Position numbers and translations under genes: made by a program. Positions 1 to 64,000 of a stretch of DNA of 64,000 bases are shown one piece after another (positions within the stretch are counted from its first letter, which is position 1; every line of letters begins with the position of its first letter). The stretch comes from Streptosporangiaceae bacterium (GTDB taxonomy: Bacteria > Actinomycetota > Actinomycetes > Streptosporangiales > Streptosporangiaceae), in the NCBI GenBank assembly GCA_049675875.1, contig JBAUAR010000011.1, positions 2,081 to 66,080 on the forward strand. Direction: 5' to 3'. A model generated the notes under the pieces. The model saw nothing but the letters and a program-made list of their open reading frames with translations, was not told where the DNA came from and made no database searches.

Positions 1-1
1 C

Positions 2-523
2 GACCCCGGCAACCCCGACCAGGTCTTCGCCACCATCGACTCACTGCGGATCCCTATCGAGTACCTGGCCAGCCTGTTCACCGCGGGCAAGGCCGATACG
101 GTGCGCGCCGTATTGCGCAAGCTTGCCGTCGTGCGCGCGATCATGCGGGCAGGGCAGCTCGGGCTGAGCCTCGATGAGAACCTGCCCGCCTCGGTCGGCG
201 CAAGCGTCGAGGACCTGGAGGACCTCTACCGGCTGCTCGCGATCGCCAAATACGAGGACCGATACGTTATCCCGCCCGCGCACGCCGAGGACGCCGGAGC
301 TCTGATGGGCCAGCACGAGCAGCTGTTCTGCAGCCTGGACACCGACGGCGGCCCCGGCATGGGCGGTACCGGGCCGCATGGCATCCAGAGCTACCAGCCA
401 GGCACCCCGCCCGGCCAGGATCACAGCTTCCGGGCCGGCGACGGCCGGACTCACTTCAACCTGCTCGGCTGGAACGGGCAAGACAGCGCGCCCGGCCTCT
501 TCCCCGACCGGGGCACCTCGTGA
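2..523 (+). CDS. narH: Respiratory nitrate reductase beta subunit, C-terminal part (5' end outside window)
   Basis: The frame is open from the window edge. LYRLLAIAKYEDRYVIPPAHAE matches the conserved NarH C-terminus. The stop overlaps the narJ start (GTGA at 520-523), and narJ-narI follow. Confidence 0.85.
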   Translation, partial: DPGNPDQVFATIDSLRIPIEYLASLFTAGKADTVRAVLRKLAVVRAIMRAGQLGLSLDENLPASVGASVEDLEDLYRLLAIAKYEDRYVIPPAHAEDAGALMGQHEQLFCSLDTDGGPGMGGTGPHGIQSYQPGTPPGQDHSFRAGDGRTHFNLLGWNGQDSAPGLFPDRGTS

Positions 524-1152
524 GTGCCAGCCAGAACCCAATCAGCCCGTACAAGCTGGCCTCGGTGCTGCTGCAGTACCCGACGACGGCGCTGTTCGAC
601 GGGATGAGCGAACTCGACACGGCCGCCGCGCAGGCCTCCCCGCGAGCTACCCGGGAAGCGTTTGCCCGGTTCCTGGGCTGGCTGCGCGCGACGCCGCCGA
701 CCCAGGTAGGCCAGCACTACGTCGAGACTTTCGACCTGCGCCGCCGCTGCGCGTTGTACCTGAGCTACTACCGGTATGGCGACACCCGCAAGCGCGGCAT
801 GTCGATGCTCACCTTCAAGACCGCCTACCGGGCCGCCGGCCTGAACCCCAGTGAGGACGAGCTACCCGACTACCTGCCCATGGTGCTCGACTTCGCCGCG
901 CTCAGCCCCGGCGGCGAAAGCCTGCTGCGCGCGCACCGGGCCGACCTCGAACTGCTGCGGCGCGGCCTTGAGCAGGCGGCCACGCCCTATGTTGATGTTG
1001 TCGCCGCCGTATGCGCGATGCTGCCCAGGCTAGGACGTCGCGAAGCCGGACTCGTGCACGCCGCGTGGCAAGCCGGCCCGCCACGCGAGGAGGTCGGGCT
1101 AGAGCCGTTTGCCCCGCCTGAGTACCTGACAGGTTACGGAACCCAGACGTGA
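520..1152 (+). CDS. narJ: Nitrate reductase molybdenum-cofactor assembly chaperone
   Basis: Carries the NarJ signature VETFDLRRRCALYLSYYRYGDTRKRGMSML...ELPDYLPMVLDFAA. Sits between narH and narI with overlapping start and stop codons. Confidence 0.85.
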   Translation: MSASQNPISPYKLASVLLQYPTTALFDGMSELDTAAAQASPRATREAFARFLGWLRATPPTQVGQHYVETFDLRRRCALYLSYYRYGDTRKRGMSMLTFKTAYRAAGLNPSEDELPDYLPMVLDFAALSPGGESLLRAHRADLELLRRGLEQAATPYVDVVAAVCAMLPRLGRREAGLVHAAWQAGPPREEVGLEPFAPPEYLTGYGTQT

Positions 1153-1898
1153 ATGCCACCGCCGCCCAGGTGTTCTGGTGGGTCGCCCTGCCCTACCTCG
1201 CGCTCGGGGTGTTCGCCGTCGGGCACGTGTGGCGGTGGCGTTACGACCAGTTCGGCTGGACCAGCCGCTCCACGCAACTGCAGGAGCGGCGCATGCTGAA
1301 GTGGGGGTCGCCGCTGTTCCACTACGGCACCTTCGCCGCCATCGGCGGCCACGTGATCGGCGTGCTCATCCCGGAACGATGGACCAAGGCGATCGGCATC
1401 CCCGAGAACGCCTACCGCTGGTTCTCCGCCGGGGCCGGGACACTGGCCGCGGTGCTCGTCATCGGCGGCGTAATCGTGCTGGCCTCCAGGCGGCTGCTGG
1501 TGCCGCGGGTCCGAGCCACCACCGCCCCGATCGACTACGTCACCCTGATCCTGCTGCTGATCGTGATCCTCACCGGCATCGCACCCACGATCGGGATCAA
1601 CCTGCTCGGCCACGGATACGACTACCGCACCACCGTGGCGCCGTGGTTCCGCGGCCTGTTCATCGGCTCCCCGGACGTGCAGTCGATCGCGCACGCGCCA
1701 TTCATCTACCAACTGCACGCGACCGCCGCATGGATGATCTGGGGCCTGTGGCCGTTCAGCCGGCTCGTGCACGCCTGGAGTTACCCCCTGTGGTACCTGT
1801 GGCGGCCCTACATCGTCTACCGCAGCCGCCGCCCCGCCCCGCCCTCCGAACCCGGAACCGGCGGCCGCAAATGGCGCAAAATCGGTGCCCCGTACTAG
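1149..1898 (+). CDS. narI: Respiratory nitrate reductase gamma (cytochrome b) subunit
   Basis: The N-terminus FWWVALPYLALGVFAVGHVWRWRYDQFGWTSRSTQLQERRMLKWGSPLFHYG is typical of NarI. Multiple TM helices. The GTG start overlaps the narJ stop. Confidence 0.9.
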   Translation: MNATAAQVFWWVALPYLALGVFAVGHVWRWRYDQFGWTSRSTQLQERRMLKWGSPLFHYGTFAAIGGHVIGVLIPERWTKAIGIPENAYRWFSAGAGTLAAVLVIGGVIVLASRRLLVPRVRATTAPIDYVTLILLLIVILTGIAPTIGINLLGHGYDYRTTVAPWFRGLFIGSPDVQSIAHAPFIYQLHATAAWMIWGLWPFSRLVHAWSYPLWYLWRPYIVYRSRRPAPPSEPGTGGRKWRKIGAPY

Positions 1899-2310
1899 GC
1901 CGCCGAGCGTTCCAGGTCGTCCGGACGCTCAATCCCAGATGCAGCTGCTCAAACGCTAGCAAGCCGATGACGCGAGATTGCCGACAGATCCAGTCACCGT
2001 CCGCGACAGCGAGCGGTTCGCCAAACCGCCATTAGAGCCCGCTCCCTGTCCGCCATATGTCCGTGACCGGACGACTGGCCGAACACGCCACCGCATAAAG
2101 CGATGGAAGGTGATGAACACTCAGGCGGCGAAACGAGGCCTCCATCAAGCGGGTACGGCACGTCCTGGACAGGTCTACAACGTGGACCGCGCCTAGCTCC
2201 GTGGCCCGCAGACGCCTATCCAGCCGAGCAGACAGGAGTCAGACCGAATGTATTGCGCATCGTCGGCTCTGGACGTGATCGCCGGTAGCGCCTGTCCTTT
2301 GCAGCGATCC

Positions 2311-2470
2311 CCGGGGACCACCTGGGGACCACACGCTGTGCATGTAAGTGAACAATCCGCAGGTGGCGTCACGTCTTGCTCAGCAGTCTGAATGGTTCTG
2401 ACCAGGCAAAACGCCTAACCCACTCTTCTGGGGGTCAAGGGGTCGCGGGTTCAAATCCCGCCGTCCCGAC
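2311..2470 (+). repeat. tRNA-like element, copy A: two 11-nt units (CCGGGGACCAC, CTGGGGACCAC) plus about 135 nt ending in a perfect tRNA T-arm and 3' acceptor strand
   Basis: GCGGG-TTCAAAT-CCCGC lies at 2445-2461, followed by CGTCCCG-A. The element aligns along its whole length with 7771-7939. No complementary 5' acceptor strand and no 7-nt anticodon loop. Confidence 0.7.
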
Positions 2471-2534
2471 TGGTAGGAAGCTCGCGGAGGCTCATGACAA
2501 GGCCGAGGGGGGCCAAACGCGCTAGCCTGGTTCC

Positions 2535-2731
2535 GTGGTGGCTAGCTCTCGACGGCGTAGCCACGGAGACGACTCCGTCTACTTCGACGCATCCAAGAAC
2601 CGCTGGATCGGCGCGACCTCGTTAGGGCATCGGCCGACGGCCAGCGCAGGATCCGGGATAAGGCCGACGACCGGGCGGGCGCTAAGCGACAGATGGCGGA
2701 GATTGCTTACGCAACTGCCACCCGTTACTAA
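2535..2731 (+). pseudogene. Tyrosine recombinase (phage-type integrase) N-terminal remnant, frameshifted and truncated
   Basis: SHGDDSVYFDASKNRWIGATSLG is the typical integrase N-terminal arm-binding motif. The sequence continues in the +1 frame as ADGQRRIRDKADDRAGAKRQMAEI and stops at 2729-2731. No catalytic domain follows. Confidence 0.5.
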
Positions 2732-3005
2732 GCGGCCGGCAATGGGCTGGGGTGGGTCTCCCCCGGCTAGGTGCCATTAACGCGGGTGCCGCGGCGGGGG
2801 TCAACCTGGAGCACCTGGAGCGCTCAGCGCGAGGGCGAACGACACTAGCGCTGGCCTCTTCGGCAGACCAGGCACGGACTTCGGCTGGTTCCCATGTAGG
2901 GCATGCCCGGCCGTCCCGTGGGCTGCGGTGCGGACGATCGGGGGACCGCCGGTCTTGAGCGTTCTTTCAGCTTGCTCTCAGACTTTGTCCCTAAGGTCGG
3001 CGCCT

Positions 3006-3587
3006 ATGACTGATAACGCCACGAATAAGGGCAAGGTCGGGTCCGGGTCCGGGTCCGCGCTCGTCGCCTTCGACTCCCCGGACGACCAATCCGATCGTCC
3101 GGAAGAGCTGACCGAGATCGACGATCTTCCGGAAGAGTCCACTGAGATCGACGACGACGACTCGGGCGGGGACGGCGTTCTGGGCACGGGCGCGGTGAGC
3201 GGAGGTTTCGGCTTCGCCGGCCTGGCCCTCGCGATCGTCTCCCTTACAACGAACTGGACCAGCGGCGTCGTGGTCAGTCACGCCCAGTACAGCGAAGAAA
3301 TGACTGCCCCGAGCTCCGGTCTGACGGCTCAGCAGCAGCTGAACATGCTTGCAAACGGCTGGCACACCCAGGGCTGGTGGGCGCTCGTGTTCGCCGCGGC
3401 GGCGGTGCTCGTCGGCGCCGGTGCGCTGCTCTTGCCGAGGATCCTGCGCAGCGGGGGCACCCCGGGCTGGGCCAAGGCCTCCGCGACCAGCGCGATCATC
3501 GTGGGTCTGGTCGGCGCGCTCCTCGCGGTCCTCATCATTATCGGGGTGTTCGGCGGGAACCTGACCGCCCCTGCCGGCGCGCACTGA
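3006..3587 (+). CDS. Membrane protein with acidic repeat N-terminus, unknown family
   Basis: ATG at 3006. Acidic cytoplasmic head with a 30-nt tandem duplication (PEELTEIDDL/PEESTEIDDD, 3099-3158), then 3-4 hydrophobic helices. Confidence 0.5.
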   Translation: MTDNATNKGKVGSGSGSALVAFDSPDDQSDRPEELTEIDDLPEESTEIDDDDSGGDGVLGTGAVSGGFGFAGLALAIVSLTTNWTSGVVVSHAQYSEEMTAPSSGLTAQQQLNMLANGWHTQGWWALVFAAAAVLVGAGALLLPRILRSGGTPGWAKASATSAIIVGLVGALLAVLIIIGVFGGNLTAPAGAH

Positions 3588-3968
3588 GCCGGGCTCGCTC
3601 CCTACGCAGGTCAACACCGATGCTTGCTCGGATCAATGGTTGCGCTCGGATCGCGGGCGTTCGCGTCAGCCTGATTCCCGTGGAGACGGGTGCCCGGAAG
3701 CTCCCCCATCTTGTGGCTTACGACTACGGGAGTGGTGGTCTGCGGGCGTGATGCGCGCACGGTCAGCGGCGGAGGTTGCTGGCATCTACCCGGAGCTGGC
3801 GATCGTTGCGTGCTGGCAGACCACGATCGTGGTTAGCGCCGCTGCGGGGATGTTCCGGATAGCTGCCTCCGGAACGAGCGCCCGCAGCACACAGCGCAAG
3901 GACGAACGACGTTGACGCCGTGAAGGCCCGGCATATTCTCGGCTGGCCGGGCAGCGCAGGTGCAGCCG

Positions 3969-4199
3969 TTACTGCGGCGAGCCGAAGAGAGATTCTCCGT
4001 CGCTGCCGCCGAGCCGGAAGCTGATCCGGGTCCAGGTCCTCGCGCAGCTGACGGGTGTTGTAGGCGCGATGGCCGACGAAGTCTTCCAGCGACGCGCCTA
4101 GGCGGCCGGGGTCTTGCTTGAGCCAGTCGGCGAGGAACTGCAGCATCTCCGCCAGCTCAGCGGAAGCCGGCCGGGAGGAACTAGGCCTGGGCTGGCCGG
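3969..4199 (-). pseudogene. Frameshifted C-terminal gene fragment, family not recognised
   Basis: AELAEMLQFLADWLKQDPGRLGASLEDFVGHRAYNTRQLREDL has strong G/C third-position bias. It then continues better in another frame (RISFRLGGSDGESLFGSPQ*). No start codon upstream. Confidence 0.3.
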
Positions 4200-4394
4200 T
4201 CAGAGCTTCAGAGCCAGGGCCACGAGGATGATGAACACGACCAGAACGACGATGCCCCGCAACGCGAACGTCCGGGTCTCGCGCCGCATGCCCCGGATCT
4301 GCGTGCGGCGGGACCGGATGCCCAGCCGGGCCTGATTAGCGCGGGTGGCATGCCAGACCAACAGCCCGACGGCGATCGCGATGAGAATGGTCAA
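4200..4394 (-). CDS. Small two-TM membrane protein (64 aa)
   Basis: Very high G/C at third codon positions. Two hydrophobic helices flank an Arg-rich loop. Confidence 0.55.
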   Translation of the reverse strand: MTILIAIAVGLLVWHATRANQARLGIRSRRTQIRGMRRETRTFALRGIVVLVVFIILVALALKL

Positions 4395-4534
4395 GACAGG
4401 AACCGATCTGGTGGATGGGACCGGGTGGGTCTAGCTCACCGCGAGGTGCTGAGGCGTGTCAACTGATGCTGCGGCTTGACTACTCATCCGGACTGACCGG
4501 CGCCGTTCGTGTGGCGCTCCGCTCCGACCCGGAC

Positions 4535-4621
4535 CAGCTGCTGGCGTTCTACGACTACCCGGCCGAGCACTGGGTGGTGAACCTGCGTATTACCAACCCG
4601 ATCGAATCTACCTTCGCCGCA
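4535..4621 (+). mobile_element. IS256-family (mutator-type) transposase C-terminal remnant
   Basis: QLLAFYDYPAEHWVVNLRITNPIESTFAA matches the conserved FP-EHW-LRTTN-IE motif of IS256 transposases. Only about 30 codons survive. Confidence 0.5.
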
Positions 4622-4774
4622 AGCAGCAGACCGCCATCGGCGCGATGGCCTTTCCACTGTTCTTCGTGGTCGCGTTCTCGCTGTACTACATCAGTCGATA
4701 TAGGGCTCTAGCGACGCGACGCGTGCTGATCGAGCGCGGCGGCGTTATCCGTCGCTCTCGCGACGATCGGCCGC

Positions 4775-4930
4775 ATGACCGGCGTTGCTGGTGCCGCGCG
4801 CCTGCTCGAGCGGGACGGAGAGCTCGCGGACCTCGTTGGCCTGCTGGCGCGGTCGCATGCGGGCCGGGATGCCGCGGCCGTCATCGATGGGCCGCCCGGA
4901 ACCGGGAAGACCGCCCGGCTTGACGCGCTG
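4775..4930 (+). pseudogene. N-terminal P-loop fragment of a large LuxR/AAA-type regulator
   Basis: LLERDGELADLVGLLARSHAGRDAAAVIDGPPGTGKTARLDAL is the typical AAA_16 N-terminus. Protein-like sequence is lost after about 50 codons. Confidence 0.4.
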
Positions 4931-5097
4931 ATGGGTACGCCGCCAGGCGCGGCGTCCGGTGCTTCGCGCACGCGGGCGGGTGCTGGAGGCCGGCATGGCG
5001 TTCGCTGTGCTGTAGTCCGGCGTCACCTGGGCCCGGAGTGCGAGCGCCGGGTTCTGTGAACTGAACGCGCCAGGCGCTGATAGGGCGGTGCGAATGA

Positions 5098-5310
5098 TCA
5101 ATGCCATTTACCCACAGTGAACGTTGGACCCCAAAGACTCAGCGGCCAGAAGAGGACAGAGATGAAATACTGCGCCCAGCTATGGATTCCGGATATGGTC
5201 CCCGGCGACCCAGGCAAATGCGGAGATGCAGTGTTGACGAACACGCCGATAAGGATGTAGACGCCGATAAGAATGCCGGTCCAACTGAAGAGAGTCTTTA
5301 TGAAGCCCAC
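5098..5310 (-). CDS. Small hydrophobic protein (70 aa) in an AT-richer patch
   Basis: ATG preceded by a GGAGAGGG Shine-Dalgarno-like sequence. Two or three hydrophobic segments. Composition differs from the flanks. Confidence 0.5.
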   Translation of the reverse strand: MGFIKTLFSWTGILIGVYILIGVFVNTASPHLPGSPGTISGIHSWAQYFISVLFWPLSLWGPTFTVGKWH

Positions 5311-6410
5311 ATCAGCTCACCCTCTCCCCGTGACGCTGAGCCTCGATCGCAAGTGACCGCCGCGCAAGGCGAAGCCTCGTAACGAACGCGACCGACCGAT
5401 CCTCATTTCTCAGTCCAAGACATAACATGGCACTTACCTCAGGGTAGTTCATAGGTCGTTATCTGCAAGCTCGACACTCAGGCGGCCATTGAGCGATTCC
5501 GACGGCGTGTCACGTTCATGGGCTGCGATGATGGCTACTCCTCGCAGGGCCAGGGCTCCTCTTCGGCCGGAGCAGGTTCACCAAGTTCGCGGCGGTGTAA
5601 GGCCGTCACATGTCTCGCCTCGCTCGTCTGGTATCCGCATCGACGGCGCCGTAACTGTAAGGGGACTGGCTGGCAGCCCGGCTCGATGTTCCCTGGGGCG
5701 ACCGGCCTACCAGCTCCCGTCACCCATGGGCAGCCCTGGGCACCGGGCCCGATCAGCGTCAGCGGATGCCATGCGAGGGCCCGGTGGCCAGATCAACAAA
5801 CACGGGACATCTGCATGCGTCCTATCGCTGACCGGGCGTCTGGTACAAACTCGGCACGTGTCAATGCTGACTGAACTCGGAAACGTGATCGAGGTGCTCA
5901 ATTTACGCGATCGCAGCATGCCCCTCACTGATCAATTTCGTGATTGCGGACAATGTCCGCAGACTCGGCCGGGCGAAAGAATCCGATGACGGGCGCATAC
6001 ACCTTGCGCGGGCTGCTGGATGCCCGAAGGTGGGACAGGTGTGTAAGAGCACACGGTCAAGGTCAGGCTGGGTTCGGTCAGCAGCAGCACGTGCGCGGAG
6101 TCACGCACCGAGGCCCGAGACTGGCTCACGTCGAGGGCCTCTACCGGCATCTCGTCACCGTCGCCCGGTAGGTTCTTCCTAGACATAAGCAAAATATCCA
6201 CTGATAGTGTGGGCACCAAACGGGAAAAAAAACTGGTCGTCATCACTGCGGCGATCGGTACGGCAGTCGCCTCGCCCGTCGGCGCCTCGCCTGCGCACCC
6301 CACATCCCCCCAGCCGCAGCGACCGCCGGAGCCCGCGCCGTACCGGGCGCGCTCCCTGCCGGCGGCCTGAAGCTCGGCACGGTTCCGGGCCGGTGACCAT
6401 CGTCTGCGCG

Positions 6411-7649
6411 TCAGGCGCTTCTGATCCGGTCCAGGATCTGCGGGTTTACCAACTCGTCGGGAACCGTCTCAGGACCGGTTATGAACGCAACCAGTAGGCG
6501 GAAGACCTCCGGGTCCATGCTGGCCATCTTCTCGGCGACGAACGCGCGTCGGGCCATGCGGTTGCCGGCATCCTCGGCGTAGGTTACCGAGACGACATCG
6601 GCAATCAGCCTGAGCCTGCGCATTCGCTCGGCTCGCTCCTGTCCATACGACGCGAAGTCGGCTGGCTGGCGGGCGCCGTCGAGGATCAGATCACGGACCA
6701 TCCGCACGTCGCGCATAGCGATCGACAGGCCCTGGCCGATGATCGGGTCGTTGTGGCCCGCGGCGTCGCCGACCAGCACTGTGTGCTCAGCGAAAGGCGT
6801 GTCGGTCCATGTGTCATCGCCCGGGTAGGTGACACACGGCCCGGCCGGTGTCCCCGCTGCCACCATCTCGGACAGCGGATAGCAGCCCGGCTGCCAGGCA
6901 GCCAGGAACTGCGCGGCGGCGTCGGGACCGGCGAAGCGGCGCTGACCGGACCGGCCGACGCCCACATACAGCCGGGCGCGACCGCGACCCTGGTGAAACA
7001 TCAGCAGGATCCGGTCGCCCTCCATGACCATAATGTCGTGCTCGTCTGAGATCTCGGCCAGCCCGTCCACGAGCAGCCCAGCGAGGTAGTTGACCGGATC
7101 GTCACGCTGCAACGTGATGCCGGCCTGGCGGCGGACCGTGGACGAACGGCCGTCTGCCCCGACTACCAGGCGGGCACGCACCTCAGCCTCGCAGCCGACT
7201 ACGTAGCTGACCGAGACATCCGATCCGGCGCTCAGCTTGACGTCATGCACGCCCCGGACCACCGTGGCGCCGGCGGCCGTCGCCGCGTCGGCAATCGCCT
7301 GGCAGGCGTCAGGGTGACGCATGTTGAGCGTGCCCGGGACCCCTTCAAGCATCATCGACATCGGCAGCACTGTCGGGTCGTCGAGCCCCTCGACGTACTG
7401 CAGCCACGCCGGAGCCACATGCGCCCCAGCGTCAAGCAGAACCTGCTCGACACCCACGTTCCGGGCTTCCATCACCCCCCAGGGGAGCATCGTTTCGCCC
7501 CGGACGCGGTCCTCGTACTCGACGGTCGACTCGAGGACCACCACGCTCCGCCCGGCCGACGCCAGGGCATATGCCAACGAGGAACCCGCGATACCACCGC
7601 CCACGATCACCACGTCCGAAACGTCCACAACCAAACCCCCCTGTGACAC
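6411..7649 (-). CDS. FAD-dependent monooxygenase (UbiH/aromatic hydroxylase-like)
   Basis: Has an N-terminal dinucleotide-binding VVIVGGGIAGSSLAYALASAG, the GD motif VGADGRSSTVRR and the C-terminal LVGDAAGHNDPIIGQGL motif. Confidence 0.85.
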   Translation of the reverse strand: MSQGGLVVDVSDVVIVGGGIAGSSLAYALASAGRSVVVLESTVEYEDRVRGETMLPWGVMEARNVGVEQVLLDAGAHVAPAWLQYVEGLDDPTVLPMSMMLEGVPGTLNMRHPDACQAIADAATAAGATVVRGVHDVKLSAGSDVSVSYVVGCEAEVRARLVVGADGRSSTVRRQAGITLQRDDPVNYLAGLLVDGLAEISDEHDIMVMEGDRILLMFHQGRGRARLYVGVGRSGQRRFAGPDAAAQFLAAWQPGCYPLSEMVAAGTPAGPCVTYPGDDTWTDTPFAEHTVLVGDAAGHNDPIIGQGLSIAMRDVRMVRDLILDGARQPADFASYGQERAERMRRLRLIADVVSVTYAEDAGNRMARRAFVAEKMASMDPEVFRLLVAFITGPETVPDELVNPQILDRIRSA

Positions 7650-7770
7650 GGTCGCTCGTCTTAACAGTTCGTGCCCGAACTAGTCATTCAGTCATTGGAC
7701 CCGGCGCGCCTTGCTTTGGCAACGGTCGTCGCAGCACCATTGCGGGCCAGCGCAGCTCTCGGCCCAGGAT

Positions 7771-7939
7771 CTGGGGTTCCTGGGGACCATCTGGGGACCA
7801 CACGCTATGCGTGCGAGTGAACAAACTGCCGGTAGCGTCACGTGGTGTTCGGCAGTCTGAACGATTCTGACCAGGCAAAACGCCTAAACCCCTGTTCTGG
7901 GGGTCAAGGGCTCGCGGGTTCAAATCCCGCCGTCTCGAC
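7771..7939 (+). repeat. tRNA-like element, copy B: three direct units (CTGGGGTTC, CTGGGGACCAT, CTGGGGACCAC) plus a tRNA-like 3' domain
   Basis: The T-arm GCGGG-TTCAAAT-CCCGC at 7914-7930 is identical to copy A, followed by CGTCTCG-A. Same orientation and register as copy A. One extra unit, CTGGGGACCA, lies at 7988-7997. Confidence 0.7.
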
Positions 7940-8238
7940 GCAGGTTAGAAGGCTGATTCGAAATCCAGATCAGTCTCCTGGCAACTTCTGGGGACCAAGA
8001 TCGCAGATACTTCTCATCTGGCGCTTCTTGACGGCCAGTCAAGTGCGGCCGCGCTAGCAGTTCCGGCACCGCCGGTGCTCCGTAGCCAAGCGCCTCCGCG
8101 GCAGGCCTGGACCGGCCACTCGAGGCCAGCGGCCCGGCGGCCGCGGCTGCAACCCGCACCGCAGGCGTGTGGCACTACGACCGCACACGGTTGACCACCT
8201 AGCGCTGCCATCAGCCGGCAGAGCTATTCGGTCTTGCT

Positions 8239-8280
8239 AAGTACCGGTAACTAGCGTTACTATCTACCTGTAGCTAGTAA
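8239..8280 (+). promoter_or_regulatory. Candidate operator upstream of the padR-like gene
   Basis: Holds the palindrome TACCGGTA and the imperfect inverted repeat TAACTAGC-N17-GCTAGTAA, 30-70 nt upstream of the PadR start. Confidence 0.25.
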
Positions 8281-8308
8281 GACTGAGTAGCTGTGGGAGG
8301 AGGTATTC

Positions 8309-8638
8309 ATGGCCAAGCTGGTGACGGAGATGCTCAAGGGGACGCTCGAGGGCATTGTCCTCGCGATCTTGTCCGGACGGCCCGCGTACGGCTACGAGAT
8401 CACGGCGTGGCTGCGGGAGCAGGGGTTCTCCGAGATCGCCGAAGGAACCGTCTACGCGCTGCTCATCAGGGTCGAGCAGCGCGGCCTGGTCGACGTGGAG
8501 AAGGTCCCCTCCGAGAAGGGGCCGCCGCGCAAGGTCTACTCCCTCAACGCTAACGGACGCCAATACCTAGACGAATTCTGGAGGACGTGGAGCTTCCTGG
8601 CACTCCGACTGGAGCAGCTCCGCGAGGAAGGCAAGTGA
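8309..8638 (+). CDS. PadR-family transcriptional regulator
   Basis: LKGTLEGIVLAILSGRPAYGYEITAWLREQGFSEIAEGTVYALLIRVEQRGLV...RKVYSLNANG is a canonical PadR winged helix. A GGAGGAGG RBS precedes the start. Confidence 0.9.
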   Translation: MAKLVTEMLKGTLEGIVLAILSGRPAYGYEITAWLREQGFSEIAEGTVYALLIRVEQRGLVDVEKVPSEKGPPRKVYSLNANGRQYLDEFWRTWSFLALRLEQLREEGK

Positions 8639-9006
8639 TGGCACCGAAGTGGATCGAGCTGGTCACCGGATCGCTCGAGCAGAAGAAGCAGTACCGGCAG
8701 TACAGGGCACGCATCGACGCTCTGCCCGAGCCGTACGGCACCGCGGCGAAGGCGCTGCAGCGGTACTTCATGTATAACGCGGGCGTCACGGACGGCGAGA
8801 CCGCGCTCAAGATGTTCGGCGACTTCGCCGACCTCTGGGAGCGCGCAGCCGCCGACGGCACGCCTGTGCGAGCGATCGTCGGCGACGACCCAGTCGAGTT
8901 CGCCGACACATTCGCGCAGGCCTACACCGGAAAGAGATGGATCGACAAGGAACGCGCCCGGCTGACCCAGGCGATTGAGGACGCGGAGCGAAAGGAACAG
9001 GAATGA
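8638..9006 (+). CDS. DUF1048-family protein (PadR-associated)
   Basis: VTGSLEQKKQYRQYRARIDALPEPYGTAAKALQRYFM matches the DUF1048 N-terminus. The start overlaps the PadR stop. Confidence 0.75.
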   Translation: MAPKWIELVTGSLEQKKQYRQYRARIDALPEPYGTAAKALQRYFMYNAGVTDGETALKMFGDFADLWERAAADGTPVRAIVGDDPVEFADTFAQAYTGKRWIDKERARLTQAIEDAERKEQE

Positions 9007-9797
9007 GCACCGATGCTGCCATCCAGGTTCGGGGTCTGGAGAAGTCCTACAAGGACTTGCGCGTGCTGCGCGGCGTGGACTTCGACGTGGCGCGGGGCAG
9101 CATCTTCGCCCTGCTCGGCTCCAACGGCGCCGGCAAGACCACGACCGTGAACATCCTCTCCACACTGCTCAAGGGCGACGCGGGCACGGCCAGCGTCAAC
9201 GGCTTCGACGTCGCCGCGCAGGCTGCCGACGTGCGAGAGTCCATCAGCCTCACCGGGCAGTTCGCGGCCGTGGACGAGGTCCTCACCGGGCGGGAGAACC
9301 TGGTGCTGGTGGCCCGGCTTCGGCACCTGAAGGGCGCCGGCCAGATCGCGGACCGCCTGCTGGCCCGCTTCCAGCTCACCGACGCGGCGCAGCGCAGGGT
9401 AGCGACATATTCCGGCGGCATGCGCCGCCGCCTGGACATCGCCATGAGCCTCATCGGCAACCCGCCGGTGATCTTCCTGGACGAGCCGACAAGCGGTCTC
9501 GACCCGCAGTCGCGCCTCGAAGTGTGGAACAGCGTCAGGGAACTCGCCGGGCAGGGCACGACAGTGCTGCTCTGCACGCAGCACCTGGACGAGGCCGAAC
9601 AGCTCGCCGACCGGATCGCCGTCCTGCACCAGGGGAAGATCATCGTGAACGGCACCCTCGCCGAGCTGAAGCAGCTCTTCCCGCCCGCCCAGGTCGAGTA
9701 CGTCGAGAAGCAGCCGAGTCTCGAAGACATCTTCCTCGCCATCACCGGCAGTGACAGCAACGCCGGCATGGTCAGCGCCCGCGGCACGGACAACTAA
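9003..9797 (+). CDS. ABC transporter ATP-binding protein (DrrA/ABC-2 type)
   Basis: Has Walker A GSNGAGKTT, the signature YSGGMRRRLD and Walker B VIFLDEPTSGLD. Confidence 0.9.
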   Translation: MSTDAAIQVRGLEKSYKDLRVLRGVDFDVARGSIFALLGSNGAGKTTTVNILSTLLKGDAGTASVNGFDVAAQAADVRESISLTGQFAAVDEVLTGRENLVLVARLRHLKGAGQIADRLLARFQLTDAAQRRVATYSGGMRRRLDIAMSLIGNPPVIFLDEPTSGLDPQSRLEVWNSVRELAGQGTTVLLCTQHLDEAEQLADRIAVLHQGKIIVNGTLAELKQLFPPAQVEYVEKQPSLEDIFLAITGSDSNAGMVSARGTDN

Positions 9798-9806
9798 GGA
9801 ATAACT

Positions 9807-10568
9807 ATGAACAGGCACTTTTTCGGCGACACCGCCGTCTTGCTAGGCCGCACTCTGCGTCACATCACGCGCAGCCCGGACACCATCATCACCACCGCGA
9901 TCATGCCGATCGCCCTCATGCTGCTGTTCGTCTACGTGCTCGGCGGCGCCATCAAGCACGGGTCGGGCTCTTACGTGACCTACCTACTGCCCGGAATCCT
10001 GCTCATCACGATTGCCTCGGGCATCTCCTACACCGCAGTCCGGCTCTTCATGGATATGCAAGGCGGAATCTTCGCGCGCTTCCAGTCCATGCCGATCGCG
10101 CGGTCGTCCGTGCTGTGGTCGCACGTGCTGACTTCGCTGGTCGCCAACCTCATCTCGCTCGTCGTCGTCGTACTCATCGCCGTCGCGATGGGCTTCCGCT
10201 CAGGAGCGGGGGCGCTAGCGTGGCTCGCGGTCGCCGGCATCCTCGTCATCTTCACCTCGGCTTTGACGTGGATCGCCGTCATTCCCGGCCTATCCGCTAA
10301 GACCGTGGACGGCGCAGGCGCCTTCGCTTATCCGCTCATCTTCCTGCCATTCATCAGCTCGGCATTCGTGCCCACCCGCACCATGCCCGGCCCGCTGCGC
10401 GCCTTCGCCGACAACCAGCCCGTTACCTCCGTTGTCAACACCATCCGCGATCTGCTCGCCCAGCAGCCAGTCAGCACCAGCATTTGGACCGCCCTCGCCT
10501 GGTGCCTCGGCACCCTCGTCGTCGCCTACACCCTCGCCATGACCACCTACCACCGCAAGACCGCCTGA
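9807..10568 (+). CDS. ABC-2 type transporter permease
   Basis: Six predicted TM helices, AAGGAA RBS, immediately downstream of the ATPase. Confidence 0.85.
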   Translation: MNRHFFGDTAVLLGRTLRHITRSPDTIITTAIMPIALMLLFVYVLGGAIKHGSGSYVTYLLPGILLITIASGISYTAVRLFMDMQGGIFARFQSMPIARSSVLWSHVLTSLVANLISLVVVVLIAVAMGFRSGAGALAWLAVAGILVIFTSALTWIAVIPGLSAKTVDGAGAFAYPLIFLPFISSAFVPTRTMPGPLRAFADNQPVTSVVNTIRDLLAQQPVSTSIWTALAWCLGTLVVAYTLAMTTYHRKTA

Positions 10569-10822
10569 GGACGTGCCTGCTCGGGCCAATCACTCCTCAA
10601 CGCCACCCCGTCGACGCCCAGCACGCCGGATGTCGGCACCAGCGAGGTCGGGGTGGGGTTCCACGCCAAATCGCCGACCGCACGCGGGTCGAACTGGAGC
10701 ACCGGCACATCGACCGGCACGGCCCTGGCCCGGAAGCGGTCACTGACGGTATCGATGGCTCGCAGGGCTGGCCCCTGTACCTCGACCGCTATGCCGCCCT
10801 GGTCAAGGAAGAGCGCTGACAT
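10547..10822 (-). CDS. Hypothetical protein or gene fragment
   Basis: Third-position G/C bias is higher in this frame than in the codon-aligned plus-strand frame. ATG at 10822. No family recognised. The 3' end overlaps the permease gene. Confidence 0.3.
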   Translation of the reverse strand: MSALFLDQGGIAVEVQGPALRAIDTVSDRFRARAVPVDVPVLQFDPRAVGDLAWNPTPTSLVPTSGVLGVDGVALRSDWPEQARPQAVLRW

Positions 10823-10836
10823 GTCGGCAATCACTG

Positions 10837-10862
10837 CTGGGGACCATCTGGGGACCACACGC
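10837..10862 (+). repeat. Third copy of the phased direct repeat CTGGGGACCAT-CTGGGGACCAC-ACGC, without the tRNA-like part
   Basis: This 26-nt string (10837-10862) matches copy B (7780-7805) exactly and copy A nearly exactly. It is intergenic, 180 nt upstream of the GH15 gene. Confidence 0.7.
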
Positions 10863-11040
10863 AAGCGCCTGACGGGGATTCCCGGCGGGACACGTGCCGT
10901 ACGTCACCGCCAAACCGGCTCATCGCCCCGGGCAGCACTGCGTCATCCGGCGGGGGTGATGTGCCAGGGGCGCGTGGCAGCGACTGTGAGTTGGTTGGGC
11001 CAGGCATCGGACGAACACAGACGAGCACAGGGGAGAAAGG

Positions 11041-12939
11041 ATGACAACTCAGGGCACGAACGGACGCTATCCGGACATCAGTGATCATGGTCTCATCGGT
11101 GACCTTCAGACGGCGGCGCTGGTGACGAGCGATGGCACTATCGACTTCTTCTGCTGCCCGCGATTCGACTCACCGAGCATCTTCGCGTCGCTGCTGGATC
11201 ACGACAACGGCGGTTACTTCCGGATCTCGCCTGTCGGCGGCAACTACGTGTCGAAGCAGCTCTACTTCCCCGACACCGCGATGCTCATCACGCGCTTCAT
11301 GACGCCAGACGGCGTCGGCGAGGTGCTGGACTTCATGCCAGTCATCCAGGACGCCGTGCCCACCGACCGGCAGCGCCTGGTCCGACACCTGCGGGTGGCG
11401 CGCGGCACGATGCAGTTCGATGTGGAGATCCAGCCCCGGTTCAACTACGGCCGCTCCAGCCACACCGTGGAGCTGTCCGAAAACGGCGCGGTCTTCCGTG
11501 CGGCCGACGGCACGGAGCTGACGGTCCACACGGCCACCGAGCGCGGTCCGGCGGAAGCCGCGGGCGCCGTGCAGCAGGTCGGTGACGGACTGCACACCAC
11601 GATCACAATGCGTGAGGGCGAGAGCGGCGCCGGAGTGGTGCTCGAGTCCATGGGCGGCCAGCCCCAGCGCCTGCCGCGCGCTGAGCTCGAGCGCCTGGCA
11701 GACGACACCGCCATGTACTGGAAGGCGTGGCTGAAGCGCTCCACCTACACCGGACGCTGGCGGGAGATAGTGACCCGGTCAGCGATGACGCTCAAGCTGC
11801 TCACGTACCACCCGACCGGCGCACCGGTCGCAGCGGCCACCTTCGGCCTGCCGGAACAGGCCGGCGGCGAGCGGAACTGGGACTACCGGTTCACGTGGAT
11901 CCGGGACGGGTCGCTGTCCATGCACGCGCTGGCGAACCTCGGGTACCGGGAGGAGGCCGGCCGGTTCGGTGCCTGGATACGCGACCGTGCCGTCCAGGAC
12001 GCCGCGGCCAACGGCACAGGACCTTTGAAGATCATGTACCGGGTCGACGGTTCGTCGGACCTGACCGAGGAGACGCTCGACCACTTCGACGGCTGGCGCG
12101 GCTCCCGGCCGGTGCGCGTCGGCAATGGCGCAGCTGATCAGCTGCAGCTAGACATCTACGGCGAGGCGGGGGACGCGATCCTGACCGGCGACGACCACGG
12201 GCTGCCGATCGCGCACCGGGGCTGGCTCGCCCTCACGAGCATCGTCGACTGGGTCAGCGACAACTGGGACCAGCCCGACGCAGGTGTCTGGGAGACTCGC
12301 GGCGGGCCCAAGAACTTCACCTACGGCCGGTTCCAGTGCTGGGTCGCACTGGATCGAGCCATCAAGCTGGCCGCGCGGCACGGCTGGCCGGCCAACGTCG
12401 CGAAATGGACCGTCGAGCGCGATCGGATCTTCAGCCAGATCATGAAGCGCGGCTGGAACACCAAGGTCAACGCTTTCACCCAGCACTACGACACCGACGT
12501 GCTCGACTCCATACTCCTGTTTATGCCGCTCGAGGGCTTCATCGCCCCGACCGACCCGATGTGGCTGTCTACGCTGGACGCGATGGACCGCGAACTCGTC
12601 TCCGACAGCCTCGTGTACCGGTACAACCCGGCCGCTTCGCCGGACGGGCTGCACGGCAGCGAGGGCACGTTCTCTCTCTGCACCTTCCTGTATGTAGACG
12701 CGCTCGCGCGGGCCGGGCGCCTCGACGACGCGGTCCTGACGTTCGAGAAGATGGGCACCTACGGGAACCACCTCGGCCTGTTCTCTGAGGAGATCGACTC
12801 CACCGGTGGCCAGCTCGGCAACTTCCCGCAGGCCTTCACGCACCTCGCACTCATCAACGCAGCCATCACGCTCAACCGTGAGCTTGACATACGCGATGGC
12901 AAGGTGGAGCCGGTCCTAGCGTCCGCCGTCGCCAGGTAG
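11041..12939 (+). CDS. Glycoside hydrolase family 15 protein (glucoamylase/trehalase-like)
   Basis: Carries DHGLIGDLQTAALVTSDGTIDFFCCPRFDSPSIFASLL and ERNWDYRFTWIRDGS, conserved GH15 motifs. AGGGGAGAAAGG RBS. Confidence 0.9.
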   Translation: MTTQGTNGRYPDISDHGLIGDLQTAALVTSDGTIDFFCCPRFDSPSIFASLLDHDNGGYFRISPVGGNYVSKQLYFPDTAMLITRFMTPDGVGEVLDFMPVIQDAVPTDRQRLVRHLRVARGTMQFDVEIQPRFNYGRSSHTVELSENGAVFRAADGTELTVHTATERGPAEAAGAVQQVGDGLHTTITMREGESGAGVVLESMGGQPQRLPRAELERLADDTAMYWKAWLKRSTYTGRWREIVTRSAMTLKLLTYHPTGAPVAAATFGLPEQAGGERNWDYRFTWIRDGSLSMHALANLGYREEAGRFGAWIRDRAVQDAAANGTGPLKIMYRVDGSSDLTEETLDHFDGWRGSRPVRVGNGAADQLQLDIYGEAGDAILTGDDHGLPIAHRGWLALTSIVDWVSDNWDQPDAGVWETRGGPKNFTYGRFQCWVALDRAIKLAARHGWPANVAKWTVERDRIFSQIMKRGWNTKVNAFTQHYDTDVLDSILLFMPLEGFIAPTDPMWLSTLDAMDRELVSDSLVYRYNPAASPDGLHGSEGTFSLCTFLYVDALARAGRLDDAVLTFEKMGTYGNHLGLFSEEIDSTGGQLGNFPQAFTHLALINAAITLNRELDIRDGKVEPVLASAVAR

Positions 12940-12961
12940 CGGCGTCGGCTGCTCAGACAAT

Positions 12962-12994
12962 GGGAGGTGCTGGCACGAGGTGCCAGCGCCTCCC
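12962..12994 (+). terminator. Strong hairpin downstream of GH15 (I-shaped terminator candidate)
   Basis: GGGAGGTGCTGGCAC-GAG-GTGCCAGCGCCTCCC forms a 15-bp stem with one G-U pair, 22 nt after the stop. No U-tract. Confidence 0.5.
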
Positions 12995-13392
12995 CCATCG
13001 TGCTCGCGCGGCGCAAGAGAGCGATCGGCGTTACTCAGGTCTCCAGACTGTCAGGGGACTCCCGCGTGGCACTGCATCGCCATCACCGAGCCGGGATGAT
13101 GCAGGGTCGGCGTCCGTGCCCAGCTGACAGTGTCAGGGTCCGTGTCACTGGCGTGCGGCAGAGGGAAGGAAGCCTGCGGGCGCTGCCGCGACCGCGCGAG
13201 GAAGCAACACACCGACCCGATGGCAGCGTGTGCGGCGGGAAAGGATAGACGGATGGCAGGGACCTCTGGCCTTGAGCCCGCCCGGCTGCCCGGCAGGAGC
13301 ATCGGAACCCGCGAGCCCGGATCTGCTGCGAGCGACTGCCCAGGGCCGCAGGCATTCGCCGGAGGCATGGCGCCGCTACCGGTCAGGCAGGT

Positions 13393-14073
13393 ATGAACGC
13401 TGCGTTCTTCGGGCTGGCCGGCCTCGCGGCGCTGAATCCGAAGCTGCTCATCATCGACCTGATCCTGGCCACGAACCGGCAGCCCAGGCTGATGTTCGCG
13501 TGTTTCCTGCTTGGCGGGATGGGCCTGGCCATAACGGTCGGACTGCTGGATGTGTTCATGCTGCACATCGATGCCATCAAGACCCAGAATCAATCCGGCG
13601 GCGGGCTCGACCTGGCCCTCGGAATACCGGTGCTTGCCGTCGGCGCGCTGCTGGCGACCAATCACCTGCACATCCACCGGGGTCGGCCCCATCCGCCGCC
13701 CAAGAAGCCGCCATCAAAGCTGGAAAGCTGGGTGCTACGGACTTTGCACGAGCCCCGGTACGGGCTCGCCGTCATCATCGGCCTGGCCGCCGGCATCCCG
13801 GGTGTCTCTTATCTCCTCGCCCTGCACCACCTCGTCGCCAGCAAGACGCCTGCCGCCATAGCGGTGGTCGCGGTGCTGGTATTCATCACCATCAACTTCG
13901 CGCTCGTGATCGTCCCGTTCGCGTTCCTGGGGGCCCGCCCCCAGCGCACCGAAAACGCGATCAGGCGGTTCAAGGACTGGATCGTCAGCCACGAGCGGCA
14001 GATCGCGGCCGTCGTCGCCCTGTTCGCAGGCGCATACATGGTGATCAGCGGCACCCTGCGGCTGCTGAGCTGA
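13393..14073 (+). CDS. GAP-family (DUF2910-like) membrane protein
   Basis: Polytopic membrane protein. The N-terminus FFGLAGLAALNPKLLIIDLILA resembles the GAP family. Good codon bias. Confidence 0.65.
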   Translation: MNAAFFGLAGLAALNPKLLIIDLILATNRQPRLMFACFLLGGMGLAITVGLLDVFMLHIDAIKTQNQSGGGLDLALGIPVLAVGALLATNHLHIHRGRPHPPPKKPPSKLESWVLRTLHEPRYGLAVIIGLAAGIPGVSYLLALHHLVASKTPAAIAVVAVLVFITINFALVIVPFAFLGARPQRTENAIRRFKDWIVSHERQIAAVVALFAGAYMVISGTLRLLS

Positions 14074-14863
14074 CCTGCCAGCCGCTGCTCGGTCGGGCTC
14101 TTCGGCAACGCAGGTCGTTCGTCGTCGGGCCCGACGAGTGACCACAGAGGCCCGCGGCGAGGGCGCACGTTCCAATGATGCATGCTTGCTTTGGCTGTCG
14201 GGGGAACGGGCATGCGGCTTGCGGGGAAGGGGTCATCATCAGCAGCTTGGCCCACGGCTTGATCGCGGAGACGTCGGTGGGGCTGAACGCGGTTGCTGTC
14301 CAAAACGACAGCGACAGGTAGTCGGCGAACTTCGGCACCCAGTCGGCTGGCGAGTAGCTGGTGTGCTGCATCTCCGCGAACACGAACGCCGGGTTCGCGT
14401 CCGGATGCTCAGCGCGGGCGGCGGCGCCGCCACGATCCAGATCCCAGTACCACAGCCCGAACGCAATCACGTTCGTGGCCCAGATCACCCCGCCGGTGGC
14501 CAGCAGCCCGGCGGCGTTGGCCGCGAAGAGCTTGTTGACGGTGATGATCTCGCCAACGAGGCGGCCGGCAGCGAACAGATTCGCCAGCGTCAGCAGGGCG
14601 ATGACGACGCCGGTCGTAACGCGCAGCCAGGGCTTCTGGCGGTCGATGCGACCAGGATCCCCGAAGATCAGGGCAGCCAGCAACCCGAGCAGCACCACGG
14701 GGAGAACCCAAGCGGGGTTCACCCGGTACTCGCTAGGCAGCACCACGTGCAGGCCGACGACAACGACAATCGCCAGCGCCACCGGCCACCAGTTCTCACC
14801 ACGTTCAGCAGCCGGCGGCGCCGTCACTGGGGGCGGATCGGCTGGGTCCTGGCCGCATGCCAT
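14045..14863 (-). CDS. DUF1345-family membrane protein, C-terminus probably replaced or truncated
   Basis: WATNVIAFGLWYWDLDRGG...FADYLSLSFWTATAFSPTDVS matches DUF1345. After KLLMM the frame runs into non-membrane, AT-richer sequence and overlaps the convergent gene by 29 nt. Confidence 0.65.
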   Translation of the reverse strand: MACGQDPADPPPVTAPPAAERGENWWPVALAIVVVVGLHVVLPSEYRVNPAWVLPVVLLGLLAALIFGDPGRIDRQKPWLRVTTGVVIALLTLANLFAAGRLVGEIITVNKLFAANAAGLLATGGVIWATNVIAFGLWYWDLDRGGAAARAEHPDANPAFVFAEMQHTSYSPADWVPKFADYLSLSFWTATAFSPTDVSAIKPWAKLLMMTPSPQAACPFPRQPKQACIIGTCALAAGLCGHSSGPTTNDLRCRRARPSSGWQVSSAAAGCR

Positions 14864-15074
14864 ACGTCCATTGTGGCCAGCCAGCCAGCTAATCAACCGG
14901 GCGAGCCCGCCTGCTGTCCCGGTCCGAGGAAATCGAGCAAGGCAAGGCCGTCCCCGAAGGCATCGCCGACACCGACGCGCAGCCGCGAATGGCCACTGAC
15001 CGCGTTCACCATGTCGGGCGACGGCGCAAGCCATGGCCGGCAACAGAGCGCAGCGGCCCCGATCGCGATCATGC

Positions 15075-16421
15075 TTATGCCGGAGCTGCCGGTCTCGCCC
15101 CGGCTTTGTGCGCACGTTTGCGGCTGGCGAGCAGGTACTTGACGGCTTCCATGGTAAAGAAGGCGGTGATGACGGCGATCAGGATGGGTGCGGTCTGCAG
15201 CGCCCCCACCTGGGTCAAGAACGCGGCCATCAACACCATCGAGAACGGCGCCGGCGCGAGTGCCCCCGGGACGGCGGCGAGCAGGCAGGTGAACGCCAGT
15301 CCCAGCGGCACGCTCGGGATGGCCTGGTGGACGATGACTCCGGCGGTTCCGCCGATGAACAACGACGGGAAGATCGGCCCGCCGACGAAGCCGCTGCCCT
15401 GGCTGACGGCGAAGGTGAGCATCTTGGCGATCAGGATGGCGACAAGCAGGCCCAAGCCCAGGGTCGCCGCATCGTTGAGGATGGATTTGAGCTGATCGCT
15501 ACCCGAGAACATTGTCAGCGGCAGTGCCACGCCGACGATCCCGAACGCCACGCCGCCCAGCGTTGATTTCGCGATAGCGGGGACCTTCAGCTGGGCGAAC
15601 AGGCGCGCCGCCGCCATCATGAACCCAGCCAGCAGCATCACCACCAGGGCCGCGAATAGGCCCAGCGGAACCCCCGCGAGCAGCTGCCAGTCCTCGAACT
15701 TGTAGGACGGCACCTTGTAGTCGTCCAGGAACACCGCGCCGGCGATGGCGAAGTAGATGCCGAATGAGACGCTCGACGCCACGACCTCCGCGGCCAGGGC
15801 CTTGGCGAAACGCTGTCCGCCAGGCCGGGCGACCTCCAGGATCAGCAGCACGACAATCACAGTGCTGGAGAAGAGCCCGCCATAGGCGCCGGCGAAGCCC
15901 GCCAGGGCGTTCACCTGAGAGTCCTCTTTAGCGAGCGCCCTGCGCTGGGCGATCCAGCTGCCCGCCCCACCCCCCATAGAGCCCAGCGCCTTTTCCGGGC
16001 CCAGGCTGGCGCCTCCGATCAGGGACACCGTCGAGACTGCCACGATCCCCGGAACTATTCCCGGATTGACCCGTTCTGTTTGCAGGTCCGCGAACAAGCC
16101 AGGAACTTCCCATGGCAGGCGCATCAGGCGACGGAGTAGCCCGACTGCGATACCGGCCGCCGCGGCAACCGCCACCCACCACCAGTGCCCGCCGAACCAG
16201 CCCGGATGGGAATCGGAATACCACTTGCCCCCGAACTTGATTACTCCGATGAACACCAGGCCGGCGAGGGCGCCGAACACCCCGAGGGCGACCGCGTAAC
16301 CCATCAGGGCCCAGAACTCCCCCTTCTGAGTGACCGGCGGGGTAGCGTCCGGTCCAGCGGAGGCGCTCACGACGCGAACCCCAGCGAGGCTGAACTCGCA
16401 CGCCGCCACAGCCGCCGCCAA
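15075..16421 (-). CDS. ClC-family chloride channel / H+-Cl- antiporter
   Basis: Has the ClC selectivity motifs GASLGPEKA and GFVGGPIFP. About 10-12 TM helices. Confidence 0.85.
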   Translation of the reverse strand: MAAAVAACEFSLAGVRVVSASAGPDATPPVTQKGEFWALMGYAVALGVFGALAGLVFIGVIKFGGKWYSDSHPGWFGGHWWWVAVAAAAGIAVGLLRRLMRLPWEVPGLFADLQTERVNPGIVPGIVAVSTVSLIGGASLGPEKALGSMGGGAGSWIAQRRALAKEDSQVNALAGFAGAYGGLFSSTVIVVLLILEVARPGGQRFAKALAAEVVASSVSFGIYFAIAGAVFLDDYKVPSYKFEDWQLLAGVPLGLFAALVVMLLAGFMMAAARLFAQLKVPAIAKSTLGGVAFGIVGVALPLTMFSGSDQLKSILNDAATLGLGLLVAILIAKMLTFAVSQGSGFVGGPIFPSLFIGGTAGVIVHQAIPSVPLGLAFTCLLAAVPGALAPAPFSMVLMAAFLTQVGALQTAPILIAVITAFFTMEAVKYLLASRKRAHKAGARPAAPA

Positions 16422-16680
16422 CAGGCCGAACCATCGCGGTCAGCTACCAGACACTTCGAAGAGCTCAGACTCGGCATGCCGCCTCCACCCTCCTGGGGCG
16501 CCGTTTTCGCTGACATACCGGTCCCAGCCGAGCGTCCAGGCCTGCCCGTCGCAAGCCGTGCCAGCACCGCGAGGGAAAGGACCGCAACCTGGTATTCCCG
16601 CCCGGCCGCCTGTCGAAAGCTCCCCGACAGGAGCGGGAGCCACGCATTGCCGGGCAGAGAACTACATCCGCGCCAGGCAG

Positions 16681-17658
16681 CTAGATATCGACCGTGTAGG
16701 GAATGGTGCCGTTCTTGGCTGCTGCCTGGAAGTCGGAGAAGTCTTGTTCGTTCTGGTCTGCATAGAGCTCCGCGAATTCGGCGATCGCATGGTCGAACGC
16801 CGCGGACCGACCGAGGTAGGACGCCTGGGCTATGCGGTCACCGGACCGGGCATGTGCCCTGGCCAGCGTCCAGCCGCAGATGCCGGCGTACGCACCCATC
16901 CCCGACGGACTCATCCGGTCGATCGGGACGGAGGACTTCCAGTCTTTGAGCTGGCGTACATAGAAGTCCCGCTCAACCTCATCGGGGCCGGTGGTGCGAG
17001 TCCAGCCGAGAACGATGTCGCTCTCAGCCTGCATCAGGTGCTGCCCGGCCACGACCCGCTCGCCCTGGTTTGCGTACTGGCTCCGCCCGCAGAAGTCAGC
17101 CAGCACGGACTCCTGCGCCTCCTTGGCCTGCAAGAACAGCGGCTCGGTCCCCTCGGCTTGCATCAGCGCAATCCACGCGCGGGTGCCGACGCTGCCGACC
17201 CCGACCACCTTGCGAGCCACCTGGACCAGCCGGAACTGATCGAGCAGATGCCGCCGGTCGGACTCCAGGGTGCGCTTGTACTTGCCGAGAACGCTCTGAA
17301 TCTCCTGGTAGATCGCGCTGGCTTGGATGTCTGCGTAGAGCTCTTCGACTGGCACGATCGTCGGCGGGTCACTGATGATCCGGCGCTGTCCGTCGGTCAC
17401 GGTGGTGAGCTTGCTCAGCGCCTGCGTACTGTCCCGTGTGTGCGCCTTTGTGACCATTGCCTCGGTGCGCTTGACGCGCGTCGGCTTGAGCTGCGACTTG
17501 ACGTCGCTGAGAGCGCTTTCGACGTCCAGGTGCTCGTACCACACGTCCAGGAAGGACAGCTTCGCGAACCGCCCCATCGCCGTCCGGTAGGCCTTTGCCG
17601 CCGCCAGGACAATCTTGCGCCGCGCCTTGCGACGGAAGCCGTTCCCCCGGCCGGCCAC
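16681..17658 (-). pseudogene. DUF2252-family protein lacking about the N-terminal third
   Basis: Similarity begins at AVAGRGNGFRRKARRKIVLAAAKAYRTAMGRFAKLSFLDVWYEHL, a mid-protein region of DUF2252. The open frame upstream has no DUF2252-like sequence and no start. Confidence 0.6.
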
Positions 17659-17883
17659 CGCCGGGTGGCTGGCACGATCATCCTGCTGCTGGGCCTGGGC
17701 GTGGCCGCCACGTCGCTGGCGAAGTCCGCCGATGCGATCAGCTACGCCGTGAGGCGCACTAGCGAGTTCCGCTAGTCGGGAACGCCACCTTGGCCGGAGC
17801 TGACGAAAAGCCCAGCCTGACTGCAGTCGTGTGCGGGTGCTGGCGGGTGCCCGCAGACGGCGGCGCTTGAACGCGGCGGGCGG

Positions 17884-18933
17884 GTGCCTGGTTGCCGCAG
17901 CAGGGCACGGTTCTTAAAGTTAGCTGGCGTGACAGCGGGTCGGACGCCGTGGATTGACGTGCATGCCCACCCAGGCCGTTGCTTCCTGGCCGGCCTGGAG
18001 GCCGGTGACCCACTAGCGGCCCGGCTGGGCGGCGAGGACACCGCCGCTGCGCTCTCAGCTGCCCGCGCGGCGGGGATGGCCGCGGTGACCCTGTCGACGG
18101 TAGCCGATCTTCGGGTTCTGGCGCCCGATCCGGTGCGGGGCCTGCGGGTCAGCCGCCCGTTCCGGCCCGGCGAGGCCTATGCGGATCACCGGCGCCAGTT
18201 GGCCGGCATCACCCAGATCCTCGCCGGGCTCGACGCGCGGCCGGCAGTCACCGCGGCAGAGATCGAGACCGCCTGGGCGAGCGGGCGGACCGCTGCGCTG
18301 CTGTCCTGCGAAGGCGGCGACTTCCTCGAGGGCAAGCTGGAGCCACTAGCCGAGGTGCGGGCGCTCGGCGCGTCCTCACTGACCCTGGTGCACTACCGCG
18401 TCAATGACATCGGTGATGTGCAGACCGAACCGCCAGTGCACGGCGGGCTGACCGCCTTCGGCCGCGAGGTGGTGGCGGAATGCAACCACCTCGGCATCAT
18501 CATCGACTGCGCGCACGCCACCTTCGCCACCACCGCCGCTGTCCTGGAGACCTCCCGCCAGCCCGTCATGATCTCGCACAGCCACCTCGACCACCAAGAC
18601 AGCCACCATCCCCGGCTGCTCAGCCCGGCACACGCCGCGGCTGTCGCCGACGTCGGCGGCCTTATCGGAGCCTGGCCAGCCGGCATCACCGCCACCAGCC
18701 TCGCCGACTTCGCCGACGAGATCACCCGCCTGACCGACCTCGTCGGCCCCGACCACGTCGCCATCGGCACCGACATGGACGCCAACTATAAGCCGGTTCT
18801 TGCCAGCTACGCCGACTTCACCGCCCTCCCCGAACTGCTGGCCAGCCGCGGCCTCACCGACGCCGACACGGGCAAGGTTCTTGGCGGCAACATGCTCGAC
18901 CTGCTGCGCACCGTCGTGGCACACGCCGACTGA
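17884..18933 (+). CDS. Membrane dipeptidase (peptidase family M19)
   Basis: LTLVHYRVNDIGD...GGLTAFGREVVAECNHLGIIIDCAHATF...PVMISHSHL...VAIGTDMD are M19 motifs. The N-terminus RARFLKLAG looks Tat-like. Confidence 0.8.
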   Translation: MPGCRSRARFLKLAGVTAGRTPWIDVHAHPGRCFLAGLEAGDPLAARLGGEDTAAALSAARAAGMAAVTLSTVADLRVLAPDPVRGLRVSRPFRPGEAYADHRRQLAGITQILAGLDARPAVTAAEIETAWASGRTAALLSCEGGDFLEGKLEPLAEVRALGASSLTLVHYRVNDIGDVQTEPPVHGGLTAFGREVVAECNHLGIIIDCAHATFATTAAVLETSRQPVMISHSHLDHQDSHHPRLLSPAHAAAVADVGGLIGAWPAGITATSLADFADEITRLTDLVGPDHVAIGTDMDANYKPVLASYADFTALPELLASRGLTDADTGKVLGGNMLDLLRTVVAHAD

Positions 18934-19143
18934 CCCAGCCGCAACGCGCACTCCCCCGACAGATCCGAGCGTTGTCACCATCCGATCGGAACGCACAAGC
19001 ATCGGAAGCGTTGACCGCGGTTCTCGATCGGAGCCCGTGAGGGCCAGTTTATGTTGCCCTGGGGTGTCTCGGGATGATCCGGTCTGGATGGCCGCGTTAC
19101 ACAGGTTGCAGCGGTAGCGACGGCCGGTGGTGGCTGGCCGGGC

Positions 19144-20166
19144 GTGACCCGCACGCCCCAGATGGGCGTGCTCGTGATCTTCGATGCGCCGGGCAGCAGC
19201 CGGGCGATCAGTCCCGAAGAAGAGGATGTCCGCGCACACGTCGGCTCATCCGGGATACCGCAGCCGGCCGGGTCGACCGAGGGAACCGCATTGTCTTCTG
19301 CGACACATCTCCGTACGCGGATCATAGCCGCGGGAGGCGTCGTCGTCCTCCTGCTGGTCGCCGCAATCTGGACCGCACTCGCGAACACAAGCGCTGGGGC
19401 CATCCCGCGCTCCGGGCGTGCGTACTCGACGAGCCGGCTCGACGAACTGCTCGCACAGCTCGGCTACCTGCCGCTGACCTGGACGCCGTCAGCCGGGCAG
19501 AAGGTCCCGGCCGACAAGGACGCGGCCGGCCAGCTGGCCGCGGCCTACGACGCGCCGAAGGGCCAGTTCACCTGGAAGTCCGGCTATCCAGCCGAACTGC
19601 GGCGCCTCTGGCGGGACGGCACAACCGACGGCCTGATCCTCCAGGGCGCGGTCATGGCGTTCGAGCAGCAGCACGGCCTGAAGGTCGACGGTATCGCCGG
19701 GCCCAAGGTCTGGGATGCCCTGCTCACGGCTGTGGCCGCTCATGACGTGAATAAGAACGGCTATGCCTACGCGATCGCCACCGAAGCCGACCCGGAGACG
19801 CTGACGATCTGGCACGACGGCCAGCAGGCGCTGCAGACGGACGCCGACACCGGCATCGCGGCCTCGCCGACGACGATCGGTACGTCGCCGGTCTACCTGA
19901 AGCACTTCTACCAGGACATGAAAGGGACGAATCCGAACGGAACCCCGTACTCCAGTCCGGTGTACTACATCTCCTACTTCCGCGGCAACCTGGCCGTGCA
20001 CTGGTACCCGCGGGCCTCGTACGGTTTCCCGCAGAGCCTGGGCTGCGTCGAGCTGCCCTGGAGCGCCGCCAAAACCGCCTGGCAGTACCTGTCCTATGGC
20101 AACCTCGTCACGGTCCAGCCGGGCTCGCAGACTCCCAGCACGAGCCCGGTCGACCCGACCACCTAG
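19144..20166 (+). CDS. L,D-transpeptidase with peptidoglycan-binding domain
   Basis: Has a PG_binding_1 repeat (AFEQQHGLKVDGIAGPKVWDAL) and a YkuD catalytic region with LAVHWYP...SLGCVEL. N-terminal TM anchor. Start uncertain. Confidence 0.8.
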   Translation: MTRTPQMGVLVIFDAPGSSRAISPEEEDVRAHVGSSGIPQPAGSTEGTALSSATHLRTRIIAAGGVVVLLLVAAIWTALANTSAGAIPRSGRAYSTSRLDELLAQLGYLPLTWTPSAGQKVPADKDAAGQLAAAYDAPKGQFTWKSGYPAELRRLWRDGTTDGLILQGAVMAFEQQHGLKVDGIAGPKVWDALLTAVAAHDVNKNGYAYAIATEADPETLTIWHDGQQALQTDADTGIAASPTTIGTSPVYLKHFYQDMKGTNPNGTPYSSPVYYISYFRGNLAVHWYPRASYGFPQSLGCVELPWSAAKTAWQYLSYGNLVTVQPGSQTPSTSPVDPTT

Positions 20167-20257
20167 TGGTCACGCCGGGCGTGTCCTACCGGCCGTATCA
20201 ATGACGTGTGATGTCAGGCGCTGCGATGGTCCCCGTAGGTGACGACGGCGCGGTGGC

Positions 20258-22594
20258 CTAACGCCACCATGGCGTGCGGCGCACGATCGCCAGCCGTTCG
20301 GCCGGGCCCACCACATCGGTTGCGTGTTCGTCCAGCTGGTCGAGGTGATGACCGACCCACAGCGCATCCGCCCGCGCCGCTTCCCGGACGCGGCGCGGCG
20401 ACAGAGGGCCGCTGACCGGCGGGGCCGCTGGCGGTTCTACCGGGTCTGCCATCGGCGCGTGCCGGCTCGGCGGTCTGGCGACTTCAGCCGCGAGATCCTC
20501 GTAGAACCCGAGGATGCCGCCGAGCTGCCGGCCGAGTGCGGCGTGCACGCTGACGTCGTCGGAGTGCCGCTGGGCCCTGGTCGGCAGGCTGGCTATCGAA
20601 TGCGCGGTGAGTCGCAGCCGCATCGCGGCCATCACCAGGGCCCACAGGTCGCTCTTCGCGACCCGCTTGGTGCCCTGCTCGGTCATGTAGCCACGGAGCG
20701 CGTCATCCAGCCGGAGGCTGGCCGCGATCGCGACATTCGCGCGGTCAGGCCGGTGCTGCTGCTCGCCCAGCGCCCAGCTGACCGCCTCACCGAGGTAACG
20801 GGCGCCGCAGCGGAAGCCGTCGGAGAGATTGTCGCCGACGACCGACGCGATGCCCCGTGGCCAGAACAGGTAGCCGACCACGAGGCTGACGCCGCAGCCG
20901 ATGGCGACGTCTTCCACCCGCAGCAAGCCCACCCTCCAGCCCGCCGGGACGAGCAGGTTGAACAGCACGACGACGGTGATGGTGAAGGCGGCCTGCCCAG
21001 CGGCGAACGGCGCGGTGCCCGGCGTGTACGCGGCAACGAGGACGGCGAGCGGGAACGCGATCCACAGCGCGACCGGGTTAGTGCCGATCGCCAGCAGGAG
21101 CGCGGCGCCGATCACGAAGCCGGCGATTGTCCCCGCCAGCGCGCGCATGGCCGTGGATCCGGTGGCGGCCGCACTGGTCCGGAGCACCGACAGGGTGCCG
21201 AGCACGACCCAGAAGGCGTGCTGCACGTCGGTAAGTTTCGCGGCGGCCACGGCAGCGGCGAGCGCGCCGGCGCCGCGGGCGCTGTTACGGAACCAGACCG
21301 ACCGCAGGCTGGCGTCCGTGGCGATGACGGTGGCTGCCCGGTCTGGCAGGCCCAGCCGGGCAAGCCAGCGGCCTAGCCCGCGGTCCGCCTGCGTGGTGCT
21401 TTCCGGGCTGGCCGACGGTGGGGGCGGGTGCGCGGCACCGGGCTGGCCGGTGCCACCCGGGGCAATAAGCCACCGCCGCAGGCCAGCGACCTGGGCAATC
21501 GTCGCTTGCCGGGCGGCCACCATCGCCTCGCCGACCGCCGCCGACGTCGCGACGCCGATCGTTTGCGCATGGAACGCGGCGTCCGCCCTGCGCGCCGCGG
21601 TAGCCCGGTCGTCGGCGAAGCTGTTCAGGAGCTCCGCGCTCGCCAGCCTGGCGCGCCAGATCCGCTCGAGGTCGGCGTCAGAATCTCGCCCGGACATCAG
21701 CGCAGCGACCGCCCGCAGCGCGTGTGCGCACTCACTGAGCAGTGCCCGGTCAGTGGCAGCCGCGGCAGCCAAGTCGAGATGCCCGTCGGCCGCGTCGCCG
21801 ATCAGCGAGGTGCACCATTCAAGCAGGTGAATCAGGCTGGCCAGGCCCTGGTAGGCCGACGCCAGCCCGACGGGCCGGTACGGGGTGGCGACGAAGGTGT
21901 TCATCAACTCGTCCGTGGCCGCTTTCGCCGCCTCGGCGTCGGCAGCGGTCACAGTGCCGTCGACGGCTCGTTCGAGCTGGCGCGCGAGTGCGGCCGCTGA
22001 CTTCGCCGCTAGAGCCTGCAACTTGTCGCCGGGCGAGCGGGTTGACAGCAGGAGGACGGCTGCGGTGCTGGCCACCGAGGCCAGCCACCAGCCTTCGAGC
22101 CGGTCCGGGAGCACGCTGACCGATCCGGTTGACGCGATTGGCAGGATGAAAGCGAGCAGGCAGGCGGTCACGCCCGAGGCAGCATTCGGGCCGGCCGAGC
22201 CGCCGAAGAAGATGGCGAACGCAACCGGGAGGGTCACCAGCGCCGCAAGCCACGTCGAGCCGCTGGCCAGGGTGCCCAGGATCACCGCCACGCTGCCCGC
22301 CAGGGCAAGGCCCAGGTGCGCGAGCGCCTTGTCCCGCGGGCTGCCGCCGAACCAGGTCAGAACCAGCGTGCCGAAGCCACCGAACACCGCGAACACGGCC
22401 ATCTGCTCGTTGTGCAGCACCCTGAATGTCAGCGCCAGCAAGCACGGGATGACGATCGTAGCCCGCAGCGCGCGCACCGCAGCCGGGACCGACCACAAGA
22501 CCCACCACCACGGAGCGCCCGGCTGGCTCGGCGCCGGGACCGAGGCAGTCGGCCCCTGCACACCGGTCGTGGCGGAAGCAGCGCTGTGAGTCAT
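20258..22594 (-). CDS. FUSC-family (fusaric-acid-resistance-like / aromatic acid exporter) membrane protein
   Basis: Two hydrophobic 5-6 TM blocks separated by a long soluble helical region, the typical FUSC architecture. Confidence 0.75.
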   Translation of the reverse strand: MTHSAASATTGVQGPTASVPAPSQPGAPWWWVLWSVPAAVRALRATIVIPCLLALTFRVLHNEQMAVFAVFGGFGTLVLTWFGGSPRDKALAHLGLALAGSVAVILGTLASGSTWLAALVTLPVAFAIFFGGSAGPNAASGVTACLLAFILPIASTGSVSVLPDRLEGWWLASVASTAAVLLLSTRSPGDKLQALAAKSAAALARQLERAVDGTVTAADAEAAKAATDELMNTFVATPYRPVGLASAYQGLASLIHLLEWCTSLIGDAADGHLDLAAAAATDRALLSECAHALRAVAALMSGRDSDADLERIWRARLASAELLNSFADDRATAARRADAAFHAQTIGVATSAAVGEAMVAARQATIAQVAGLRRWLIAPGGTGQPGAAHPPPPSASPESTTQADRGLGRWLARLGLPDRAATVIATDASLRSVWFRNSARGAGALAAAVAAAKLTDVQHAFWVVLGTLSVLRTSAAATGSTAMRALAGTIAGFVIGAALLLAIGTNPVALWIAFPLAVLVAAYTPGTAPFAAGQAAFTITVVVLFNLLVPAGWRVGLLRVEDVAIGCGVSLVVGYLFWPRGIASVVGDNLSDGFRCGARYLGEAVSWALGEQQHRPDRANVAIAASLRLDDALRGYMTEQGTKRVAKSDLWALVMAAMRLRLTAHSIASLPTRAQRHSDDVSVHAALGRQLGGILGFYEDLAAEVARPPSRHAPMADPVEPPAAPPVSGPLSPRRVREAARADALWVGHHLDQLDEHATDVVGPAERLAIVRRTPWWR

Positions 22595-22715
22595 GTGCGT
22601 CTCACTCTGTCAAAGTCGCGTGTTCAGCACGCGCCCGGCCGTCATGGCCCCCGCAGCCAGGCCAACGCGCGTTGCGCGAGGCCAAGCCGTACAACGCCTT
22701 CTCGAACGACGAGCA

Positions 22716-23045
22716 CTAAGTAGGCATCAGGCGTTGAGGAAGGATTCGACGACAGCTGCGAATTGCGTTGTACGCCTTGGCCTGGTTCGCCGGGAACAGA
22801 ACGGTCTCCACTTGCTGCGGCCCGAGCCTGGTGAGGGCCGCGGTTGTGGCCGACGGCACTACGGCACCCGTTCCGGGGAATGTCGCGCACAGCACGAGGC
22901 GGATCACCTGGCATGGGCCAAGGACCGCCAGCCCCTGGGCGATCATGCCTCCCATCGACCAGCCGAGCACGGCCGGCCCGGACAGGTGCAAGGTGTCGAT
23001 GAGCGCGCCAGTCTGCCTGGCCATGGCTTCGATGGATAGGGGCAT
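22716..23045 (-). pseudogene. Alpha/beta hydrolase fragment, N-terminal portion missing
   Basis: Starts near the nucleophile elbow (LHLSGPAVLGWSMGGMIAQ). No upstream oxyanion-hole region. Abuts the divergent methyltransferase gene. Confidence 0.5.
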
Positions 23046-23102
23046 GTTCCGGCGTTGACACGTGATCAAGGTCAGGTCACGGAGCGACCTACACTCAACC
23101 CA

Positions 23103-23864
23103 ATGCCCCCGGAGCCGCTGTCCGCAGATTACTTCGACGACTGGTACGCAAACCAGGCCGGAACGCCGACCGTCGCTGAGATCATGAACCGGCACATGGG
23201 CTTCCCGCCAGGCACGCGAGCCGGAACGGTCCCCGCCGAGGCGATCTCGGAGATGACCGACGAGCTCTGGCTCAGGCCCGGGAACACAGTGCTTGACCTG
23301 GCCTGCGGCCGAGGTGCCTATGGTCTGCTAGTCGCACAGCAAGCCGGGACTCCCCTCATCGGCGTGGACTTCTCCGCGCAGGCCCTGACTGAGGCACGGG
23401 AGCAGGCCGCGCGAATGGGCGTGGGCAACACCAGTTTCCGCACCGGTGAACTCACGGCGACCGGCCTGCCCGATGCCAGCGTCGAGGCCGTGCTGTGCAC
23501 CGACGCCATCCAGTTCCCCGATGAGCCGGCCGTCGCCTACGACGAGATCCGCAGGGTCCTCAAGCCCGCTGGCCGGGTGGTGCTGACTTGCTGGGAGCCG
23601 ATCGACCGCGCCGACGAGCGGCTGTTCCCCCGACTGCGCCGGGCTGACCTTGGCGGCGGCCTCCGCCAGGCGGGTTTCACGGACGTGGAGGTCCGGGACC
23701 GCCCGCCCTGGCTGGCACGCGAGCACGCGTTGTGGGCGGAGGCCGCCGCGCTCGACCCTGGCGATGACCCCGCCTTGCAGTCCCTCCATGAGGAGGGCGT
23801 CAGGTCGTTGCAGTGGGCCGACTTGCTCCGCCGCGTGCTGGCCGTCGCAACCAACCCGAGGTAA
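23103..23864 (+). CDS. Class I SAM-dependent methyltransferase
   Basis: Motif I VLDLACGRGAYG and post-I/II motifs. Start is ATG 23103 or an upstream alternative at 23055. Confidence 0.8.
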   Translation: MPPEPLSADYFDDWYANQAGTPTVAEIMNRHMGFPPGTRAGTVPAEAISEMTDELWLRPGNTVLDLACGRGAYGLLVAQQAGTPLIGVDFSAQALTEAREQAARMGVGNTSFRTGELTATGLPDASVEAVLCTDAIQFPDEPAVAYDEIRRVLKPAGRVVLTCWEPIDRADERLFPRLRRADLGGGLRQAGFTDVEVRDRPPWLAREHALWAEAAALDPGDDPALQSLHEEGVRSLQWADLLRRVLAVATNPR

Positions 23865-24087
23865 GACCTATACGAACAGCTCTAAGGCCAGCCATGGGAA
23901 GTGGTGCCGGCGTCGACAACGGCAGCCTGTTCTATCCCGACAAGGCGCTCGCGGTCGTTGCTTCCCTATGGGTGCTGGGGCCCAAAGCCTTAGTATTCCT
24001 CTGTCTCTGACCTGGGGCGACGTGAGGAAGGCGGCGGGCGGGTTGCGTATGCGAGTGGTTGTGATCATGGGCCGGGGAGTTGGGTCG

Positions 24088-25176
24088 ATGCGTGAACAGG
24101 TACCCAGGTGGGTCAGAGCTTCCTGGGTGGACATCGCCCTGGTGGTCTTCATCGTGCTCAACCTGCTCGCCATGCGCTTGTTCGTCGAGTGGCAGACCGT
24201 TCCGTTCCTGGTCATCTGGGTCAGCCTGGCTGCGATCTACGGCTTCCGCCTCTGGCACATGGGATCCGCGCTGCTCACGGCCGCTGCGCTCACGCTGCTG
24301 ACTGGGGGCCTGATCGGCTGGCAGGTGCTGCGGGGTAAGCAGGATCTCGACTATCTCGCCGAGGTGCCCCTGCTCGCCCTGATGTTCGTGATCATGGTTT
24401 GGCATTCGCGGCGCCGGCTGGTAGCGGTCGAGGAGATCCAGCGGGTCTCCGAGCACAACCTCCGCCTGCTGGAGCAGCAGCGTCAGTTTCTCCAGGATGC
24501 CTCGCATGAGCTGGGCACGCCGCTCACCATTGCCCTCGGCCACGCCGAGCTCATCGAGCGCGCGGCAACGGACCAGGAGATCGCGCGCGACGCCCAGGTT
24601 GCTGTGAGCGAGCTGCAACGCATGCGACGGCTCACCAACCGGATGCTGATCCTGGCGTCGGCCGAGCGGCCCGAGCTCCTGACCACGGATTCGGTGGAGA
24701 TCAGCGAGTTCCTGCACGAGACCTTCGACCGGTGGGCGCACGTCCACCGGCGCTGGTCACTGGGCGAGGTACCGGACGCCACGATCGATGCGGACCGCGA
24801 CCGGCTCACCCTCGCCCTGGATGCGCTCATCGAGAATGCGATTTCCCACACCGCCGACGAGGGCAGCATTGAGCTCAGCGCGCGGTGCGAGGGCGACAGC
24901 GTCATTATCGCCGTCGCGGACTCGGGCACGGGTATCGCAGCGGCCGACGTCGGGCGGATCTTCGGGCGCTTCGCGCGCGTGGACTCGGGCCGTAACCGGG
25001 CTGCCGGAGGGTTCGGGCTCGGGCTGGCTCTGGTTCAGGCGATTGCCGAGGCTCATGGCGGCTCGGTTCGGGTAGACAGCACGGTCGGCCGCGGATCGGT
25101 GTTCGAGTTGCGGTTGCCTGCCGCGACGTCAGCGATGCGCGCATCACAGCCCTTGAGCATCCGAGCGCACGGGTAG
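24088..25176 (+). CDS. Sensor histidine kinase (HisKA/HATPase_c), no adjacent response regulator
   Basis: Two N-terminal TM helices. H-box SHELGTPLT, N-box ALIENAISHT, G-boxes DSGTGI and GGFGLGLALV. The ORF-track start at 23650 overlaps the upstream gene and is rejected. Confidence 0.85.
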   Translation: MREQVPRWVRASWVDIALVVFIVLNLLAMRLFVEWQTVPFLVIWVSLAAIYGFRLWHMGSALLTAAALTLLTGGLIGWQVLRGKQDLDYLAEVPLLALMFVIMVWHSRRRLVAVEEIQRVSEHNLRLLEQQRQFLQDASHELGTPLTIALGHAELIERAATDQEIARDAQVAVSELQRMRRLTNRMLILASAERPELLTTDSVEISEFLHETFDRWAHVHRRWSLGEVPDATIDADRDRLTLALDALIENAISHTADEGSIELSARCEGDSVIIAVADSGTGIAAADVGRIFGRFARVDSGRNRAAGGFGLGLALVQAIAEAHGGSVRVDSTVGRGSVFELRLPAATSAMRASQPLSIRAHG

Positions 25177-25252
25177 CGGCACTCCATAGCCGTCGATCGG
25201 GCGCTCGGGCGGCTCGTTAGTCATTGGCACGAGTAGCCACCCGGAACCAAGA

Positions 25253-25289
25253 GAAGCCCGGTGAGGCACCATCTTGGTAACCGGGCTTC
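25253..25289. terminator. Hairpin between convergent genes (bidirectional terminator candidate)
   Basis: GAAGCCCGGT-N17-ACCGGGCTTC is followed by TTTAT on the plus strand and preceded by an A-rich run. Confidence 0.5.
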
Positions 25290-25402
25290 TTTATGTATGG
25301 GTGGCCAGGTCGATCCCCGTATGGTCAAGGCAGCGCTGGCGCACCGACGCGTGCCTGCGTAGCGTAGCTAGCCTCGGCCTTTCGCGTGGTTAATGGCTGA
25401 GG

Positions 25403-25780
25403 TTAGGACTGAGCGTCGGCGCTCGACGCGATGCGATGCGGGAAGCGGTGCACCTCCTGCGGCCAGCCGACCGCGACCGCGATCCGGCCGGCCCAATACC
25501 GTGCCTCAGCATCACCGGGCACATCGACGACCGCGAAACCGCCGAGGTGCTCCTTGGTCTCGGTGAACGGCCCGTCGGTGAACACCGGCGAGCCGGTGCC
25601 GGCGTCGACGCTGCACACGACGGTCGACGCGTCCAGGCCGCCGTCGCTGAACACGAAGGCACCGGCGGCCGTCATCTCCTCGATCAGAGCCATGCCGGCC
25701 GCGCCCCGCTCGCGCAGCTCCTCCAGCGTGAGGTCGGGCACCCACTCGTCATTGAAGGCGATCAGGTACAGCGCCATCAC
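25403..25780 (-). CDS. YciI-family (DGPF domain) protein
   Basis: ALYLIAFNDEW...FTDGPFTETKEHLGGFAVVDVPGDAEARYWAGRI is canonical YCII. Confidence 0.85.
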   Translation of the reverse strand: MMALYLIAFNDEWVPDLTLEELRERGAAGMALIEEMTAAGAFVFSDGGLDASTVVCSVDAGTGSPVFTDGPFTETKEHLGGFAVVDVPGDAEARYWAGRIAVAVGWPQEVHRFPHRIASSADAQS

Positions 25781-26070
25781 ACGCTCCTCTGCTCACAGGC
25801 AGCCCGGACGGCTGCCGCTCACCTTCTTCACGAACGCACTCGCGCCCATCGACACCCCGGCCAGACCTTCTTCCAAGCCTCGCGCATCGCGATCGGGCGT
25901 ACCACATGCGACCGACCCTGCCGCCCGAAACGCACGCTCTAGCTGCACGGGCGTGCTGCGGCGTCGGCTGCGCGTCAGCGCGCCGGACGGTGGCGGGAAC
26001 ATCCTGACCGGGAGACGCGTTAAGCGAAGGAGACGATATATCGCGTCGCCTTTCGAGCGGGCCGGGGCCC

Positions 26071-26469
26071 GTGACGGGCTGCGCGCGTTGCGAGGTGAGC
26101 GTGAAGACCGGTCGGGATGCGGAGCGGACGCCGGACAGGTCGGCCAAGGCCGTCATTGCCCTGACGCTGCTCGCGCTGCTGCTGGTAGCGGCCATGCCGG
26201 TGGCCCTGCTGGCCGCAGTGATCATGATGGTGCTGGGGCACTTGATCATCGGGCTCGCGCTGCTCGGCGGCTCGGTCGCCGCCGCCGCCGTGGCGGTCGC
26301 ACTCGCCGGCATTACCGGGATGCAGCACCTGCGCAAGTTGCTCTCCAGGGCCAGCTTGCACGTCGTCCAACTGGACCGCAGCCAGTACACCGACGTCGCA
26401 GAGCCGAACGGCAGCGATTACGCCGACGTGGTGCAGCTGGACCGCGGCGAGTACACCGATGTTCGCTGA
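26071..26469 (+). CDS. Two/three-TM membrane protein with a duplicated C-terminal motif
   Basis: Very strong third-position G/C bias. The C-terminus carries VVQLDRSQYTDV and VVQLDRGEYTDV. Family not recognised. GTG start uncertain. Confidence 0.55.
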   Translation: MTGCARCEVSVKTGRDAERTPDRSAKAVIALTLLALLLVAAMPVALLAAVIMMVLGHLIIGLALLGGSVAAAAVAVALAGITGMQHLRKLLSRASLHVVQLDRSQYTDVAEPNGSDYADVVQLDRGEYTDVR

Positions 26470-26668
26470 GTTCGCGGCACCTTGCGTACCTGGTATTTCG
26501 GGCCAAGCGTCGGCAAGACGACACGCTGCCTGGTCTGCGCGGCTGTGCCCTTCCTAGCAGGTGCCGACCTTAGCGATCGCTTTGGTTCAGTGAATCGACG
26601 GACGCGGTCCGGGTAACCACCATGGCCGTGAGTCCCGCTCTGTCAGACCACGCGGTAACACTGCCGGT

Positions 26669-27229
26669 ATGACATTCACGACTCGGATGCTCACGCCGGA
26701 GACCTGGGACGACTTCGCCGCGCTCGTCGAGGCCAACAACGGCGTCTGGGGTGGCTGCTGGTGCATTGGATTCCACCCAGAGGGCGTGGGCCACGGACGC
26801 GAAGGAAACCGTGAGCTGAAGCGTCGGCACGTCACGCGCGGAACGGTCCACCAGGTGCTCGTCTACGACGGTGAGCGCTGCATCGGCTGGTGCCAGTTCG
26901 GACCACCCGCCGAGGTGGCTACCATCAACAACCCCAAGGCCTATGAAAGGGACCTAATCGAGTTGCCGGACTGGCGGATCGGCTGCATCTTCACCAACGC
27001 GAAGGACCGCGGCAAGGGCGTCGCTGCCGCCGCGGTCGCGGCGGCACTCGACGAGATCAAGCGGGCCGGCGGCGGTGTCGTCGAGGCATATCCGGAGCAG
27101 ACCGAGGACCGGCCTCCGCAGCGCGGCGCCTATCTGCACACAGGACCGGAGGAGTTGTATGCGCACTACGGCTTCACGCGGGTACGGAAGATCGCGAAGT
27201 GGCGGTGGGTCATGCGCACCAAGATCTGA
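26669..27229 (+). CDS. GNAT-family N-acetyltransferase
   Basis: CIGWCQFG...GCIFTNAKDRGKGVAAAAVAAALDEIKRAGGGVVEAYP is a GNAT acetyl-CoA-binding motif region. Confidence 0.8.
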   Translation: MTFTTRMLTPETWDDFAALVEANNGVWGGCWCIGFHPEGVGHGREGNRELKRRHVTRGTVHQVLVYDGERCIGWCQFGPPAEVATINNPKAYERDLIELPDWRIGCIFTNAKDRGKGVAAAAVAAALDEIKRAGGGVVEAYPEQTEDRPPQRGAYLHTGPEELYAHYGFTRVRKIAKWRWVMRTKI

Positions 27230-27260
27230 CTAGCGCGACCCGTCCAGGATGTCTGCCCGA

Positions 27261-28148
27261 TCATGGGCTTCCACGAGACTCTTCGAAAATCTGTCTAGTG
27301 GCGGCAACCGCATCGGAGCCAGCCACGAGCGGCCTGGCTCCTGCTGCCAGCGTTACGGCCTGCGCATCCTCGGCCCGGAGTAATTCCGGGTGAGTGCCCG
27401 AGCGCAGGCTGGCGGTTACCTGCCAGCCTCCGCCTGGCACGGGCCCGGCGCTCAGCTGGCCGCCATGAGCCCTGACCCGTTCGGTCATCCCGAGCAGCCC
27501 GGCACCGCCGCAGCCGTCAAGTTCGAGGGGCGCGGATCTGGGCGGCCCGTTGATGATGTCGACGTTCAGCCCGGTGGTTGTCACCTCCAGGGTCACCGCT
27601 ACGGGTGCGCCCGGGGCGTGCTTCATGGAGTTGGTAAGCCCTTCCTGAATCATGTGCAGTGCATCGGCGGCCAGGGCAGGCGAGAGCACGTGGTGTCCGG
27701 CGCTGCAGACGGTGACATCGGTTCCGGTCGCCCTGACCGCGTCAGCCAGGTGATCGGCGAGCTCGACCAGTGAGTCAGGCGAAGTGCCGTCGCGGCCAAG
27801 CAGCGCCGCCCCCCGAGTAATCTCCTCCTCGGCCCGGTCAGCCGCCGTCAGGATTTCGGCGAACGTGGCCGCCATCGACTCTTGCCGCGTCAGGCTGCGC
27901 ACCTGGCCGGCCCTGGCCTGGATTACCACAGCTGTCAGCCAGTGGGCCACGGTGTCATGGAGTTCTCGTGCTAGGTGAACCCGCTCGTAGCGAACGGCCT
28001 CGTCCGCGTACCGCGATCGTTCCGCCTCAAGCAGCTTTCCCGCCTCAGCCAGCTCCGCAGCCAGCCGGCGCCGTGAGCGGACGAACTCTCCGGCCGCCCA
28101 GGGGCCGAACGTGACCATCAGCAAGAGCGGGTTGAAGACGGGATTCAC
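27261..28148 (-). CDS. Sensor histidine kinase, NarL/DesK type (HisKA_3), N-terminus probably frameshifted
   Basis: H-box HLARELHDTVAHWLTAV plus an HATPase region. A TM-helix ORF in another frame (28045-28269) looks like its displaced N-terminus. No response regulator follows. Confidence 0.7.
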   Translation of the reverse strand: MNPVFNPLLLMVTFGPWAAGEFVRSRRRLAAELAEAGKLLEAERSRYADEAVRYERVHLARELHDTVAHWLTAVVIQARAGQVRSLTRQESMAATFAEILTAADRAEEEITRGAALLGRDGTSPDSLVELADHLADAVRATGTDVTVCSAGHHVLSPALAADALHMIQEGLTNSMKHAPGAPVAVTLEVTTTGLNVDIINGPPRSAPLELDGCGGAGLLGMTERVRAHGGQLSAGPVPGGGWQVTASLRSGTHPELLRAEDAQAVTLAAGARPLVAGSDAVAATRQIFEESRGSP

Positions 28149-28495
28149 GATCTCGGCCGTAGCCGCCAGCAGCGCTGGTCCCGCGATCGTGCGCCGCCAT
28201 GGCCAGCCGCACGGCAGGCACCAGCCATCCGGAAATCAGGGCGAGCAGAAGTGCTGAAACGGCAGTCATAGGTCAATCCCGTCTTCATGTCGGATTGTCT
28301 TTACCGATGCTGCACGCAGAAAGCTGCCGTCTCATCAGCCCCGCGGAGGAACACAGATGGCGGGCTACAACCTGAGGAGGAGAAGCGGCGACGTGTGTAT
28401 GCGCGCCCGGCGGGATACGACAGCGGTCCTAAGCCCCCCAGGCCGTGACGTTCAGGGCGGAGAAGCACTGCCGAGGCGGCGCCGGTTGTACGTGA

Positions 28496-28945
28496 TTAAG
28501 CGTTTGGGCGATCAGTGACCGGCCGTGCGGAGCGCGGCTGCACTGGCTCGCCGCAGGCTTGGCACACGACCTGGGCCACCAGACGGTAGCCGCAAGCGTG
28601 CTCGAGCACCAGGGGAACACCACCGTCGTCGGCGAGGTGCTCATCGCCCCAGCGCATCAGCGTCAGGATGACCGGGTACAGCTCCTGGCCGACCGTCGTC
28701 AGCCGGTACTCATACCGCGCAGGGTGCTCGCTGTACTGCCGCCGCTCCAGGATCCCGGCACCGACCAGGGACCGCAGGCGTGCAGCGAGCGTGTCCCGCG
28801 GCGCCCCGATGCGGCGCACCATCTCGTCGAAGCGACGGTTACCCAAGAACACCTCGCGCAGGGCAAGCAGGGCCCACTTCTCTCCAACGATCTCCAGCGT
28901 CCGGGCCACCGAGCATGCCCGCGGCTGGACTGCTACTGCCGTCAT
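28496..28945 (-). CDS. HxlR-family transcriptional regulator
   Basis: CSVARTLEIVGEKWALLALREVFLGNRRFDEMVRRIGAPRDTLAARLRSLVGAGILERRQY is canonical HxlR. Confidence 0.85.
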   Translation of the reverse strand: MTAVAVQPRACSVARTLEIVGEKWALLALREVFLGNRRFDEMVRRIGAPRDTLAARLRSLVGAGILERRQYSEHPARYEYRLTTVGQELYPVILTLMRWGDEHLADDGGVPLVLEHACGYRLVAQVVCQACGEPVQPRSARPVTDRPNA

Positions 28946-28965
28946 AGCCGCAGCATACCAGGTTA

Positions 28966-29022
28966 GTCCGAAAACTGGACGGACGTGGCCCAGGCGCTGT
29001 ATGGTGAGTCCAGATTTCGGAC
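28966..29022. promoter_or_regulatory. Two inverted copies of a 15-nt palindromic box in the hxlR-MFS divergent intergenic region
   Basis: GTCCGAAAACTGGAC (28966-28980) matches the reverse complement of GTCCAGATTTCGGAC (29008-29022) at 14 of 15 positions. Confidence 0.4.
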
Positions 29023-29039
29023 GAACCCAGGGGTTGATC

Positions 29040-30530
29040 ATGAGAATCCGTGCCGCCGGGACCGCCGTCCAGGTCCGCCACGACCCGGATCAGGCCAGCG
29101 AGGGCCAGTCCGAGGAGGCCCGCCAGACTGCGAGGCAGGTGACGGCTATCGTCGGCGTCCTGGCCCTGGCGGTCTTCATGTCCAGTCTCGACCTGTTCAT
29201 AGTGAACCTGGCGTTCCCGTACATAGGCCGCCAATACCACGGCACCAGTCTCGCCTCACTGTCCTGGGTGCTGAACGCATACACGATCGTGTTCGCGGCC
29301 GTGCTGATCCCCGCCGGCCGCTGGGCGGACCGGGTCGGCCGCCGCCGTATCTTCATCGCCGGCTTGATCGGCTTCACGGTCGGGTCGGCGGCATGTGGCC
29401 TGTCCCCTGGCGTGCCTGAGCTGATCGCCGCGCGGGTCATCCAGGCCGGCGGCGCCGGCCTGATGGTGCCCGCCTCGCTCTCGCTCTTGCTGGCCAACGT
29501 GCCCGCATCCGGACGGGCCAGGGCGATCGGGACCTGGTCGGCGTTCGGCGCACTTGGCGCCGCGCTCGGACCGGTGATCGGAGGCAGCCTCGTCCAGCTC
29601 AGCTGGCGCTGGGTGTTCTGGATCAACATCCCGGTCGGCCTGCTCGCTGTGCTGCTGGCCGCACGGGTCGTACCGGAGAGCAAGGAACGGCACGCCCGAG
29701 GCAGGCCGGACCTGGCCGGCGCCATACTTCTGGCCGCCGCCGTCGGCCTCATCGCGTTTGCCCTGGTGAAGGCACCCACGTGGGGATGGGCCTCGGCCGG
29801 GTTCATCGACCTGCTCGCCGCGTCGGTGGTGTGCGGCGCGATCATGACATGGCGTTCCCACCGGCATCACTCGCCGGTGATCGAGCTCGGCCTGCTGCGG
29901 TCTCGCACCTTCAGCGGCACGTTCGCCGCATCGATCCTGTACTACGCAGCGTTCGGGGCGTTCGTGCTGAACTCGGTCGAGTTCCTCACTGTCGTCTGGC
30001 ATTACTCCGCGATCCGGGCGGGCCTGGCAATCGGTCCCGGCCCGCTGATGGTGCTGCCGTTCGCCCGTGCAGTGGCGCCTCGCCTGGCGGCCCGGCTCGG
30101 CGGCCCGGGCCGCGTCGCCGCGATCGGCTGCCTGGTCAACGCCGGTGCCATGGCGCTGTGGCTTACCCAGATCCAGACGCAGCCGGCGTACCTCACGCAC
30201 CTGCTGCCGGCCCAGCTGCTTGGCGGCGCCGGAGTGGGCCTGACGATCCCGTCGCTGCTCGCTGCCGGCAGTCTGTCGCTCACCCCGGATCGGTTCGGAA
30301 CGGGCAGCGGAGTACTCAACATGGCTCGTCAGGTCGGCACGGTCCTCGGCGTGGCGGCACTCGTAGCCATCCTGACGCATGTCGGCCCGGAGCCAGTCAC
30401 GACCTTCCGGCACGCCGTCGTCCTGGTCATCGGATTCTTCGCGGGGGCAGGCCTGGTCACCGCGATTCTGCTGACTGGCGCTTTCCGCCCGGCGGCACCA
30501 GCCGCCGCCGCTTCGGACCCGCGCGAATGA
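29040..30530 (+). CDS. MFS transporter (DHA2/EmrB-like, 14 TM)
   Basis: FMSSLDLFIVNLAFPYI, GRWADRVGRRRIF and many TM helices. The ORF-track start at 28668 overlaps hxlR and is rejected. Confidence 0.85.
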   Translation: MRIRAAGTAVQVRHDPDQASEGQSEEARQTARQVTAIVGVLALAVFMSSLDLFIVNLAFPYIGRQYHGTSLASLSWVLNAYTIVFAAVLIPAGRWADRVGRRRIFIAGLIGFTVGSAACGLSPGVPELIAARVIQAGGAGLMVPASLSLLLANVPASGRARAIGTWSAFGALGAALGPVIGGSLVQLSWRWVFWINIPVGLLAVLLAARVVPESKERHARGRPDLAGAILLAAAVGLIAFALVKAPTWGWASAGFIDLLAASVVCGAIMTWRSHRHHSPVIELGLLRSRTFSGTFAASILYYAAFGAFVLNSVEFLTVVWHYSAIRAGLAIGPGPLMVLPFARAVAPRLAARLGGPGRVAAIGCLVNAGAMALWLTQIQTQPAYLTHLLPAQLLGGAGVGLTIPSLLAAGSLSLTPDRFGTGSGVLNMARQVGTVLGVAALVAILTHVGPEPVTTFRHAVVLVIGFFAGAGLVTAILLTGAFRPAAPAAAASDPRE

Positions 30531-30561
30531 ACCACGAGCCAGTTCCGGAGCGGCTAGTCGC

Positions 30562-30828
30562 TCATCTCCGTGATCGCCACGGCATCGACCCGGTCCGGCC
30601 GCCGAGCACGAGCGTTTCGAGCAGCTCCGCGACCAGGTGCGCTCGGCCGACGACGGTCACGGCCTTCCGGAGGACTTGCTCCACGGAAACCTCCTCCACG
30701 CCCCGGATCACGCCGTGCTGAGCGAACGAGGGCCGGTCGCGATCAACTGGAAGGCGTCCGGGCGCGGTCCGCGCCTCGCCGACTTCCACCGCAGCAGCAG
30801 TCCGTGCCGCGTTCCGCCGGTAGGTCAT
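30562..30828 (-). CDS. Hypothetical protein or gene fragment
   Basis: Third-position G/C bias supports this strand and frame. No family recognised. Confidence 0.3.
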   Translation of the reverse strand: MTYRRNAARTAAAVEVGEARTAPGRLPVDRDRPSFAQHGVIRGVEEVSVEQVLRKAVTVVGRAHLVAELLETLVLGGRTGSMPWRSRR

Positions 30829-30921
30829 CGGTCCGGCGAGGGAACGACGGTGGTTCACCGCCGCCGCGACAAGGTGCTTCTCCCCCGCCCGGCGTCATCC
30901 TGCGGTCTTGCGGCCAGCCGG

Positions 30922-31731
30922 TTATCCGGCGGGCTTGCGGGCCAGCCAGACCGTACGGCTGGTGCGAACCGTCAGGTCGTCGCGGACGGACAAGGCCGGG
31001 AGCAGGGCATCGAGTTCCGCGACGTCACCGGCACTGAGCTGGTCCGCCAGGCCGTTCCGGGCGCGGCAGACCGTAACCATGGCGTAGCGGGTGACGGAGG
31101 CGGCCATCGGCGAGTCCGGCGGCGGCTGCAGCGCGATCACGAAGCGGCGTTCGGACTCGACCGCGAACCCGGCTTCGGCGAAACGGGCAGGCCAGTCCTC
31201 ATGCATGTGCAGGCCGGCCTCGTCACGACCTCGCGCCATGGCGGTGTGGATCCGCTCCTCGAGCGCCGAGCCCGCCGGGTCGCTGAGAAAACGCGGGAAC
31301 GACTCCATCTCGGTGACCGCGAGCAGTCCCCCCGGACGCAGCATCTGGTAGATCTGCGCGACCGCCCGTGCCGGATCGCCCATGTGGTGCAGCGAGTTGG
31401 CGGCCCACACCAGGTCAGCGGGCTTCAGGCCAGCAGGCCATGCCTGATCGAGGTCGGCTTGGACGGTGCGGATCCGGTCGGCCAGCCCGGACGAGCGGGC
31501 CTTGTCCTGGATCTGCTTCAGCATCTCCTTGTCGACGTCCAGCGCGATCACCTCGGCGTCCGGCAACTGCCTGGCCAGCGTCAGGGTGGCGGTGCCTGTG
31601 CCAGCACCCACGTCGATGACGCGGGCTCGTTCCGTGAGGTTTGCCGAGGCCCACTCGGCTACCTCCCGGTGGTACTCGCTGAGGACCTCCGCGTCGAGGT
31701 CGAGCAGGTCAGCCATGTGTTCGTGTGCCAT
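30922..31731 (-). CDS. Class I SAM-dependent methyltransferase
   Basis: Has motif I VIDVGAGTGTATLTLA and the acidic residue ALDVD. Confidence 0.85.
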   Translation of the reverse strand: MAHEHMADLLDLDAEVLSEYHREVAEWASANLTERARVIDVGAGTGTATLTLARQLPDAEVIALDVDKEMLKQIQDKARSSGLADRIRTVQADLDQAWPAGLKPADLVWAANSLHHMGDPARAVAQIYQMLRPGGLLAVTEMESFPRFLSDPAGSALEERIHTAMARGRDEAGLHMHEDWPARFAEAGFAVESERRFVIALQPPPDSPMAASVTRYAMVTVCRARNGLADQLSAGDVAELDALLPALSVRDDLTVRTSRTVWLARKPAG

Positions 31732-31778
31732 GTGTCGAAGGTACCGCTGTCTTGCCGCTACGGCATATGCTCTTGCGT

Positions 31779-32375
31779 ATGAAGCAAGACGCTGATCTGG
31801 ACGCTCTTGTCCGGCAGCGCATCCGGGGTCTGCGTACGTCGCTGGGCTGGTCCCTGGACGAGCTGGCGGCCCGGAGCTACTTGAGCGCGTCCACGCTGAG
31901 CCGGATCGAGACCGGTCACCGGCGGATTGCCCTGGATCAGCTCACGCCGATCGCACGGGCCCTCGGCACCACGCTTGACCAGCTGGTGGAGTCCGACGAT
32001 GACGCCGACGTGGTAATCAGGCCGCTCCGGGATGAGGCGCGGGGCATGACGACCTGGCTGCTGTCGCGGACCGGTGCGCCGCGCGGCATGACGATCGCGA
32101 AGCTGCGCGTAACCAGGAAGGTGCCCGCCAGGCTGCGCGTCCACCCGGGCCGGGACTGGTTCACCGTCCTGTCCGGCACCATCGTGCTACGACTGGGCGA
32201 GCGGACCATCCTCGTCCGGGCCGGCGAGGCGGCGGAGTTCTCCACGATGGAGCCGCATGCGTTCGGCGCGCAGGAGGAAGCCGCGGAGATACTGTGCATC
32301 CTCGACCACGACGGCACCCGCACCCATCTGGGGCCGGGCGGCCACTCCCCCGCTACCAGCTCCGAGGAGGCCTGA
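31779..32375 (+). CDS. XRE-family HTH regulator with C-terminal cupin domain
   Basis: HTH is IRGLRTSLGWSLDELAARSYLSASTLSRIETGHRRI. Cupin-like C-terminus is RVHPGRDWFTVLSGTIVL...EAAEFSTMEPHAF. Confidence 0.85.
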   Translation: MKQDADLDALVRQRIRGLRTSLGWSLDELAARSYLSASTLSRIETGHRRIALDQLTPIARALGTTLDQLVESDDDADVVIRPLRDEARGMTTWLLSRTGAPRGMTIAKLRVTRKVPARLRVHPGRDWFTVLSGTIVLRLGERTILVRAGEAAEFSTMEPHAFGAQEEAAEILCILDHDGTRTHLGPGGHSPATSSEEA

Positions 32376-32509
32376 CCTGCCCCATGGCGACCTGAACGTC
32401 ATCGGGAGATCGGCACCAGCCCATGCCCGGCGGAGAGGCGAGCGCAGCGATGACGTCCCAGTAGGCGACGAAGCAGGCAGGTCTGCACGCCTCGGCTTCC
32501 CAGGGAATC

Positions 32510-32640
32510 TCAGGAGGGCAGCGGCACTACCACGATCGGCGTGGTGGTTGGCGCCGCCGTACCGCCGGCGGGCTCTACGGTCATGGCGAGCTTGTCGCCA
32601 GGTACCAGCCCGGTGGCCTGAATTTCAGCAGCCCTTTCAG
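32510..32640 (-). pseudogene. Anti-sigma-K (RskA-like) C-terminal remnant
   Basis: KLAMTVEPAGGTAAPTTTPIVVVPL matches the RskA C-terminal motif (TxEPAGGSxxPT). Nothing RskA-like lies upstream. Confidence 0.35.
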
Positions 32641-32860
32641 GAGTTGGCATGCTTATCCCTTCCGGAGCCAACGCCCCGTGATCTGGGTGCGGCCGTGATT
32701 CACCCCGGTACTTCGTGGCAAGTGCGTCAACGGATTGGATGTCGGCTGCGTTATCTCGGGCGGCTGCGAGCTGAAGGTGCGCTGCGCGTTGCGACAAGTC
32801 GCTGATCGGCGTTGCTTCGGATACTGGGTCAGAGCGCGGTGACCGCACGGCCCGACCACT

Positions 32861-34240
32861 TCACGCCACCGCTTCGGTGAACTCCCCGACCGCGTTGAGG
32901 TATGCCGCCACGTCCTCTGGTGTGTGCGTCACCGAGACCGTGGGCCCGAGCCACCAGCCTGACTCCCAGACGCCACGGTTGGCGAGGAACAGCCGGATGA
33001 GCGCACGCAGGCCGGGGTCATCGCAGTCCCGCGCGCCGCGGGCATCCCGCGGAGGCTGCGGGCTGAAGAAGTAGTAGGCGTGTGAACCGTGCGTGTTGAC
33101 CGACCACGGAAGCCCGGCCCGGTCGATGAGTGCCCGCAAACCTGCCGCGAGCTTCTCACCCAGCCTCGCCGTGGTCATGAATGCCTCCCGCGACAGGACC
33201 TCGGTCAGGGCGGCGCGGGCAGCGGCCATCGACAGCGCGTTAGCGAACAGCGTGCCTCCCGTAGCCACCTCGTCGTAGGCGATCCCGGACACAGCCGCTC
33301 CGCCCGCCGGCGGACGCAGCGCCACAGCCACGTCGTCCGTCATCCCGTAGGCGCCCAGCGGCACCCCGCCGGCGATCGACTTGCCGACCGTCAGGAAGTC
33401 CGGTTCGAGGCCCCACTCGGTGGTAAGCCCGCCGTGCGCGGTAACGAGCGTGTGAGTCTCATCGATCGCGAGCAGCGTCCCGTTGCGGCGGGTCAGCTCC
33501 CGCAAACCATCGTGGAAACCAGGATCGGGCAGGAGGAACCCTGCATTAGTCATCGCTGGCTCTGTCAGCAGCAGCGCCACGTCGCCAGGCGCGAGGGCAC
33601 GCTCGACGGCATCCAGATCATTGAATGGCACGATTCGAAGATTGGCCGCTACCTCGACTGGCAAGCCGGTGTACTCCGGCAGAACCCTGCCATCTTCGAG
33701 GACGCCCAGCGTTGGCTCAAGGTGACCGTGGTACTTGCCGTCGAACACGACGACCCTCTCACGGCCGGTCCGGACCCGCGCGACCCGTACGACCTCCGCG
33801 TTCGCCTGCGTCGCAGACAGCGTGAACTGCCACTTGTCCATCCCATACCGCTGTGCAAGCGCCTCAGCCACGACCAGTGCGTCCTCGGACGGCAGGAGGA
33901 ACTGGCTCCCTGCCGCGATCCGCTCACAGACGGCACGGACGACTGGTGCGGGGGCGTGTCCGCAGAAGGCGCTCATGTCCGCGATGTACATGTCCACATA
34001 CTCGTGACCGTCAAGGTCCCAGAACCGAGACCCCGCCCCGTGCGACACCCATACCGGCGGATGATCGTATAGCTCATCCATCCACGACATCGGAACCCCA
34101 CGGGGCATCGTCCACGCGGCGCGAGAGGTCGCCTCCACCGAACGTGGACGGTCGTCCCGGAACCTTTTCCCTTCGGTGGCAGAAAGTGCCTCAATCTTGG
34201 CCTGATCCACCCAGGACCCCCTGCAAGGCTGCCCCGTCAT
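32861..34240 (-). CDS. Class III aminotransferase (glutamate-1-semialdehyde aminomutase-like)
   Basis: DLDGHEYVDMY, LLAIDETHT and TVGKSIAGGVPLGAYG (PLP lysine region). Confidence 0.85.
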   Translation of the reverse strand: MTGQPCRGSWVDQAKIEALSATEGKRFRDDRPRSVEATSRAAWTMPRGVPMSWMDELYDHPPVWVSHGAGSRFWDLDGHEYVDMYIADMSAFCGHAPAPVVRAVCERIAAGSQFLLPSEDALVVAEALAQRYGMDKWQFTLSATQANAEVVRVARVRTGRERVVVFDGKYHGHLEPTLGVLEDGRVLPEYTGLPVEVAANLRIVPFNDLDAVERALAPGDVALLLTEPAMTNAGFLLPDPGFHDGLRELTRRNGTLLAIDETHTLVTAHGGLTTEWGLEPDFLTVGKSIAGGVPLGAYGMTDDVAVALRPPAGGAAVSGIAYDEVATGGTLFANALSMAAARAALTEVLSREAFMTTARLGEKLAAGLRALIDRAGLPWSVNTHGSHAYYFFSPQPPRDARGARDCDDPGLRALIRLFLANRGVWESGWWLGPTVSVTHTPEDVAAYLNAVGEFTEAVA

Positions 34241-34338
34241 CGGTCACAGTATGCGCCTTCCACCGAAGACGCATGGCAGGCCGTGGCTGCCACCTGCGGC
34301 CGTTCTGCTTCGGCTACTCGTCAGCGCAGACCGCGCCC

Positions 34339-34982
34339 TCAGGCGCCGGACCGGTAGTCAAGGTCAGAGGAGAAGGCGGCGTTTCGTCGTCCTCTCACCT
34401 CCCAGCGCAGCGCTGGGTCCGTTGACTGCAGCACGTCACCGTGAAGCTCGGTACCGGGGTGATCGAGGCCGGGGATACCACACTGGACGTCGCCTGGATC
34501 GGAGGCGTCGCCTTCGGCCTCCACCGACAGATAGCCGACCACGCCGATGCGCTTGCGGGCCGCGATGTGCTCAAGGGCGATGCGGGCTCGACGCACGGCG
34601 TGCACCTCGCCGATAGCTGGACCGTACTGCCGTGCGACCGTTCCGCCGGCGCGGCCGAGGAAGATGTCGGCGAGCGCGGCGCCCGTTGGAGGTCCTTCCC
34701 GTTGTCGTCGACGTAGAGAACGACTTCCCAGGGAGTGCTCGGCTGCACGCGGTCGAGGAAGCGGATGGACATGACGACCCGCAGGCTGGAAAGGTCGACA
34801 CCGTCGGCGTGTCCGTCGTGGATATGCCACGACAACGCGCCGAAGCACTCCCCGAAACTGGAGGGCCCGCCGGGACGGCCGCCCACGCTTCGGCATGGGC
34901 AGATGGCCTCGCAGTTGCATCCCTCGAAATAGGACCCGCGGATACGCCAGTCCACCACCGGGCTTAACACTGACACCGCCAT
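34339..34982 (-). pseudogene. DUF1326-family protein with an internal frameshift
   Basis: The N-terminal half (WRIRGSYFEGCNCEAICPCR...VVLYVDDNGKDLQ) lies in one frame. The C-terminal half (GAALADIFLGRAGGTVARQYGPAIGEVHAV...) lies in another. They join at about 34680-34690. Confidence 0.6.
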
Positions 34983-34987
34983 CTCCT

Positions 34988-36637
34988 TCAGAGACCGGAT
35001 CGTCTCGTGGCACCGTGTGAATCCCCGTGTGATCTGCCAATCGCGGTCCGAAGGACCTGCTCTGGATCGTCGACGTGGACTCCCCGCCACGCCACGTGCT
35101 GGTCGGGTCTCACCAGAACAAGTCCGGCGTCGAAATGAGCGGCGCAGTCGGATGCGTCCACCTCGACAGCGGCCATCGGCACGCCGAGAGCCGCCGCGGC
35201 TTGAGCGAGGGCCTGACCCGCGGCCAGCGAAAGGTCTCCGACCAGCGAGAACTCTCGTCCGAGCCGGTCGTACAGGGACTCGCCGTCCAGGCGGAAGTGG
35301 GGCAGGCGACCGCCGGGTGCAGCGTTCGGGGTGTAGGTGCCGTGAGCTGCTGGCGCTGCCGATCTCGCGCCGACGATGACGGGCGAGTTGTCGTAGCGGT
35401 AGCCCAGGGTGAGGCCCAGGCTGTGGAACTCGCTGTCTTTCGTACGCCGGATGGCGTCAGCGGCAGGCTGTCGGGTCGCCTCGAACTGCTGGTCACTGTC
35501 GGCTTGCAAGACGGCCGCCAGTTCGGGCGCCAGGTTCGACATATTGCGCACGGCCTCGTCGATAGTCTGCCGGGCCACGGGTCTTCGTTCCAGCTCGTAT
35601 GTATCGAGAAGATCAGGCGGCGCCCACCGGTTGATGACTGCGGCGAGTTTCCAGCCAAGGTTGACGGCGTCACCGATGCCGGTATTGAATCCGTGCCCAC
35701 CCCATGGCGGGTTCTGGTGGGCTGCGTCGCCGGCGATAAACAGCCGGCCGTTCCGCCAGAGGCCGGCGAGCGCGATGCGCGCCTGCCAGGCGTCTGTGGA
35801 GAGAATCTCGACCGCTACGTCGGTTCCGACCAGGTTGCGGACTATCTCCCGTGGGTCGGCCTGCTGCGTCCCGGGGTCGACACCGTTCGCGCTGCACCAC
35901 CACCTGTCGGCGAGGTCAAACCGCCCTACCAAGCCGGGCTGGGATGCGGAGAGGACCCAGTAGTGCACGGCCGGTCCGTGCGGTACGTGGTCGGCCAGGC
36001 CGGGCGCCCGGAAGACGATGCTGAAGTTGGGCCGACCTCCGTCGACGACGTCGTAGTCCGACTGCAGAGCGTCCCTGACGACGCTTCGCGCACCTTCGCA
36101 GCCGATGACCCAGTCGGCGGCGACGCGGCGGCTGGCGCCGGTCCGGTCGACGACATCGACCCAGGTTCCATCTTCGCCCTGGCCGGCGGCCACTCCCTGT
36201 ACCCCGAGCGCCAGCCCGGCCAGATCGGAGGTGGTCAGCGTCTCGCGCAGGACTTCTTCGACGACTGGCTGGGCCACTTGCTGCCCGGCTTCGGCGACCA
36301 GCTCCGAGCCAGTCAGGTCGAGGCCGAAGCAGCCGGTGATGCGGGTGATCTCCCGGCCCGTCAGCGCCGTGCAGAACACGGCGGTGTCCGACCAATCGAC
36401 CGGCAGCCCGGCGCGACGGCGGATCTGCCCGGCGATGCCCCAGCGGCGGAAGTGCTCCATCGTCCGCGCGGAGGTCGTCTTGGCTCTCGGCCGCAGGTGC
36501 GAGACGTCCGGTCGGCGCTCGAGTACCAGACTCTCCACACCGTGGTGGGCTAACTCGACGGCGCAGGACAGGCCGACCGGTCCGCCGCCGACGATCAGGA
36601 CGGGGGTGTGTCCGGGGAGCGTCTCAACGGCCGGCAC
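34988..36637 (-). CDS. FAD-dependent aromatic-ring hydroxylase (PheA/TfdB-like)
   Basis: VLIVGGGPVGLSCAVELAHHG, IGCEGARSVVR and FIAGDAAHQNPPWGGHGFNTGIGDAVNLGWK. Probable GTG start at 36637. Confidence 0.8.
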   Translation of the reverse strand: MPAVETLPGHTPVLIVGGGPVGLSCAVELAHHGVESLVLERRPDVSHLRPRAKTTSARTMEHFRRWGIAGQIRRRAGLPVDWSDTAVFCTALTGREITRITGCFGLDLTGSELVAEAGQQVAQPVVEEVLRETLTTSDLAGLALGVQGVAAGQGEDGTWVDVVDRTGASRRVAADWVIGCEGARSVVRDALQSDYDVVDGGRPNFSIVFRAPGLADHVPHGPAVHYWVLSASQPGLVGRFDLADRWWCSANGVDPGTQQADPREIVRNLVGTDVAVEILSTDAWQARIALAGLWRNGRLFIAGDAAHQNPPWGGHGFNTGIGDAVNLGWKLAAVINRWAPPDLLDTYELERRPVARQTIDEAVRNMSNLAPELAAVLQADSDQQFEATRQPAADAIRRTKDSEFHSLGLTLGYRYDNSPVIVGARSAAPAAHGTYTPNAAPGGRLPHFRLDGESLYDRLGREFSLVGDLSLAAGQALAQAAAALGVPMAAVEVDASDCAAHFDAGLVLVRPDQHVAWRGVHVDDPEQVLRTAIGRSHGDSHGATRRSGL

Positions 36638-37661
36638 GAAGATCGTCGTCCTCGGCTCGGTCCGCCAGCACCGACGTCGCCCACTCAGCAATGGTCCGGG
36701 CATAGAGCTGCGGATCGGCCTGGTGCAGGGCGTGGGGTTGCTGAGGGAACGAGCGATACTCGAATGACTGGCCAGCACCGGTAACAAGCTGGCGCACGTG
36801 CTCGACCTGCTCATCGGAGATGGCGCCAATCAGGTTGCCGGTGTCGGCGTCGATCATCCGGAAGTGGTGGGTGAACAGGACGGGCACCCTGGCCGCGGCG
36901 ATCATGCGAGCGTGGTCGCAGTTGGCGGCGACGGTGCCCGTCCAGAAGGCGCGCGCCCACTCCGGGTCATATTCACGCAGGTTCTGGGGCGGCCCGGTGG
37001 CTGCGCCGTTCCCGCGGCCCGCGACGAGCCCCGCTACCCAGCCCGGCAGTTCGCTCGGCGCCGCGCGCAGGAGACCATCCCAGTCACCAATCGACCATTG
37101 ATCGCCGAGCCACTTTGCGTAGAGCGCCCAGAGCGGCCCCACACACTGGCGCATGCCGTGGCCGTAGGCGGGGGTCAGCTCGGAGGAGAACAACGGCGGG
37201 TCCTCCCATGCTGCGGCGATGACCTGGCCCGGTCGGGCGTAGGCGGAGAGCCACGCCGCGAGGACCCCGCCTGACGACAGTCCGCTGACCACGGTGGGCC
37301 GGCGGATGACCGTATCGATGAAGCGGACCAGGTCGTTACCCATGTTGTCGAGGCTGTATCGACCAGGCGTCCAGCTCGAGCGGCCCTGCCCGCGCAAGTC
37401 GACGGCATAACAGCAGAACCGTTCGGCCAGTAGCGGCAGAGCCGACTCGTAACCCCACCACGATTCGGTCTGGCCCGGGATGAGGAGCAGTGGAGGTAGC
37501 GATGGGTCGCCGGCAGTGGCGTAGTTGAGGCGGACCTCGCCCAGGTCCACGAGCTGTTCGGGGTGCGCATGGGCGACGAATATGTCTGCCCGACCGGCCG
37601 CTTCGAGCCTGCTAAGCGCTGACGGCGTCCGGTCCGGTGGCGTTGCGCCGGGTTGAGTCAT
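36624..37661 (-). CDS. Alpha/beta hydrolase
   Basis: PLLLIPGQTESWW with the nucleophile elbow VSGLSSGG. ATG preceded by an AGGAGCC RBS. Confidence 0.8.
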   Translation of the reverse strand: MTQPGATPPDRTPSALSRLEAAGRADIFVAHAHPEQLVDLGEVRLNYATAGDPSLPPLLLIPGQTESWWGYESALPLLAERFCCYAVDLRGQGRSSWTPGRYSLDNMGNDLVRFIDTVIRRPTVVSGLSSGGVLAAWLSAYARPGQVIAAAWEDPPLFSSELTPAYGHGMRQCVGPLWALYAKWLGDQWSIGDWDGLLRAAPSELPGWVAGLVAGRGNGAATGPPQNLREYDPEWARAFWTGTVAANCDHARMIAAARVPVLFTHHFRMIDADTGNLIGAISDEQVEHVRQLVTGAGQSFEYRSFPQQPHALHQADPQLYARTIAEWATSVLADRAEDDDLRAGR

Positions 37662-38223
37662 TGGTTGGCTCCTTGGCGGGACACGTAACGTCCGACACTG
37701 CGATGGTGCCACTGGCTTACGTCAGCTGACGGGACTGAAGGAAGATCCCGAGTACCCGACGAAGGATGGCGACGGTCTGCGCGGGCATCCAGCGAGCTTT
37801 CAGAGATCCTCCAGGAAGTGTGGCTACCGTTCAGTACATGGATGAGTTCCGAGCCCGCCGCGTGGTCGATTCGGTCCAGGACCGTCGCGTCAACGCTCAC
37901 CTGTTTCGTGGGGGCCCTGGCCAGCGGATCGCACGCGAAGATCGGCGCAAGGAGAACGGGACCATGACACCGCAGCAGAAAGCATTGATAGCAGAGCTTC
38001 GGGTTGCCGACTACCCGGCCACCTGGAAGCTGAGCGCGAGGGCGGCTGACGACAAGCTGGTGGCCAGCGGCACTCAGATGTAAACGTCAGCGCGCGCTTG
38101 ATCTGGTGCCTGCAGACGGTCTCAGCCCGGCCGCCGGGATCCGCGCCGACCTGGCGCCAGTCACATTGTCCGAGGGGCTGCTTAGCATGCAATCCGAGAG
38201 GATCCCCATGGGAGGAGGTCGTT

Positions 38224-38574
38224 ATGACCAGCAATGTGAACTACTTTGAGATTGGCTCACCGGACCCGGCGGCGTCGCAGGCGTTCTATGGCGGCCTGTT
38301 CGGCTGGGAGGTCGGCAAGCCGTCGGTGCCGGGCCGGTACAGCATGATCGACAAAGATCGCGGCGGCTTGTGGGATACCTCGCAGACGGGGGCCGGCAGC
38401 TGGGCGATCTTCTACGTCCAGGTCGATGACGTGCCCACGGCGGTCGACCGAGCGCAAGGCCTCGGCGCGACCGTGGTCGTACCACTGGTCGACAACGGGG
38501 CGATCGAGTTTGCGCATCTGAGCGATCCCATGGGGAACCGCTTCGGCGTCTGGTGCCCCAAGCCCGCCCGCTGA
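38224..38574 (+). CDS. VOC (glyoxalase/bleomycin-resistance) family protein
   Basis: NYFEIGSPDPAASQAFYGGLFGWEV...FAHLSDPMGNRFGVW. GGAGGAGG RBS. Confidence 0.85.
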   Translation: MTSNVNYFEIGSPDPAASQAFYGGLFGWEVGKPSVPGRYSMIDKDRGGLWDTSQTGAGSWAIFYVQVDDVPTAVDRAQGLGATVVVPLVDNGAIEFAHLSDPMGNRFGVWCPKPAR

Positions 38575-38645
38575 GAGCCTGCGCCGGTCATAGCAGCGCC
38601 CAGAACTACTTCGTCGAACGTGGCGACGTACGCATCTGCTCGTTG

Positions 38646-41600
38646 CTAGTGCATGCGTCTTAAGGCCGCCTCGCGCCACATCTGGACGTCGGCGTGCTCG
38701 GCGATGGCAAGCGCGTGCTGGTAGTGGGCCTCCGAGCTGGGGAGGCCGAGGTAGCGGGCGAGGTCGCCCAGGATCTGGGCCACGGGCCCGAGTGTTATCA
38801 GCATCGTGTCGGCCCCCGCGGGCCGGCCGGCGTAAGGGAGCAGCGCCTGGTAAGCGAATTCGGCGTGTTCGCGGTCAGCAAGAGCGATGGCAAGCAGGCC
38901 ACGGATGCCGGTCAGGAACAGCCAGCGGCGGTCCGGGCGAATCGGGTGGAGGGGGCTGGCCACGCGCGCCTCGGCGGCGCGGCCCGTTGCGGCGAGCCCG
39001 AGCGCGTGCAGTTCAGGAAGCAGGCTAGGCGTCCGCGGGTCATCGCATAGCTCGGCCGTGATCTCCGCCATCCGGTCCTGCATGATCAGCACGGCTGACC
39101 GGCCGAGGATCGCCAGCACGGCCCCGTGCTGCGGCCCCAGCCCGAGACGGTCCATTTCCGCGCCGGCCTGCCGGTAGAACTCCGCAGCAGCCGGGTCTCC
39201 GCGCAGCGCTGCGCGTGTCGCGCGGTAGATGCTTACGGCGGCGGCGACGGTCGGGAGGTCGTAGCGGTCGGCGATGCCCGCGGCCTGGTCGGCGTGCTGG
39301 TCCGCCGCGGCGAAGTCCGCGGCGCCGCAACTAGCAGCCATGAGCATCATGTGGGCGAGTGCCTCGGCGGTCACTGGCTTGGCGGGTAGCGAAAGCAGCT
39401 CGGCGCCGATACGCAGCCGCTCATCCAGCCCGTCGTGCCGGAAGCTCAGGCACTGGACCCAGCGGCCGCCAAAGGCCATGGTCAGCAGGAAGGGGTCACC
39501 GAGGCGCCGGGCCATCGCTATGGATTCTGCGGCGGCCTGATCGCCGCGCTCGGAGTCGCCGTCCGCGAGTTCGAAGGCCAGCGTGACGAGCAGGCGACAG
39601 CTCAGCGGGTGATCGCCCGGTGGCAGCTGGGTCAGCGTCTGCTCGACCGTGCCGACAAGCTCATCGTCGGTTTCGCCGTATTCACGGAAGAACCAGGCCC
39701 GCGGCACGTCGAACGCGGTGATGACGCGGGCAACCAGGACCGGGTCACCGAGTTGCAGCGCAGCGCGGATTGCATCGCGCCGATAGGAGCGGGCGCTGGT
39801 CAAGTGCCCGGCCTGAGAAAGTGCGCCGACCAGACCGAGCACCAGCTCAAGCCGGTCTCGGGCGGGGGTGTCGCTAGCCTGGCCGAGGGACGCGATGGCC
39901 TGCTCCCACAGCCGGACGGCCTCAGGGAAGGCGAAGTGCTGCTCTGCCTGCTCAGCTGCGAGTCGACTGTACCGGGCTGTGCGCACCGGGTCGGTGCCTG
40001 CCGCGGCGAGATGGTAGGCGAGGGCGGCGACGTCGCCTGGACGGTGCGCTTCGATGGCCTCAGCCGAACGGGCATGCAGCCGAGACCGCCGCAACCTGGA
40101 CAGGTCCTGGTACAGCGTGTCGCGAACCAGCGCGTGCGCGAATCGGACCTGGCCTGGTCTCGGCTCGATCACCAGGCCGGTGAGCAGCCCCGCCTCGACG
40201 GCGTCGACGAGCACGTCATCGTGGGTACCGGCAACGGAGCCGAGCACGTCGAAGTCGGTCTCTATGCCGAGGACCGCCGCCTGCCGAAGAATCGTCTGGG
40301 CGCTGGCCGGCAGCCTGGCGATCCGCCGGAGTAGAACGTCCCGGATTCCGGCGGGCACTTCAGACGATGCGGCGAGTTCACCTTCGGAGTCGAGCAGCCT
40401 CGCCGTTTCCTTAATGAAGAACGGGTTGCCGCCGGTGCGCTCGGTGATGACTCGTACCGTTGCTTCGTCGACAGGGCGGGCGCATGTTGCCCTGATCAGT
40501 TCACCCGCTGCCACCGGGTCCAGTCCGATCAGCGCGAGCCGTACGGGTTCCCGGGTTGCCATCGCTGCGAGCAGGTCACGGAGCCGCTCGTTGACCTCGG
40601 CGGGACGGTAGCTAGCCAGCACGAGCATTCTGGCCGTGACATGTTCCGCCGTGAGGTCGGCGAGGATCGCCAGGGTCTCACCATCCGCGCGGTGCAGGTC
40701 GTCGAGTACTACCAGCAGCGGCGCGGTGCGGCTGACGTCCTGAAGGTAGGAGCGGACGGCTCGGTGCAGCCTGAACCGGGCGGCGGGCACGTCTGCGTCG
40801 CCGGTCGGCGTGTCGGTCAGCAGGATGGCCAGGCCCTGCGGATCGGTAGGCGGAGCCGTGCGCTCCAGCTGCCGGAGGACCTCGGCCCATGGCCAGCCCG
40901 CGGGTGCGCCCTCGTCTTCCGGGCAGCGCCCGGTGGTTACTGACCAGCCCTCGGCGGCTAGCTGCCGGCTCACCCGGTCTGCTAGCACGGTCTTGCCTGC
41001 GCCAGCCTCGCCAGTTACCAGCACGATCCGCATCCGGCCCGCCGCCGCCGCCAGCGCGGACTTGCTTACCTGCTCCAGCTCATAGGCGCGGCCGACATAC
41101 AGGCTCGTCCCGGCAAACGCCAGCTCGCTGATCTCGGGTGCATACCCGGCCGCGCCGAACAGCCGCGGCGGCGCGGCGGCGACTGCCGACAGCTGCGGGG
41201 CCTGGGCCAGAATGCCTTCCTCAAGCTCGCGCAGGGCCTTGCCGGGGTCGACGCCGAGGTCTTCGGCTAGCCGAGCCCGGACCCGGCGCAGCGCCCCCAG
41301 AGCCTCGCCCTGGCGGCCCGACTGGTAGAGCGCCAGCGCGAGCAGCCGCCATGCCTCCTCGCGCAGCGGATGCTCGGCGGTGAGGCGGCTCAGGTCGGCG
41401 ATGGTCTGCGCCGCGTGGCCCAGCCCCAGCGCTGCATTCGCCCGAATTTCCATGGCCGTCAGGCGCATTTCGCCCAGCCGCGATGCTTCCAGGTCGGCCC
41501 ACGACAGGCCCGCGAACTCCTGGAAGGCGGCACCGCGCCAGGCCGCCAGCGCCGACGACAGCCGGGCGTGCGTGGCGGCGGGATCGTTCAGCGCTGAGGC

Positions 41601-41942
41601 TTGCTGGACCTCTTCCTCGAACGACCACGCATCAACCAGGTCACGGTCCAGCCGAACCGCATAACCCGGCGGGGAGGTAACCAGCACGCGTGCTGAGGCG
41701 CGGGCAGGACGACCGGGCTCAAGTGCCCGGCGCAGGTGAGAGACATAGGACTGCAACGCGGCGATCGCTCTGGGGGGTGCCTCATCGGCATACAGATCTT
41801 CTATGAGCCGGTCAGCGGAGACCGCCCGGCCGTGCTCGGCAATCAGCCGGGCCAGCACGCATCGCTGCCTCGGCCCACCCAGGTCTGCCGGAGCACCTTC
41901 GACGGTGACCTCCAGCGGGCCGAGCACCTGGACGGCGATCAT
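38646..41942 (-). CDS. AfsR/SARP-family regulator (OmpR-type wHTH + BTAD + NB-ARC/AAA ATPase + TPR)
   Basis: The N-terminus MIAVQVLGPLEVTVEG...GGPRQRCVLARLI...LQSYVSHLRRAL is the SARP DNA-binding domain. BTAD follows (WRLLALALYQSGRQGEALGALRRVRARLAEDLGVDPG). Walker A is GEAGAGKT, then a long TPR-like tail. Start set at ATG 41942; the 175-codon upstream extension in the ORF track is rejected. Confidence 0.85.
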   Translation of the reverse strand: MIAVQVLGPLEVTVEGAPADLGGPRQRCVLARLIAEHGRAVSADRLIEDLYADEAPPRAIAALQSYVSHLRRALEPGRPARASARVLVTSPPGYAVRLDRDLVDAWSFEEEVQQASALNDPAATHARLSSALAAWRGAAFQEFAGLSWADLEASRLGEMRLTAMEIRANAALGLGHAAQTIADLSRLTAEHPLREEAWRLLALALYQSGRQGEALGALRRVRARLAEDLGVDPGKALRELEEGILAQAPQLSAVAAAPPRLFGAAGYAPEISELAFAGTSLYVGRAYELEQVSKSALAAAAGRMRIVLVTGEAGAGKTVLADRVSRQLAAEGWSVTTGRCPEDEGAPAGWPWAEVLRQLERTAPPTDPQGLAILLTDTPTGDADVPAARFRLHRAVRSYLQDVSRTAPLLVVLDDLHRADGETLAILADLTAEHVTARMLVLASYRPAEVNERLRDLLAAMATREPVRLALIGLDPVAAGELIRATCARPVDEATVRVITERTGGNPFFIKETARLLDSEGELAASSEVPAGIRDVLLRRIARLPASAQTILRQAAVLGIETDFDVLGSVAGTHDDVLVDAVEAGLLTGLVIEPRPGQVRFAHALVRDTLYQDLSRLRRSRLHARSAEAIEAHRPGDVAALAYHLAAAGTDPVRTARYSRLAAEQAEQHFAFPEAVRLWEQAIASLGQASDTPARDRLELVLGLVGALSQAGHLTSARSYRRDAIRAALQLGDPVLVARVITAFDVPRAWFFREYGETDDELVGTVEQTLTQLPPGDHPLSCRLLVTLAFELADGDSERGDQAAAESIAMARRLGDPFLLTMAFGGRWVQCLSFRHDGLDERLRIGAELLSLPAKPVTAEALAHMMLMAASCGAADFAAADQHADQAAGIADRYDLPTVAAAVSIYRATRAALRGDPAAAEFYRQAGAEMDRLGLGPQHGAVLAILGRSAVLIMQDRMAEITAELCDDPRTPSLLPELHALGLAATGRAAEARVASPLHPIRPDRRWLFLTGIRGLLAIALADREHAEFAYQALLPYAGRPAGADTMLITLGPVAQILGDLARYLGLPSSEAHYQHALAIAEHADVQMWREAALRRMH

Positions 41943-41984
41943 GGCAACCTCGCAGCGAGAGCGAATCAGCCCCACCCTGACGCG

Positions 41985-42028
41985 TCCGCAACCTGGCCGC
42001 AAGTCCGCCGCAAGTCGGCCACCAGCAC
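41985..42028 (+). promoter_or_regulatory. Four direct repeats at exact 11-bp spacing: candidate SARP binding site and promoter of the hemerythrin operon
   Basis: tCCGCAAcctg / gCCGCAAgtcc / gCCGCAAgtcg / gCCaCcAgcac start at 41985, 41996, 42007 and 42018. A possible -10 GATGCT lies at 42036-42041, 6 nt before GTG 42048. Confidence 0.5.
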
Positions 42029-42047
42029 GCTGGGCGATGCTCGGGGC

Positions 42048-42758
42048 GTGACCACCAGATCGCCATTCGTCCGCAGCACCCGGCCGACGCGGGAGCCCGA
42101 CCTGACGGGCATCGTCGTCATCCACCGGGCGATGCGCCAAGACATGCAGCGGCTCGCCGCCCGCCTGGCCGAGATTACGGACCGGGGCGCACCGTACGTC
42201 CAATCGCGCGCCATCAGCCGGTACGCCACTGCGCTGTTCGCCGAGATCTGCCGGCATCAGGCCAACCAGGACCACATCCTCTGGCCCGCCCTCACCACCG
42301 CTGCCGGACAAGCCGTCGACCTGATCCCGCTGACCGACGACCATCGCGATATCGAGGCAGCGATCGGCAGCACTAGTCGGGCCTTGGCTGCCATCGGCGC
42401 AAACCCCGACGCAGTTGCCAGGCTGCTCGCTTCGGTTACTCGACTGCGCACCATGCTCGACGAGCACATCGCCGACGAAGAACAGCAGATCTTGTCGGCC
42501 ATGACTCGCTACCTGCCCGCCACTGTCTACCGGCGATGCGAGATGCAGGCCCAGCGGAAGGCTTCGCTGACCAGCCTCCGGTTCTCCGCGTCATGGCTGG
42601 CGCGCTACGCCCGGCCAGCTGAGCTGCGCCAGATCCGGGCTAGCTACGGCTGGCCAGCCCGCATCTTGCTCAGTGCCGCGAGCTACCACTACGCCCGGCT
42701 GGAACGACAGGCGTTCGGCGCCAGCCTGGCTTGCTATCCGGATCTGCAACGTGCATGA
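42048..42758 (+). CDS. Hemerythrin (HHE cation-binding) domain protein
   Basis: Spaced His/Glu/Asp motifs: IHRAMRQDMQRL, HQANQDHILWP, DDHRDIE and LDEHIADEEQQI. GTG 42048 is the first start codon downstream of the divergent gene. Confidence 0.7.
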   Translation: MTTRSPFVRSTRPTREPDLTGIVVIHRAMRQDMQRLAARLAEITDRGAPYVQSRAISRYATALFAEICRHQANQDHILWPALTTAAGQAVDLIPLTDDHRDIEAAIGSTSRALAAIGANPDAVARLLASVTRLRTMLDEHIADEEQQILSAMTRYLPATVYRRCEMQAQRKASLTSLRFSASWLARYARPAELRQIRASYGWPARILLSAASYHYARLERQAFGASLACYPDLQRA

Positions 42759-42789
42759 TTACCCGTTTCGCTGGCCACGAGGAGAACAG

Positions 42790-43806
42790 ATGACTGGCAG
42801 AACTGACGGACTCATTGACCATCGGGGGTGGTCCGGCATGACGACGGCTTCCGAGGCGACGCGAGTTGTCCCGGCGCTCTCGGTGCACGGGCTGAGCAAG
42901 CGCTTCGGTCACAGGGTCGCGTTCGAGAACGTCTCCTTCGAGATCAGCCAGGGGGAAGTGTTCGGCTTCCTCGGGCCCAACGGTGCCGGAAAGACCACGA
43001 CCGTGCGGACGCTCGGTACTCTCATAGCCCCGACGTCAGGCTCGGCGACGGTTGCCGGAATTCCGCTCACGCCAGAGAACGGGGTCCAGATCCGCCGGCG
43101 GATCGCGATCATGCCCGAGTCGCCGGGCCTGTATCTGCGGCTGACCGTGGCCGAGAACCTCGACTGCTTCGCCGCCCTGTACGAGATATCCAACCCGGCC
43201 GAGCGGATTGATCGTGCGCTGCGCGCAGTCAGCCTGGCCGACCGGGCCAGCGATGTCTGCGGTTCGCTGTCTAAGGGGCTGCGACAGCGGGTCGCGCTAG
43301 CGCGGGCGCTGCTGTCCGACCCGGAGGTGCTGTTCCTGGACGAGCCGACCTCCGGGCTGGACCCGGTCGCCACCCGCGAGGTCCATGAACTAATCGACGG
43401 GCTCCGCCAGCGCGGCGTAACGATCTTCCTGACCACCCACCGACTGGAGGAAGCTGAGCGGCTCTGCGACCGAGTCGCGATCCTCAACACCACCCTCCGC
43501 ACGATCGGCCGGCCCGACGAGCTGCGTGACCAGCTATTCGCCAAGACGATCTCGGTCAAGACCCGCATGCCGCTGGCTGACCCCGCAGGCGTCCTTTCCG
43601 GACTGCCCGCCGTCGACGGCTGGCACCAGGATGGACCTGCCGCGTATGTGCTGGCCGTGTCCGACCCCGCGGCCGCCGCCCCAGCGGCCACCCGCGCGCT
43701 GGTCGCAGCCGGAGCCGACGTGCTGTCGATCAGCCAATCGCAGCACTCGCTCGAAGACATCTACCTGCAGCTCATCAGCCAGGACGAGGAGGCGCACCGC
43801 CGATGA
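42790..43806 (+). CDS. ABC transporter ATP-binding protein (ABC-2 type)
   Basis: Walker A GPNGAGKTT, signature LSKGLRQRVAL, Walker B VLFLDEPTSGLD. ATG preceded by GAGGAG. Confidence 0.9.
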   Translation: MTGRTDGLIDHRGWSGMTTASEATRVVPALSVHGLSKRFGHRVAFENVSFEISQGEVFGFLGPNGAGKTTTVRTLGTLIAPTSGSATVAGIPLTPENGVQIRRRIAIMPESPGLYLRLTVAENLDCFAALYEISNPAERIDRALRAVSLADRASDVCGSLSKGLRQRVALARALLSDPEVLFLDEPTSGLDPVATREVHELIDGLRQRGVTIFLTTHRLEEAERLCDRVAILNTTLRTIGRPDELRDQLFAKTISVKTRMPLADPAGVLSGLPAVDGWHQDGPAAYVLAVSDPAAAAPAATRALVAAGADVLSISQSQHSLEDIYLQLISQDEEAHRR

Positions 43807-44525
43807 ACATCAGCAGCAGCCGGGTGCGGGCTATCTACCACAAGGAACTCCGCGAGTACCGGCGCAATCGCTCCGTCGTCGCCGCAATGGCGATTTTCCC
43901 GCTGCTGTTTCTCATCCAGCCCATGATCACGGTCTTCACTCTGCCCGCCCTGTCAGCAGGCCAGATCGCGCATCACCATGAGCTGCTCTACCTGCTGGCC
44001 ATCCCAGCGCTCGTGCCCGCGACCCTCGCCGCCTATGCCGTGGTCGGCGAGCGCCAGCAGGGCACGCTGGAGCCCGTGCTCGCCACCCCTGTCCGCCGCG
44101 AAGAGTTCCTGCTCGGCAAGGCCCTCGCCGTGCTGGCGCCGTCAGTCGCGATCTCTTACGCCGTGTTCGCCCTGTTCGCAGTTTCTGTGGAGGTGTTCGC
44201 CCAGCCGGGAGTCGGCTCGGCCCTGCTGGCGGGCCCGGACGTCCTCGCCCAGTTGATCTTCACCCCGCTGATTGCCGGCTGGTCGATCTGGATTGGCATC
44301 GCGCTATCCACCCGGGTCAGCGAGGTCCGCGTTGCCCAGCAGCTCGGCCTGCTCGCCAACTTGCCATCGATCGCCGTTACGACGCTCATCGCGGTCAACA
44401 TCATCCACCCGACTCTGGCCCTAGCCGTCGGCTGCGCACTGCTGCTGCTGGTCTTCAACCGGCTGGGGTGGAGAGTCGCTTCAGCGCTGTTCGACCGAGA
44501 GCGCCTCATACTCAGCACCCGCTGA
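43803..44525 (+). CDS. ABC-2 type transporter permease
   Basis: Six TM helices. ATGA overlap with the ATPase stop. Confidence 0.8.
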   Translation: MNISSSRVRAIYHKELREYRRNRSVVAAMAIFPLLFLIQPMITVFTLPALSAGQIAHHHELLYLLAIPALVPATLAAYAVVGERQQGTLEPVLATPVRREEFLLGKALAVLAPSVAISYAVFALFAVSVEVFAQPGVGSALLAGPDVLAQLIFTPLIAGWSIWIGIALSTRVSEVRVAQQLGLLANLPSIAVTTLIAVNIIHPTLALAVGCALLLLVFNRLGWRVASALFDRERLILSTR

Positions 44526-44720
44526 TCGGCCACGTGATCCTGGCATGTTCGAGGAACGGGCTGGTCGGCGGGCGGAGGCTGGCGTGCCCGACTGGGCCGG
44601 TCTACGATCTTTGCACCGCAGTGGTCTTCAGTCCGTTGCCGTGCACCCGTGGGCAGCTGCCCCGAGTGACGCGGACTGGCTGGTGACCTGCTCGCCTGTT
44701 CCCGCGCAAGGGGAAACTCG

Positions 44721-45062
44721 ATGCCGCTCTACATGTACCAGGCCTCCTATACCGCCAAGTCAATGGCGGACCAGCTCAAGGCGCCGGAAGACCCGGTGGA
44801 AGTGATCCGGCCGGCCCTAGAGGAGCTGGGAGCCAGGATCGTCGTGGCGGGCTTTCCGTTTGGCGAGTATGACGTGCTCGTCGTGTATGAGGCACCTGAT
44901 GACATGACCGCTGCCAGCGTCGCGATGGCAGTTGCCGCGGCCGGCGAGGTCAGGACCGGCAAGACTACGCGGCTGCTCAGCGGGCAGGAATGGCTCGAGT
45001 CTTTGCGCAAACGGAGGATTGTCACCACCCGGAAAGCACCCCAGCCGCACGACAGTCGATAG
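44721..45062 (+). CDS. GYD-domain protein
   Basis: MPLYMYQASYTAKS...FPFGEYDVLVVYEAPDDMTAASVAMAVAAAGEVRT matches the GYD family. Confidence 0.85.
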   Translation: MPLYMYQASYTAKSMADQLKAPEDPVEVIRPALEELGARIVVAGFPFGEYDVLVVYEAPDDMTAASVAMAVAAAGEVRTGKTTRLLSGQEWLESLRKRRIVTTRKAPQPHDSR

Positions 45063-45129
45063 CCGATGACCCGGCAGCGCTGGTGACGGGGCTCGGCGGG
45101 ACCGCCGCACGGGTGTACGGAATCTAGCC

Positions 45130-46377
45130 ATGGTGCAACGCCAGTTTCCCAGGCCGAACGAGGTCCGTGAGCTCCTGCGGTTCAAGCGGCTCGAGCTGGA
45201 TGCGAAGAAGCGCCGCCTGGAGTCGGCACTCACGATCAACGACCTGCGCGCGATCGCGAAGCGGCGCACTCCGAGGGCCGTATTCGACTACGCAGACGGT
45301 GCCGCGGAAGAGGAGATCTCGATCGCACGCGCCCGGCAGGCATTCCGGGATGTCGAGTTCCACCCCTCGATCTTGCGCGGCGCCGCTGAGGTTGACACCA
45401 GCTGCGAGATCTTCGGCGGCCCGTCGGCCTTGCCGTTTGGCATCGCCCCTACTGGCTTCACGCGCCTCATGCAGACGGAGGGCGAGGTCGCGGGTGCCTC
45501 CGCGGCGGGCTCGGCTGGGATCCCGTTCTCCCTCTCGACCCTCGGTACCACCTCGATCGAGGACGTCAAAGCCGCCAACCCGCTCGGTCGCAACTGGTTC
45601 CAGCTCTACGTCATGCGCGACCGGGACATCTCATACGGGCTGGCCAGGCGGGCGGCCGCCGCAGGCTTCGACACGCTCCTGTTTACGGTTGACACCCCGG
45701 TGGCGGGGGCGCGGCTGCGCGACAATCGCAACGGGTTCTCCATCCCTCCGAAGCTGACGCTCGGCACCGTCGCCAACGCCATTCCGCGGCCGCGGTGGTG
45801 GATCGACTTCCTGACGACCCCGAAGCTTGAATTCGCCTCGCTGACATCGACCGGCGGAACCGTCGGCGAGCTGGTCGATGCTGCGATGGACCCGACGATC
45901 AGCTTTGCGGACCTCGACGCTGTTCGCTCGCTGTGGCCAGGCAAGATAGTTGTCAAAGGAGTCCAGAATCTCCAGGACGCCAAGAAGCTCGCCGACCTCG
46001 GGGTGACCGGGATTGTGCTCTCCAACCACGGCGGCCGGCAGCTCGACCGAGCACCGGTGCCGTTCCAGCTCCTGCCTACGGTGGCACGCGAGGTCGGCAA
46101 GGACCTAGAGATAGCGATCGACACCGGGATCTTGTCCGGGGCCGACATCATCGCCTCGGTCGCCCTCGGCGCGAAGTTCGTCCTGGTCGGCCGCGCTTAC
46201 CTGTACGGCCTCATGGCCGGCGGCCGCGAGGGGGTCGACCGCGCGATCGCAATCCTCCGCGACCAGACCGAACGGACCATGAAGCTGCTCGGCGTGACGA
46301 CCCTCACCGAGCTGACCACGAGCCACGTCACCCAGCTTGCGCGACTGCGCCCACTGCCGACGCCCCCGCTCGACTGA
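45130..46377 (+). CDS. FMN-dependent alpha-hydroxy acid dehydrogenase/oxidase (L-lactate dehydrogenase-like)
   Basis: Typical motifs [28 protein letters not shown] and [10 protein letters not shown]. Confidence 0.9.
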
Positions 46378-46424
46378 CGCTCCCACCCGGGTCGGTGCCG
46401 GGTGAGCGGCCACGTGGTGGTCGC

Positions 46425-47042
46425 TTACGTCGGCAGCTCCGTCCCCGCCTGCTCTGCTGCCATGTACGCGGCATACCAGTCAGGCCAGTTCGCGTCGGCC
46501 GTTCCGAGGCGCTTCTCATGCTCACCGTGCGCGGCCGACGCGCGTCGCATCGCGTTCGCCAGGTCCGTCGTGGATGCGAAGGCCGTCTCCGCGGCGTCGA
46601 TCCGGCCGGGCAGCCGCGCCGTGACCTCCTGCAGCAGCCAGCCGTTGCCATCCGGGTCGCTGAACGTGGCGAAGGAGCCGTAGCTGGCGTGATCAGGCGC
46701 GGGACCGCTCGCGCGGCCGCTCGTACCGTCGGGCTGAAACTGGGCTCCCGGCGTCCCGGCGTGGAACACCTTACTGACCTGGGCTCCGTAGCCGGTGAGC
46801 TCGCCACGCGCAGCTTCGATATCGGAAACGATCAGGTACAGGCCCTGGGCCGAGCCAGGCACGGCCGACGTGACCTTTGCGCCGAACTGGATCGAGCTTC
46901 CCGAGCCGGGCGGGGTGAACTGGACGATCCGGACGCCGTTATCGAAGGGAAAGTCGGCATCGAGCCGCCACCCGAGTCTCCCGTAGAACTGCTTCGCGCG
47001 GTCGACGTCCGAGACGGGGATGATGACCACCTCGAGCTTCAT
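46425..47042 (-). CDS. VOC/glyoxalase-family protein with C-terminal helical extension
   Basis: MKLEVVIIPVSDVDRAKQFYGRLGWRLDAD...FSDPDGNGWLLQE. The ORF-track start at 47219 is rejected in favour of ATG 47042. Confidence 0.8.
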   Translation of the reverse strand: MKLEVVIIPVSDVDRAKQFYGRLGWRLDADFPFDNGVRIVQFTPPGSGSSIQFGAKVTSAVPGSAQGLYLIVSDIEAARGELTGYGAQVSKVFHAGTPGAQFQPDGTSGRASGPAPDHASYGSFATFSDPDGNGWLLQEVTARLPGRIDAAETAFASTTDLANAMRRASAAHGEHEKRLGTADANWPDWYAAYMAAEQAGTELPT

Positions 47043-47233
47043 GTCCACGATGTCGGCTCCTGTCCGTTTGATGGCTACGGCCTGTGTCAATGCTGCGGTC
47101 TGGCAATTGTCGCTGACCTGTTTACTGTGGGAGAGCCGCTCTAGCGCGGACGCCTTCCCCCCGCACGGTGGGCGAACTCTGCTCGCATCTGCTCCACGCG
47201 AACACGTCTGACCGATCATGAGAGGAAGCCGCC

Positions 47234-49057
47234 ATGGACGGTTTGTCGATCGGCGAGTATGCGCTGCTCTCGGACTGTCGCTCCGCGGCTCTCGTCAGCC
47301 GGGACGGCTCGGTGGACTGGCTCTGCTTCCCCCGCTTCGACGGGCCGTCGGTGTTCTGCCGCATCCTTGACCAGGCCGGCGGCCATTTCGCGATCCGGCC
47401 CGCAGCCGAGTTCCAAGTCAGCCGCCGGTACGTGGACCAGACGCTAGTACTGGAGACCACCTTTACCACCGCAGGTGGCACCGCGGTACTCACTGATGCC
47501 CTCGCGATGGGCCGCGACGAGCGTGGCCACCACTTGGGGGCCGACTCGCCAGGTACGCTGCTGCGCTCGCTGGCCTGCACCCGCGGTGAGGTCGAAGCGG
47601 AGATCAGCTACGCGCCCCGGCCGGAGTACGGGCTCATCCGCTCCGCCTTGGTTCCTGTCCCCGGCGGGCTCGCTGCCAGGGGCGGCGCCAGCCGCCTGCT
47701 CTTGTCCACGTCGATCAGCTTCGCCGTGGCTGACGCCACCGCGACCGCCACTATCCGGCTGGGCGCCGGGCAGTCTGCCGTGTTTGCGCTCGGGCACGAG
47801 GACATGGTCGGCCCGCCACTGGCCCCGTGGACCGCGGCGGAGATCACCGGCCGGCTGGACGACACACAGGAGGGCTGGCGGTCCTGGTCAGCGATTCACC
47901 AGAATTACGAGGGGCCGTGGCGTGAGCTGGTGCGTCATTCAGGGCGCGTGCTGCAGGCCATGACGTTCGCGCCGACGGGAGCGATCGTGGCGGCGCCGAC
48001 CACCTCGCTGCCGGAAACTATCGGCGGTGAGCGGAACTGGGACTACCGCTACACCTGGGTGCGCGACGCCAGCCTGACCATGGAGGCCCTGTGGGTGGCG
48101 GCTTGCCCAGACGAGGCGAACAAGTTCTTCGCTTTCCTGGCCAATGCGGCCGCCTCCGGGCCGCAGCGCGGCGCGGACCTGCCGATCATGTTCGGCATTG
48201 GCGGCGAGCGGGACCTGTCCGAGCGGGAGCTGCCACATCTGGCAGGCTGGCGAGGCAGCCGGCCGGTCCGGGTCGGCAACGGCGCATGGCTGCAGCGGCA
48301 GCTCGACGTGTACGGTGAACTGCTCCGCGCTGCGCAGCGGCTGGTCGACCAGCTCGGCGAACTGGACCCGGTAACCAGGCGGTTCCTGGTCACGGCCGCC
48401 GACACCGCCGCTACCCGCTGGCGGGAGAAGGACCAGGGGATCTGGGAGATCCGGGGCGAGCCGCAGGACTTCCTGTATTCGAAGCTCATGTGCTGGGCCG
48501 CGGTGGACTGCGCGATCGCCTTGGCCAGCCATCTCGGCGCCGAAGACCGGCTGGCTGACTGGGGAGCTGCCCGTGACGAGATCCGGGCGGCCATCCTTAC
48601 CAGCGGCTGGAATGAGCGGGCCGGTGCCTTCACGCAGGCGTTCGGCAGCGAGGACCTTGACGCGTCGAGCCTGATGCTGACCATCACCGGATTCCTGCCG
48701 GGCGATGACCCGCGGATGAAGGCAACGATCGATGCCATCGCCCGGCGGCTGACAGACGAGCGCGGGCTGGTGTACCGGTACCTAGCCAGCGACGGTCTGC
48801 CGGGTCAGGAGGGCACGTTCCTGCTGTGCACCTTCTGGCTCGCGCAGGCGCAGGCGCTCGCCGGAGATGTTGATGCGGCCACAGCGTCCTTCGAGCGTGC
48901 CGCCGCCGCCATCAACGATGTCGGCCTGCTCGCCGAGGAGGTCGACCCCCGCAATGGCGAGATGATCGGCAACTTTCCACAGGCGTTCAGTCACATCGGC
49001 CTGATTAACGCCGCCTGGGCTATCACGCAAGCCCAGCAGTCCGCCGGCCGGAGCTGA
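47234..49057 (+). CDS. Glycoside hydrolase family 15 protein, distant paralogue of 11041-12939
   Basis: YALLSDCRSAALVSRDGSVDWLCFPRFDGPSVF and ERNWDYRYTWVRDAS. Confidence 0.9.
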   Translation: MDGLSIGEYALLSDCRSAALVSRDGSVDWLCFPRFDGPSVFCRILDQAGGHFAIRPAAEFQVSRRYVDQTLVLETTFTTAGGTAVLTDALAMGRDERGHHLGADSPGTLLRSLACTRGEVEAEISYAPRPEYGLIRSALVPVPGGLAARGGASRLLLSTSISFAVADATATATIRLGAGQSAVFALGHEDMVGPPLAPWTAAEITGRLDDTQEGWRSWSAIHQNYEGPWRELVRHSGRVLQAMTFAPTGAIVAAPTTSLPETIGGERNWDYRYTWVRDASLTMEALWVAACPDEANKFFAFLANAAASGPQRGADLPIMFGIGGERDLSERELPHLAGWRGSRPVRVGNGAWLQRQLDVYGELLRAAQRLVDQLGELDPVTRRFLVTAADTAATRWREKDQGIWEIRGEPQDFLYSKLMCWAAVDCAIALASHLGAEDRLADWGAARDEIRAAILTSGWNERAGAFTQAFGSEDLDASSLMLTITGFLPGDDPRMKATIDAIARRLTDERGLVYRYLASDGLPGQEGTFLLCTFWLAQAQALAGDVDAATASFERAAAAINDVGLLAEEVDPRNGEMIGNFPQAFSHIGLINAAWAITQAQQSAGRS

Positions 49058-49073
49058 TCGTTCGTGCCGCCAG

Positions 49074-49271
49074 TCGGCTCTCGCCGCCGCGCTGTTGGGA
49101 ATGTCGCACACCGATGCGAAAACGACGGCCGGGCTGATCAAGTTCAACACGTTCACGCACACCGCGACCACGCCCTACTACTTCACCCAGTGGCAGAACG
49201 GAAAGCTCGTCCAGGTGCAGCCACTCGCCCGTGGCGTCACCATCCAGTTGCCTACGGCGGGACTCAGCTAG
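49074..49271 (+). pseudogene. C-terminal remnant of a branched-chain-amino-acid-type ABC substrate-binding protein
   Basis: TTAGLIKFNTFTHTATTPYYFTQWQNGKLVQVQP resembles the C-terminus of LivK-type binding proteins (G-I-F-D...Y-V-Q-NGK-V). No N-terminal part. Confidence 0.35.
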
Positions 49272-49289
49272 CAGTCTGCTGCGGTCAGC

Positions 49290-50072
49290 GTGACTCGACC
49301 ACCAGGAGACTTCGCCATGGGGCAGCCCCTCATCACCGACGAGAATGGCATCCGCTGGATCACCCTGGACCGCCCGGAGATCCGCAACGCCCTGTACGTC
49401 CAGGACCTCACCCGCATCACCGAGGCTGTCACCGGCATCGGTGACAGCGTCAAGGCAATCATTGTGACCGGCAGCGGGGAACGCGCCTTCTCGGCGGGGA
49501 TGCACATCAGCACCTTCGCGGACGCCGCGCCCGAAGATGGCCGGGCGATCATCTCCAGCGTCCGCGACTGCATCGGCGCGATACGGCGAGTGCCGGTGCC
49601 GACAGTGGCGATGATCAACGGCTATTGCATCGGCGCTGGGTTCGAGATGGCACTCGCCTGCGACCTGCGAGTCGCTCACCCAGACGTCCGCCTCGGGCTG
49701 CCCGAAGTCAGACTCGGCATCCCTTCGGTAGTCGAGGCGGCACTGCTGCAGCAGTATGTCGGCCTGTCCAGGGCCAGGGAAATCATCCTCACCGGAGCCC
49801 TGTACCCGGTCACCGAGTTCGCCGCCCAGGGCCTGATCAACCGCACCGTCGAGCCGGCCCAGTTGCGCGCGGCCACACTCGAACTGCTCGGCTCGGTCAC
49901 CGCATGCACCCGTGAAGTCATCGCCGCGCAGAAAGGCCTGTTCGAGACCTGGCTCAACCACGGCCTGCAGAACAGCATCGACACCAGCGTCGACGTCTTC
50001 GCCGACATCTTCCGTGCGCCGGCCACCGCTGTGGCCATCGCGCACTACCAGCAATCCCGTGCGCGGGCCTGA
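49290..50072 (+). CDS. Enoyl-CoA hydratase/isomerase (crotonase) family protein
   Basis: ITLDRPEIRNAL, GSGERAFSAGMHI and INGYCIGAGFEMALACDLRVA. Confidence 0.85.
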   Translation: MTRPPGDFAMGQPLITDENGIRWITLDRPEIRNALYVQDLTRITEAVTGIGDSVKAIIVTGSGERAFSAGMHISTFADAAPEDGRAIISSVRDCIGAIRRVPVPTVAMINGYCIGAGFEMALACDLRVAHPDVRLGLPEVRLGIPSVVEAALLQQYVGLSRAREIILTGALYPVTEFAAQGLINRTVEPAQLRAATLELLGSVTACTREVIAAQKGLFETWLNHGLQNSIDTSVDVFADIFRAPATAVAIAHYQQSRARA

Positions 50073-50078
50073 GCACCG

Positions 50079-50831
50079 TCAGGTCATGCTGCCGGTAGCG
50101 CCCGCCGGCCCGGCCGCGCGGGATCCGGCAGCGAGGAATGCGGTTCCGAAGAACAACTCGGTCCAGCAGACGTCGGTCAGGTCTTCCTGCATGGCTGCGC
50201 GAATCGCCTCCCACGGACGGCGCATGATCCACTGATCGATCGAGGCGAAGGGCCGCACCATGGCGGTTCCGAGCTGCGCTAGCCACCCTGGCGTGTTGCC
50301 GGGAAGCTTGAGATCCAGCACGACCCAGTGTCCGCCGCCAGAAAGGGCCGCGGCGCCGTGGGCGATCACCGCTGCACACTCAGGCACCTGTGACATGGCG
50401 TAGGTGGACAGGATCGCGTCGACCTGGGTCGGGAATTCGAAGTCGACCGCGTCGGCTTGCACGAGGCTGATATTGCTCCAGCCGTTCGTCGCTATCCGAT
50501 CCTGGGCACGGGCGAGCATCGCGTCGGTCAGATCGACGCCGACGATCCGGCCGCTCGGACCGATCGCCTCCTCGAGCAGCGGGAAGTTCAGACCTGTGCC
50601 GCAGGCGATGTCGATGACGCTGTCACCCGCGCGCAGGCCGAGCGCTTGTACGGCCTGGAGGCGTTGTGCCCGCTGGGGATAACCGGGCGCGGGGTAGAGC
50701 CGGGAGGTGATGTCGTAATGCTTCGCCTTCTTGCGGTATGTCTCGATCAGGTGCTCGCGCGTACCGTCAAGCTGGCTCACGGTGTGCTCCTCGATCTCGG
50801 CACCTTCGCGGTAGGACCGCGCGCGATCCAT
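50079..50831 (-). CDS. Class I SAM-dependent methyltransferase (cluster gene)
   Basis: Motif I VIDIACGTGLNF and VGVDLTDAML. The start abuts the stop of the upstream SRPBCC gene (50831/50832). Confidence 0.85.
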   Translation of the reverse strand: MDRARSYREGAEIEEHTVSQLDGTREHLIETYRKKAKHYDITSRLYPAPGYPQRAQRLQAVQALGLRAGDSVIDIACGTGLNFPLLEEAIGPSGRIVGVDLTDAMLARAQDRIATNGWSNISLVQADAVDFEFPTQVDAILSTYAMSQVPECAAVIAHGAAALSGGGHWVVLDLKLPGNTPGWLAQLGTAMVRPFASIDQWIMRRPWEAIRAAMQEDLTDVCWTELFFGTAFLAAGSRAAGPAGATGSMT

Positions 50832-51296
50832 CTAGGACTCCGCGCTTACCCGGCTAGCGGACTCGACCGCAGCCTTGATCGCCACCATCTCCTGATCGCT
50901 TACGCGCTGAACTCTGCCTTTGAGGGTGCGCGGGACCGCGCGCATGATGCCCCCAAGGTCGACCTCAATCCACATCATGGCGTCGGTCCGCCCGTCATCC
51001 ACTGGCTCGAGTTCCATTGCCCAGCGTGCCGCGGAAGTGCCCATCGGCCCGGCGAACGCCACGTAGCGGGGCGCCTCGACAGCGGTCACCTGCTGGCTCC
51101 GGCCGCGAGTCAGCCCGAGTATTCCCTTCGCCCGCTGCTCCACCCGGGAGCCCGGCTGGAGCGCAGCTCCGCCGCGAACCCGGCATTCGAGAACCGTTGG
51201 CGCCCACTCCGGCCAGCGTCCGACGTCACAGACGTACGCCCACACGTCACGGACGCTGCTGGCGATTGTTATGCGGCTCTCGGTTCTGAATGTCAT
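50832..51296 (-). CDS. SRPBCC-superfamily (polyketide cyclase/dehydrase-like) ligand-binding protein
   Basis: ITIASSVRDVWAYVCDVGRWPEWAPTV is a typical SRPBCC N-terminus. About 150 aa. Confidence 0.75.
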   Translation of the reverse strand: MTFRTESRITIASSVRDVWAYVCDVGRWPEWAPTVLECRVRGGAALQPGSRVEQRAKGILGLTRGRSQQVTAVEAPRYVAFAGPMGTSAARWAMELEPVDDGRTDAMMWIEVDLGGIMRAVPRTLKGRVQRVSDQEMVAIKAAVESASRVSAES

Positions 51297-51414
51297 CGAG
51301 CGCACTTTGTCTTGATCACTTTTCAGCTGCATCAGGTCTCCAGCGACGCTCGAGTTAGCGTGAGCCACACCTGCGAGGCCACGTTTGGTTTCACGAGCCG
51401 AGGCGGCGGGTGGT

Positions 51415-52533
51415 TCACGCCCGACCGCTGGTCTCTTCAGGCTGGTTGTTCACCCCGACCGGCACAGGCTTACTGCGCCGGTGGGCGGTCAGTGCGTTCG
51501 CTATCTCGTGTGTGGTGTGTTCCCAGCCGCACAGGCTCGACCGCCGGTTTCGTGCGGCGACTCGCAGCCGGTGTCGGTGGCGCTCGTCGCCCAGCCAGTC
51601 CCCGATCGCGGCGGCGAGGGCAGCCGGATCGCCGGACGGAATCAGTTGACCGGGGCGGGTGCCATCGGCGTTGGAGCCGAGCGCCTCGGGCAGCCCACCG
51701 ACCGCGGCGGCTATGACGGGCAGGCCGTGGGCGAGGGCTTCGGTTACTGCCATGCCGTAGGTCTCCGAGCGGGACGGCGCGATGAGCAGGTCGGCAGTGG
51801 TGTACGCGTGGCTGAGCGCCGCGCCGGTCAGGACCCCGGTGAGCCGAACGCGGTCGCCGAAGCCGAGCCGAGTGATACGGGCTCGCAATTGGCCGGCGAA
51901 GTCCGGGTCGCGGTCGAGCGCTCCGGCCAGCACGCATTGCCAGTCCAGGTCACGCACCTCGGCGAGTGCCTCGACGAGGAGGTCCTGCCCCTTGTGGCGA
52001 CCGAGAGTTCCGACGCAGATCAGCTGACCGCGGACGGGCCGGGCGGGGGCAGCGACCCGATCGACGCCCGGCCGGGCGACGTGCACCCGGCAGGCCGGGA
52101 TCTCGTATCGGGTCAGGACCTGCTGGCGGGTCCAGTCGCTGGTAACGATCACGCCCGTGGCGCCGCGTAGCACGACTCGCTCGGAGCGCTCCGCGCTGGC
52201 GTCGTGGCGGATGCCGAGGGCGGTGGCCAGGGGCATGTGCAGGAGCACTGTCATGCGTATCCGGCCGGCGTGTGGCAGCAGCTGCGCTGCGGTCGGCGAG
52301 GCGATCAGTCCGTCGATCAGGGTGATCTCCCCGTCGGGGATGGCGGAGACGATCCGGGTCAGGTCGGCTCGGGCGTCCGAGTCGGGTACCGGCCACGCCG
52401 CGCCGACGGTCGCGACCAGCACCTCCCAGCCGGCCTCGGCCAGTCCCGCGCAGACCCGCCGGTCGTAGATGTTGCCGCCGGTGGGCTGACCGGGATTGTC
52501 GAAACCCTCGGGGACTACTACGTGGACCCGCAC
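51415..52533 (-). CDS. GT4-family glycosyltransferase (GT-B fold)
   Basis: GGNIYDRRV, and the C-terminal EX7E-type region SRSETYGMAVTEALAHGLPVIA. Confidence 0.85.
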   Translation of the reverse strand: MRVHVVVPEGFDNPGQPTGGNIYDRRVCAGLAEAGWEVLVATVGAAWPVPDSDARADLTRIVSAIPDGEITLIDGLIASPTAAQLLPHAGRIRMTVLLHMPLATALGIRHDASAERSERVVLRGATGVIVTSDWTRQQVLTRYEIPACRVHVARPGVDRVAAPARPVRGQLICVGTLGRHKGQDLLVEALAEVRDLDWQCVLAGALDRDPDFAGQLRARITRLGFGDRVRLTGVLTGAALSHAYTTADLLIAPSRSETYGMAVTEALAHGLPVIAAAVGGLPEALGSNADGTRPGQLIPSGDPAALAAAIGDWLGDERHRHRLRVAARNRRSSLCGWEHTTHEIANALTAHRRSKPVPVGVNNQPEETSGRA

Positions 52534-52646
52534 GATGCTCCCGCCGTCGAGAGCGGCTGCCGCACGGAGCCAGCCGCCAGCCTCCGGCCGATCTGAACTA
52601 CACCCGCCGCCGATCCGTCATACCTGACACAGCATGGTACGGAGAA

Positions 52647-53420
52647 GTGGTGGGCACGGTTCGACGGGATCAGCGAGCACCAACCTTGACGGCACTAGAG
52701 CAGGCACGGGCGGCCGCCTTCCCCGCGGGCGAGTATGTGGGCCAGGAGAGCTTCATGCGGGCGGCCGAGGTCCGCACGCTGGCGCACCGCGCCGGGGTCG
52801 GCCGCGGCGTCTCCGTGCTCGACTTGTGCTGCGGGGTGGCCGGCCCAGGTCGGATGATCACGGCGGAGTCGGGCTGCCGCTACCTGGGCGTTGATCACTC
52901 CGCCCCCGCGCTGGCCATCGCCCGGCAGCTGGCCTCGAACCTGACCTGCCGATTCGAGCAGGCTCACATCCCGCCGCTGCCCGAGGGCCGCTTTGAAGTA
53001 GTACTCCTGCTGGAGACGATGTTGGCGTTTCCCGACAAGGAAGCCTTGGCGGACGGGGTGGCGCGCGTGCTGGAAGTGGGCGGGCGGTTCGCCTTCACGG
53101 TCGAGGAAGGCCGGCCGCTGACCGAGCAGGAGCGAGCCCTGATGCCCGGCGCCGATACGGTCTGGCCCATTCAGCTGGCGAAATTGACAGCTGTGCTGCG
53201 CGAAGCGGGGCTGACCGTTACCTGGCGGCGTGAGGACAGCTCCTCCCATCAGGCAACGGCCGCAGCGCTGCTTCGCTGTTATCGAGCTGACTCACTCCGG
53301 ATCGCCGGCCAGATCGGGGCGCGGGCCACCGCCGACCTGATCACTTCGCACCAGCTCTGGAGCGACTGGATGGACAGCGGGCGGGTGCGCAAGTTCGCGA
53401 TGGTAGCCGAGAAGCAATGA
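52647..53420 (+). CDS. Class I SAM-dependent methyltransferase
   Basis: Motif I VLDLCCGVAGPG and LGVDHSAPAL. GTG start. Confidence 0.8.
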   Translation: MVGTVRRDQRAPTLTALEQARAAAFPAGEYVGQESFMRAAEVRTLAHRAGVGRGVSVLDLCCGVAGPGRMITAESGCRYLGVDHSAPALAIARQLASNLTCRFEQAHIPPLPEGRFEVVLLLETMLAFPDKEALADGVARVLEVGGRFAFTVEEGRPLTEQERALMPGADTVWPIQLAKLTAVLREAGLTVTWRREDSSSHQATAAALLRCYRADSLRIAGQIGARATADLITSHQLWSDWMDSGRVRKFAMVAEKQ

Positions 53421-54331
53421 CCGGCCTCGATGCCGCGTCGGCAACGTCCGGCTATGCCCGCTACCTGGCCGCGAAGACGACCGTGGATGACCAGGCGCTC
53501 AACCGGCAGGTGCTGGCCGAGCTGGGCCACCTGATGCCCGCGGGTGCGCCGCGGGTGCTCGAGGTGGGCGCCGGCCTCGGGACGATGGTGGCACGGCTGC
53601 TGGACTGGGGAGTCGTCGGCGCCGGCGAGTACGTCCTGCTCGATGCGGATCGGCAGCTGCTGGACTGCTCGCGGCGGTGGCTCTGCGATTGGGCGGCCAC
53701 GCGGGGTGTGCGCTGCGACCTGCTGCCGGATGGCCTGCGGCTGGGTGACCTGCGGGTACGCCTGGTGCACGCCGAGCTCGCGGGGTACCTGGAGGCCGGT
53801 CACGCGGAGCTGGCTGAGGTGCTGATCGCCAACGCCGTCCTGGACCTCGTGGACGTGCCGGCCGTGCTGCCCGGATTGCTACGGCTCCTTGTTCCCGGCG
53901 GCCTCTACTGGTTCACGATCAACTACGACGGCGAGAGCATCTTCGCCCCCGGCCACCTGCATGACGACCAGGTCATGCGGGCCTACCACCGCGACATGGA
54001 CGAGCGCATCCGCTACGGCCGGCCAGCGGGCGAAAGCCGCACGGGCCGCCGCCTGTTTCACCACCTGCGGGATGCGCGGGCGCCCGCGCTGGCGGCGGGG
54101 TCGTCGGACTGGGTCGTGTACCCGGCCCCGGATGGGAACTACCCGGCCGACGAGGCTTACTTTCTGGGCAGCATCCTTACTACGATCCGGGACGCATTGC
54201 GGAGTCGCCCGGACCGGGTGGAACCGGCGGACCTGGCCGACTGGCTGGCCGTGCGCCATCGCCAGCTGGCTGCAGGCGAGCTGGTCTACATCGCTCACCA
54301 GCTTGACTTCGTGGGCCGCTCGCCCGGCTAG
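53417..54331 (+). CDS. Class I SAM-dependent methyltransferase, second of a tandem pair
   Basis: Motif I VLEVGAGLGTM and LLDAD. ATGA overlap with the preceding methyltransferase. Confidence 0.75.
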   Translation: MTGLDAASATSGYARYLAAKTTVDDQALNRQVLAELGHLMPAGAPRVLEVGAGLGTMVARLLDWGVVGAGEYVLLDADRQLLDCSRRWLCDWAATRGVRCDLLPDGLRLGDLRVRLVHAELAGYLEAGHAELAEVLIANAVLDLVDVPAVLPGLLRLLVPGGLYWFTINYDGESIFAPGHLHDDQVMRAYHRDMDERIRYGRPAGESRTGRRLFHHLRDARAPALAAGSSDWVVYPAPDGNYPADEAYFLGSILTTIRDALRSRPDRVEPADLADWLAVRHRQLAAGELVYIAHQLDFVGRSPG

Positions 54332-54403
54332 CTCTCTGCCGCCGCACGGCGACGGACAGCAAGCCGACGGAGAACAGCACCGCGAACGTCAATGTCTCGG
54401 ATG

Positions 54404-56269
54404 TCAGCGACGCAAATCAGGATCTAGTCGCAGCGCTGCGATGCATGCCGCGGGCTCTCCGCTCAGGCTGCGCACCAGGACGGCGCTGCCCTCGCCGGAC
54501 ACCGGAATGTCGATGTCGCGCTGGCCGGCCGGCAGCACGACGTCCCTGACGGCTCTTCCGAGCTCAAGCTGCAACGTAGTCGCGGGGCCGGAGTACGAGA
54601 GCCGGATGATCCAGGCGTAACGGAAGACGTGCGCACTGAGCGGTATCCTCGTCGCCGCCGACCGTACCGGCCAGCATGTCCGTGAGCGGGCAGGCCGGAC
54701 GCTCGACGCGCCGACGTCGAGCGCCGGACGCAGTCTCCCCCGGCTGTCGAACATCATCAGGTTCGTGACGGCCCCGCTGGGAGCCGTCACGAAGCGGATC
54801 CCGGCACGTTCCGGCGCGAGCGGTCCGAGTACGCGTGACGTCTGCGTTACCGATCCCCGAAACCCGGCATACATCACGTACCAGGGAGTGGGCGCCGACA
54901 GAATCACGGTGCCGGGTCTCGCGCTAGCCAGCGCCGACCGGGCAGTGTCGATGTACGAGCGCGTCCTCGCGCTGGATGTGCTGCTGAGGTACGTGACCCC
55001 GGACCAGATCGAGCCCACCAGGAACGCTCCGGTCAGGGCGAACGCGCTCACCGCTAGTGGCCCCGAGCGCGGCCGTCTGATGCGGTAGGGATCCTGCTCG
55101 CCAATGACAGGCCAGAACGCAAGCCCGACACAGACAACGAGGACGGGTGCGGAATCGGCCAGGTAGTACGTGTCGGCGCCCAGCAGGCTGGCGGGTAGCT
55201 CGGTCAACCGCGAGATCGCGACCGGTCCGAAGTCAGCCAGCAGCAGCCATCCGGCCAGGATTAGCCAGGACCGCGGCGCATGCCGCCGGTACCACAGGCT
55301 CGCGCCGACGATGAGTCCAGCCAGCACCCAGGTGGCCTGGGTTAGTCCGGGAGTCTCGGCCGCGAAGCCGTAGTCGCCACCGGGCACGAACCAGTGCCAC
55401 GGTCCGCCGACTGCGGCCGGAACGAAGCTGACCCGGAGCATGGTCGCAGCCAGCGACAGCACGCTCGAGACGTCTCTCGGGTTGATCGGCTGCTGGGATG
55501 ATCTCTGCAGCTTGATCAGGAAGATGAGCACATACGCGGCGGTCAGCACTCCATAGATCGTCCAGGCTCGCCGGAAGCTCCGGAGGGTATGCCTGGCCGC
55601 AGCCGGCCAGCGGCCAGGCACAAGATATGCCGACGTCAGGGCGAAGAGCAGCAACGGCACCAGGACGCCCTGCACGTCGAAGAGCAGACCGACACCGAGC
55701 CAGATGGCTGCGGCGACGACATGACCGACACGACCAGAGCGGAGGTACCTGAGGTGGGAACAGGCTGCCGCCAGCATCGTCAACTGCAACGGCAGCCAGT
55801 CCGTCACAGTGGTCCAGAACGACAGCCCGGCCAGCGTCAGCGGCGTGAACAGGAAGATGGTCAGCGGGATCAGGATCGCCGGGCGGCTACCGAACAGGAT
55901 GAGGAGCAGCCGCAGCACCAGCACGCCTGCCGCCGCCAGCGCCGCGATGGTCACGATGGCGGCGAGCAGCCAGTCGTACGGCGACAGCCGGGTCAGCAGC
56001 CAGAACACGACCAGGCCGCCAGGCCGCAGATGGCCGCCACTGAAGCTGAACAAGTAGTTCAGGCTCAGCCCGTGCGACAGCGCACGATCCAGCAGCAGGA
56101 AGTCATCCTGCCGGAAATAGAAGCGCGAGATCAGGTACGCCTTCCAGGACAACTGGGCCACGATCAGCGCGACGGCCGCGAAGATGACGGGATTCCGGCG
56201 GACCCACCCGGCTGAGCCAGTGGCGGCACGCTGAACTGCCGCCGCAGGTAGCTGCCCTAGATCCGGCAC
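54404..56269 (-). CDS. Large polytopic membrane protein with C-terminal extracytoplasmic domain (GT-C-like glycosyltransferase candidate)
   Basis: About 12 TM helices. The first predicted loop carries FYFRQDDFLLLD, a DD motif as in GT-C enzymes. The 180-aa non-membrane C-terminus is unassigned. The family assignment is tentative. Confidence 0.55.
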   Translation of the reverse strand: MPDLGQLPAAAVQRAATGSAGWVRRNPVIFAAVALIVAQLSWKAYLISRFYFRQDDFLLLDRALSHGLSLNYLFSFSGGHLRPGGLVVFWLLTRLSPYDWLLAAIVTIAALAAAGVLVLRLLLILFGSRPAILIPLTIFLFTPLTLAGLSFWTTVTDWLPLQLTMLAAACSHLRYLRSGRVGHVVAAAIWLGVGLLFDVQGVLVPLLLFALTSAYLVPGRWPAAARHTLRSFRRAWTIYGVLTAAYVLIFLIKLQRSSQQPINPRDVSSVLSLAATMLRVSFVPAAVGGPWHWFVPGGDYGFAAETPGLTQATWVLAGLIVGASLWYRRHAPRSWLILAGWLLLADFGPVAISRLTELPASLLGADTYYLADSAPVLVVCVGLAFWPVIGEQDPYRIRRPRSGPLAVSAFALTGAFLVGSIWSGVTYLSSTSSARTRSYIDTARSALASARPGTVILSAPTPWYVMYAGFRGSVTQTSRVLGPLAPERAGIRFVTAPSGAVTNLMMFDSRGRLRPALDVGASSVRPARSRTCWPVRSAATRIPLSAHVFRYAWIIRLSYSGPATTLQLELGRAVRDVVLPAGQRDIDIPVSGEGSAVLVRSLSGEPAACIAALRLDPDLRR

Positions 56270-56354
56270 GGCCTGTAGCCTGCCACGGCCGCCAGCGCGC
56301 GCATCTTTGGGGCGGCGGGGGTCGTGGCAGGTGGCTGATACTGGCGGTCGTCTG

Positions 56355-57134
56355 TCATCGGCCCTCGAGCCCTAGGTCTGCGGGACCGGCGAGCGGGCCA
56401 GCGCGCAGGCGCGGCTCGGCGACGCGTTCACGTCCCCGCGAAACCAGATCGTGCCCGCCGCGCCGGGCCTTGGTGGCGAGGTAAGCGGCGTTGGCCCCGG
56501 TAAGGTGCAGCGCGGTCGGCACTTGCCTGGCGATCGTGATGCCCAGGCGGGCCAGCTGAGCGCTCTTGTCCGGGTTATTGCTCAGCAGCCGGATGCGGCT
56601 GGCGCCCAGCGCGTGCAGCATCTGGGCCGCGCTGGTGTAGTCGCGCTCGTCGGCTAGGTGGCCAAGCGCGAGATTGGCGTCGTAGGTATCCAGACCACCA
56701 TCTTGCAGCGCGTAGGCGTCGAGCTTGTCGTACAGTCCGATGCCGCGCCCTTCCTGGCGCAGATACAGCACATAGCCGCCGTGCTTGGTAATTCGCTCGA
56801 CCGCTTCGCGCAGTTGCGGGCCGCAGTCGCACCGCTGACTGCCGAATACATCACCGGTGAGGCACTCACTGTGCAGGCGTACCAGCGGCAGCACCGCCGC
56901 GGCGGGCCGGCCGAGTTCGAGGGCCAGGTGCGGCTGCGCGTCGGTCAGGCCGGTGAAGCTAACGACCGTGGCAATGGTTGAGTAGTCGTCAGCGAAACGC
57001 AGCGGGATGCGAATTCGGCGGCGGATCGCCGCCCTCGGGATTGCCTCGGTCACGACATGAGCCGTTCGGCCTCGCACCGGGTCGAGGGCACCGTCAGCGG
57101 CGCGCCGAGGCCGGTCACCGGGCTGGCCAGTCAA
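56355..57134 (-). CDS. GTP cyclohydrolase II
   Basis: [24 protein letters not shown] (Zn ligands), [29 protein letters not shown] and [13 protein letters not shown] start in the track is uncertain. Confidence 0.9.
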
Positions 57135-58156
57135 TCACGAGCGACCTCCAACGCCTGCGGCGCCGGATCGGGCCGCTTCGACTCGCCTGGTTGTCCCTGG
57201 TGGCGGCGGCGGCGAGCGGCGTCTCTCAGCAGCAGGCCGGCGCCCGGGGCAACCGCGGCCAGCATGAGTACCGCATACAGCGTGGTGACCGTGACCCCGG
57301 TGGCCGCGCCCAGCCCGGCTGCGGCGAAGGCCCAGGCGGCGGCTCCTTCCCTCAGCCCCCACCCGCCGATGCCGAGGGGGATCACCGTTGCAGTCTGGAC
57401 CACCATCAGCAGTGCGACCAGTTCACCCAGCGGTGCGGTGGACCCGGCAACCCGGGCCGCGACGACGAACGTGGCCGTGTGCCCGGCAACGACCAGCACC
57501 GAGGACAGCATGAGCTGGGGCCACACGTCTGCCGCCAGCAGCCCGCACCGCAGGTCTTCGGCAATGGCACGGGCTGCGCGGGCCAGCCGCGACCGACCGC
57601 GGCGAGCTGCGGCCCACACCACCAGCGCAGCGCACCCGGCTACACCCGCGAGACCTGCCAGGATGTACGGCAGCGCGGGCCGGACCGGCGAGGGCAGCGC
57701 CAGCAACACGACGGCGGTCACCACGGCCTGGATGATCTGACCGCACAGCCGTTCCCACGCCACCGAGCGCAGCCCCCGAGTCACGTCTCCAGCGCGCCGG
57801 CCGTGCGTGACCGCCCGGTGCACGTCGCCGAGAACGCCTCCGATGAGCACGGAGTTCAGGAACAGGGAACGGTAGTAGGCGCCGATCGCGCTCGGCAGGC
57901 CAATGGCGACGCCGAGTACCCGGGCGACGACCCGCCACCGCCAGGCCGAGCACGCCGTCGTCAGGGCAGTGAGCGTGACGGCGGCCACGACCGCCGGCCA
58001 GGTGACCGCGCCCAGCCCGGCTCTGAACGGCGCAGCGCCCAGCAGCCGGAAGAGAAACCACAGCACGGTGACGCCGACCGCCGGGCGCAACAAGGGCAGG
58101 CCCAGGCGGCGGACCACGGGACCGATCCCGGCCGCAACTGAGTACACGGACGCCAC
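57131..58156 (-). CDS. LPG-synthase-TM / flippase-like domain (UPF0104) membrane protein
   Basis: About 8 TM helices. Pattern [11 protein letters not shown]...[21 protein letters not shown] is typical of this family. The stop overlaps the GCH II start. Confidence 0.7.
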
Positions 58157-58302
58157 ACCGGGTTACACGGGCCCGCTGGACTCATAGTTCAACCGCCCGG
58201 CTGCGGCAGCGTAGCGGGACCGGGAGCGATGAACCAGCCCGACTGCTGTCCCGTTGTCCCTGTCAGGTATAGCGGCAGACGGCCAGCAAAGACGGAGGCG
58301 CG

Positions 58303-60702
58303 GTGCGTGCGATTCGCCCGGTGGACGAAGAGGCCGCGACTGAGAGCCCGGTAGACGACGGCGCGCTGCGTACGATTCGGCGCGCGGCAGTCATCGGCTT
58401 GCCCGCCTCGGCCGCCTTGCTCGGCGTCGTGTCTGCCACGGCTGGTCTCGGCGTGGCCGGCTGGATAGCGGGCCTGGCCACCGGCACAGCGGCGACGGCG
58501 CTGATTGCCACCGCCCGCAGCCGCAGCGACCAGCCGGCGATACTCCCGGCGGACTGGGTCACCCTGACCCGGGCGGTGTTGTGCGCCGGGGTCGCGGGCC
58601 TAGTTGCGGACTCCTTCGGCCGGCCCGTGTCGATCACAGCGATGGTCACCCTGGCCGCCGTCGCGCTGGCCCTCGACGCGGTGGACGGTCAGGTGGCCCG
58701 CCGGACCGGCACCGCCACCCCGCTGGGCGGCCGCCTCGACGGTGAGGTCGACGCCTTCCTCATCCTGCTGCTCAGCATCGCCGTGTCCCGGGACTACGGC
58801 AGCTGGGTGCTGATCATCGGCGCCGCTCGCTACGCGCTGCTGGTGGCTGGCTGGCTGATCCCGTGGCTGGCCGCACCGTTGCCGCCCCGGTACTGGCGCA
58901 AGGTCGTGGCCGCGGTCCAGGGCATCGTGCTCACCATCGCCGTATCCGGGGTGCTCGACCTCTTCACCGGGTTGATCGCGGTTGCTGCCGCTTTGCTGCT
59001 GCTGGCCGAGTCGTTCGGCCACGACGTGATCTGGCTGTACCGCACCGGCGTCGGGCCGCGCACTCGCCTGGCTCTGCAGCTGCCCATTGCCGTGCTTGCG
59101 ATCGCGCTCGTGTGGAGCGACCTCGTCGCGCCCGACCGTGCCTGGCTGTTCACCCCCGCCGCTTTTGTCCGCATCCCTCTGGAGGGGCTGGTCCTGGTTG
59201 CTGTGGCGCTGTTGCTGCCGCTCCGGCCGAGACGGATCGTGGCTGCCGTCGCTGGAATCCTGCTCAGCGTGCTCACCTTCGCCAACATCCTCAACATTGC
59301 GTTCTACGAATATGTCGATCGAGCGTTCAACCCGGTGTACGACTGGGGCAGCATCGGCTCGGCTCTGGGCGTGGTCCGCGACGAGATCGGCCCCAAGCGC
59401 ACAGACGTGGCGCTCGTCTTGCTCGGGCTCGCTCTCATCCTGCTCGTCGGCGCGATCACCGCAGCAACAGTTCACCTCACCACTGTCGCCGCCCGGCATC
59501 GCCGCGCCGCGTTTGGCGGTCTCGCTGGCCTCACAGCAGTCTGGGCGGTGTGTGCCGGCCTGTCCCTGCAATTCATCCCCGGATCCCCGATCGCCTCGAC
59601 CAGTGCTACCGGCCTCGCCGTCGCGCAGCTGCGTGCAACCCAGGCAGCGCTCGGCGACCAGCGCGTGTTCGAGCGGGCCATCCACGGCTCTGACCCCGAA
59701 GCCAGCGTCCCGGCCTCGGACCTGCTCACCGGATTGCGCGGCAAAGACGTCATCATCGCCTTCGTCGAGAGCTACGGACAGGTCTCGATCCAGGGCGCAA
59801 GTTTCTCCCCGGGCATCGACGCCGCCCTGCGCAAAGACAACGCATCGCTGGCTAGCGCAGGCTGGTCCACGCAGACCGCCTGGGTTGCCGCCCCGGGCTA
59901 TGGCGGGATCAGCCAGGAGGCCCACTCCACCCTGCAGTCGGGGCTGTGGGTTAACAGCCGGCAGCGGTATTCGGAGCTCGTAGCCAGCAGCCGGTTCACC
60001 CTCAGCGACGCCTTCGACAAGGCCGGCTGGCGCACCGTCAGCGACAGCCCCGCCACCGACGACGAAGACTGGCCGTCCGGCACGCAGTTCTACCACTTCG
60101 ACCAGCTGTACGACCGGACCAACGTCGGCTACCACGGCCCGGCATTCAGCTACGCCCCGATGCCCGACCAGTACATTCTGTCCGCGTTCCAGCGGATCGA
60201 ACTCGCCCCCGGCCATAAGCCCGTGATGGCCGAGATCGACACGGTCTCGTCGCACTCGCCCTGGGCCCCGTTGCCGGTCATGGTGCCGTGGAACAAGGTC
60301 GGCAACGGCTCGATATTCGACCCGATGCCCGCGCGCGGCGAGACCGCGCTCTCCGTCCTGGACAACGCCAGCAGGCAGCGCAAGGCCTATGCCACGTCGA
60401 TCGAGTACTCGCTGCAGGTCCTCACCTCATGGGTCACCGAGCTCAACGATCCCAACCTCGTGCTGATCCTGCTCGGCGACGAGCAGCCCGACACCCCCAT
60501 CACCAGCCCCGGGGCCAGTCACAACCTGCCGATCTCCATCATCGCCCGCGACCCGTCCGTGTTCCGGCAGATTGCCTCCTGGCACTGGCAGGACGGGCTG
60601 CTGCCCGGTCGGCACGCTCCGGTCGAGCGAATGAGCGCCTTCCGCAACCAGTTCCTGGGTTCCTTCAGCACGACCCAGTCCCAGGCAGCGTCGACCCATT
60701 GA
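58303..60702 (+). CDS. Fusion protein: CDP-alcohol phosphatidyltransferase + TM linker + alkaline-phosphatase-superfamily (LtaS/sulfatase-like) ectodomain
   Basis: DAVDGQVARRTGTATPLGGRLDGEVDAF fits D-x2-D-G-x2-A-R-x8-G-x3-D-x3-D. The C-terminal third has KDVIIAFVESYG, GYGGISQEAHSTLQSGL and DTVSSHSPW, resembling metal-binding, nucleophile and His motifs of LtaS/OpgB-type enzymes. Confidence 0.75.
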   Translation: MRAIRPVDEEAATESPVDDGALRTIRRAAVIGLPASAALLGVVSATAGLGVAGWIAGLATGTAATALIATARSRSDQPAILPADWVTLTRAVLCAGVAGLVADSFGRPVSITAMVTLAAVALALDAVDGQVARRTGTATPLGGRLDGEVDAFLILLLSIAVSRDYGSWVLIIGAARYALLVAGWLIPWLAAPLPPRYWRKVVAAVQGIVLTIAVSGVLDLFTGLIAVAAALLLLAESFGHDVIWLYRTGVGPRTRLALQLPIAVLAIALVWSDLVAPDRAWLFTPAAFVRIPLEGLVLVAVALLLPLRPRRIVAAVAGILLSVLTFANILNIAFYEYVDRAFNPVYDWGSIGSALGVVRDEIGPKRTDVALVLLGLALILLVGAITAATVHLTTVAARHRRAAFGGLAGLTAVWAVCAGLSLQFIPGSPIASTSATGLAVAQLRATQAALGDQRVFERAIHGSDPEASVPASDLLTGLRGKDVIIAFVESYGQVSIQGASFSPGIDAALRKDNASLASAGWSTQTAWVAAPGYGGISQEAHSTLQSGLWVNSRQRYSELVASSRFTLSDAFDKAGWRTVSDSPATDDEDWPSGTQFYHFDQLYDRTNVGYHGPAFSYAPMPDQYILSAFQRIELAPGHKPVMAEIDTVSSHSPWAPLPVMVPWNKVGNGSIFDPMPARGETALSVLDNASRQRKAYATSIEYSLQVLTSWVTELNDPNLVLILLGDEQPDTPITSPGASHNLPISIIARDPSVFRQIASWHWQDGLLPGRHAPVERMSAFRNQFLGSFSTTQSQAASTH

Positions 60703-60735
60703 CCCGCCGCACCGCACCCGCCACAGTGAGCGCTG

Positions 60736-61377
60736 ATGACACTGGGCTGGGATAACCCCACAGCAGATCCCACCACCACCGTCTTGCTGCGGCACGGCGA
60801 TACCGACCTGTCACCCGAACACCGCTTCAGCGGGCTTCGCGACGTCCCGCTGAGCGCTCACGGAACCCGGCAGGCGAAGGCGGCGGCTTGCCGGCTGGCC
60901 GCCGGTGCTCCGATCGACGCCGTGGTCAGCTCGCCGTTGCAGCGCGCCGTCGCCACCGCCGCCATCGCGGCCGGCGAACTGGGCCTGACCGCAGTCATCG
61001 ATGATGATCTCCGTGAAACCGACTTCGGCGACTGGGATGGCTTCACCCTGGCAGAAATCCAGGAGCGCTGGCCCGGAGCCGCGGCAGTCTGGCGACGCGA
61101 CCCCGAACAGGCCCCGCCGGGCGGGGAGAGCTTCGCCGACACCGCACACCGGGTAAACCGGGCCTGTGACCGGCTGCTGCGGGATCACGGCGGGCAGAAC
61201 GTGCTGGTGGTGAGTCACATTACCCCGATAAAGATCCTGTTGTGCCGCGCTCTCGGCGTCCCCCTCGGCACCCTTTACCGGCTGTATCTTGGCTCCGCCT
61301 GCATCAACGAGATCCAATGGCACGGCCGCGGGTTTGCTGCCGTCCATCGCGTTAATGACACCAGCCACCTTCCCTGA
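60736..61377 (+). CDS. Histidine phosphatase (phosphoglycerate mutase-like) family protein
   Basis: Has the RHG motif LLRHGDTDLS plus SSPLQRAVATA and VVSHITPIK. Confidence 0.85.
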   Translation: MTLGWDNPTADPTTTVLLRHGDTDLSPEHRFSGLRDVPLSAHGTRQAKAAACRLAAGAPIDAVVSSPLQRAVATAAIAAGELGLTAVIDDDLRETDFGDWDGFTLAEIQERWPGAAAVWRRDPEQAPPGGESFADTAHRVNRACDRLLRDHGGQNVLVVSHITPIKILLCRALGVPLGTLYRLYLGSACINEIQWHGRGFAAVHRVNDTSHLP

Positions 61378-61402
61378 CTCACGGCTGGCGTACGTGTCGG
61401 CG

Positions 61403-61783
61403 TCATTGGACACCTCCTAGTTCCTCGATGGCGAGCCGTAGCGCACGCAGCGCGTAGTAGGCGCGGGACTTCACCATGTCTGGCGCGATGTCCAGGGCAT
61501 CCGCAGCCTGTGCAACCGAGCTGCCGCGAAAGCAGCACTCTCGCAGCACGTCCAGATGCTCCTGCGTCAGCCGGCCTAACGCGGCGGCGACCAGGTGGTG
61601 GTTGACGAGCTGCTCGCTAGCTTCGGCGACTGGCTGCTCGGGGCGGCGCCCGGTTACGTCCTCGGGGCGTCGGCGCTGCTCGTGCAACTCGGGCAGCGAG
61701 TCCGCCTCGGGGCTGCCCGCTCGTCGCGCGGCAAGCCGCTCTGGTCGACGAGCGCGCGGCTCACCGGTCGGCTCGGTTGCCAT
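61403..61783 (-). CDS. Sigma-70 region-4-only protein (ECF sigma C-terminal half with low-complexity N-terminus)
   Basis: LGRLTQEHLDVLRECCFRGSSVAQAADALDIAPDMVKSRAYYALRALR is ECF region 4. No region 2 in this ORF or in any frame of the 205 nt upstream. Confidence 0.6.
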   Translation of the reverse strand: MATEPTGEPRARRPERLAARRAGSPEADSLPELHEQRRRPEDVTGRRPEQPVAEASEQLVNHHLVAAALGRLTQEHLDVLRECCFRGSSVAQAADALDIAPDMVKSRAYYALRALRLAIEELGGVQ

Positions 61784-61988
61784 CCCCGCCGCTACTCCAG
61801 TCCCGTTGTGCGCCTGGCGGCTGCGCCTCGTTCACCAGCATCTGCTCCGTCTCGGATTGCGTGACCTGGCTCGCGACAGGAATCGATGGTACCGCGGGCT
61901 GCGGTCGGAGGTCGGTCGGCCGAAGTCGGCGGCCGCGCACCTGGCCTCCCGCTACGAGGGCGTTAAGCCCAGCTTGTCCGGTAGAGCG

Positions 61989-62366
61989 TCAGCATCGTGC
62001 GTGATACCCGCCGAACGCGACGGGAGTTTCCCACACCCGCACTGCCAGTGACTCGCCGCCTGCGGCAGCGACGGTCGGCGAGAGGGTGTCATGCACCCAG
62101 CGGGCGAACACTTCGACTGTGACCGCCTCGGCCTCGGCTGGGCGTATCTCCTCCAGATTGCGGCCATCGACCTGGCTGGTGAGCTCGGTCAGCGCCGCTT
62201 CCAGTACATCCAGATCACAGACCATGCCCCGGCCGTCGAGTTGCTCCCGGTCCACCACAATGTCAATTCGGTAGTCATGATCATGCAGCTGCCCCTCTGG
62301 CCCGGGGAGTCCCGGCATGATATGGAAAGCACGCACGCTTCGGCTCAGCCCGACTTCACATGTCAC
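61989..62366 (-). CDS. 6-pyruvoyl-tetrahydropterin synthase / QueD-fold protein
   Basis: RAFHIMPG...EGQLHDHDYRIDIVV...GMVCDLDVLEAAL fits the PTPS/QueD pattern (AAH...HGH...DF..L). Probable GTG start at 62366; the longest ORF reaches 62399. Overlaps the upstream dehydrogenase stop. Confidence 0.75.
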   Translation of the reverse strand: MTCEVGLSRSVRAFHIMPGLPGPEGQLHDHDYRIDIVVDREQLDGRGMVCDLDVLEAALTELTSQVDGRNLEEIRPAEAEAVTVEVFARWVHDTLSPTVAAAGGESLAVRVWETPVAFGGYHARC

Positions 62367-63357
62367 CGGCAGCACTCCTGTCGTAGTCAAGAACGGCATG
62401 CATCAACCCGGGTATCCCCTCGTCCACAGCTTGGAACGCCTCGGCTGCCTGGCCGAACGCGAAGCGGTGAGTGCACAGCTGGGACAACGGTAGTTCGGCC
62501 AGCAGCTCAACGGTCTCCCGGATGCGCCGCGACCGCGTCCAGGTCCCAGACAGCCGGGCCGGCACCGTGGAGACCTGAGTACTGCGGATGATCAGACGCC
62601 GCCGGTGGAACGCGCCGCCGAGCGGCAGCACCACTGGTTTGGTGCCGAACCACGACGCGATCAATAGGGTTCCCTCGTGGGCCAGCATGTTCAACGCCAT
62701 CGGTGGCGCATCCGGGTTACCACTAGCGTCAATGACCAGTGGAACCTGCTCTTCCGCCAGTTCCTCCGGCGCTGCGGCGGTGGCGCCGAGGCTGTCGGCC
62801 AGGGCGCGGCGCCACGGCTGCGGCTCGGCAAGGACCGGCCGCCACCCGGAACGCTGCAACAGCAGGCTGGTCAGCAGCCCGAGCACACCGGCTCCGAGCA
62901 CGATGACACGGTCGCGATATCCGGTCCCGGCATCGAGCGTCACCTGCAGCGCCGTCTCGACCAGCGGGAACAAGGTTGCGGCGGCGGGATCGATGGCAGG
63001 CAACGGAATCAGGTCATCGGCCCGGGCCGCGAATACGTCCTGGTGCGGATGGAACGCGAAGACCGCCCGGCCGGACGCCGCTACTTCGCCGACACACGCA
63101 TACCCATAGGCGAAGGGATAGGAGAAGGTGCCGCCAAGAGCGTCGATCGTGTCGTCCAGCGCCAAGTCGGCAGGGACCTCGCCGCGGTACACCAGGCGCT
63201 CGGTGCCACCACTGATGCCAGAGCACAAGGTGCGCACAAGGACCTCGCCGGCCGCAGGCCGCGGTGCGGGCACTTCCCTGATATCCACGCAGCGCGGGGC
63301 GGCATGAAACAGTGCGCGGGCGGGCGAGGTTGTGTCCGTAACAGTGGATTCGGTCAT
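62356..63357 (-). CDS. Zinc-binding medium-chain dehydrogenase/reductase
   Basis: VLVRTLCSGISGGTERLVYRG, Rossmann VIVLGAGVLGL. ATG at 63357. The in-frame upstream extension to 63630 is an SDR remnant. Confidence 0.8.
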   Translation of the reverse strand: MTESTVTDTTSPARALFHAAPRCVDIREVPAPRPAAGEVLVRTLCSGISGGTERLVYRGEVPADLALDDTIDALGGTFSYPFAYGYACVGEVAASGRAVFAFHPHQDVFAARADDLIPLPAIDPAAATLFPLVETALQVTLDAGTGYRDRVIVLGAGVLGLLTSLLLQRSGWRPVLAEPQPWRRALADSLGATAAAPEELAEEQVPLVIDASGNPDAPPMALNMLAHEGTLLIASWFGTKPVVLPLGGAFHRRRLIIRSTQVSTVPARLSGTWTRSRRIRETVELLAELPLSQLCTHRFAFGQAAEAFQAVDEGIPGLMHAVLDYDRSAAGDM

Positions 63358-63767
63358 GCGCGGTTGAGCCTCCAGCGGTAGATCGTCGGTAGCGGCCGCC
63401 TGCGCGACAGCTCCCATGACGGCGTTATAGACGACGACGCCCGGTGCGCCAGTTCCGAGATAGAGCTCCCTCATCCGGTCGCCCAGGCCATCGGGATCGC
63501 TGGCATCGGCCACGATGGTGCTGATGCTGGCACCGGTATCGGCCAAGGTGCCCGCGAGGTTGCGGAGGCCGTCCGTGCTCCGCGCCACCAGGGTCACCCG
63601 GTAGCCGCCCACCGCGAAGCGACGTGCCACGGCCAGTCCCAGGCCAGTCCAAGGCCAGGCCCCGCGCCGACCAGTAGCAGGTGGCGGCCATCGACTGAGC
63701 CGGGACCCGCGACGTCGGCGATCGCGCCTTCTCCGTTGCCGGGCTCGCCTGCTCCCTCGGTGGGCAT
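63358..63767 (-). pseudogene. Short-chain dehydrogenase (SDR) remnant: frameshifted by an 11-nt tandem duplication and truncated after about 100 codons
   Basis: ATG 63767 with an AGGAAG RBS. LLLVGAGPGLGLA is followed by the inserted TGGGACTGGCC. The sequence then continues in another frame as VARRFAVGGYRVTLVARS...VVVYNAVMGA and runs into the dehydrogenase gene. Confidence 0.55.
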
Positions 63768-63896
63768 GGGTGCTTCCTTTCGCGTCGACCGCCTCGGAAA
63801 GCGGCTCGGGCTGGTGACTCTGTCGATCCCCTGACGTCGCGGAATCATTCAGTCTGGCAGGTCCTCCCCGGCTGCCCCCCTCGCAATGCCCCGCCG

Positions 63897-63937
63897 GTGC
63901 CCCTGGCGGGAATCGAACCCGCTCTTTCCGCTTTAGA
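63897..63937 (-). pseudogene. tRNA 3'-half fragment (anticodon loop to discriminator)
   Basis: The minus strand reads CUCUAAA-GCGGA-AAGA-GCGGG-UUCGAUU-CCCGC-CAGGGGC-A. No matching 5' acceptor, D-arm or 5' anticodon-stem strand lies upstream. An unrelated 7-bp hairpin sits at 63950-63966. Confidence 0.45.
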
Positions 63938-64000
63938 GGCCCGGCTACCAGCCGACCGGCGGTCGGCTCTCCGCCGGCCGGGCCTCGAGGTGCTCGGCCG

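Follow-up and report, generated by a model that had tools for sequence, protein, structure and literature searches.

A described relative of the locus considered here is the SCO6650/SCO6655 cluster of Streptomyces coelicolor. We found no paper that assigns a function to this cluster, and the PDB entry 3D7J (SCO6650) is titled 'uncharacterized protein'. The locus itself lies in a stretch of 64,000 nucleotides from a Streptosporangiaceae bacterium (the window), and it is one of many related versions. In the distant versions, the PTPS-fold protein matches 3D7J (E 3.6e-61), and a Streptomyces locus, identified via a PTPS-fold protein 98% identical to SCO6650, carries in a row the genes for a CDP-alcohol phosphatidyltransferase (CDP-OH_P_transf), an MDR dehydrogenase, the PTPS-fold protein, a GT4 glycosyltransferase, a methyltransferase-like protein, an LPG_synthase_TM protein and GTP cyclohydrolase II (GCH II). 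Because a distant variant carries an SCO6650 orthologue and the Streptomyces locus shares the core genes, the window's cluster is, judged by sequence, a member of the SCO6650/SCO6655 family. An earlier note on this DNA had matched the gene set to no known pathway; this stands as far as an assigned function is concerned, whereas a homologous cluster does exist.

Several differences from the Streptomyces locus were found. One is that its transferase is a stand-alone protein of 261 aa without the LtaS-like ectodomain to which the window's transferase is fused. Another is that its GCH II has a Met ('LRAMALQ') where the window's enzyme has a Tyr ('LDAYALQ'); such a Tyr-to-Met change reportedly halts the GCH II reaction at a formylated intermediate. 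A creatininase-family gene adjoins GCH II there, and the archaeal deformylase ArfB is a member of the creatininase family. The third is that the window's PTPS-fold protein is of a different subtype, which is 27% identical to SCO6650 and has kept its three zinc histidines. The last is that the window's cluster adds a histidine phosphatase, the MT1/SRPBCC pair and a GT-C gene.

All 13 ORFs of the locus were verified at the coordinates and on the strands that had been given for them (Table 1). The start of MT1 abuts the SRPBCC stop codon (50831/50832), the start of MT3 overlaps the MT2 stop as ATGA (53417-53420), and the stop of UPF0104 and the start of GCH II share 4 bp (57131-57134), as the earlier note had described. 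The PTPS/MDR overlap, which it had placed at 62356-62366, depends on the start codon: it amounts to these 11 bp if the PTPS start is GTG 62366, but to 44 bp if it is ATG 62399. The proposed family identities were recovered, with Pfam and NCBIfam or by structural matching, for all but the dehydrogenase, for which a Zn-dependent type was rejected because the catalytic zinc ligands are missing ('GISGGTE' in place of the 'SICGTD' of threonine dehydrogenases; GYA for GHE). Among the three proposed class I methyltransferases, MT1 and MT2 give clear Pfam matches, while the match of MT3 is weak. The proposed extent to 63767 had to be shortened: positions 63358-63767 hold a truncated and frameshifted SDR remnant, which lies outside the cluster.

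Table 1 Features of the locus (positions in the window)
Feature	Position	Strand	Evidence
MT1, class I SAM methyltransferase, UbiE/ArsM-like	50079..50831	-	PF13649 E 2.7e-16
SRPBCC/START-like ligand-binding protein	50832..51368	-	PF10604 E 1.1e-15
GT4 glycosyltransferase	51415..52533	-	PF00534 E 3.9e-31
MT2, class I SAM methyltransferase	52647..53420	+	PF13649 E 3e-11
MT3, divergent methyltransferase-like protein	53417..54331	+	weak PF08242 only, E 1.5e-3, below curated cut-off
Polytopic GT-C-fold glycosyltransferase, 621 aa	54404..56269	-	AF2/Foldseek fold match
GTP cyclohydrolase II, canonical type	56355..57134	-	PF00925 E 1.9e-54; NCBIfam RibA NF001591
UPF0104/LPG_synthase_TM protein	57131..58156	-	PF03706 E 4.3e-27
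ECF-sigma-type promoter motif	58231..58255	+	GAACC-N16-CGTT
CDP-alcohol phosphatidyltransferase/ectodomain fusion, 799 aa	58303..60702	+	PF01066 E 5e-10 and full motif; AF2/Foldseek
Histidine phosphatase, branch 1, CobC/Rv2228c-C-terminal-like	60736..61377	+	PF00300 (His_Phos_1) E 4.6e-59
ECF sigma factor gene remnant	61403..61783	-	partial match to NF007227
PTPS/QueD-fold (T-fold) protein, 'type a'	61989..62399	-	PF01242 E 2.4e-20
MDR-superfamily dehydrogenase	62356..63357	-	TIGR01202 E 1.5e-22 (below curated cut-off); PF00107

Conservation of the neighbourhood, which the earlier note had proposed to survey, was examined in 53 species-level genomes, in which the fusion protein has an identity of 45-86% (20 close-clade and 33 distant loci). 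UPF0104 recurs in 50 of them, GT4 in 47, a PTPS-fold gene in 46, and MDR and GCH II or a RibD_C-type reductase in 42 each, while the window's own flanking genes recur in only 0-2; the neighbourhood is thus more than chance. The set is not scattered: with its order shuffled, it stays together in Streptosporangiaceae-like MAGs, Micromonosporaceae, Geodermatophilaceae, Nocardioidaceae, Frankiales, Solirubrobacterales and Gaiellales. The gene cluster is real and conserved in many Actinomycetota, Streptomyces among them, and the proposal that soluble GTP chemistry and membrane machinery form one unit agrees with their staying together across orders.

We consider it possible, with a probability of about 45%, that the cluster builds an unusual phospholipid with a GTP-derived head group, that this lipid is exported, and that in this lineage its phospho-head group is passed to an envelope acceptor. 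We infer an exported head group of the methylated, glycosylated pyrimidine or pterin kind, and the product may represent an envelope lipid of a new kind. GCH II would first open GTP to 2,5-diamino-6-ribosylamino-4(3H)-pyrimidinone 5'-phosphate, as predicted from its family (NF001591, 248 bits, cut-off 148) and its catalytic residues: in the alignment it retains the Cys triad and a Tyr corresponding to Y105 of the E. coli enzyme. GCH II occurs in only 34 of the 53 loci, so it is dispensable within the cluster and housekeeping RibA can presumably supply the precursor; its absence from the other 19 nevertheless counts against the lipid pathway. Next, the sugar-phosphate side chain would be remodelled, or a pterin ring closed, by the PTPS-fold protein together with the MDR, a polyol-type enzyme without the zinc ligands; in other lineages the RibD_C reductase would join them. 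In the PTPS-fold protein, whose 'type a' gene is present in 19 of the 20 close-clade loci, the catalytic Cys is replaced by Glu ('EGQLHDH' opposite the 'C(A)GRLHGH' of QueD); it is without the canonical Cys-Asp-His triad, and its reaction is not assignable. Both PTPS types retain a C-terminal Glu ('WETP' and 'HESH'), and the corresponding Glu of T-fold enzymes anchors the 2-amino-4-oxopyrimidine edge of the substrate; this, too, favours the lipid pathway. Polyol dehydrogenases, threonine dehydrogenases and BchC are relatives of the MDR (in the PDB, threonine dehydrogenase, L-arabinitol 4-dehydrogenase and ketose reductase), and the nearness to polyol dehydrogenases fits the lipid pathway. In a third step, the CobC-like phosphatase would remove a phosphate and the GT4 would add a sugar. 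The former scores closest to alpha-ribazole-5'-phosphate phosphatases (TIGR03162, 146 bits) and also matches the C-terminal part of the model NF005567 (251 bits), and the nearest solved relatives of the latter, sucrose-phosphate synthase and MshA (PDB 6kih; 7qsg/3c4q), use polyol or sugar phosphate acceptors; both likenesses favour the pathway. Against it, the steps beyond GCH II are not assignable from sequence.

The soluble and membrane parts are linked at UPF0104, which lies directly upstream of (RibD_C)-GCH II in 35 loci, always in this order. A RibD_C-type reductase follows GCH II in 18 loci and is fused to it in one (L049). The earlier note had found no RibD; this holds for the window's lineage, but in 26 of the 33 distant versions a RibD_C-type reductase stands beside GCH II. 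Two or three MAGs (L009, L010 and also L004) carry an in-frame UPF0104-GCH II ORF; these are presumably long-read assemblies, to judge from their MFD names, and a 1-nt assembly error at the ATGA overlap would mimic such fusions. The fixed unit, the in-frame fusions and the Streptomyces core with its stand-alone transferase all favour the lipid pathway. They also bear on the idea of two independent co-travelling modules, in which the CDP-alcohol transferase fusion, UPF0104 and GT4 make a lipid or glycolipid whose head group is not GTP-derived, while GCH II, RibD_C, the PTPS-fold protein, MDR and the methyltransferases make a free pterin-, lumazine- or flavin-like metabolite, e.g. a pterin glycoside. 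For this idea speak the 7 of 53 loci that have the membrane genes but no soluble-module gene within 10 kb, which likewise weigh against the lipid pathway, and the GT4, which in the distant clusters forms a conserved trio with PTPS and MDR and is not beside the membrane genes. The order GCH, PTPS, reductase and glycosyltransferase also resembles that of the cyanobacterial biopterin-glucoside pathway. However, GCH II and RibD_C share the transcription unit of UPF0104 in the 35 loci, co-occurrence holds across orders and classes, and the Streptomyces transferase again adjoins MDR-PTPS-GT4; we therefore regard separate modules as unlikely.

In the lipid pathway, the N-terminal CDP-alcohol phosphatidyltransferase domain of the fusion protein (about nt 58549-58989, followed by further transmembrane helices) would couple the polyol with CDP-diacylglycerol. 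Its DxxDGxxARx8GxxxDxxxD motif is present in full, and it is conserved throughout the family, which forms a large group of its own (4489 clusters at 50% identity, E <= 1e-3). The domain scores far below every curated cut-off (best NCBIfam match, archaetidylinositol phosphate synthase, E 3.8e-6), and a PDB profile search gave weak matches only, to CPT/CEPT and PssA; it is too divergent for its donor and acceptor to be assigned. As the phosphotransferases for CDP-choline and CDP-ethanolamine take CDP-alcohols as donors, the weak matches to them suit another explanation, namely that the transferase links two soluble alcohols by a phosphodiester or uses a CDP-activated head group, giving a soluble or exported product that is not a lipid. 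The family does include enzymes of the di-myo-inositol-phosphate synthase (DIPPS) type, which join soluble alcohols. Nevertheless, no cytidylyltransferase that could supply a CDP-alcohol is encoded in the cluster, and the fusion to a domain with head-group-consuming relatives, together with the constant lipid-flippase homologue, fits a lipid intermediate; a soluble product is thus the least probable of the explanations considered.

The C-terminal part of the fusion (about nt 59710-60702) is an ectodomain of the alkaline phosphatase superfamily, of LtaS/EptA type. No sequence family in Pfam or NCBIfam matches it, the Sulfatase family included, but Foldseek on the AF2 model (pLDDT 83.8) bears out the LtaS/sulfatase-like fold that had been proposed: the best matches are LtaP/LtaS (E 4e-8), then MCR-1, BcsG and YejM, with E 4e-8 to 3e-4 and target-normalised TM-scores of about 0.5-0.6 for LtaS/LtaP, MCR-1 and BcsG. 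That LtaP/LtaS, MCR-1 and BcsG are all phospholipid head-group transferases favours the lipid pathway. E489, S537, SSH649-651 and D726 are conserved in the family, and the spacing E489...S537...H651...D726 resembles that of the metal and nucleophile residues of LtaS. At residue 727, most homologues have His and the window's clade has Glu; since this replaces the His of an Asp-His metal pair, the activity of the ectodomain may differ here. After UPF0104 has flipped the lipid, as the MprF analogy suggests, Ser537 would attack the phosphodiester, free diacylglycerol and hand the phospho-head group to an extracytoplasmic acceptor. Because the Streptomyces transferase stands alone without an ectodomain, the conserved product is probably the lipid as such, onward transfer being an elaboration.

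The same matches could point to the missing actinobacterial pathway of lipoteichoic acid (LTA) type, with the GTP enzymes incidental or regulatory. A PgsA-like domain would make phosphatidylglycerophosphate, the histidine phosphatase would convert it to PG and UPF0104 would flip PG; the LtaS-like domain would then polymerise or transfer glycerol phosphate onto a GT4-made glycolipid, and the GT-C protein would glycosylate the chain. The GT4, flippase-like and GT-C genes parallel YpfP, LtaA and YfhO, and JGI annotates the fusion family as 'phosphatidylglycerophosphate synthase'. Moreover, actinobacterial genomes have no clear LtaS orthologue, yet Thermobifida and Streptomyces make poly-glycerolphosphate LTA (PMC3196553). 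This explanation, however, leaves unaccounted for both the presence of GCH II, RibD_C, the PTPS-fold gene and MDR with the membrane genes (42-46 of 53 loci) and the tight UPF0104-(RibD_C)-GCH II unit; the Streptomyces locus is without the LtaS-like domain although Streptomyces makes LTA, and the phosphatase is restricted to one clade. It is improbable to about the same degree as separate modules.

In the proposed lipid pathway, the methyltransferases would decorate the product, with the SRPBCC protein as a lipid-binding partner. MT1 (31 of 53 loci) is always paired with the SRPBCC gene (30 loci); MT2 is found in 39 loci and MT3 in 24, and an 'MT3b', possibly equivalent to MT3, in 17 distant loci and in Streptomyces. 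The 621-aa protein has no Pfam or NCBIfam match; its AF2 model (pLDDT 67), which has a C-terminal beta-sandwich, confirms the suspected GT-C fold through matches to EmbA/B/C, STT3, PglB and ArnT (E 4e-6 to 1e-2), and QDDF (Q54-D55-D56-F57) is invariant. It would glycosylate at the outer face. Its gene occurs in 3 of the 53 loci only (Acyl_transf_3 takes its place in L002), and the phosphatase gene in 18 of the 20 close-clade and 1 of the 33 distant loci; both are lineage-specific accessories.

The promoter motif lies 48 bp upstream of the fusion gene and is the sole match in the window, where 0.74 would be expected, so this match alone is not significant. It recurs within 300 bp upstream of the fusion gene in 19 of the 53 loci, nearly all of the close clade, usually at a distance of 60-110 bp from the start; the background rate is 0.022 per 300 bp. 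Left unnamed in the earlier note, the thirteenth ORF is an ECF sigma remnant. It was rejected as a functional gene: the sigma-2 region is deleted and only region 4 remains, matching positions 90-174 of the 177-position model. Several close relatives carry degenerate copies, and full-length copies are found in L004, L032, L059 and L079.

Comparison with known systems places these features in context. The archaeal/fungal-type early riboflavin/F420 pathway (GCH II or III, a deformylase, and a reductase before deamination) likewise has a reductase after the cyclohydrolase, and in Streptomyces and L032 a creatininase-family gene lies beside the GCH II that carries the Met. Here, in contrast, the GTP enzymes are embedded in a membrane-lipid cluster, and no deaminase, RibB, RibH or RibE was found in it or among the recurrent genes of related loci. 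Pterin-glycoside biosynthesis (GCH I, PTPS, reductase, glycosyltransferase) uses parallel enzyme types, a dehydrogenase and a GT-B glycosyltransferase being present here, but the cyclohydrolase is GCH II and not GCH I, the reductase is an MDR and not an SDR, and the PTPS-fold proteins are without the Cys that is canonical at the catalytic position: the window's protein has Glu there, and in the SCO6650 type the zinc site is lost. The UPF0104 protein, which exceeds the gathering score of PF03706, is a homologue of the flippase domain of MprF and may share a role in translocating a head-group-modified phospholipid, but it is without the aminoacyl-PG synthase domain and reaches 27 bits on the MprF equivalog model, whose cut-off is 600. 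With PgsA and phosphatidylinositol-phosphate synthase, the fusion has the complete transferase motif in common, and the use of a polyol phosphate as acceptor with subsequent dephosphorylation would be analogous to the routes from PGP to PG and from PIP to PI, although the transferase is below all curated cut-offs and its acceptor is not assignable. Finally, LtaS/LtaP, EptA/MCR-1 and BcsG share with the fusion a membrane-anchored ectodomain of the alkaline phosphatase superfamily with conserved Glu, Ser/Thr, His and Asp positions, and by analogy the ectodomain would take a phospho-alcohol head group off a phospholipid and pass it on. It differs in having Ser and not Thr at the nucleophile position and, in this clade, Glu for His727, and it is unique in that the putative synthase of its substrate lipid is part of the same protein.

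All thirteen ORFs that the earlier note had assigned to one cluster were found where it had placed them, and the junctions at 50831/50832, 53417-53420 and 57131-57134 abut or overlap as described there. Its family assignments also held for the SRPBCC protein, the GT4 glycosyltransferase, GCH II, UPF0104, the CDP-alcohol transferase, the histidine phosphatase and the PTPS fold; the exception was the zinc type of the MDR dehydrogenase. Among the three proposed class I methyltransferases, two were clear in the family scans and the third was a weak match only. The right limit, set at 63767, had to be moved. The region 63358-63767 contains a truncated SDR gene, of which the N-terminal ~95-130 aa only are left, which runs in frame into the MDR start and is frameshifted near a short 'GGCCAGTCC' duplication (~63632-63650); it is a pseudogene remnant bordering the cluster. 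With this remnant on the right and an enoyl-CoA hydratase gene on the left, the unit spans 50079-63357. A 343-aa ORF on the minus strand at 49023-50054 was rejected as a gene, since the real gene there is the plus-strand enoyl-CoA hydratase.

Features of the window, with the number of loci (among 53, by tblastn) in which each family was found
Feature	Positions	Strand	Loci of 53	Remark
GH15/trehalase-like paralogue	11041-12939	+
Aromatic-ring hydroxylase	34988-36829			near SARP/AfsR-type regulator
Alpha/beta hydrolase	36624-37712			near SARP/AfsR-type regulator
SARP/AfsR-type regulator	38646-42467	-		1273 aa; Trans_reg_C, BTAD, AAA_16
ABC transporter	42673-43806			near SARP/AfsR-type regulator
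GH15/trehalase-like paralogue	47234-49057	+	2	just upstream of the cluster
Enoyl-CoA hydratase	49290-50072	+		left neighbour of the cluster
Methyltransferase MT1	50079-50831	-	31	class I
SRPBCC protein	50832-51368	-	30
GT4 glycosyltransferase	51415-52533	-	47
Methyltransferase MT2	52647-53420	+	39	class I
GT-C protein	54404-56269	-		621 aa
GCH II	56355-57134	-	34	42 loci for GCH II or RibD_C
UPF0104 protein	57131-58156	-	50	341 aa
GAACC-N16-CGTT	58231-58255	+		48 bp upstream of the fusion gene
Fusion protein	58303-60702	+		799 aa
ECF sigma remnant	61403-61783	-
PTPS-fold protein	61989-62399	-	46	count for any PTPS-fold gene
MDR dehydrogenase	62356-63357	-	42
SDR remnant	63358-63767	-
tmRNA-like match	63858-63940			sub-threshold

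The earlier note had proposed a neighbourhood survey across Actinomycetota. For it, 80 loci were fetched with an alignment of the full-length fusion proteins from one-genome-per-species contigs, and the 53 that have full 10-kb flanks were counted, using the window's proteins and the families discovered in the loci as tblastn queries. These loci belong to Streptosporangiaceae-like MAGs, Micromonosporaceae, Jatrophihabitans, Geodermatophilus/Blastococcus, Nocardioides/Kribbella, Frankiales, Solirubrobacterales and Gaiellales, and their fusion proteins are 45% to 86% identical to that of the window. The cluster families recur in most of these loci (see the table), and the window's own flanking genes were found 0, 0, 0 and 2 times; chance juxtaposition is thus excluded. 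The gene order is shuffled between lineages and the set is kept together, which is a signature of functional coupling. The cluster occurs in at least ~600 species-level actinobacterial genomes, and in much of Streptomyces as well.

Two variants were distinguished among the 53 loci. One is the close clade of 20 loci including the window, which has a 'type a' PTPS-fold gene and a histidine phosphatase and lacks RibD_C; no RibD_C homologue was found anywhere in the 64-kb window. The other is the distant clade of 33 loci, in which another PTPS type accompanies a RibD_C-type reductase in 25 loci (26 have RibD_C overall) and the histidine phosphatase is missing, with one exception in the 33. It was through this distant PTPS type that a link to Streptomyces emerged: with E 3.6e-61, its match in the PDB is 3D7J, the S. 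coelicolor 'uncharacterized protein SCO6650', and the window's own PTPS-fold protein gave no match to 3D7J at E ≤ 1e-3. A Streptomyces locus, L083, whose PTPS-fold protein is 98% identical to SCO6650, carries in order a stand-alone 261-aa CDP-OH_P_transf, an MDR, the PTPS, a GT4, a methyltransferase-like gene, an LPG_synthase_TM, a creatininase-family gene (on the other strand) and GCH II. Six families are common to it and the window: the CDP-OH transferase, MDR, PTPS-fold, GT4, UPF0104 and GCH II. The 33 distant loci, in which an SCO6650 orthologue occurs together with the fusion protein, are intermediate forms.

GCH II of the window is clearly assigned (PF00925, 184 bits against a cut-off of 23.3; NF001591, 247.7 bits against 148). 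The zinc Cys triad 'HSECLTGD...RCDCG' and the motif 'DAYALQD' are present in it and in 27 other aligned cluster copies, one truncated ORF aside; the Tyr of the latter motif corresponds to Tyr105 of the E. coli enzyme. In contrast, GCH II of L083 has Met at this position ('LRAMALQ'). Work by Spoonamore et al. from 2006 and 2008 reportedly found that in SCO6655 the same Tyr is changed to Met and the reaction ends at the formylated pyrimidine, and that SCO6650 lacks zinc and PTPS activity and keeps a pterin-type binding site. A creatininase-family gene lies beside a divergent GCH II in L083 (14119-14883, minus strand) and in L032, another actinobacterial locus (~6301-6984). It was seen only beside GCH II of the SCO6655 type, for which Met was confirmed in L083 alone; the L032 copy of GCH II is 48% identical to the window's. 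The creatininase family includes the archaeal deformylase ArfB, and the gene in these two loci may encode an ArfB-like deformylase. If these properties of SCO6655, SCO6650 and ArfB hold, all variants would converge on 2,5-diamino-6-ribosylamino-pyrimidinone 5'-phosphate or on the reduced, ribityl form of it. A deaminase is absent.

Riboflavin synthesis had been discounted beforehand, and the result agrees: RibD deaminase, RibB, RibH and RibE are absent from the thirteen genes, and none of these families is among the recurrent neighbours of the related loci. Folate, queuosine and toxoflavin synthesis were rejected on the same ground, the required genes being missing. A full-text literature search on SCO6648-6655, on combinations of GCH II, PTPS and CDP-alcohol transferases, and on actinobacterial LtaS returned no function assigned to the cluster. 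The earlier statement that the set matches no known pathway thus stands for characterised pathways; it needs amending in that the set is related to the uncharacterised SCO6650/SCO6655 family, whose two S. coelicolor namesakes are reported to have been the subject of biochemical and structural work, with no pathway assigned to them.

The positions of UPF0104 and GCH II bear on whether the membrane and soluble halves belong together. GCH II follows UPF0104 directly, and on the same strand, in 35 loci, those of the distant clade having RibD_C between the two. In three loci, single ORFs contain both LPG_synthase_TM and GTP_cyclohydro2 (L009:8050-9849(-), L010:8150-10006(-) and L004:8062-9876(-)). 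These may encode a membrane-tethered GCH II, either as real fusions or as long-read frameshift artefacts: the names of the three MAGs suggest long-read assembly, so that a 1-nt error at the ATGA overlap could mimic such a fusion. A further fusion, of GCH II with RibD_C (527 aa; L049:6224-7807(+)), was found in a cluster with a 'type a' PTPS. The UPF0104-(RibD_C)-GCH II units and the single-ORF cases tie the two halves directly. Alternatively, the cluster may consist of two independent modules, the soluble one making a free pterin-glycoside-like product. The 7 of the 53 loci without soluble genes and the GT4-PTPS-MDR trio would suit such a division, which the UPF0104-(RibD_C)-GCH II operon contradicts, and we regard it as unlikely.

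The fusion protein had been described as a CDP-alcohol phosphatidyltransferase joined to an LtaS/sulfatase-like ectodomain, and both parts were recovered. Its sequence is 100% identical to an NCBI entry under Streptosporangiaceae, the family of the MAG to which the window belongs. The motif D(x)2DG(x)2AR(x)8G(x)3D(x)3D is complete at residues 125-150 ('DAVDGQVARRTGTATPLGGRLDGEVD') and is kept in 22 of 23 aligned homologues; the domain is polytopic, and the protein scores 40.4 bits against PF01066 (cut-off 22). All scores against NCBIfam equivalogs were far under their cut-offs. Searches of PDB gave weak matches confined to the transferase motif with the sequence itself, and with the family profile an E of only ~3e-4, to CEPT/CPT and PssA, again at this motif only. 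The transferase domain is thus too divergent to be placed with PgsA, PIPS, Pss, Pcs or Cls. For the ectodomain, family scans and the sequence and profile searches of PDB gave no match, and it is recognisable only via its predicted structure. An AF2 model of the protein (pLDDT 83.8) was compared by Foldseek, and the ectodomain gave LtaP/LtaS structures as the top matches (4uop, 4uor, 2w5r and 2w8d; best E 4e-8), followed by the phosphoethanolamine transferases MCR-1 and BcsG and by YejM. The model thus predicts an alkaline-phosphatase-superfamily fold after the transmembrane helices, in a domain that by analogy with homologues would lie outside the membrane. Within the fusion-protein family, E489, S537, SSH at 649-651 and D726 are conserved, and residue 727 is His in most homologues and Glu in the window's clade. 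By order and spacing, E489, S537, D726 and residue 727 presumably correspond to E255, T300, D475 and H476 of LtaS. Many homologues of ~540 aa consist of the C-terminal module alone, so the fusion is one arrangement among several.

These features may also be read as an actinobacterial pathway of LTA type, with a PgsA-like domain, a PGP phosphatase, a flippase, an LtaS-like polymerase, an anchor GT4 and GT-C glycosylation. Actinobacteria have no clear LtaS orthologues, and yet some of them, Thermobifida included, produce LTA (PMC3196553), which is the gap such a pathway would fill. However, the GTP module finds no place in it, and an LtaS-like domain is missing from the Streptomyces locus; we consider this pathway improbable.

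In the window's PTPS-fold protein, H26 and H38-x-H40 align with the three zinc-ligand histidines of QueD, Glu stands exactly at the position of the catalytic Cys ('EGQLHDH'), 'DHH' is replaced by 'DGR' so that the Asp-His dyad is lost, and the NCBIfam scores are under the cut-offs. Lacking both the Cys and the dyad, it was not classed as PTPS or QueD. In the PTPS of P. falciparum, a Cys-to-Glu change alters the product (PMC2229834). The MDR had been called Zn-dependent, and this was not borne out: in the alignment of 'GISGGTE' with 'SICGTD' of threonine dehydrogenase, the catalytic zinc Cys is Ser, and 'GYA', as placed by eye, occupies the site of the expected GHE. The protein retains the Rossmann motif 'GAGVLG', and among solved structures it is closest to threonine, arabinitol and ketose dehydrogenases. 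The nearest solved relatives of the GT4 protein, sucrose-phosphate synthase and MshA, both glycosylate sugar or polyol phosphates. The histidine phosphatase (branch 1) scores best with alpha-ribazole-5'-phosphate phosphatases and the C-terminal domain of Rv2228c-like proteins.

The GT-C-like DD loop proposed for the ~620-aa protein was supported with moderate confidence. A model of this 621-aa protein built from 33 homologues (pLDDT 67) matched, by Foldseek, EmbA/B/C, STT3/PglB, ArnT and PMT (E 4e-6 to 5e-2, TM-score 0.3-0.4), Q54-D55-D56-F57 is invariant among the homologues, and a carbohydrate-binding-like beta-sandwich follows the GT-C part in the model. The protein is thus predicted to have a GT-C fold whose first outer loop carries an acidic motif. 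In several loci, an Acyl_transf_3 membrane acyltransferase occupies the GT-C slot (L002:7102-8484(-); also L004, L005, L007, L023, L027, L043, L045 and L068), which suggests alternative decorations of a surface product, by acylation or glycosylation. An endonuclease/exonuclease/phosphatase-family protein with a signal-peptide-like N-terminus recurs as a neighbour of distant cluster variants (L023, L029, L033, L047, L051 and L054), and could, as a secreted phosphodiesterase, act on the product.

Upstream of the fusion gene, we found GAACC-N16-CGTT, a form typical for promoters recognised by ECF sigma factors. Its occurrence there is the sole match in the window and is not significant alone. Across the 53 loci, however, 19 have it within the 300 bp that precede the fusion gene, mostly at a distance of 60-110 bp from the start codon, the background rate being 0.022 per 300 bp; nearly all of the 19 belong to the close clade. 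The motif's -35 and -10 elements do not vary between these loci, and its spacer does. Loci with the motif at the same position are L003, L004, L006, L009, L010, L013, L015, L016, L018, L020, L022, L025, L034, L057, L068 and L070. A second conserved block, 'GTTCAACCG', lies ~45 nt further upstream (~58187-58195). The thirteenth ORF of the cluster (61403-61783) is an ECF sigma remnant, in which the sigma-2 region is deleted internally and region 4 alone is left. A full-length ECF sigma gene occupies the same position in L004, and degenerate copies are present in several other close relatives, so the gene is apparently decaying repeatedly beside the cluster. The motif and the adjoining sigma gene fit an envelope-related, stress-responsive operon.

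The proposal that a GTP-derived head group is carried by an exported lipid or polymer was strengthened by the comparative genomics and corrected in its details. Our reading is a make-flip-transfer scheme around an unusual GTP-derived alcohol, to which, as a whole, we give a probability of roughly 0.45. Its observed basis is the families, motifs, folds and co-occurrence; every catalytic step beyond GCH II, and which way the transferase reaction runs, we infer. GCH II would supply a 2-aminopyrimidine bearing a sugar-phosphate chain, whose chain would be remodelled, or a pterin ring closed, by the polyol-type MDR, the T-fold protein and, in the lineages that have it, the reductase. GT4 would add a sugar, the histidine phosphatase would take off one phosphate, and the CDP-alcohol transferase would join the alcohol to CDP-diacylglycerol. 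The methyltransferases would decorate the product, and SRPBCC is a plausible lipid-binding partner. UPF0104 would flip the lipid, as does the homologous part of MprF, and Ser537 of the LtaS/EptA-like ectodomain would take the phospho-head group to an envelope acceptor, with release of diacylglycerol. The ectodomain is absent from Streptomyces, so the conserved product is probably the lipid itself. A soluble phosphodiester, made as by DIP synthase, would be another outcome for a CDP-alcohol transferase, but the cluster has no cytidylyltransferase, and we consider it very unlikely.

Returning to the lipid scheme, we suggest, tentatively, that many Actinomycetota including Streptomyces may possess an unrecognised class of lipid in the membrane, or of modification in the envelope, with a head group that would be a GTP-derived 2-aminopyrimidine- or pterin-polyol made by a GTP cyclohydrolase I-free route, joined to CDP-diacylglycerol, flipped and, in most lineages, passed on by a cryptic LtaS-like domain. 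In this route, GCH II would be followed by ribosyl-chain reduction and re-oxidation or rearrangement by RibD_C, MDR and the T-fold protein, possibly giving a dihydroneopterin-phosphate-like alcohol.

The window has a G+C of ~68%, and outside the cluster it provided a few separate observations. The two GH15/trehalase-like paralogues are 38% identical and 35 kb apart, and the one next to the cluster is not conserved with it. The SARP/AfsR region may be a small secondary-metabolite locus. Over the whole window, Rfam detected no riboswitch or other RNA family, and thus no FMN, THF or preQ1 clue, and ARAGORN detected no tRNA. The weak tmRNA-like match near the window edge (E 0.004) covers a T-arm-like 'GGGAATCGAACCC' stretch and may be a tRNA fragment.

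If the scheme is true, a nucleotide-derived head group would be added to bacterial phospholipid chemistry, which would surprise specialists of lipids and the cell envelope. A function would be given to this widespread cluster, the long-orphan SCO6650 and SCO6655 would be explained, and an LtaS-like head-group transferase would be placed in a phylum reported to be without clear LtaS orthologues (PMC3196553). The scheme is directly testable by lipidomics in tractable carriers, namely S. coelicolor and isolates of Kribbella, Nocardioides, Geodermatophilus and Blastococcus; Kribbella soli, Nocardioides sp. LHG3406-4 and Geodermatophilus ruber are isolates with the fusion gene.

Compared with known systems, the cluster is outside any characterised pathway: the kinds of enzymes are known, and their arrangement has no described counterpart. 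MprF combines a flippase TM region with a C-terminal aminoacyl-PG synthase, whereas the window's UPF0104 protein, which matches PF03706 only and scores 27 bits against the cut-off of 600 for NF033480 (MprF), is homologous to the flippase part alone. On its gene content, the cluster is a variant of the SCO6650/SCO6655 family, which had been noticed before with no function assigned in the literature searched. In the Streptomyces locus, the CDP-OH transferase stands alone without an ectodomain, whereas in the window it is fused to the LtaS-like ectodomain.

Follow-up and report, generated by a model that had tools for sequence, protein, structure and literature searches.

The window, a stretch of 64,000 nucleotides from a Streptosporangiaceae bacterium, is likely to carry a widespread actinobacterial orphan pathway in a mosaic form that is specific to its lineage. 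The pathway is one which would start from GTP and whose chemistry and product we infer from the encoded proteins. By its predicted gene products, the cluster belongs with the orphan PTPS-IV cluster, known in S. coelicolor as SCO6650-SCO6655, of which it is one form. The neighbourhood of PTPS-IV with PF00925 and PF01872 has been published (PMC5445326), and the gene association itself is not new; what is new in this cluster is a clade of PTPS/QueD-fold (T-fold) proteins with an intact metal site.

A GTP cyclohydrolase II and a Cys-less T-fold protein

The gene at 56355..57134 (minus strand) encodes a second copy of GTP cyclohydrolase II (GCH II), which is predicted to be a canonical stand-alone enzyme of the Tyr type (PF00925, 184.1 bits, cut-off 23.3; NCBIfam NF001591 RibA, 247.7 bits, cut-off 148). 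A sequence-only reading of the window had described its zinc ligands and switch tyrosine, and both were confirmed by alignment to E. coli RibA (2BZ0), H. pylori 4RL4 and M. tuberculosis RibBA (4I14): the three zinc-binding cysteines are kept in HSECLTGD...RCDCG, the tyrosine of DAYALQD aligns with the position in E. coli RAYALQD, and ADERDY and the arginine are also kept. The first 4 nt of the gene are shared with the end of the flippase-like gene upstream. The genome contains separate housekeeping genes. ribBA is located in a ribE-ribBA-ribH operon on contig C56, which rules out that the gene in the window is the only ribA of the genome. As had been claimed, no GCH I (PF01227) is encoded in the window or on its contig; the two folE genes of the genome are found on contigs C402, where the neighbours look by eye like ftsH, folP and folB, and C164, where the gene lies outside the folate operon. 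The queD-queC pair of the genome is on contig C602. The core of the earlier reading therefore stands as far as sequence can test it, since ribBA, folE and queD are separate genes and the T-fold motif holds no Cys.

The T-fold protein, called type A here (61989..62399, minus strand), matches PF01242 with 73.1 bits (cut-off 22.4), but scores below the NCBIfam cut-off for QueD (TIGR03367, 46.3 vs. 89.25). Alignment to E. coli QueD (4NTK/4NTM), a PTPS-I protein, revealed the same fold, the three zinc-binding histidines (the first in RAFH, the others in HDH), the T-x-E and E anchors and a similar length. However, the Cys of wild-type QueD (KCGRLHGH) is replaced by Glu (or a gap), the Glu standing four residues ahead of the first His of HDH; the loop has two residues fewer; the D-H of QueD (LDHHYL) is changed to D-G, by which the catalytic His is lost; and the gene is not located beside queC or queE. 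The HxH motif and the Glu had been correctly read from the sequence. Cys 14, 61 and 136 are not conserved in alignment A1, and a catalytic Cys can be placed nowhere in the motif. The PTPS subgroup with a Cys-to-Glu change, which had been named for comparison, fits only in part: Glu does replace the Cys near HxH, as in the Glu-type PTPS-III proteins that replace dihydroneopterin aldolase, but it sits at position -4 (ExxxHDH), one position farther than in the PTPS-III motif ExxHGH (PMC5041015). The likeness to PTPS-III is thus one of analogy and not of membership, and the context is a non-folate one, with folB (named by eye) on C402. Assignments as QueD, PTPS-II or PTPS-III were rejected, as the motifs of all three failed. 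The T-fold keeps exactly the pterin-binding residues, and the genome has two folE genes, so that by sequence a FolE-derived pterin is a conceivable substrate.

Type-A T-folds conserve the three His, Glu35, T-V-E and W-E-S/T. The motif PEG..HxHxY is found in 14/14 genome orthologues and 80/80 loci of the lineage, and the three-His site and the Glu are invariant in these proteins as well as in 7/7 phylum-level copies. In the phylogenetic tree, type-A T-folds form a clade of their own (support 100/98), and the best match of the family profile A1 among solved structures is SCO6650 (3D7J, E 2.1e-19). In type-B (PTPS-IV) T-folds, by contrast, the third His and the Glu are missing and the metal site is incomplete, which suggests that a metal/Glu chemistry would not be universal to the pathway. 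The window protein has PGPEGQLHDH with the three His and the Glu intact and does not contain the PTPS-IV signature FGPAQ..HGA; it belongs to a separate PEG..HxH clade, in which the metal site that PTPS-IV has lost is retained. The start of the T-fold gene is uncertain: ATG 62399 results in an overlap of 44 nt with the neighbouring gene for an MDR dehydrogenase, and GTG 62375 and GTG 62366 are a better fit to the T-fold starts of relatives.

This neighbour (62356..63357, minus strand; PF00107, 32.6 bits) is translationally coupled to the T-fold gene. It had been described as a Zn-dehydrogenase; the protein is indeed an MDR-superfamily dehydrogenase, but it has lost the classical catalytic zinc ligands, as have its relatives, with SGISGGTE in place of the Cys motif and YGY in place of GHE. 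Its best NCBIfam match is bchC with 80 bits, far under the cut-off of 291. The similarity to relatives begins at residues 85-111 of the 424-aa open reading frame, and an ATG is present at 63357; the extra part of the longer frame, up to 63630, is an SDR remnant outside the MDR gene. MDR and T-fold co-diversify: compared with the MDR of the window, type-A MDRs show 47-62% identity, but a type-B MDR only 36-39%.

Recurrence of the gene association

The pairing of GCH II with the T-fold is beyond chance, and the association recurs in many independent lineages. The comparison covered 80 loci of the lineage, 56 of which have the full 20 kb and were used for gene counts, 17 type-A loci (10 + 7; T-fold with PEG..HxH) from other actinobacterial families and classes, and 13 type-B loci (PTPS-IV T-fold with FGPAQ..HGA). 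T-fold and MDR are each present in 56/56 full-length lineage loci, and their genes are adjacent in 15/17 type-A loci outside the lineage. In 13 of these 17 loci, a GCH II-RibD_C fusion, either complete or truncated where the contig ends, adjoins MDR/T-fold; of the others, two have RibD_C only and two neither MDR nor GCH II. The fusions tie the T-fold to the GCH II product and not to dihydroneopterin triphosphate, thereby supporting the earlier proposal of new chemistry on a GCH II-derived ribosyl- or ribitylaminopyrimidine by the T-fold protein, dehydrogenase and phosphatase. In type-B loci, MDR, T-fold and GT4 genes are always contiguous (13/13), RibD_C is found in 10/13 and GCH II in 9/13, and 12/13 have at least one of the two.

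Within the lineage, GCH II is encoded within 10 kb in 44/56 full-length loci and absent in the other 12; a dedicated GCH II is therefore not essential. The window GCH II is 62-76% identical to GCH II of type-B clusters and 40-64% to that of type-A loci, which is mostly fused to RibD_C (both per tblastn segment; full-domain type-A matches, 48-58%); its switch residue is Tyr, in place of which Met is found in the Streptomyces-like loci L154 and L155. SCO6655 is the GCH II paralogue that goes with SCO6650, and the biochemistry of both proteins was reportedly described by Spoonamore, Bandarian and co-workers (2006, 2008). RibD_C is absent from the window, and none of the 80 lineage loci has it within 10 kb. 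The nearest RibD_C candidate sits on a contig of 1.6 kb; in one relative it lies on the same contig as the cluster at a distance of about 1.5 Mb; the reductase for the window cluster is probably the RibD_C homologue on contig C573.

The closest solved relatives of the fused RibD_C domains are the DAROPP reductases 6P8C (E 5.7e-41) and 2AZN, and the stand-alone RibD_C of the type-B locus L123 has its best match in TIGR01508. The order of GCH II and then RibD_C in relatives, with no deaminase domain, resembles the early riboflavin steps of archaea and fungi (6P8C, 2AZN, Rib7), in which reduction occurs before deamination. However, the fused RibD_C has Lys instead of Asn/Thr at the specificity position, there is no attached synthase for lumazine or riboflavin, and the rib operon is separate. 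The Lys is at the position of BsRibG Lys151, which has been linked to a deaminated substrate (PMC3631187), and the cluster encodes no deaminase.

Window and PTPS-IV cluster have MDR, T-fold, GT4, methyltransferase, LPG_synthase_TM, CDP-alcohol transferase and GCH II in common. The window cluster lacks the RibD_C of type-B clusters, but has further methyltransferases, a histidine phosphatase and an SRPBCC protein in addition to the common set. The flippase-like and CDP-alcohol transferase proteins are 44-54% and 40-58% identical to their type-B counterparts, respectively (per tblastn segment). The former (57131..58156, minus strand) is an LPG_synthase_TM/MprF-flippase-like membrane protein (PF03706, 95.8 bits), which is encoded in 56/56 full-length lineage and 12/13 type-B loci. 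The latter (58303..60702, plus strand; 56/56 and 11/13) is a polytopic fusion of an N-terminal CDP-alcohol phosphatidyltransferase (PF01066, 40.4 bits) with an intact D..DG..AR..G...D...D motif at residue 125, membrane segments according to hydropathy, and a C-terminal soluble domain of about 370 aa. The best NCBIfam match of the transferase is archaetidylinositol-phosphate synthase (E 3.8e-6), far below cut-off. For residues 430-799, no Pfam match was obtained even at E<=1 and no PDB sequence match; a feature search in the ESM Atlas led to PF00884 Sulfatase clusters at 0.97, a lead according to which the C-terminal domain may be sulfatase/LtaS-like.

The phosphatase gene (60736..61377, plus strand) confirms the histidine phosphatase noted earlier (PF00300, 199.8 bits); the protein is CobC/alpha-ribazole-phosphatase-like, with 146 bits for TIGR03162 under a cut-off of 163. 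It is present in 56/56 full-length lineage loci, and a 55.7% identical orthologue follows MDR, T-fold and GT4 in the type-A locus L181, whereas other type-A loci, e.g., L107, have a HAD phosphatase in its place. Both families are precedented on ribityl-5'-phosphates, and the ARAPDP phosphatase of Aquifex is of the histidine family (PMC12051542); by analogy, the window protein is probably the 5'-phosphate phosphatase of the pathway. The GT4 glycosyltransferase (51415..52533, minus strand; PF00534, 108.3 bits; 55/56 lineage loci) is 41-48% identical to the GT4 encoded after the T-fold gene in 12/13 type-B loci. Its best NCBIfam matches, EpsE (NF041876, 88.7 bits) and MshA (86.7 bits), are far under the cut-offs. 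The class I SAM methyltransferase MT2 (52647..53420, plus strand; PF13649, 44.3 bits) occurs in 50/56 lineage loci, and orthologues with 56-58% identity flank the type-B clusters L159 and L161. The divergent methyltransferase-like protein MT3 (53417..54331, plus strand; 56/56) has weak Pfam matches only; the type-B methyltransferase encoded between GT4 and the flippase-like gene is a weak relative (27% identity, E 4e-6, to L158:11413-12234, PF13649 32 bits). An SRPBCC/polyketide-cyclase-like protein (50832-51368, minus strand; PF10604, 58.6 bits; 52/56) and a third methyltransferase (50079-50831, minus strand; PF13649, 60.5 bits; 49/56) are lineage-specific additions.

Proposed pathway and alternative readings

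In the proposed pathway, GCH II would convert GTP to 2,5-diamino-6-ribosylamino-4(3H)-pyrimidinone 5'-phosphate, which the RibD_C reductase, fused or adjacent in relatives, would reduce to the ribitylamino form. This ribitylaminopyrimidine phosphate is a ring-opened mimic of neopterin phosphate and would be remodelled by MDR and T-fold working as a pair, and with a substrate from the GCH II route, dihydroneopterin triphosphate from GCH I would not be needed. The T-fold would hold the pyrimidine through the conserved glutamates of T-x-E and W-E-S/T, with the 3',4'-diol of the substrate on the three-His metal and Glu35 as base in place of Cys. Most likely, MDR would oxidise a side-chain hydroxyl, followed by ring closure and/or side-chain chemistry on the T-fold, resulting in a pterin-like or modified pyrimidine alcohol. 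The histidine phosphatase would then take off the 5'-phosphate, GT4 would add a sugar and the methyltransferases would methylate the product. In this lineage, the product would probably be joined to a phospholipid or passed to the envelope by a membrane module, with the CDP-alcohol transferase inside, the flippase-like protein, and the sulfatase-like domain possibly outside.

Similar logic is known from the cyanobacterial route to tetrahydrobiopterin glycosides, which employs GCH I, PTPS, sepiapterin reductase and a pteridine glycosyltransferase: both combine a cyclohydrolase, a PTPS-fold enzyme, an NAD(P) oxidoreductase and a group-1 glycosyltransferase. However, the window pathway would start from GCH II (with RibD_C), uses an MDR and not an SDR enzyme, and includes methyltransferases and membrane-lipid enzymes. 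The latter recall the synthesis of phosphatidylinositol and PIM, with a PgsA1-type CDP-alcohol transferase, a phosphatase and the GT4 PimA, and the lipid flipping and head-group transfer of the MprF/LtaS type; the window encodes a CDP-alcohol transferase, a phosphatase, a GT4, an MprF-like flippase domain and possibly a sulfatase/LtaS-like ectodomain, but all family matches are far below the cut-offs. CDP-alcohol transferase and flippase-like homologues are absent from the entire genome in 4/5 compact type-A genomes; lipid attachment is thus no inherent part of the small-molecule module.

It is unlikely that the module supplies a precursor for riboflavin or F420, with GCH II, RibD_C, T-fold and phosphatase leading to 5-amino-6-ribitylaminouracil and the T-fold acting, e.g., as the missing deaminase or deformylase. 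The gene set would cover every early riboflavin step but the deaminase, the three-His metal and nearby Glu would be a plausible hydrolytic centre, the Lys of the fused RibD_C would suit a deaminated substrate, and the genome has a CofH/FbiC homologue. However, a complete rib operon is already present in the genome, MDR and GT4, to which the T-fold is regularly coupled, are unneeded for riboflavin or F420, and type-B proteins lack the complete metal site. Moreover, no CofH match (E<=1e-30) was found in 7/13 type-A and 12/61 type-B cluster-bearing genomes of the class, and 13 more type-B genomes have weak matches only (E 1e-72 to 1e-91, under the curated cut-off).

Quite improbable is a reading without a mismatch, in which the T-fold uses FolE-derived dihydroneopterin tri- or monophosphate like PTPS-III or QueD, and GCH II is an unrelated or regulatory neighbour. 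The intact zinc triad and pterin-anchoring Glu residues, the folE copy outside the folate operon and the 12 lineage loci without GCH II would agree with it, but the recurrent GCH II-RibD_C fusions beside MDR/T-fold, the GCH II and/or RibD_C genes of nearly all type-B loci, the lack of PF01227 in the window and on its contig, and the failed motifs with loss of both catalytic Cys and His argue against it. There is a similarly low probability that the T-fold is a non-enzymatic subunit of MDR, which binds or scaffolds a labile aminopyrimidine for oxidation or reduction. The gene overlap and co-diversification with MDR point in this direction, as does the widespread type-B T-fold, which remains under selection in the cluster despite the loss of one metal ligand and of the Glu; the crystal structure of SCO6650 reportedly contains no metal. 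The invariant three-His site and Glu of type A, however, argue for catalysis in this clade.

Accessory genes

A 621-aa polytopic membrane protein (54404..56269, minus strand), for which no Pfam or NCBIfam match was found, is encoded in only 5/56 full-length lineage loci and is therefore regarded as accessory and not as a conserved member. An ECF sigma factor remnant consisting of region 4 only (61403..61783, minus strand; PF04545, 23.7 bits, below the cut-off of 24.1) matches NF007227 with 77.7 bits, aligned to model positions 90-174 of 177 only. It is present in 22/56 full-length lineage loci and shares 47% identity over 74 aa with a stretch located just upstream of a putative anti-sigma ORF (named by eye) next to the type-B cluster L123.

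The gene cluster and its GTP cyclohydrolase II

The cluster genes span positions 50079-63357 of the window, a high-GC part of contig C11 from a 669-contig assembly that is 92% complete; its closest protein relatives carry the labels Streptosporangiaceae bacterium and Trebonia kvetii. The cluster begins with a methyltransferase and contains an SRPBCC protein, a GT4 glycosyltransferase, two further methyltransferase-like genes, a 621-amino acid polytopic membrane protein of no family (54404-56269), the GTP cyclohydrolase II (GCH II; 56355-57134, minus strand) and an LPG_synthase_TM (MprF-flippase-like) protein, with an overlap of 4 nt between its stop and the start of GCH II. These are accompanied by a CDP-alcohol phosphatidyltransferase fusion of 799 amino acids (58303-60702), a histidine phosphatase, a sigma factor remnant consisting of region 4 only (61403-61783), a PTPS-fold ORF (hereafter T-fold protein; 61989-62399, minus strand) and an MDR dehydrogenase (62356-63357, minus strand), whose stop overlaps the T-fold ORF and whose true start is the ATG at 63357. 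The GCH II copy is flanked by membrane protein genes. Immediately downstream of GCH II, the 621-amino acid protein matches no Pfam or NCBIfam family, and only 5 of 56 loci from close relatives encode it; it is a lineage-variable insert and not a pathway member. FMN, preQ1 and THF riboswitches were absent from 49000-64000 at E<=1.

The sequence-only reading had described a GCH II with intact zinc ligands and the Tyr of the (R/D)AYALQD motif, and both profile scores (PF00925, 184.1 bits against a cut-off of 23.3; NF001591, 247.7 against 148) and an alignment to the E. coli enzyme (2BZ0) agree with it. The zinc-Cys stretch and DAYALQD align, and the three zinc Cys, the Tyr and the Arg of ADERD(F/Y) are kept. 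We take the Tyr at the position of E. coli Tyr105 to distinguish enzymes that form the diaminopyrimidine from those that form the formamidopyrimidine. Among the cluster GCH IIs, this column holds Met in two Streptomyces-like loci (L154 and L155), Leu in L156 and Tyr in the window and the rest; SCO6655 is presumably a Met-type, formamidopyrimidine-forming paralogue.

Separate housekeeping ribBA, folE and queD genes were found in the same genome. A ribE-ribBA-ribH operon is located on contig C56, so that the genome has a ribA elsewhere and the GCH II of the cluster is a spare; a riboflavin role based on operon context or sole copy was rejected for this reason and because the copy lies between membrane protein genes. 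One folE lies on C402, with neighbours that resemble ftsH, folP and folB by eye on translated ORFs, and a second folE on C164. Since a queD-queC pair is located on C602 and a further PTPS of the CxxxHGH type on C39, the T-fold protein is neither the QueD of the genome nor its only PTPS.

The T-fold protein and its neighbours

Alignment of the T-fold protein with E. coli QueD bears out the earlier description of a PTPS-fold ORF with a zinc motif and Glu in the place of the QueD Cys. All three zinc His (His26, His39 and His41) are kept, and Glu35 precedes the first His of HDH by four positions (E-G-Q-L-H-D-H), where wild-type QueD (4NTM) has Cys (KCGRLHGH). The loop is two residues shorter than in QueD, and Gly occupies the position of the catalytic His (D-G for D-H). 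A Cys hidden elsewhere in the motif was rejected, as no other Cys is conserved in the QueD alignment or the family alignment.

None of the published Cys- or Glu-type classes accommodates the protein. QueD/PTPS-I enzymes have the motif CxxxHGH (PMC5041015); the T-fold protein lacks both this motif and the catalytic Asp-His pair, lies outside a queC/queE context and scores below the NCBIfam QueD cut-off (TIGR03367, 46.3 against 89.25 bits). PTPS-II (CxxxxxHGH) was rejected because no Cys is found upstream of HDH. The suggested likeness to PTPS subgroups with a Cys-to-Glu change did not amount to membership of PTPS-III, whose motif is ExxHGH (PMC5041015): the distance from the Glu to the first His is four residues instead of three, and the His motif is HDH and not HGH. 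NCBI-type pipelines name the protein '6-carboxytetrahydropterin synthase', a label contradicted by the sequence evidence presented here; the PTPS/QueD family (COG0720) is a textbook case of mis-annotated paralogues.

The adjacent gene, previously called a Zn-dehydrogenase, does encode an MDR-family dehydrogenase, but the catalytic zinc part of that name could not be retained. In comparison with threonine dehydrogenase (2DFV), Ser and Tyr-Ala replace the zinc ligands (Cys of GxCxxD and His-Glu of GHE) in the window protein, and the ligands are also replaced in four MDR orthologues. The MDR resembles secondary-alcohol and polyol dehydrogenases and BchC with low scores. The histidine phosphatase that had been noted earlier was confirmed as a member of superfamily branch 1 (PF00300, 199.8 bits against a cut-off of 21.7); both histidine-family and HAD phosphatases have precedent on ribityl phosphates (PMC12051542).

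Two T-fold clades and the recurrence of the cluster

A family profile searched against solved structures gave SCO6650 (PDB 3D7J) as the best match (E 2.1e-19), ahead of the QueD-type structures 2OBA, 4NTK and 4NTM (7e-15 to 3e-14). SCO6650 is reportedly a metal-free PTPS homologue. In a tree of 68 T-fold proteins, the clade of the window (type A, PEG..HxH; 13 metagenome representatives included) and the SCO6650-like PTPS-IV clade (type B, FGPAQ..HGA) are separate, with support of 100/98 and 100/100, respectively; the relation of the two clades to each other and the placement of an intermediate FGPA+HxH group have support of 54/72 on only 132 columns. FGPAQ.LHGAT[YF] occurs in 30/30 inspected type-B proteins and PEG..HxHxY in 14/14 type-A proteins, and every type-A copy inspected has the full three-His site together with Glu (14/14, 80/80 and 7/7). 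The type-A protein of the window thus differs from SCO6650 in keeping the metal site and in lacking the FGPAQ..HGA signature.

For PTPS-IV, PMC5445326 gives FGPAQ as the signature and reports PF00925 (mislabelled FolE2 there) and PF01872 in the neighbourhood. The window protein has PGPEGQ in place of FGPAQ. PF00925 is present in the window; PF01872, the pyrimidine reductase domain (RibD_C), is fused to it in 13/17 type-A loci elsewhere and absent from the window. A third T-fold form, FGPA(S/T)R.HGHTY, which combines a PTPS-IV-like FGPA with a complete HxH, was seen in L186 and L187 (family f71; complete genomes G414 and G483). Both fall in the intermediate group and are compact RibD_C-MDR-T-fold-GT4 modules without GCH II.

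A search against genome contigs gave only lineage relatives at least 90% identical, and more distant loci were drawn from a genome sample search. Type-A orthologues were found in 13 of 400 other genomes of the class (56-63% identity; one, the unpublished G303 with locus L089, also entered the tree and motif sets), none of them among the 22 from the window's own family. In the phylum sample, type A was present in 26/400 genomes (49-73% identity; the unpublished G626, G715 and G698 included), mostly in two families of other classes (17/21 and 6/26). Type B was found in 61/400 other class genomes, including 14/22 large Streptomyces-like ones and 7/22 of the window's family; the unpublished G023 and G372 are counted here. 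Together, the two types place the pathway in roughly one in six sampled Actinomycetes genomes, Streptomyces-like ones included.

The MDR gene adjoins the T-fold gene in 15 of the 17 type-A loci outside the lineage. A single GCH II-RibD_C fusion gene is the neighbour in 13/17; the fusion was confirmed by Pfam (PF00925 + PF01872) in two loci and by full-length or contig-cut tblastn homologues in the others. Two of the 17 have the RibD_C part alone, and MDR and fusion are lost in G041 and G071. The compact modules further contain one or two GT4 genes and a phosphatase of either the HAD or the histidine family. The 13 type-B loci all have contiguous MDR-T-fold-GT4 genes, joined by a flippase-like gene in 12, a CDP-alcohol transferase in 11, a stand-alone RibD_C in 10 and GCH II in 9; a methyltransferase is often located between GT4 and the flippase-like gene. 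Of 80 loci retrieved from the window's lineage, 56 cover the full 20 kb; all of these contain the T-fold, MDR, phosphatase, CDP-alcohol transferase fusion, flippase-like and divergent methyltransferase-like (MT3) genes, and 44/56 contain GCH II. The weak T-fold match of G253 (L122) was set aside, as its neighbourhood differs.

Several loci are decay states of the cluster. L104 (G041) retains a 30-residue fusion remnant and no MDR, and in L106 (G071) neither was found; the fusion of L109 (G044) has lost its GCH II domain, and that of L108 (G318) falls into three tblastn pieces.

A possible GTP-derived product

The deaminase-less GCH II-reductase fusion adjoining the T-fold and MDR genes is strong gene-fusion evidence that the pathway would proceed through the product of GCH II and the ribityl form of this compound. 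GCH II and RibD_C would yield a ribitylaminopyrimidine 5'-phosphate, which can be viewed as neopterin 3'-phosphate with an opened ring. The conserved glutamates of T-x-E and W-E-S/T would hold the 2-amino-4-oxopyrimidine of this compound, and its C3'/C4' diol would lie at the site where the pterin side-chain diol binds zinc. Because of this mimicry, MDR and T-fold protein are proposed to act jointly on the side chain; the likely chemistry would be an oxidation, after which the ring would close to give a dihydropterin and/or a PTPS-like reaction would take place with Glu acting as base. The product would next be dephosphorylated and then glycosylated by GT4 and methylated.

The membrane module points to the possible fate of such a product. 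The CDP-alcohol transferase fusion (PF01066, 40.4 against 22 bits) has an intact D..DG..AR..G...D...D motif at residues 125-150, and a crude hydropathy count gives around 10-12 membrane segments with no reliable orientation. Its C-terminal part, residues 430-799, had no Pfam match at E<=1 and no PDB sequence match; in the ESM Atlas, its features are similar (0.97) to those of clusters with PF00884, and this lead makes a sulfatase/LtaS-like domain possible. With its CDP-alcohol transferase motif, MprF-like flippase domain and possible sulfatase/LtaS-like domain, the module would fit an end product that is lipid-linked or exported. Four of the five compact type-A genomes lack a membrane module anywhere, and thus the small-molecule module can stand alone. 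In the Streptomyces-like locus L154 (6350-8597), two genes on opposite strands encode the CDP-alcohol transferase and the C-terminal part; both belong to one polypeptide in the window and most other loci.

We tentatively propose, at somewhat below an even chance, an undescribed class of GTP-derived metabolites: a ribitylaminopyrimidine or pterin derived from GCH II and not from GCH I, which would be glycosylated and methylated and, in this lineage, attached as a phospholipid head group, flipped and possibly passed on to the envelope. The type-A T-fold protein would then represent a new PTPS-fold catalytic class, using a three-His metal site and Glu on a ring-opened neopterin analogue.

Alternatively, the cluster could supply a precursor of F420 or riboflavin. 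CofH is present in the window's own genome, which would allow F420 supply there; however, no CofH homologue was found in 7/13 type-A carriers (G303 among the seven) and 12/61 type-B carriers, and 13 more type-B carriers have sub-threshold matches only, in a tally that takes in several unpublished genomes. As so many carriers of both types lack CofH, such supply is unlikely as a general role. An ordinary pterin substrate is compatible with the sequence of the T-fold protein but leaves the GCH II-RibD_C fusions unexplained. A non-catalytic role of the T-fold protein is plausible in type B and less plausible in type A. A deamination step would be compatible with the Lys found at the specificity position of the fused RibD_C, and the T-fold protein might carry it out. 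Azacitidine-type chemistry was ruled out, since it starts from a GCH I homologue according to the accessible part of PMC13749301.

For PTPS-IV, the association of a Cys-less PTPS-fold protein with both GCH II and RibD_C has been published before (PMC5445326). No report of the proposed pathway product was found in the literature searched; on the pathway and on SCO6648-SCO6655, it yielded only PMC5041015, PMC5445326 and two papers, on a metabolic model and on a transcriptome, in which the gene numbers are simply listed. New are the metal-keeping type-A clade, its usual compact GCH II-RibD_C module and the insertion into a membrane-linked cluster in this lineage; the clade itself may already be listed in the 'PTPS paralogs' subsystem or in the supplements of published PTPS papers. 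Zinc-keeping type A, whose compact module of five genes usually includes a GCH II-RibD_C fusion, probably offers the simplest start for working out the chemistry in vitro. A GTP-derived glycoside or lipid head group, if this is what the cluster makes, would add a new branch to purine, flavin and pterin metabolism and perhaps a new envelope component.

Make-up and borders of the window cluster

Judged from sequence likeness, the cluster in the window has a mosaic make-up. The T-fold protein, MDR and phosphatase come closest to those of L181, a locus from another class (G518), with 74%, 61.5% and 55.7% identity, and the T-fold protein reaches at most 63% identity in the 400 class genomes. This closer likeness to another class, together with the occurrence of type A in 0/22 and type B in 7/22 genomes of the own family, suggests that the MDR/T-fold pair may have been replaced laterally. 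The GCH II is 62-76% identical to the stand-alone GCH IIs of type-B clusters and closer to these than to the fused type-A GCH IIs, and the GT4, flippase-like and CDP-alcohol transferase genes show about equal likeness (41-58%) to type-B clusters and to the type-A locus L105. RibD_C is absent from the window cluster; the best candidate, with 59% identity to cluster-type RibD_C, lies on a 1.6-kb contig (C573), and in a relative with both on one contig the candidate is about 1.5 Mb away from the cluster. On C573, this homologue (L114:657-1385) is divergent from a minus-strand ORF (3-845) that resembles the cobalamin synthase CobS by eye.

A broken short-chain dehydrogenase gene abuts the cluster at the MDR side: the long reading frame that precedes the MDR start (63358-63999, minus strand) holds an in-frame N-terminal SDR (adh_short) remnant in its first 90 residues or so, with a weak PF00106 match at residues 1-80 of the 424-amino acid ORF. 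Two weak Rfam matches at 63858-63940, a beta_tmRNA fragment (20.7 bits) and Plastid-ycf2 (25.1 bits), are both far below gathering scores and coincide with the spot where a tRNA 3'-half fragment had been seen earlier. The sigma factor remnant is present in 22/56 lineage loci, and the cluster may once have been, or may elsewhere still be, under ECF sigma control. Over 74 amino acids, the remnant is 47% identical to a stretch of L123 (5238-6181), which lies beside a type-B cluster; the ORF immediately downstream of this stretch resembles, by eye, a zf-HC2-type anti-sigma factor.
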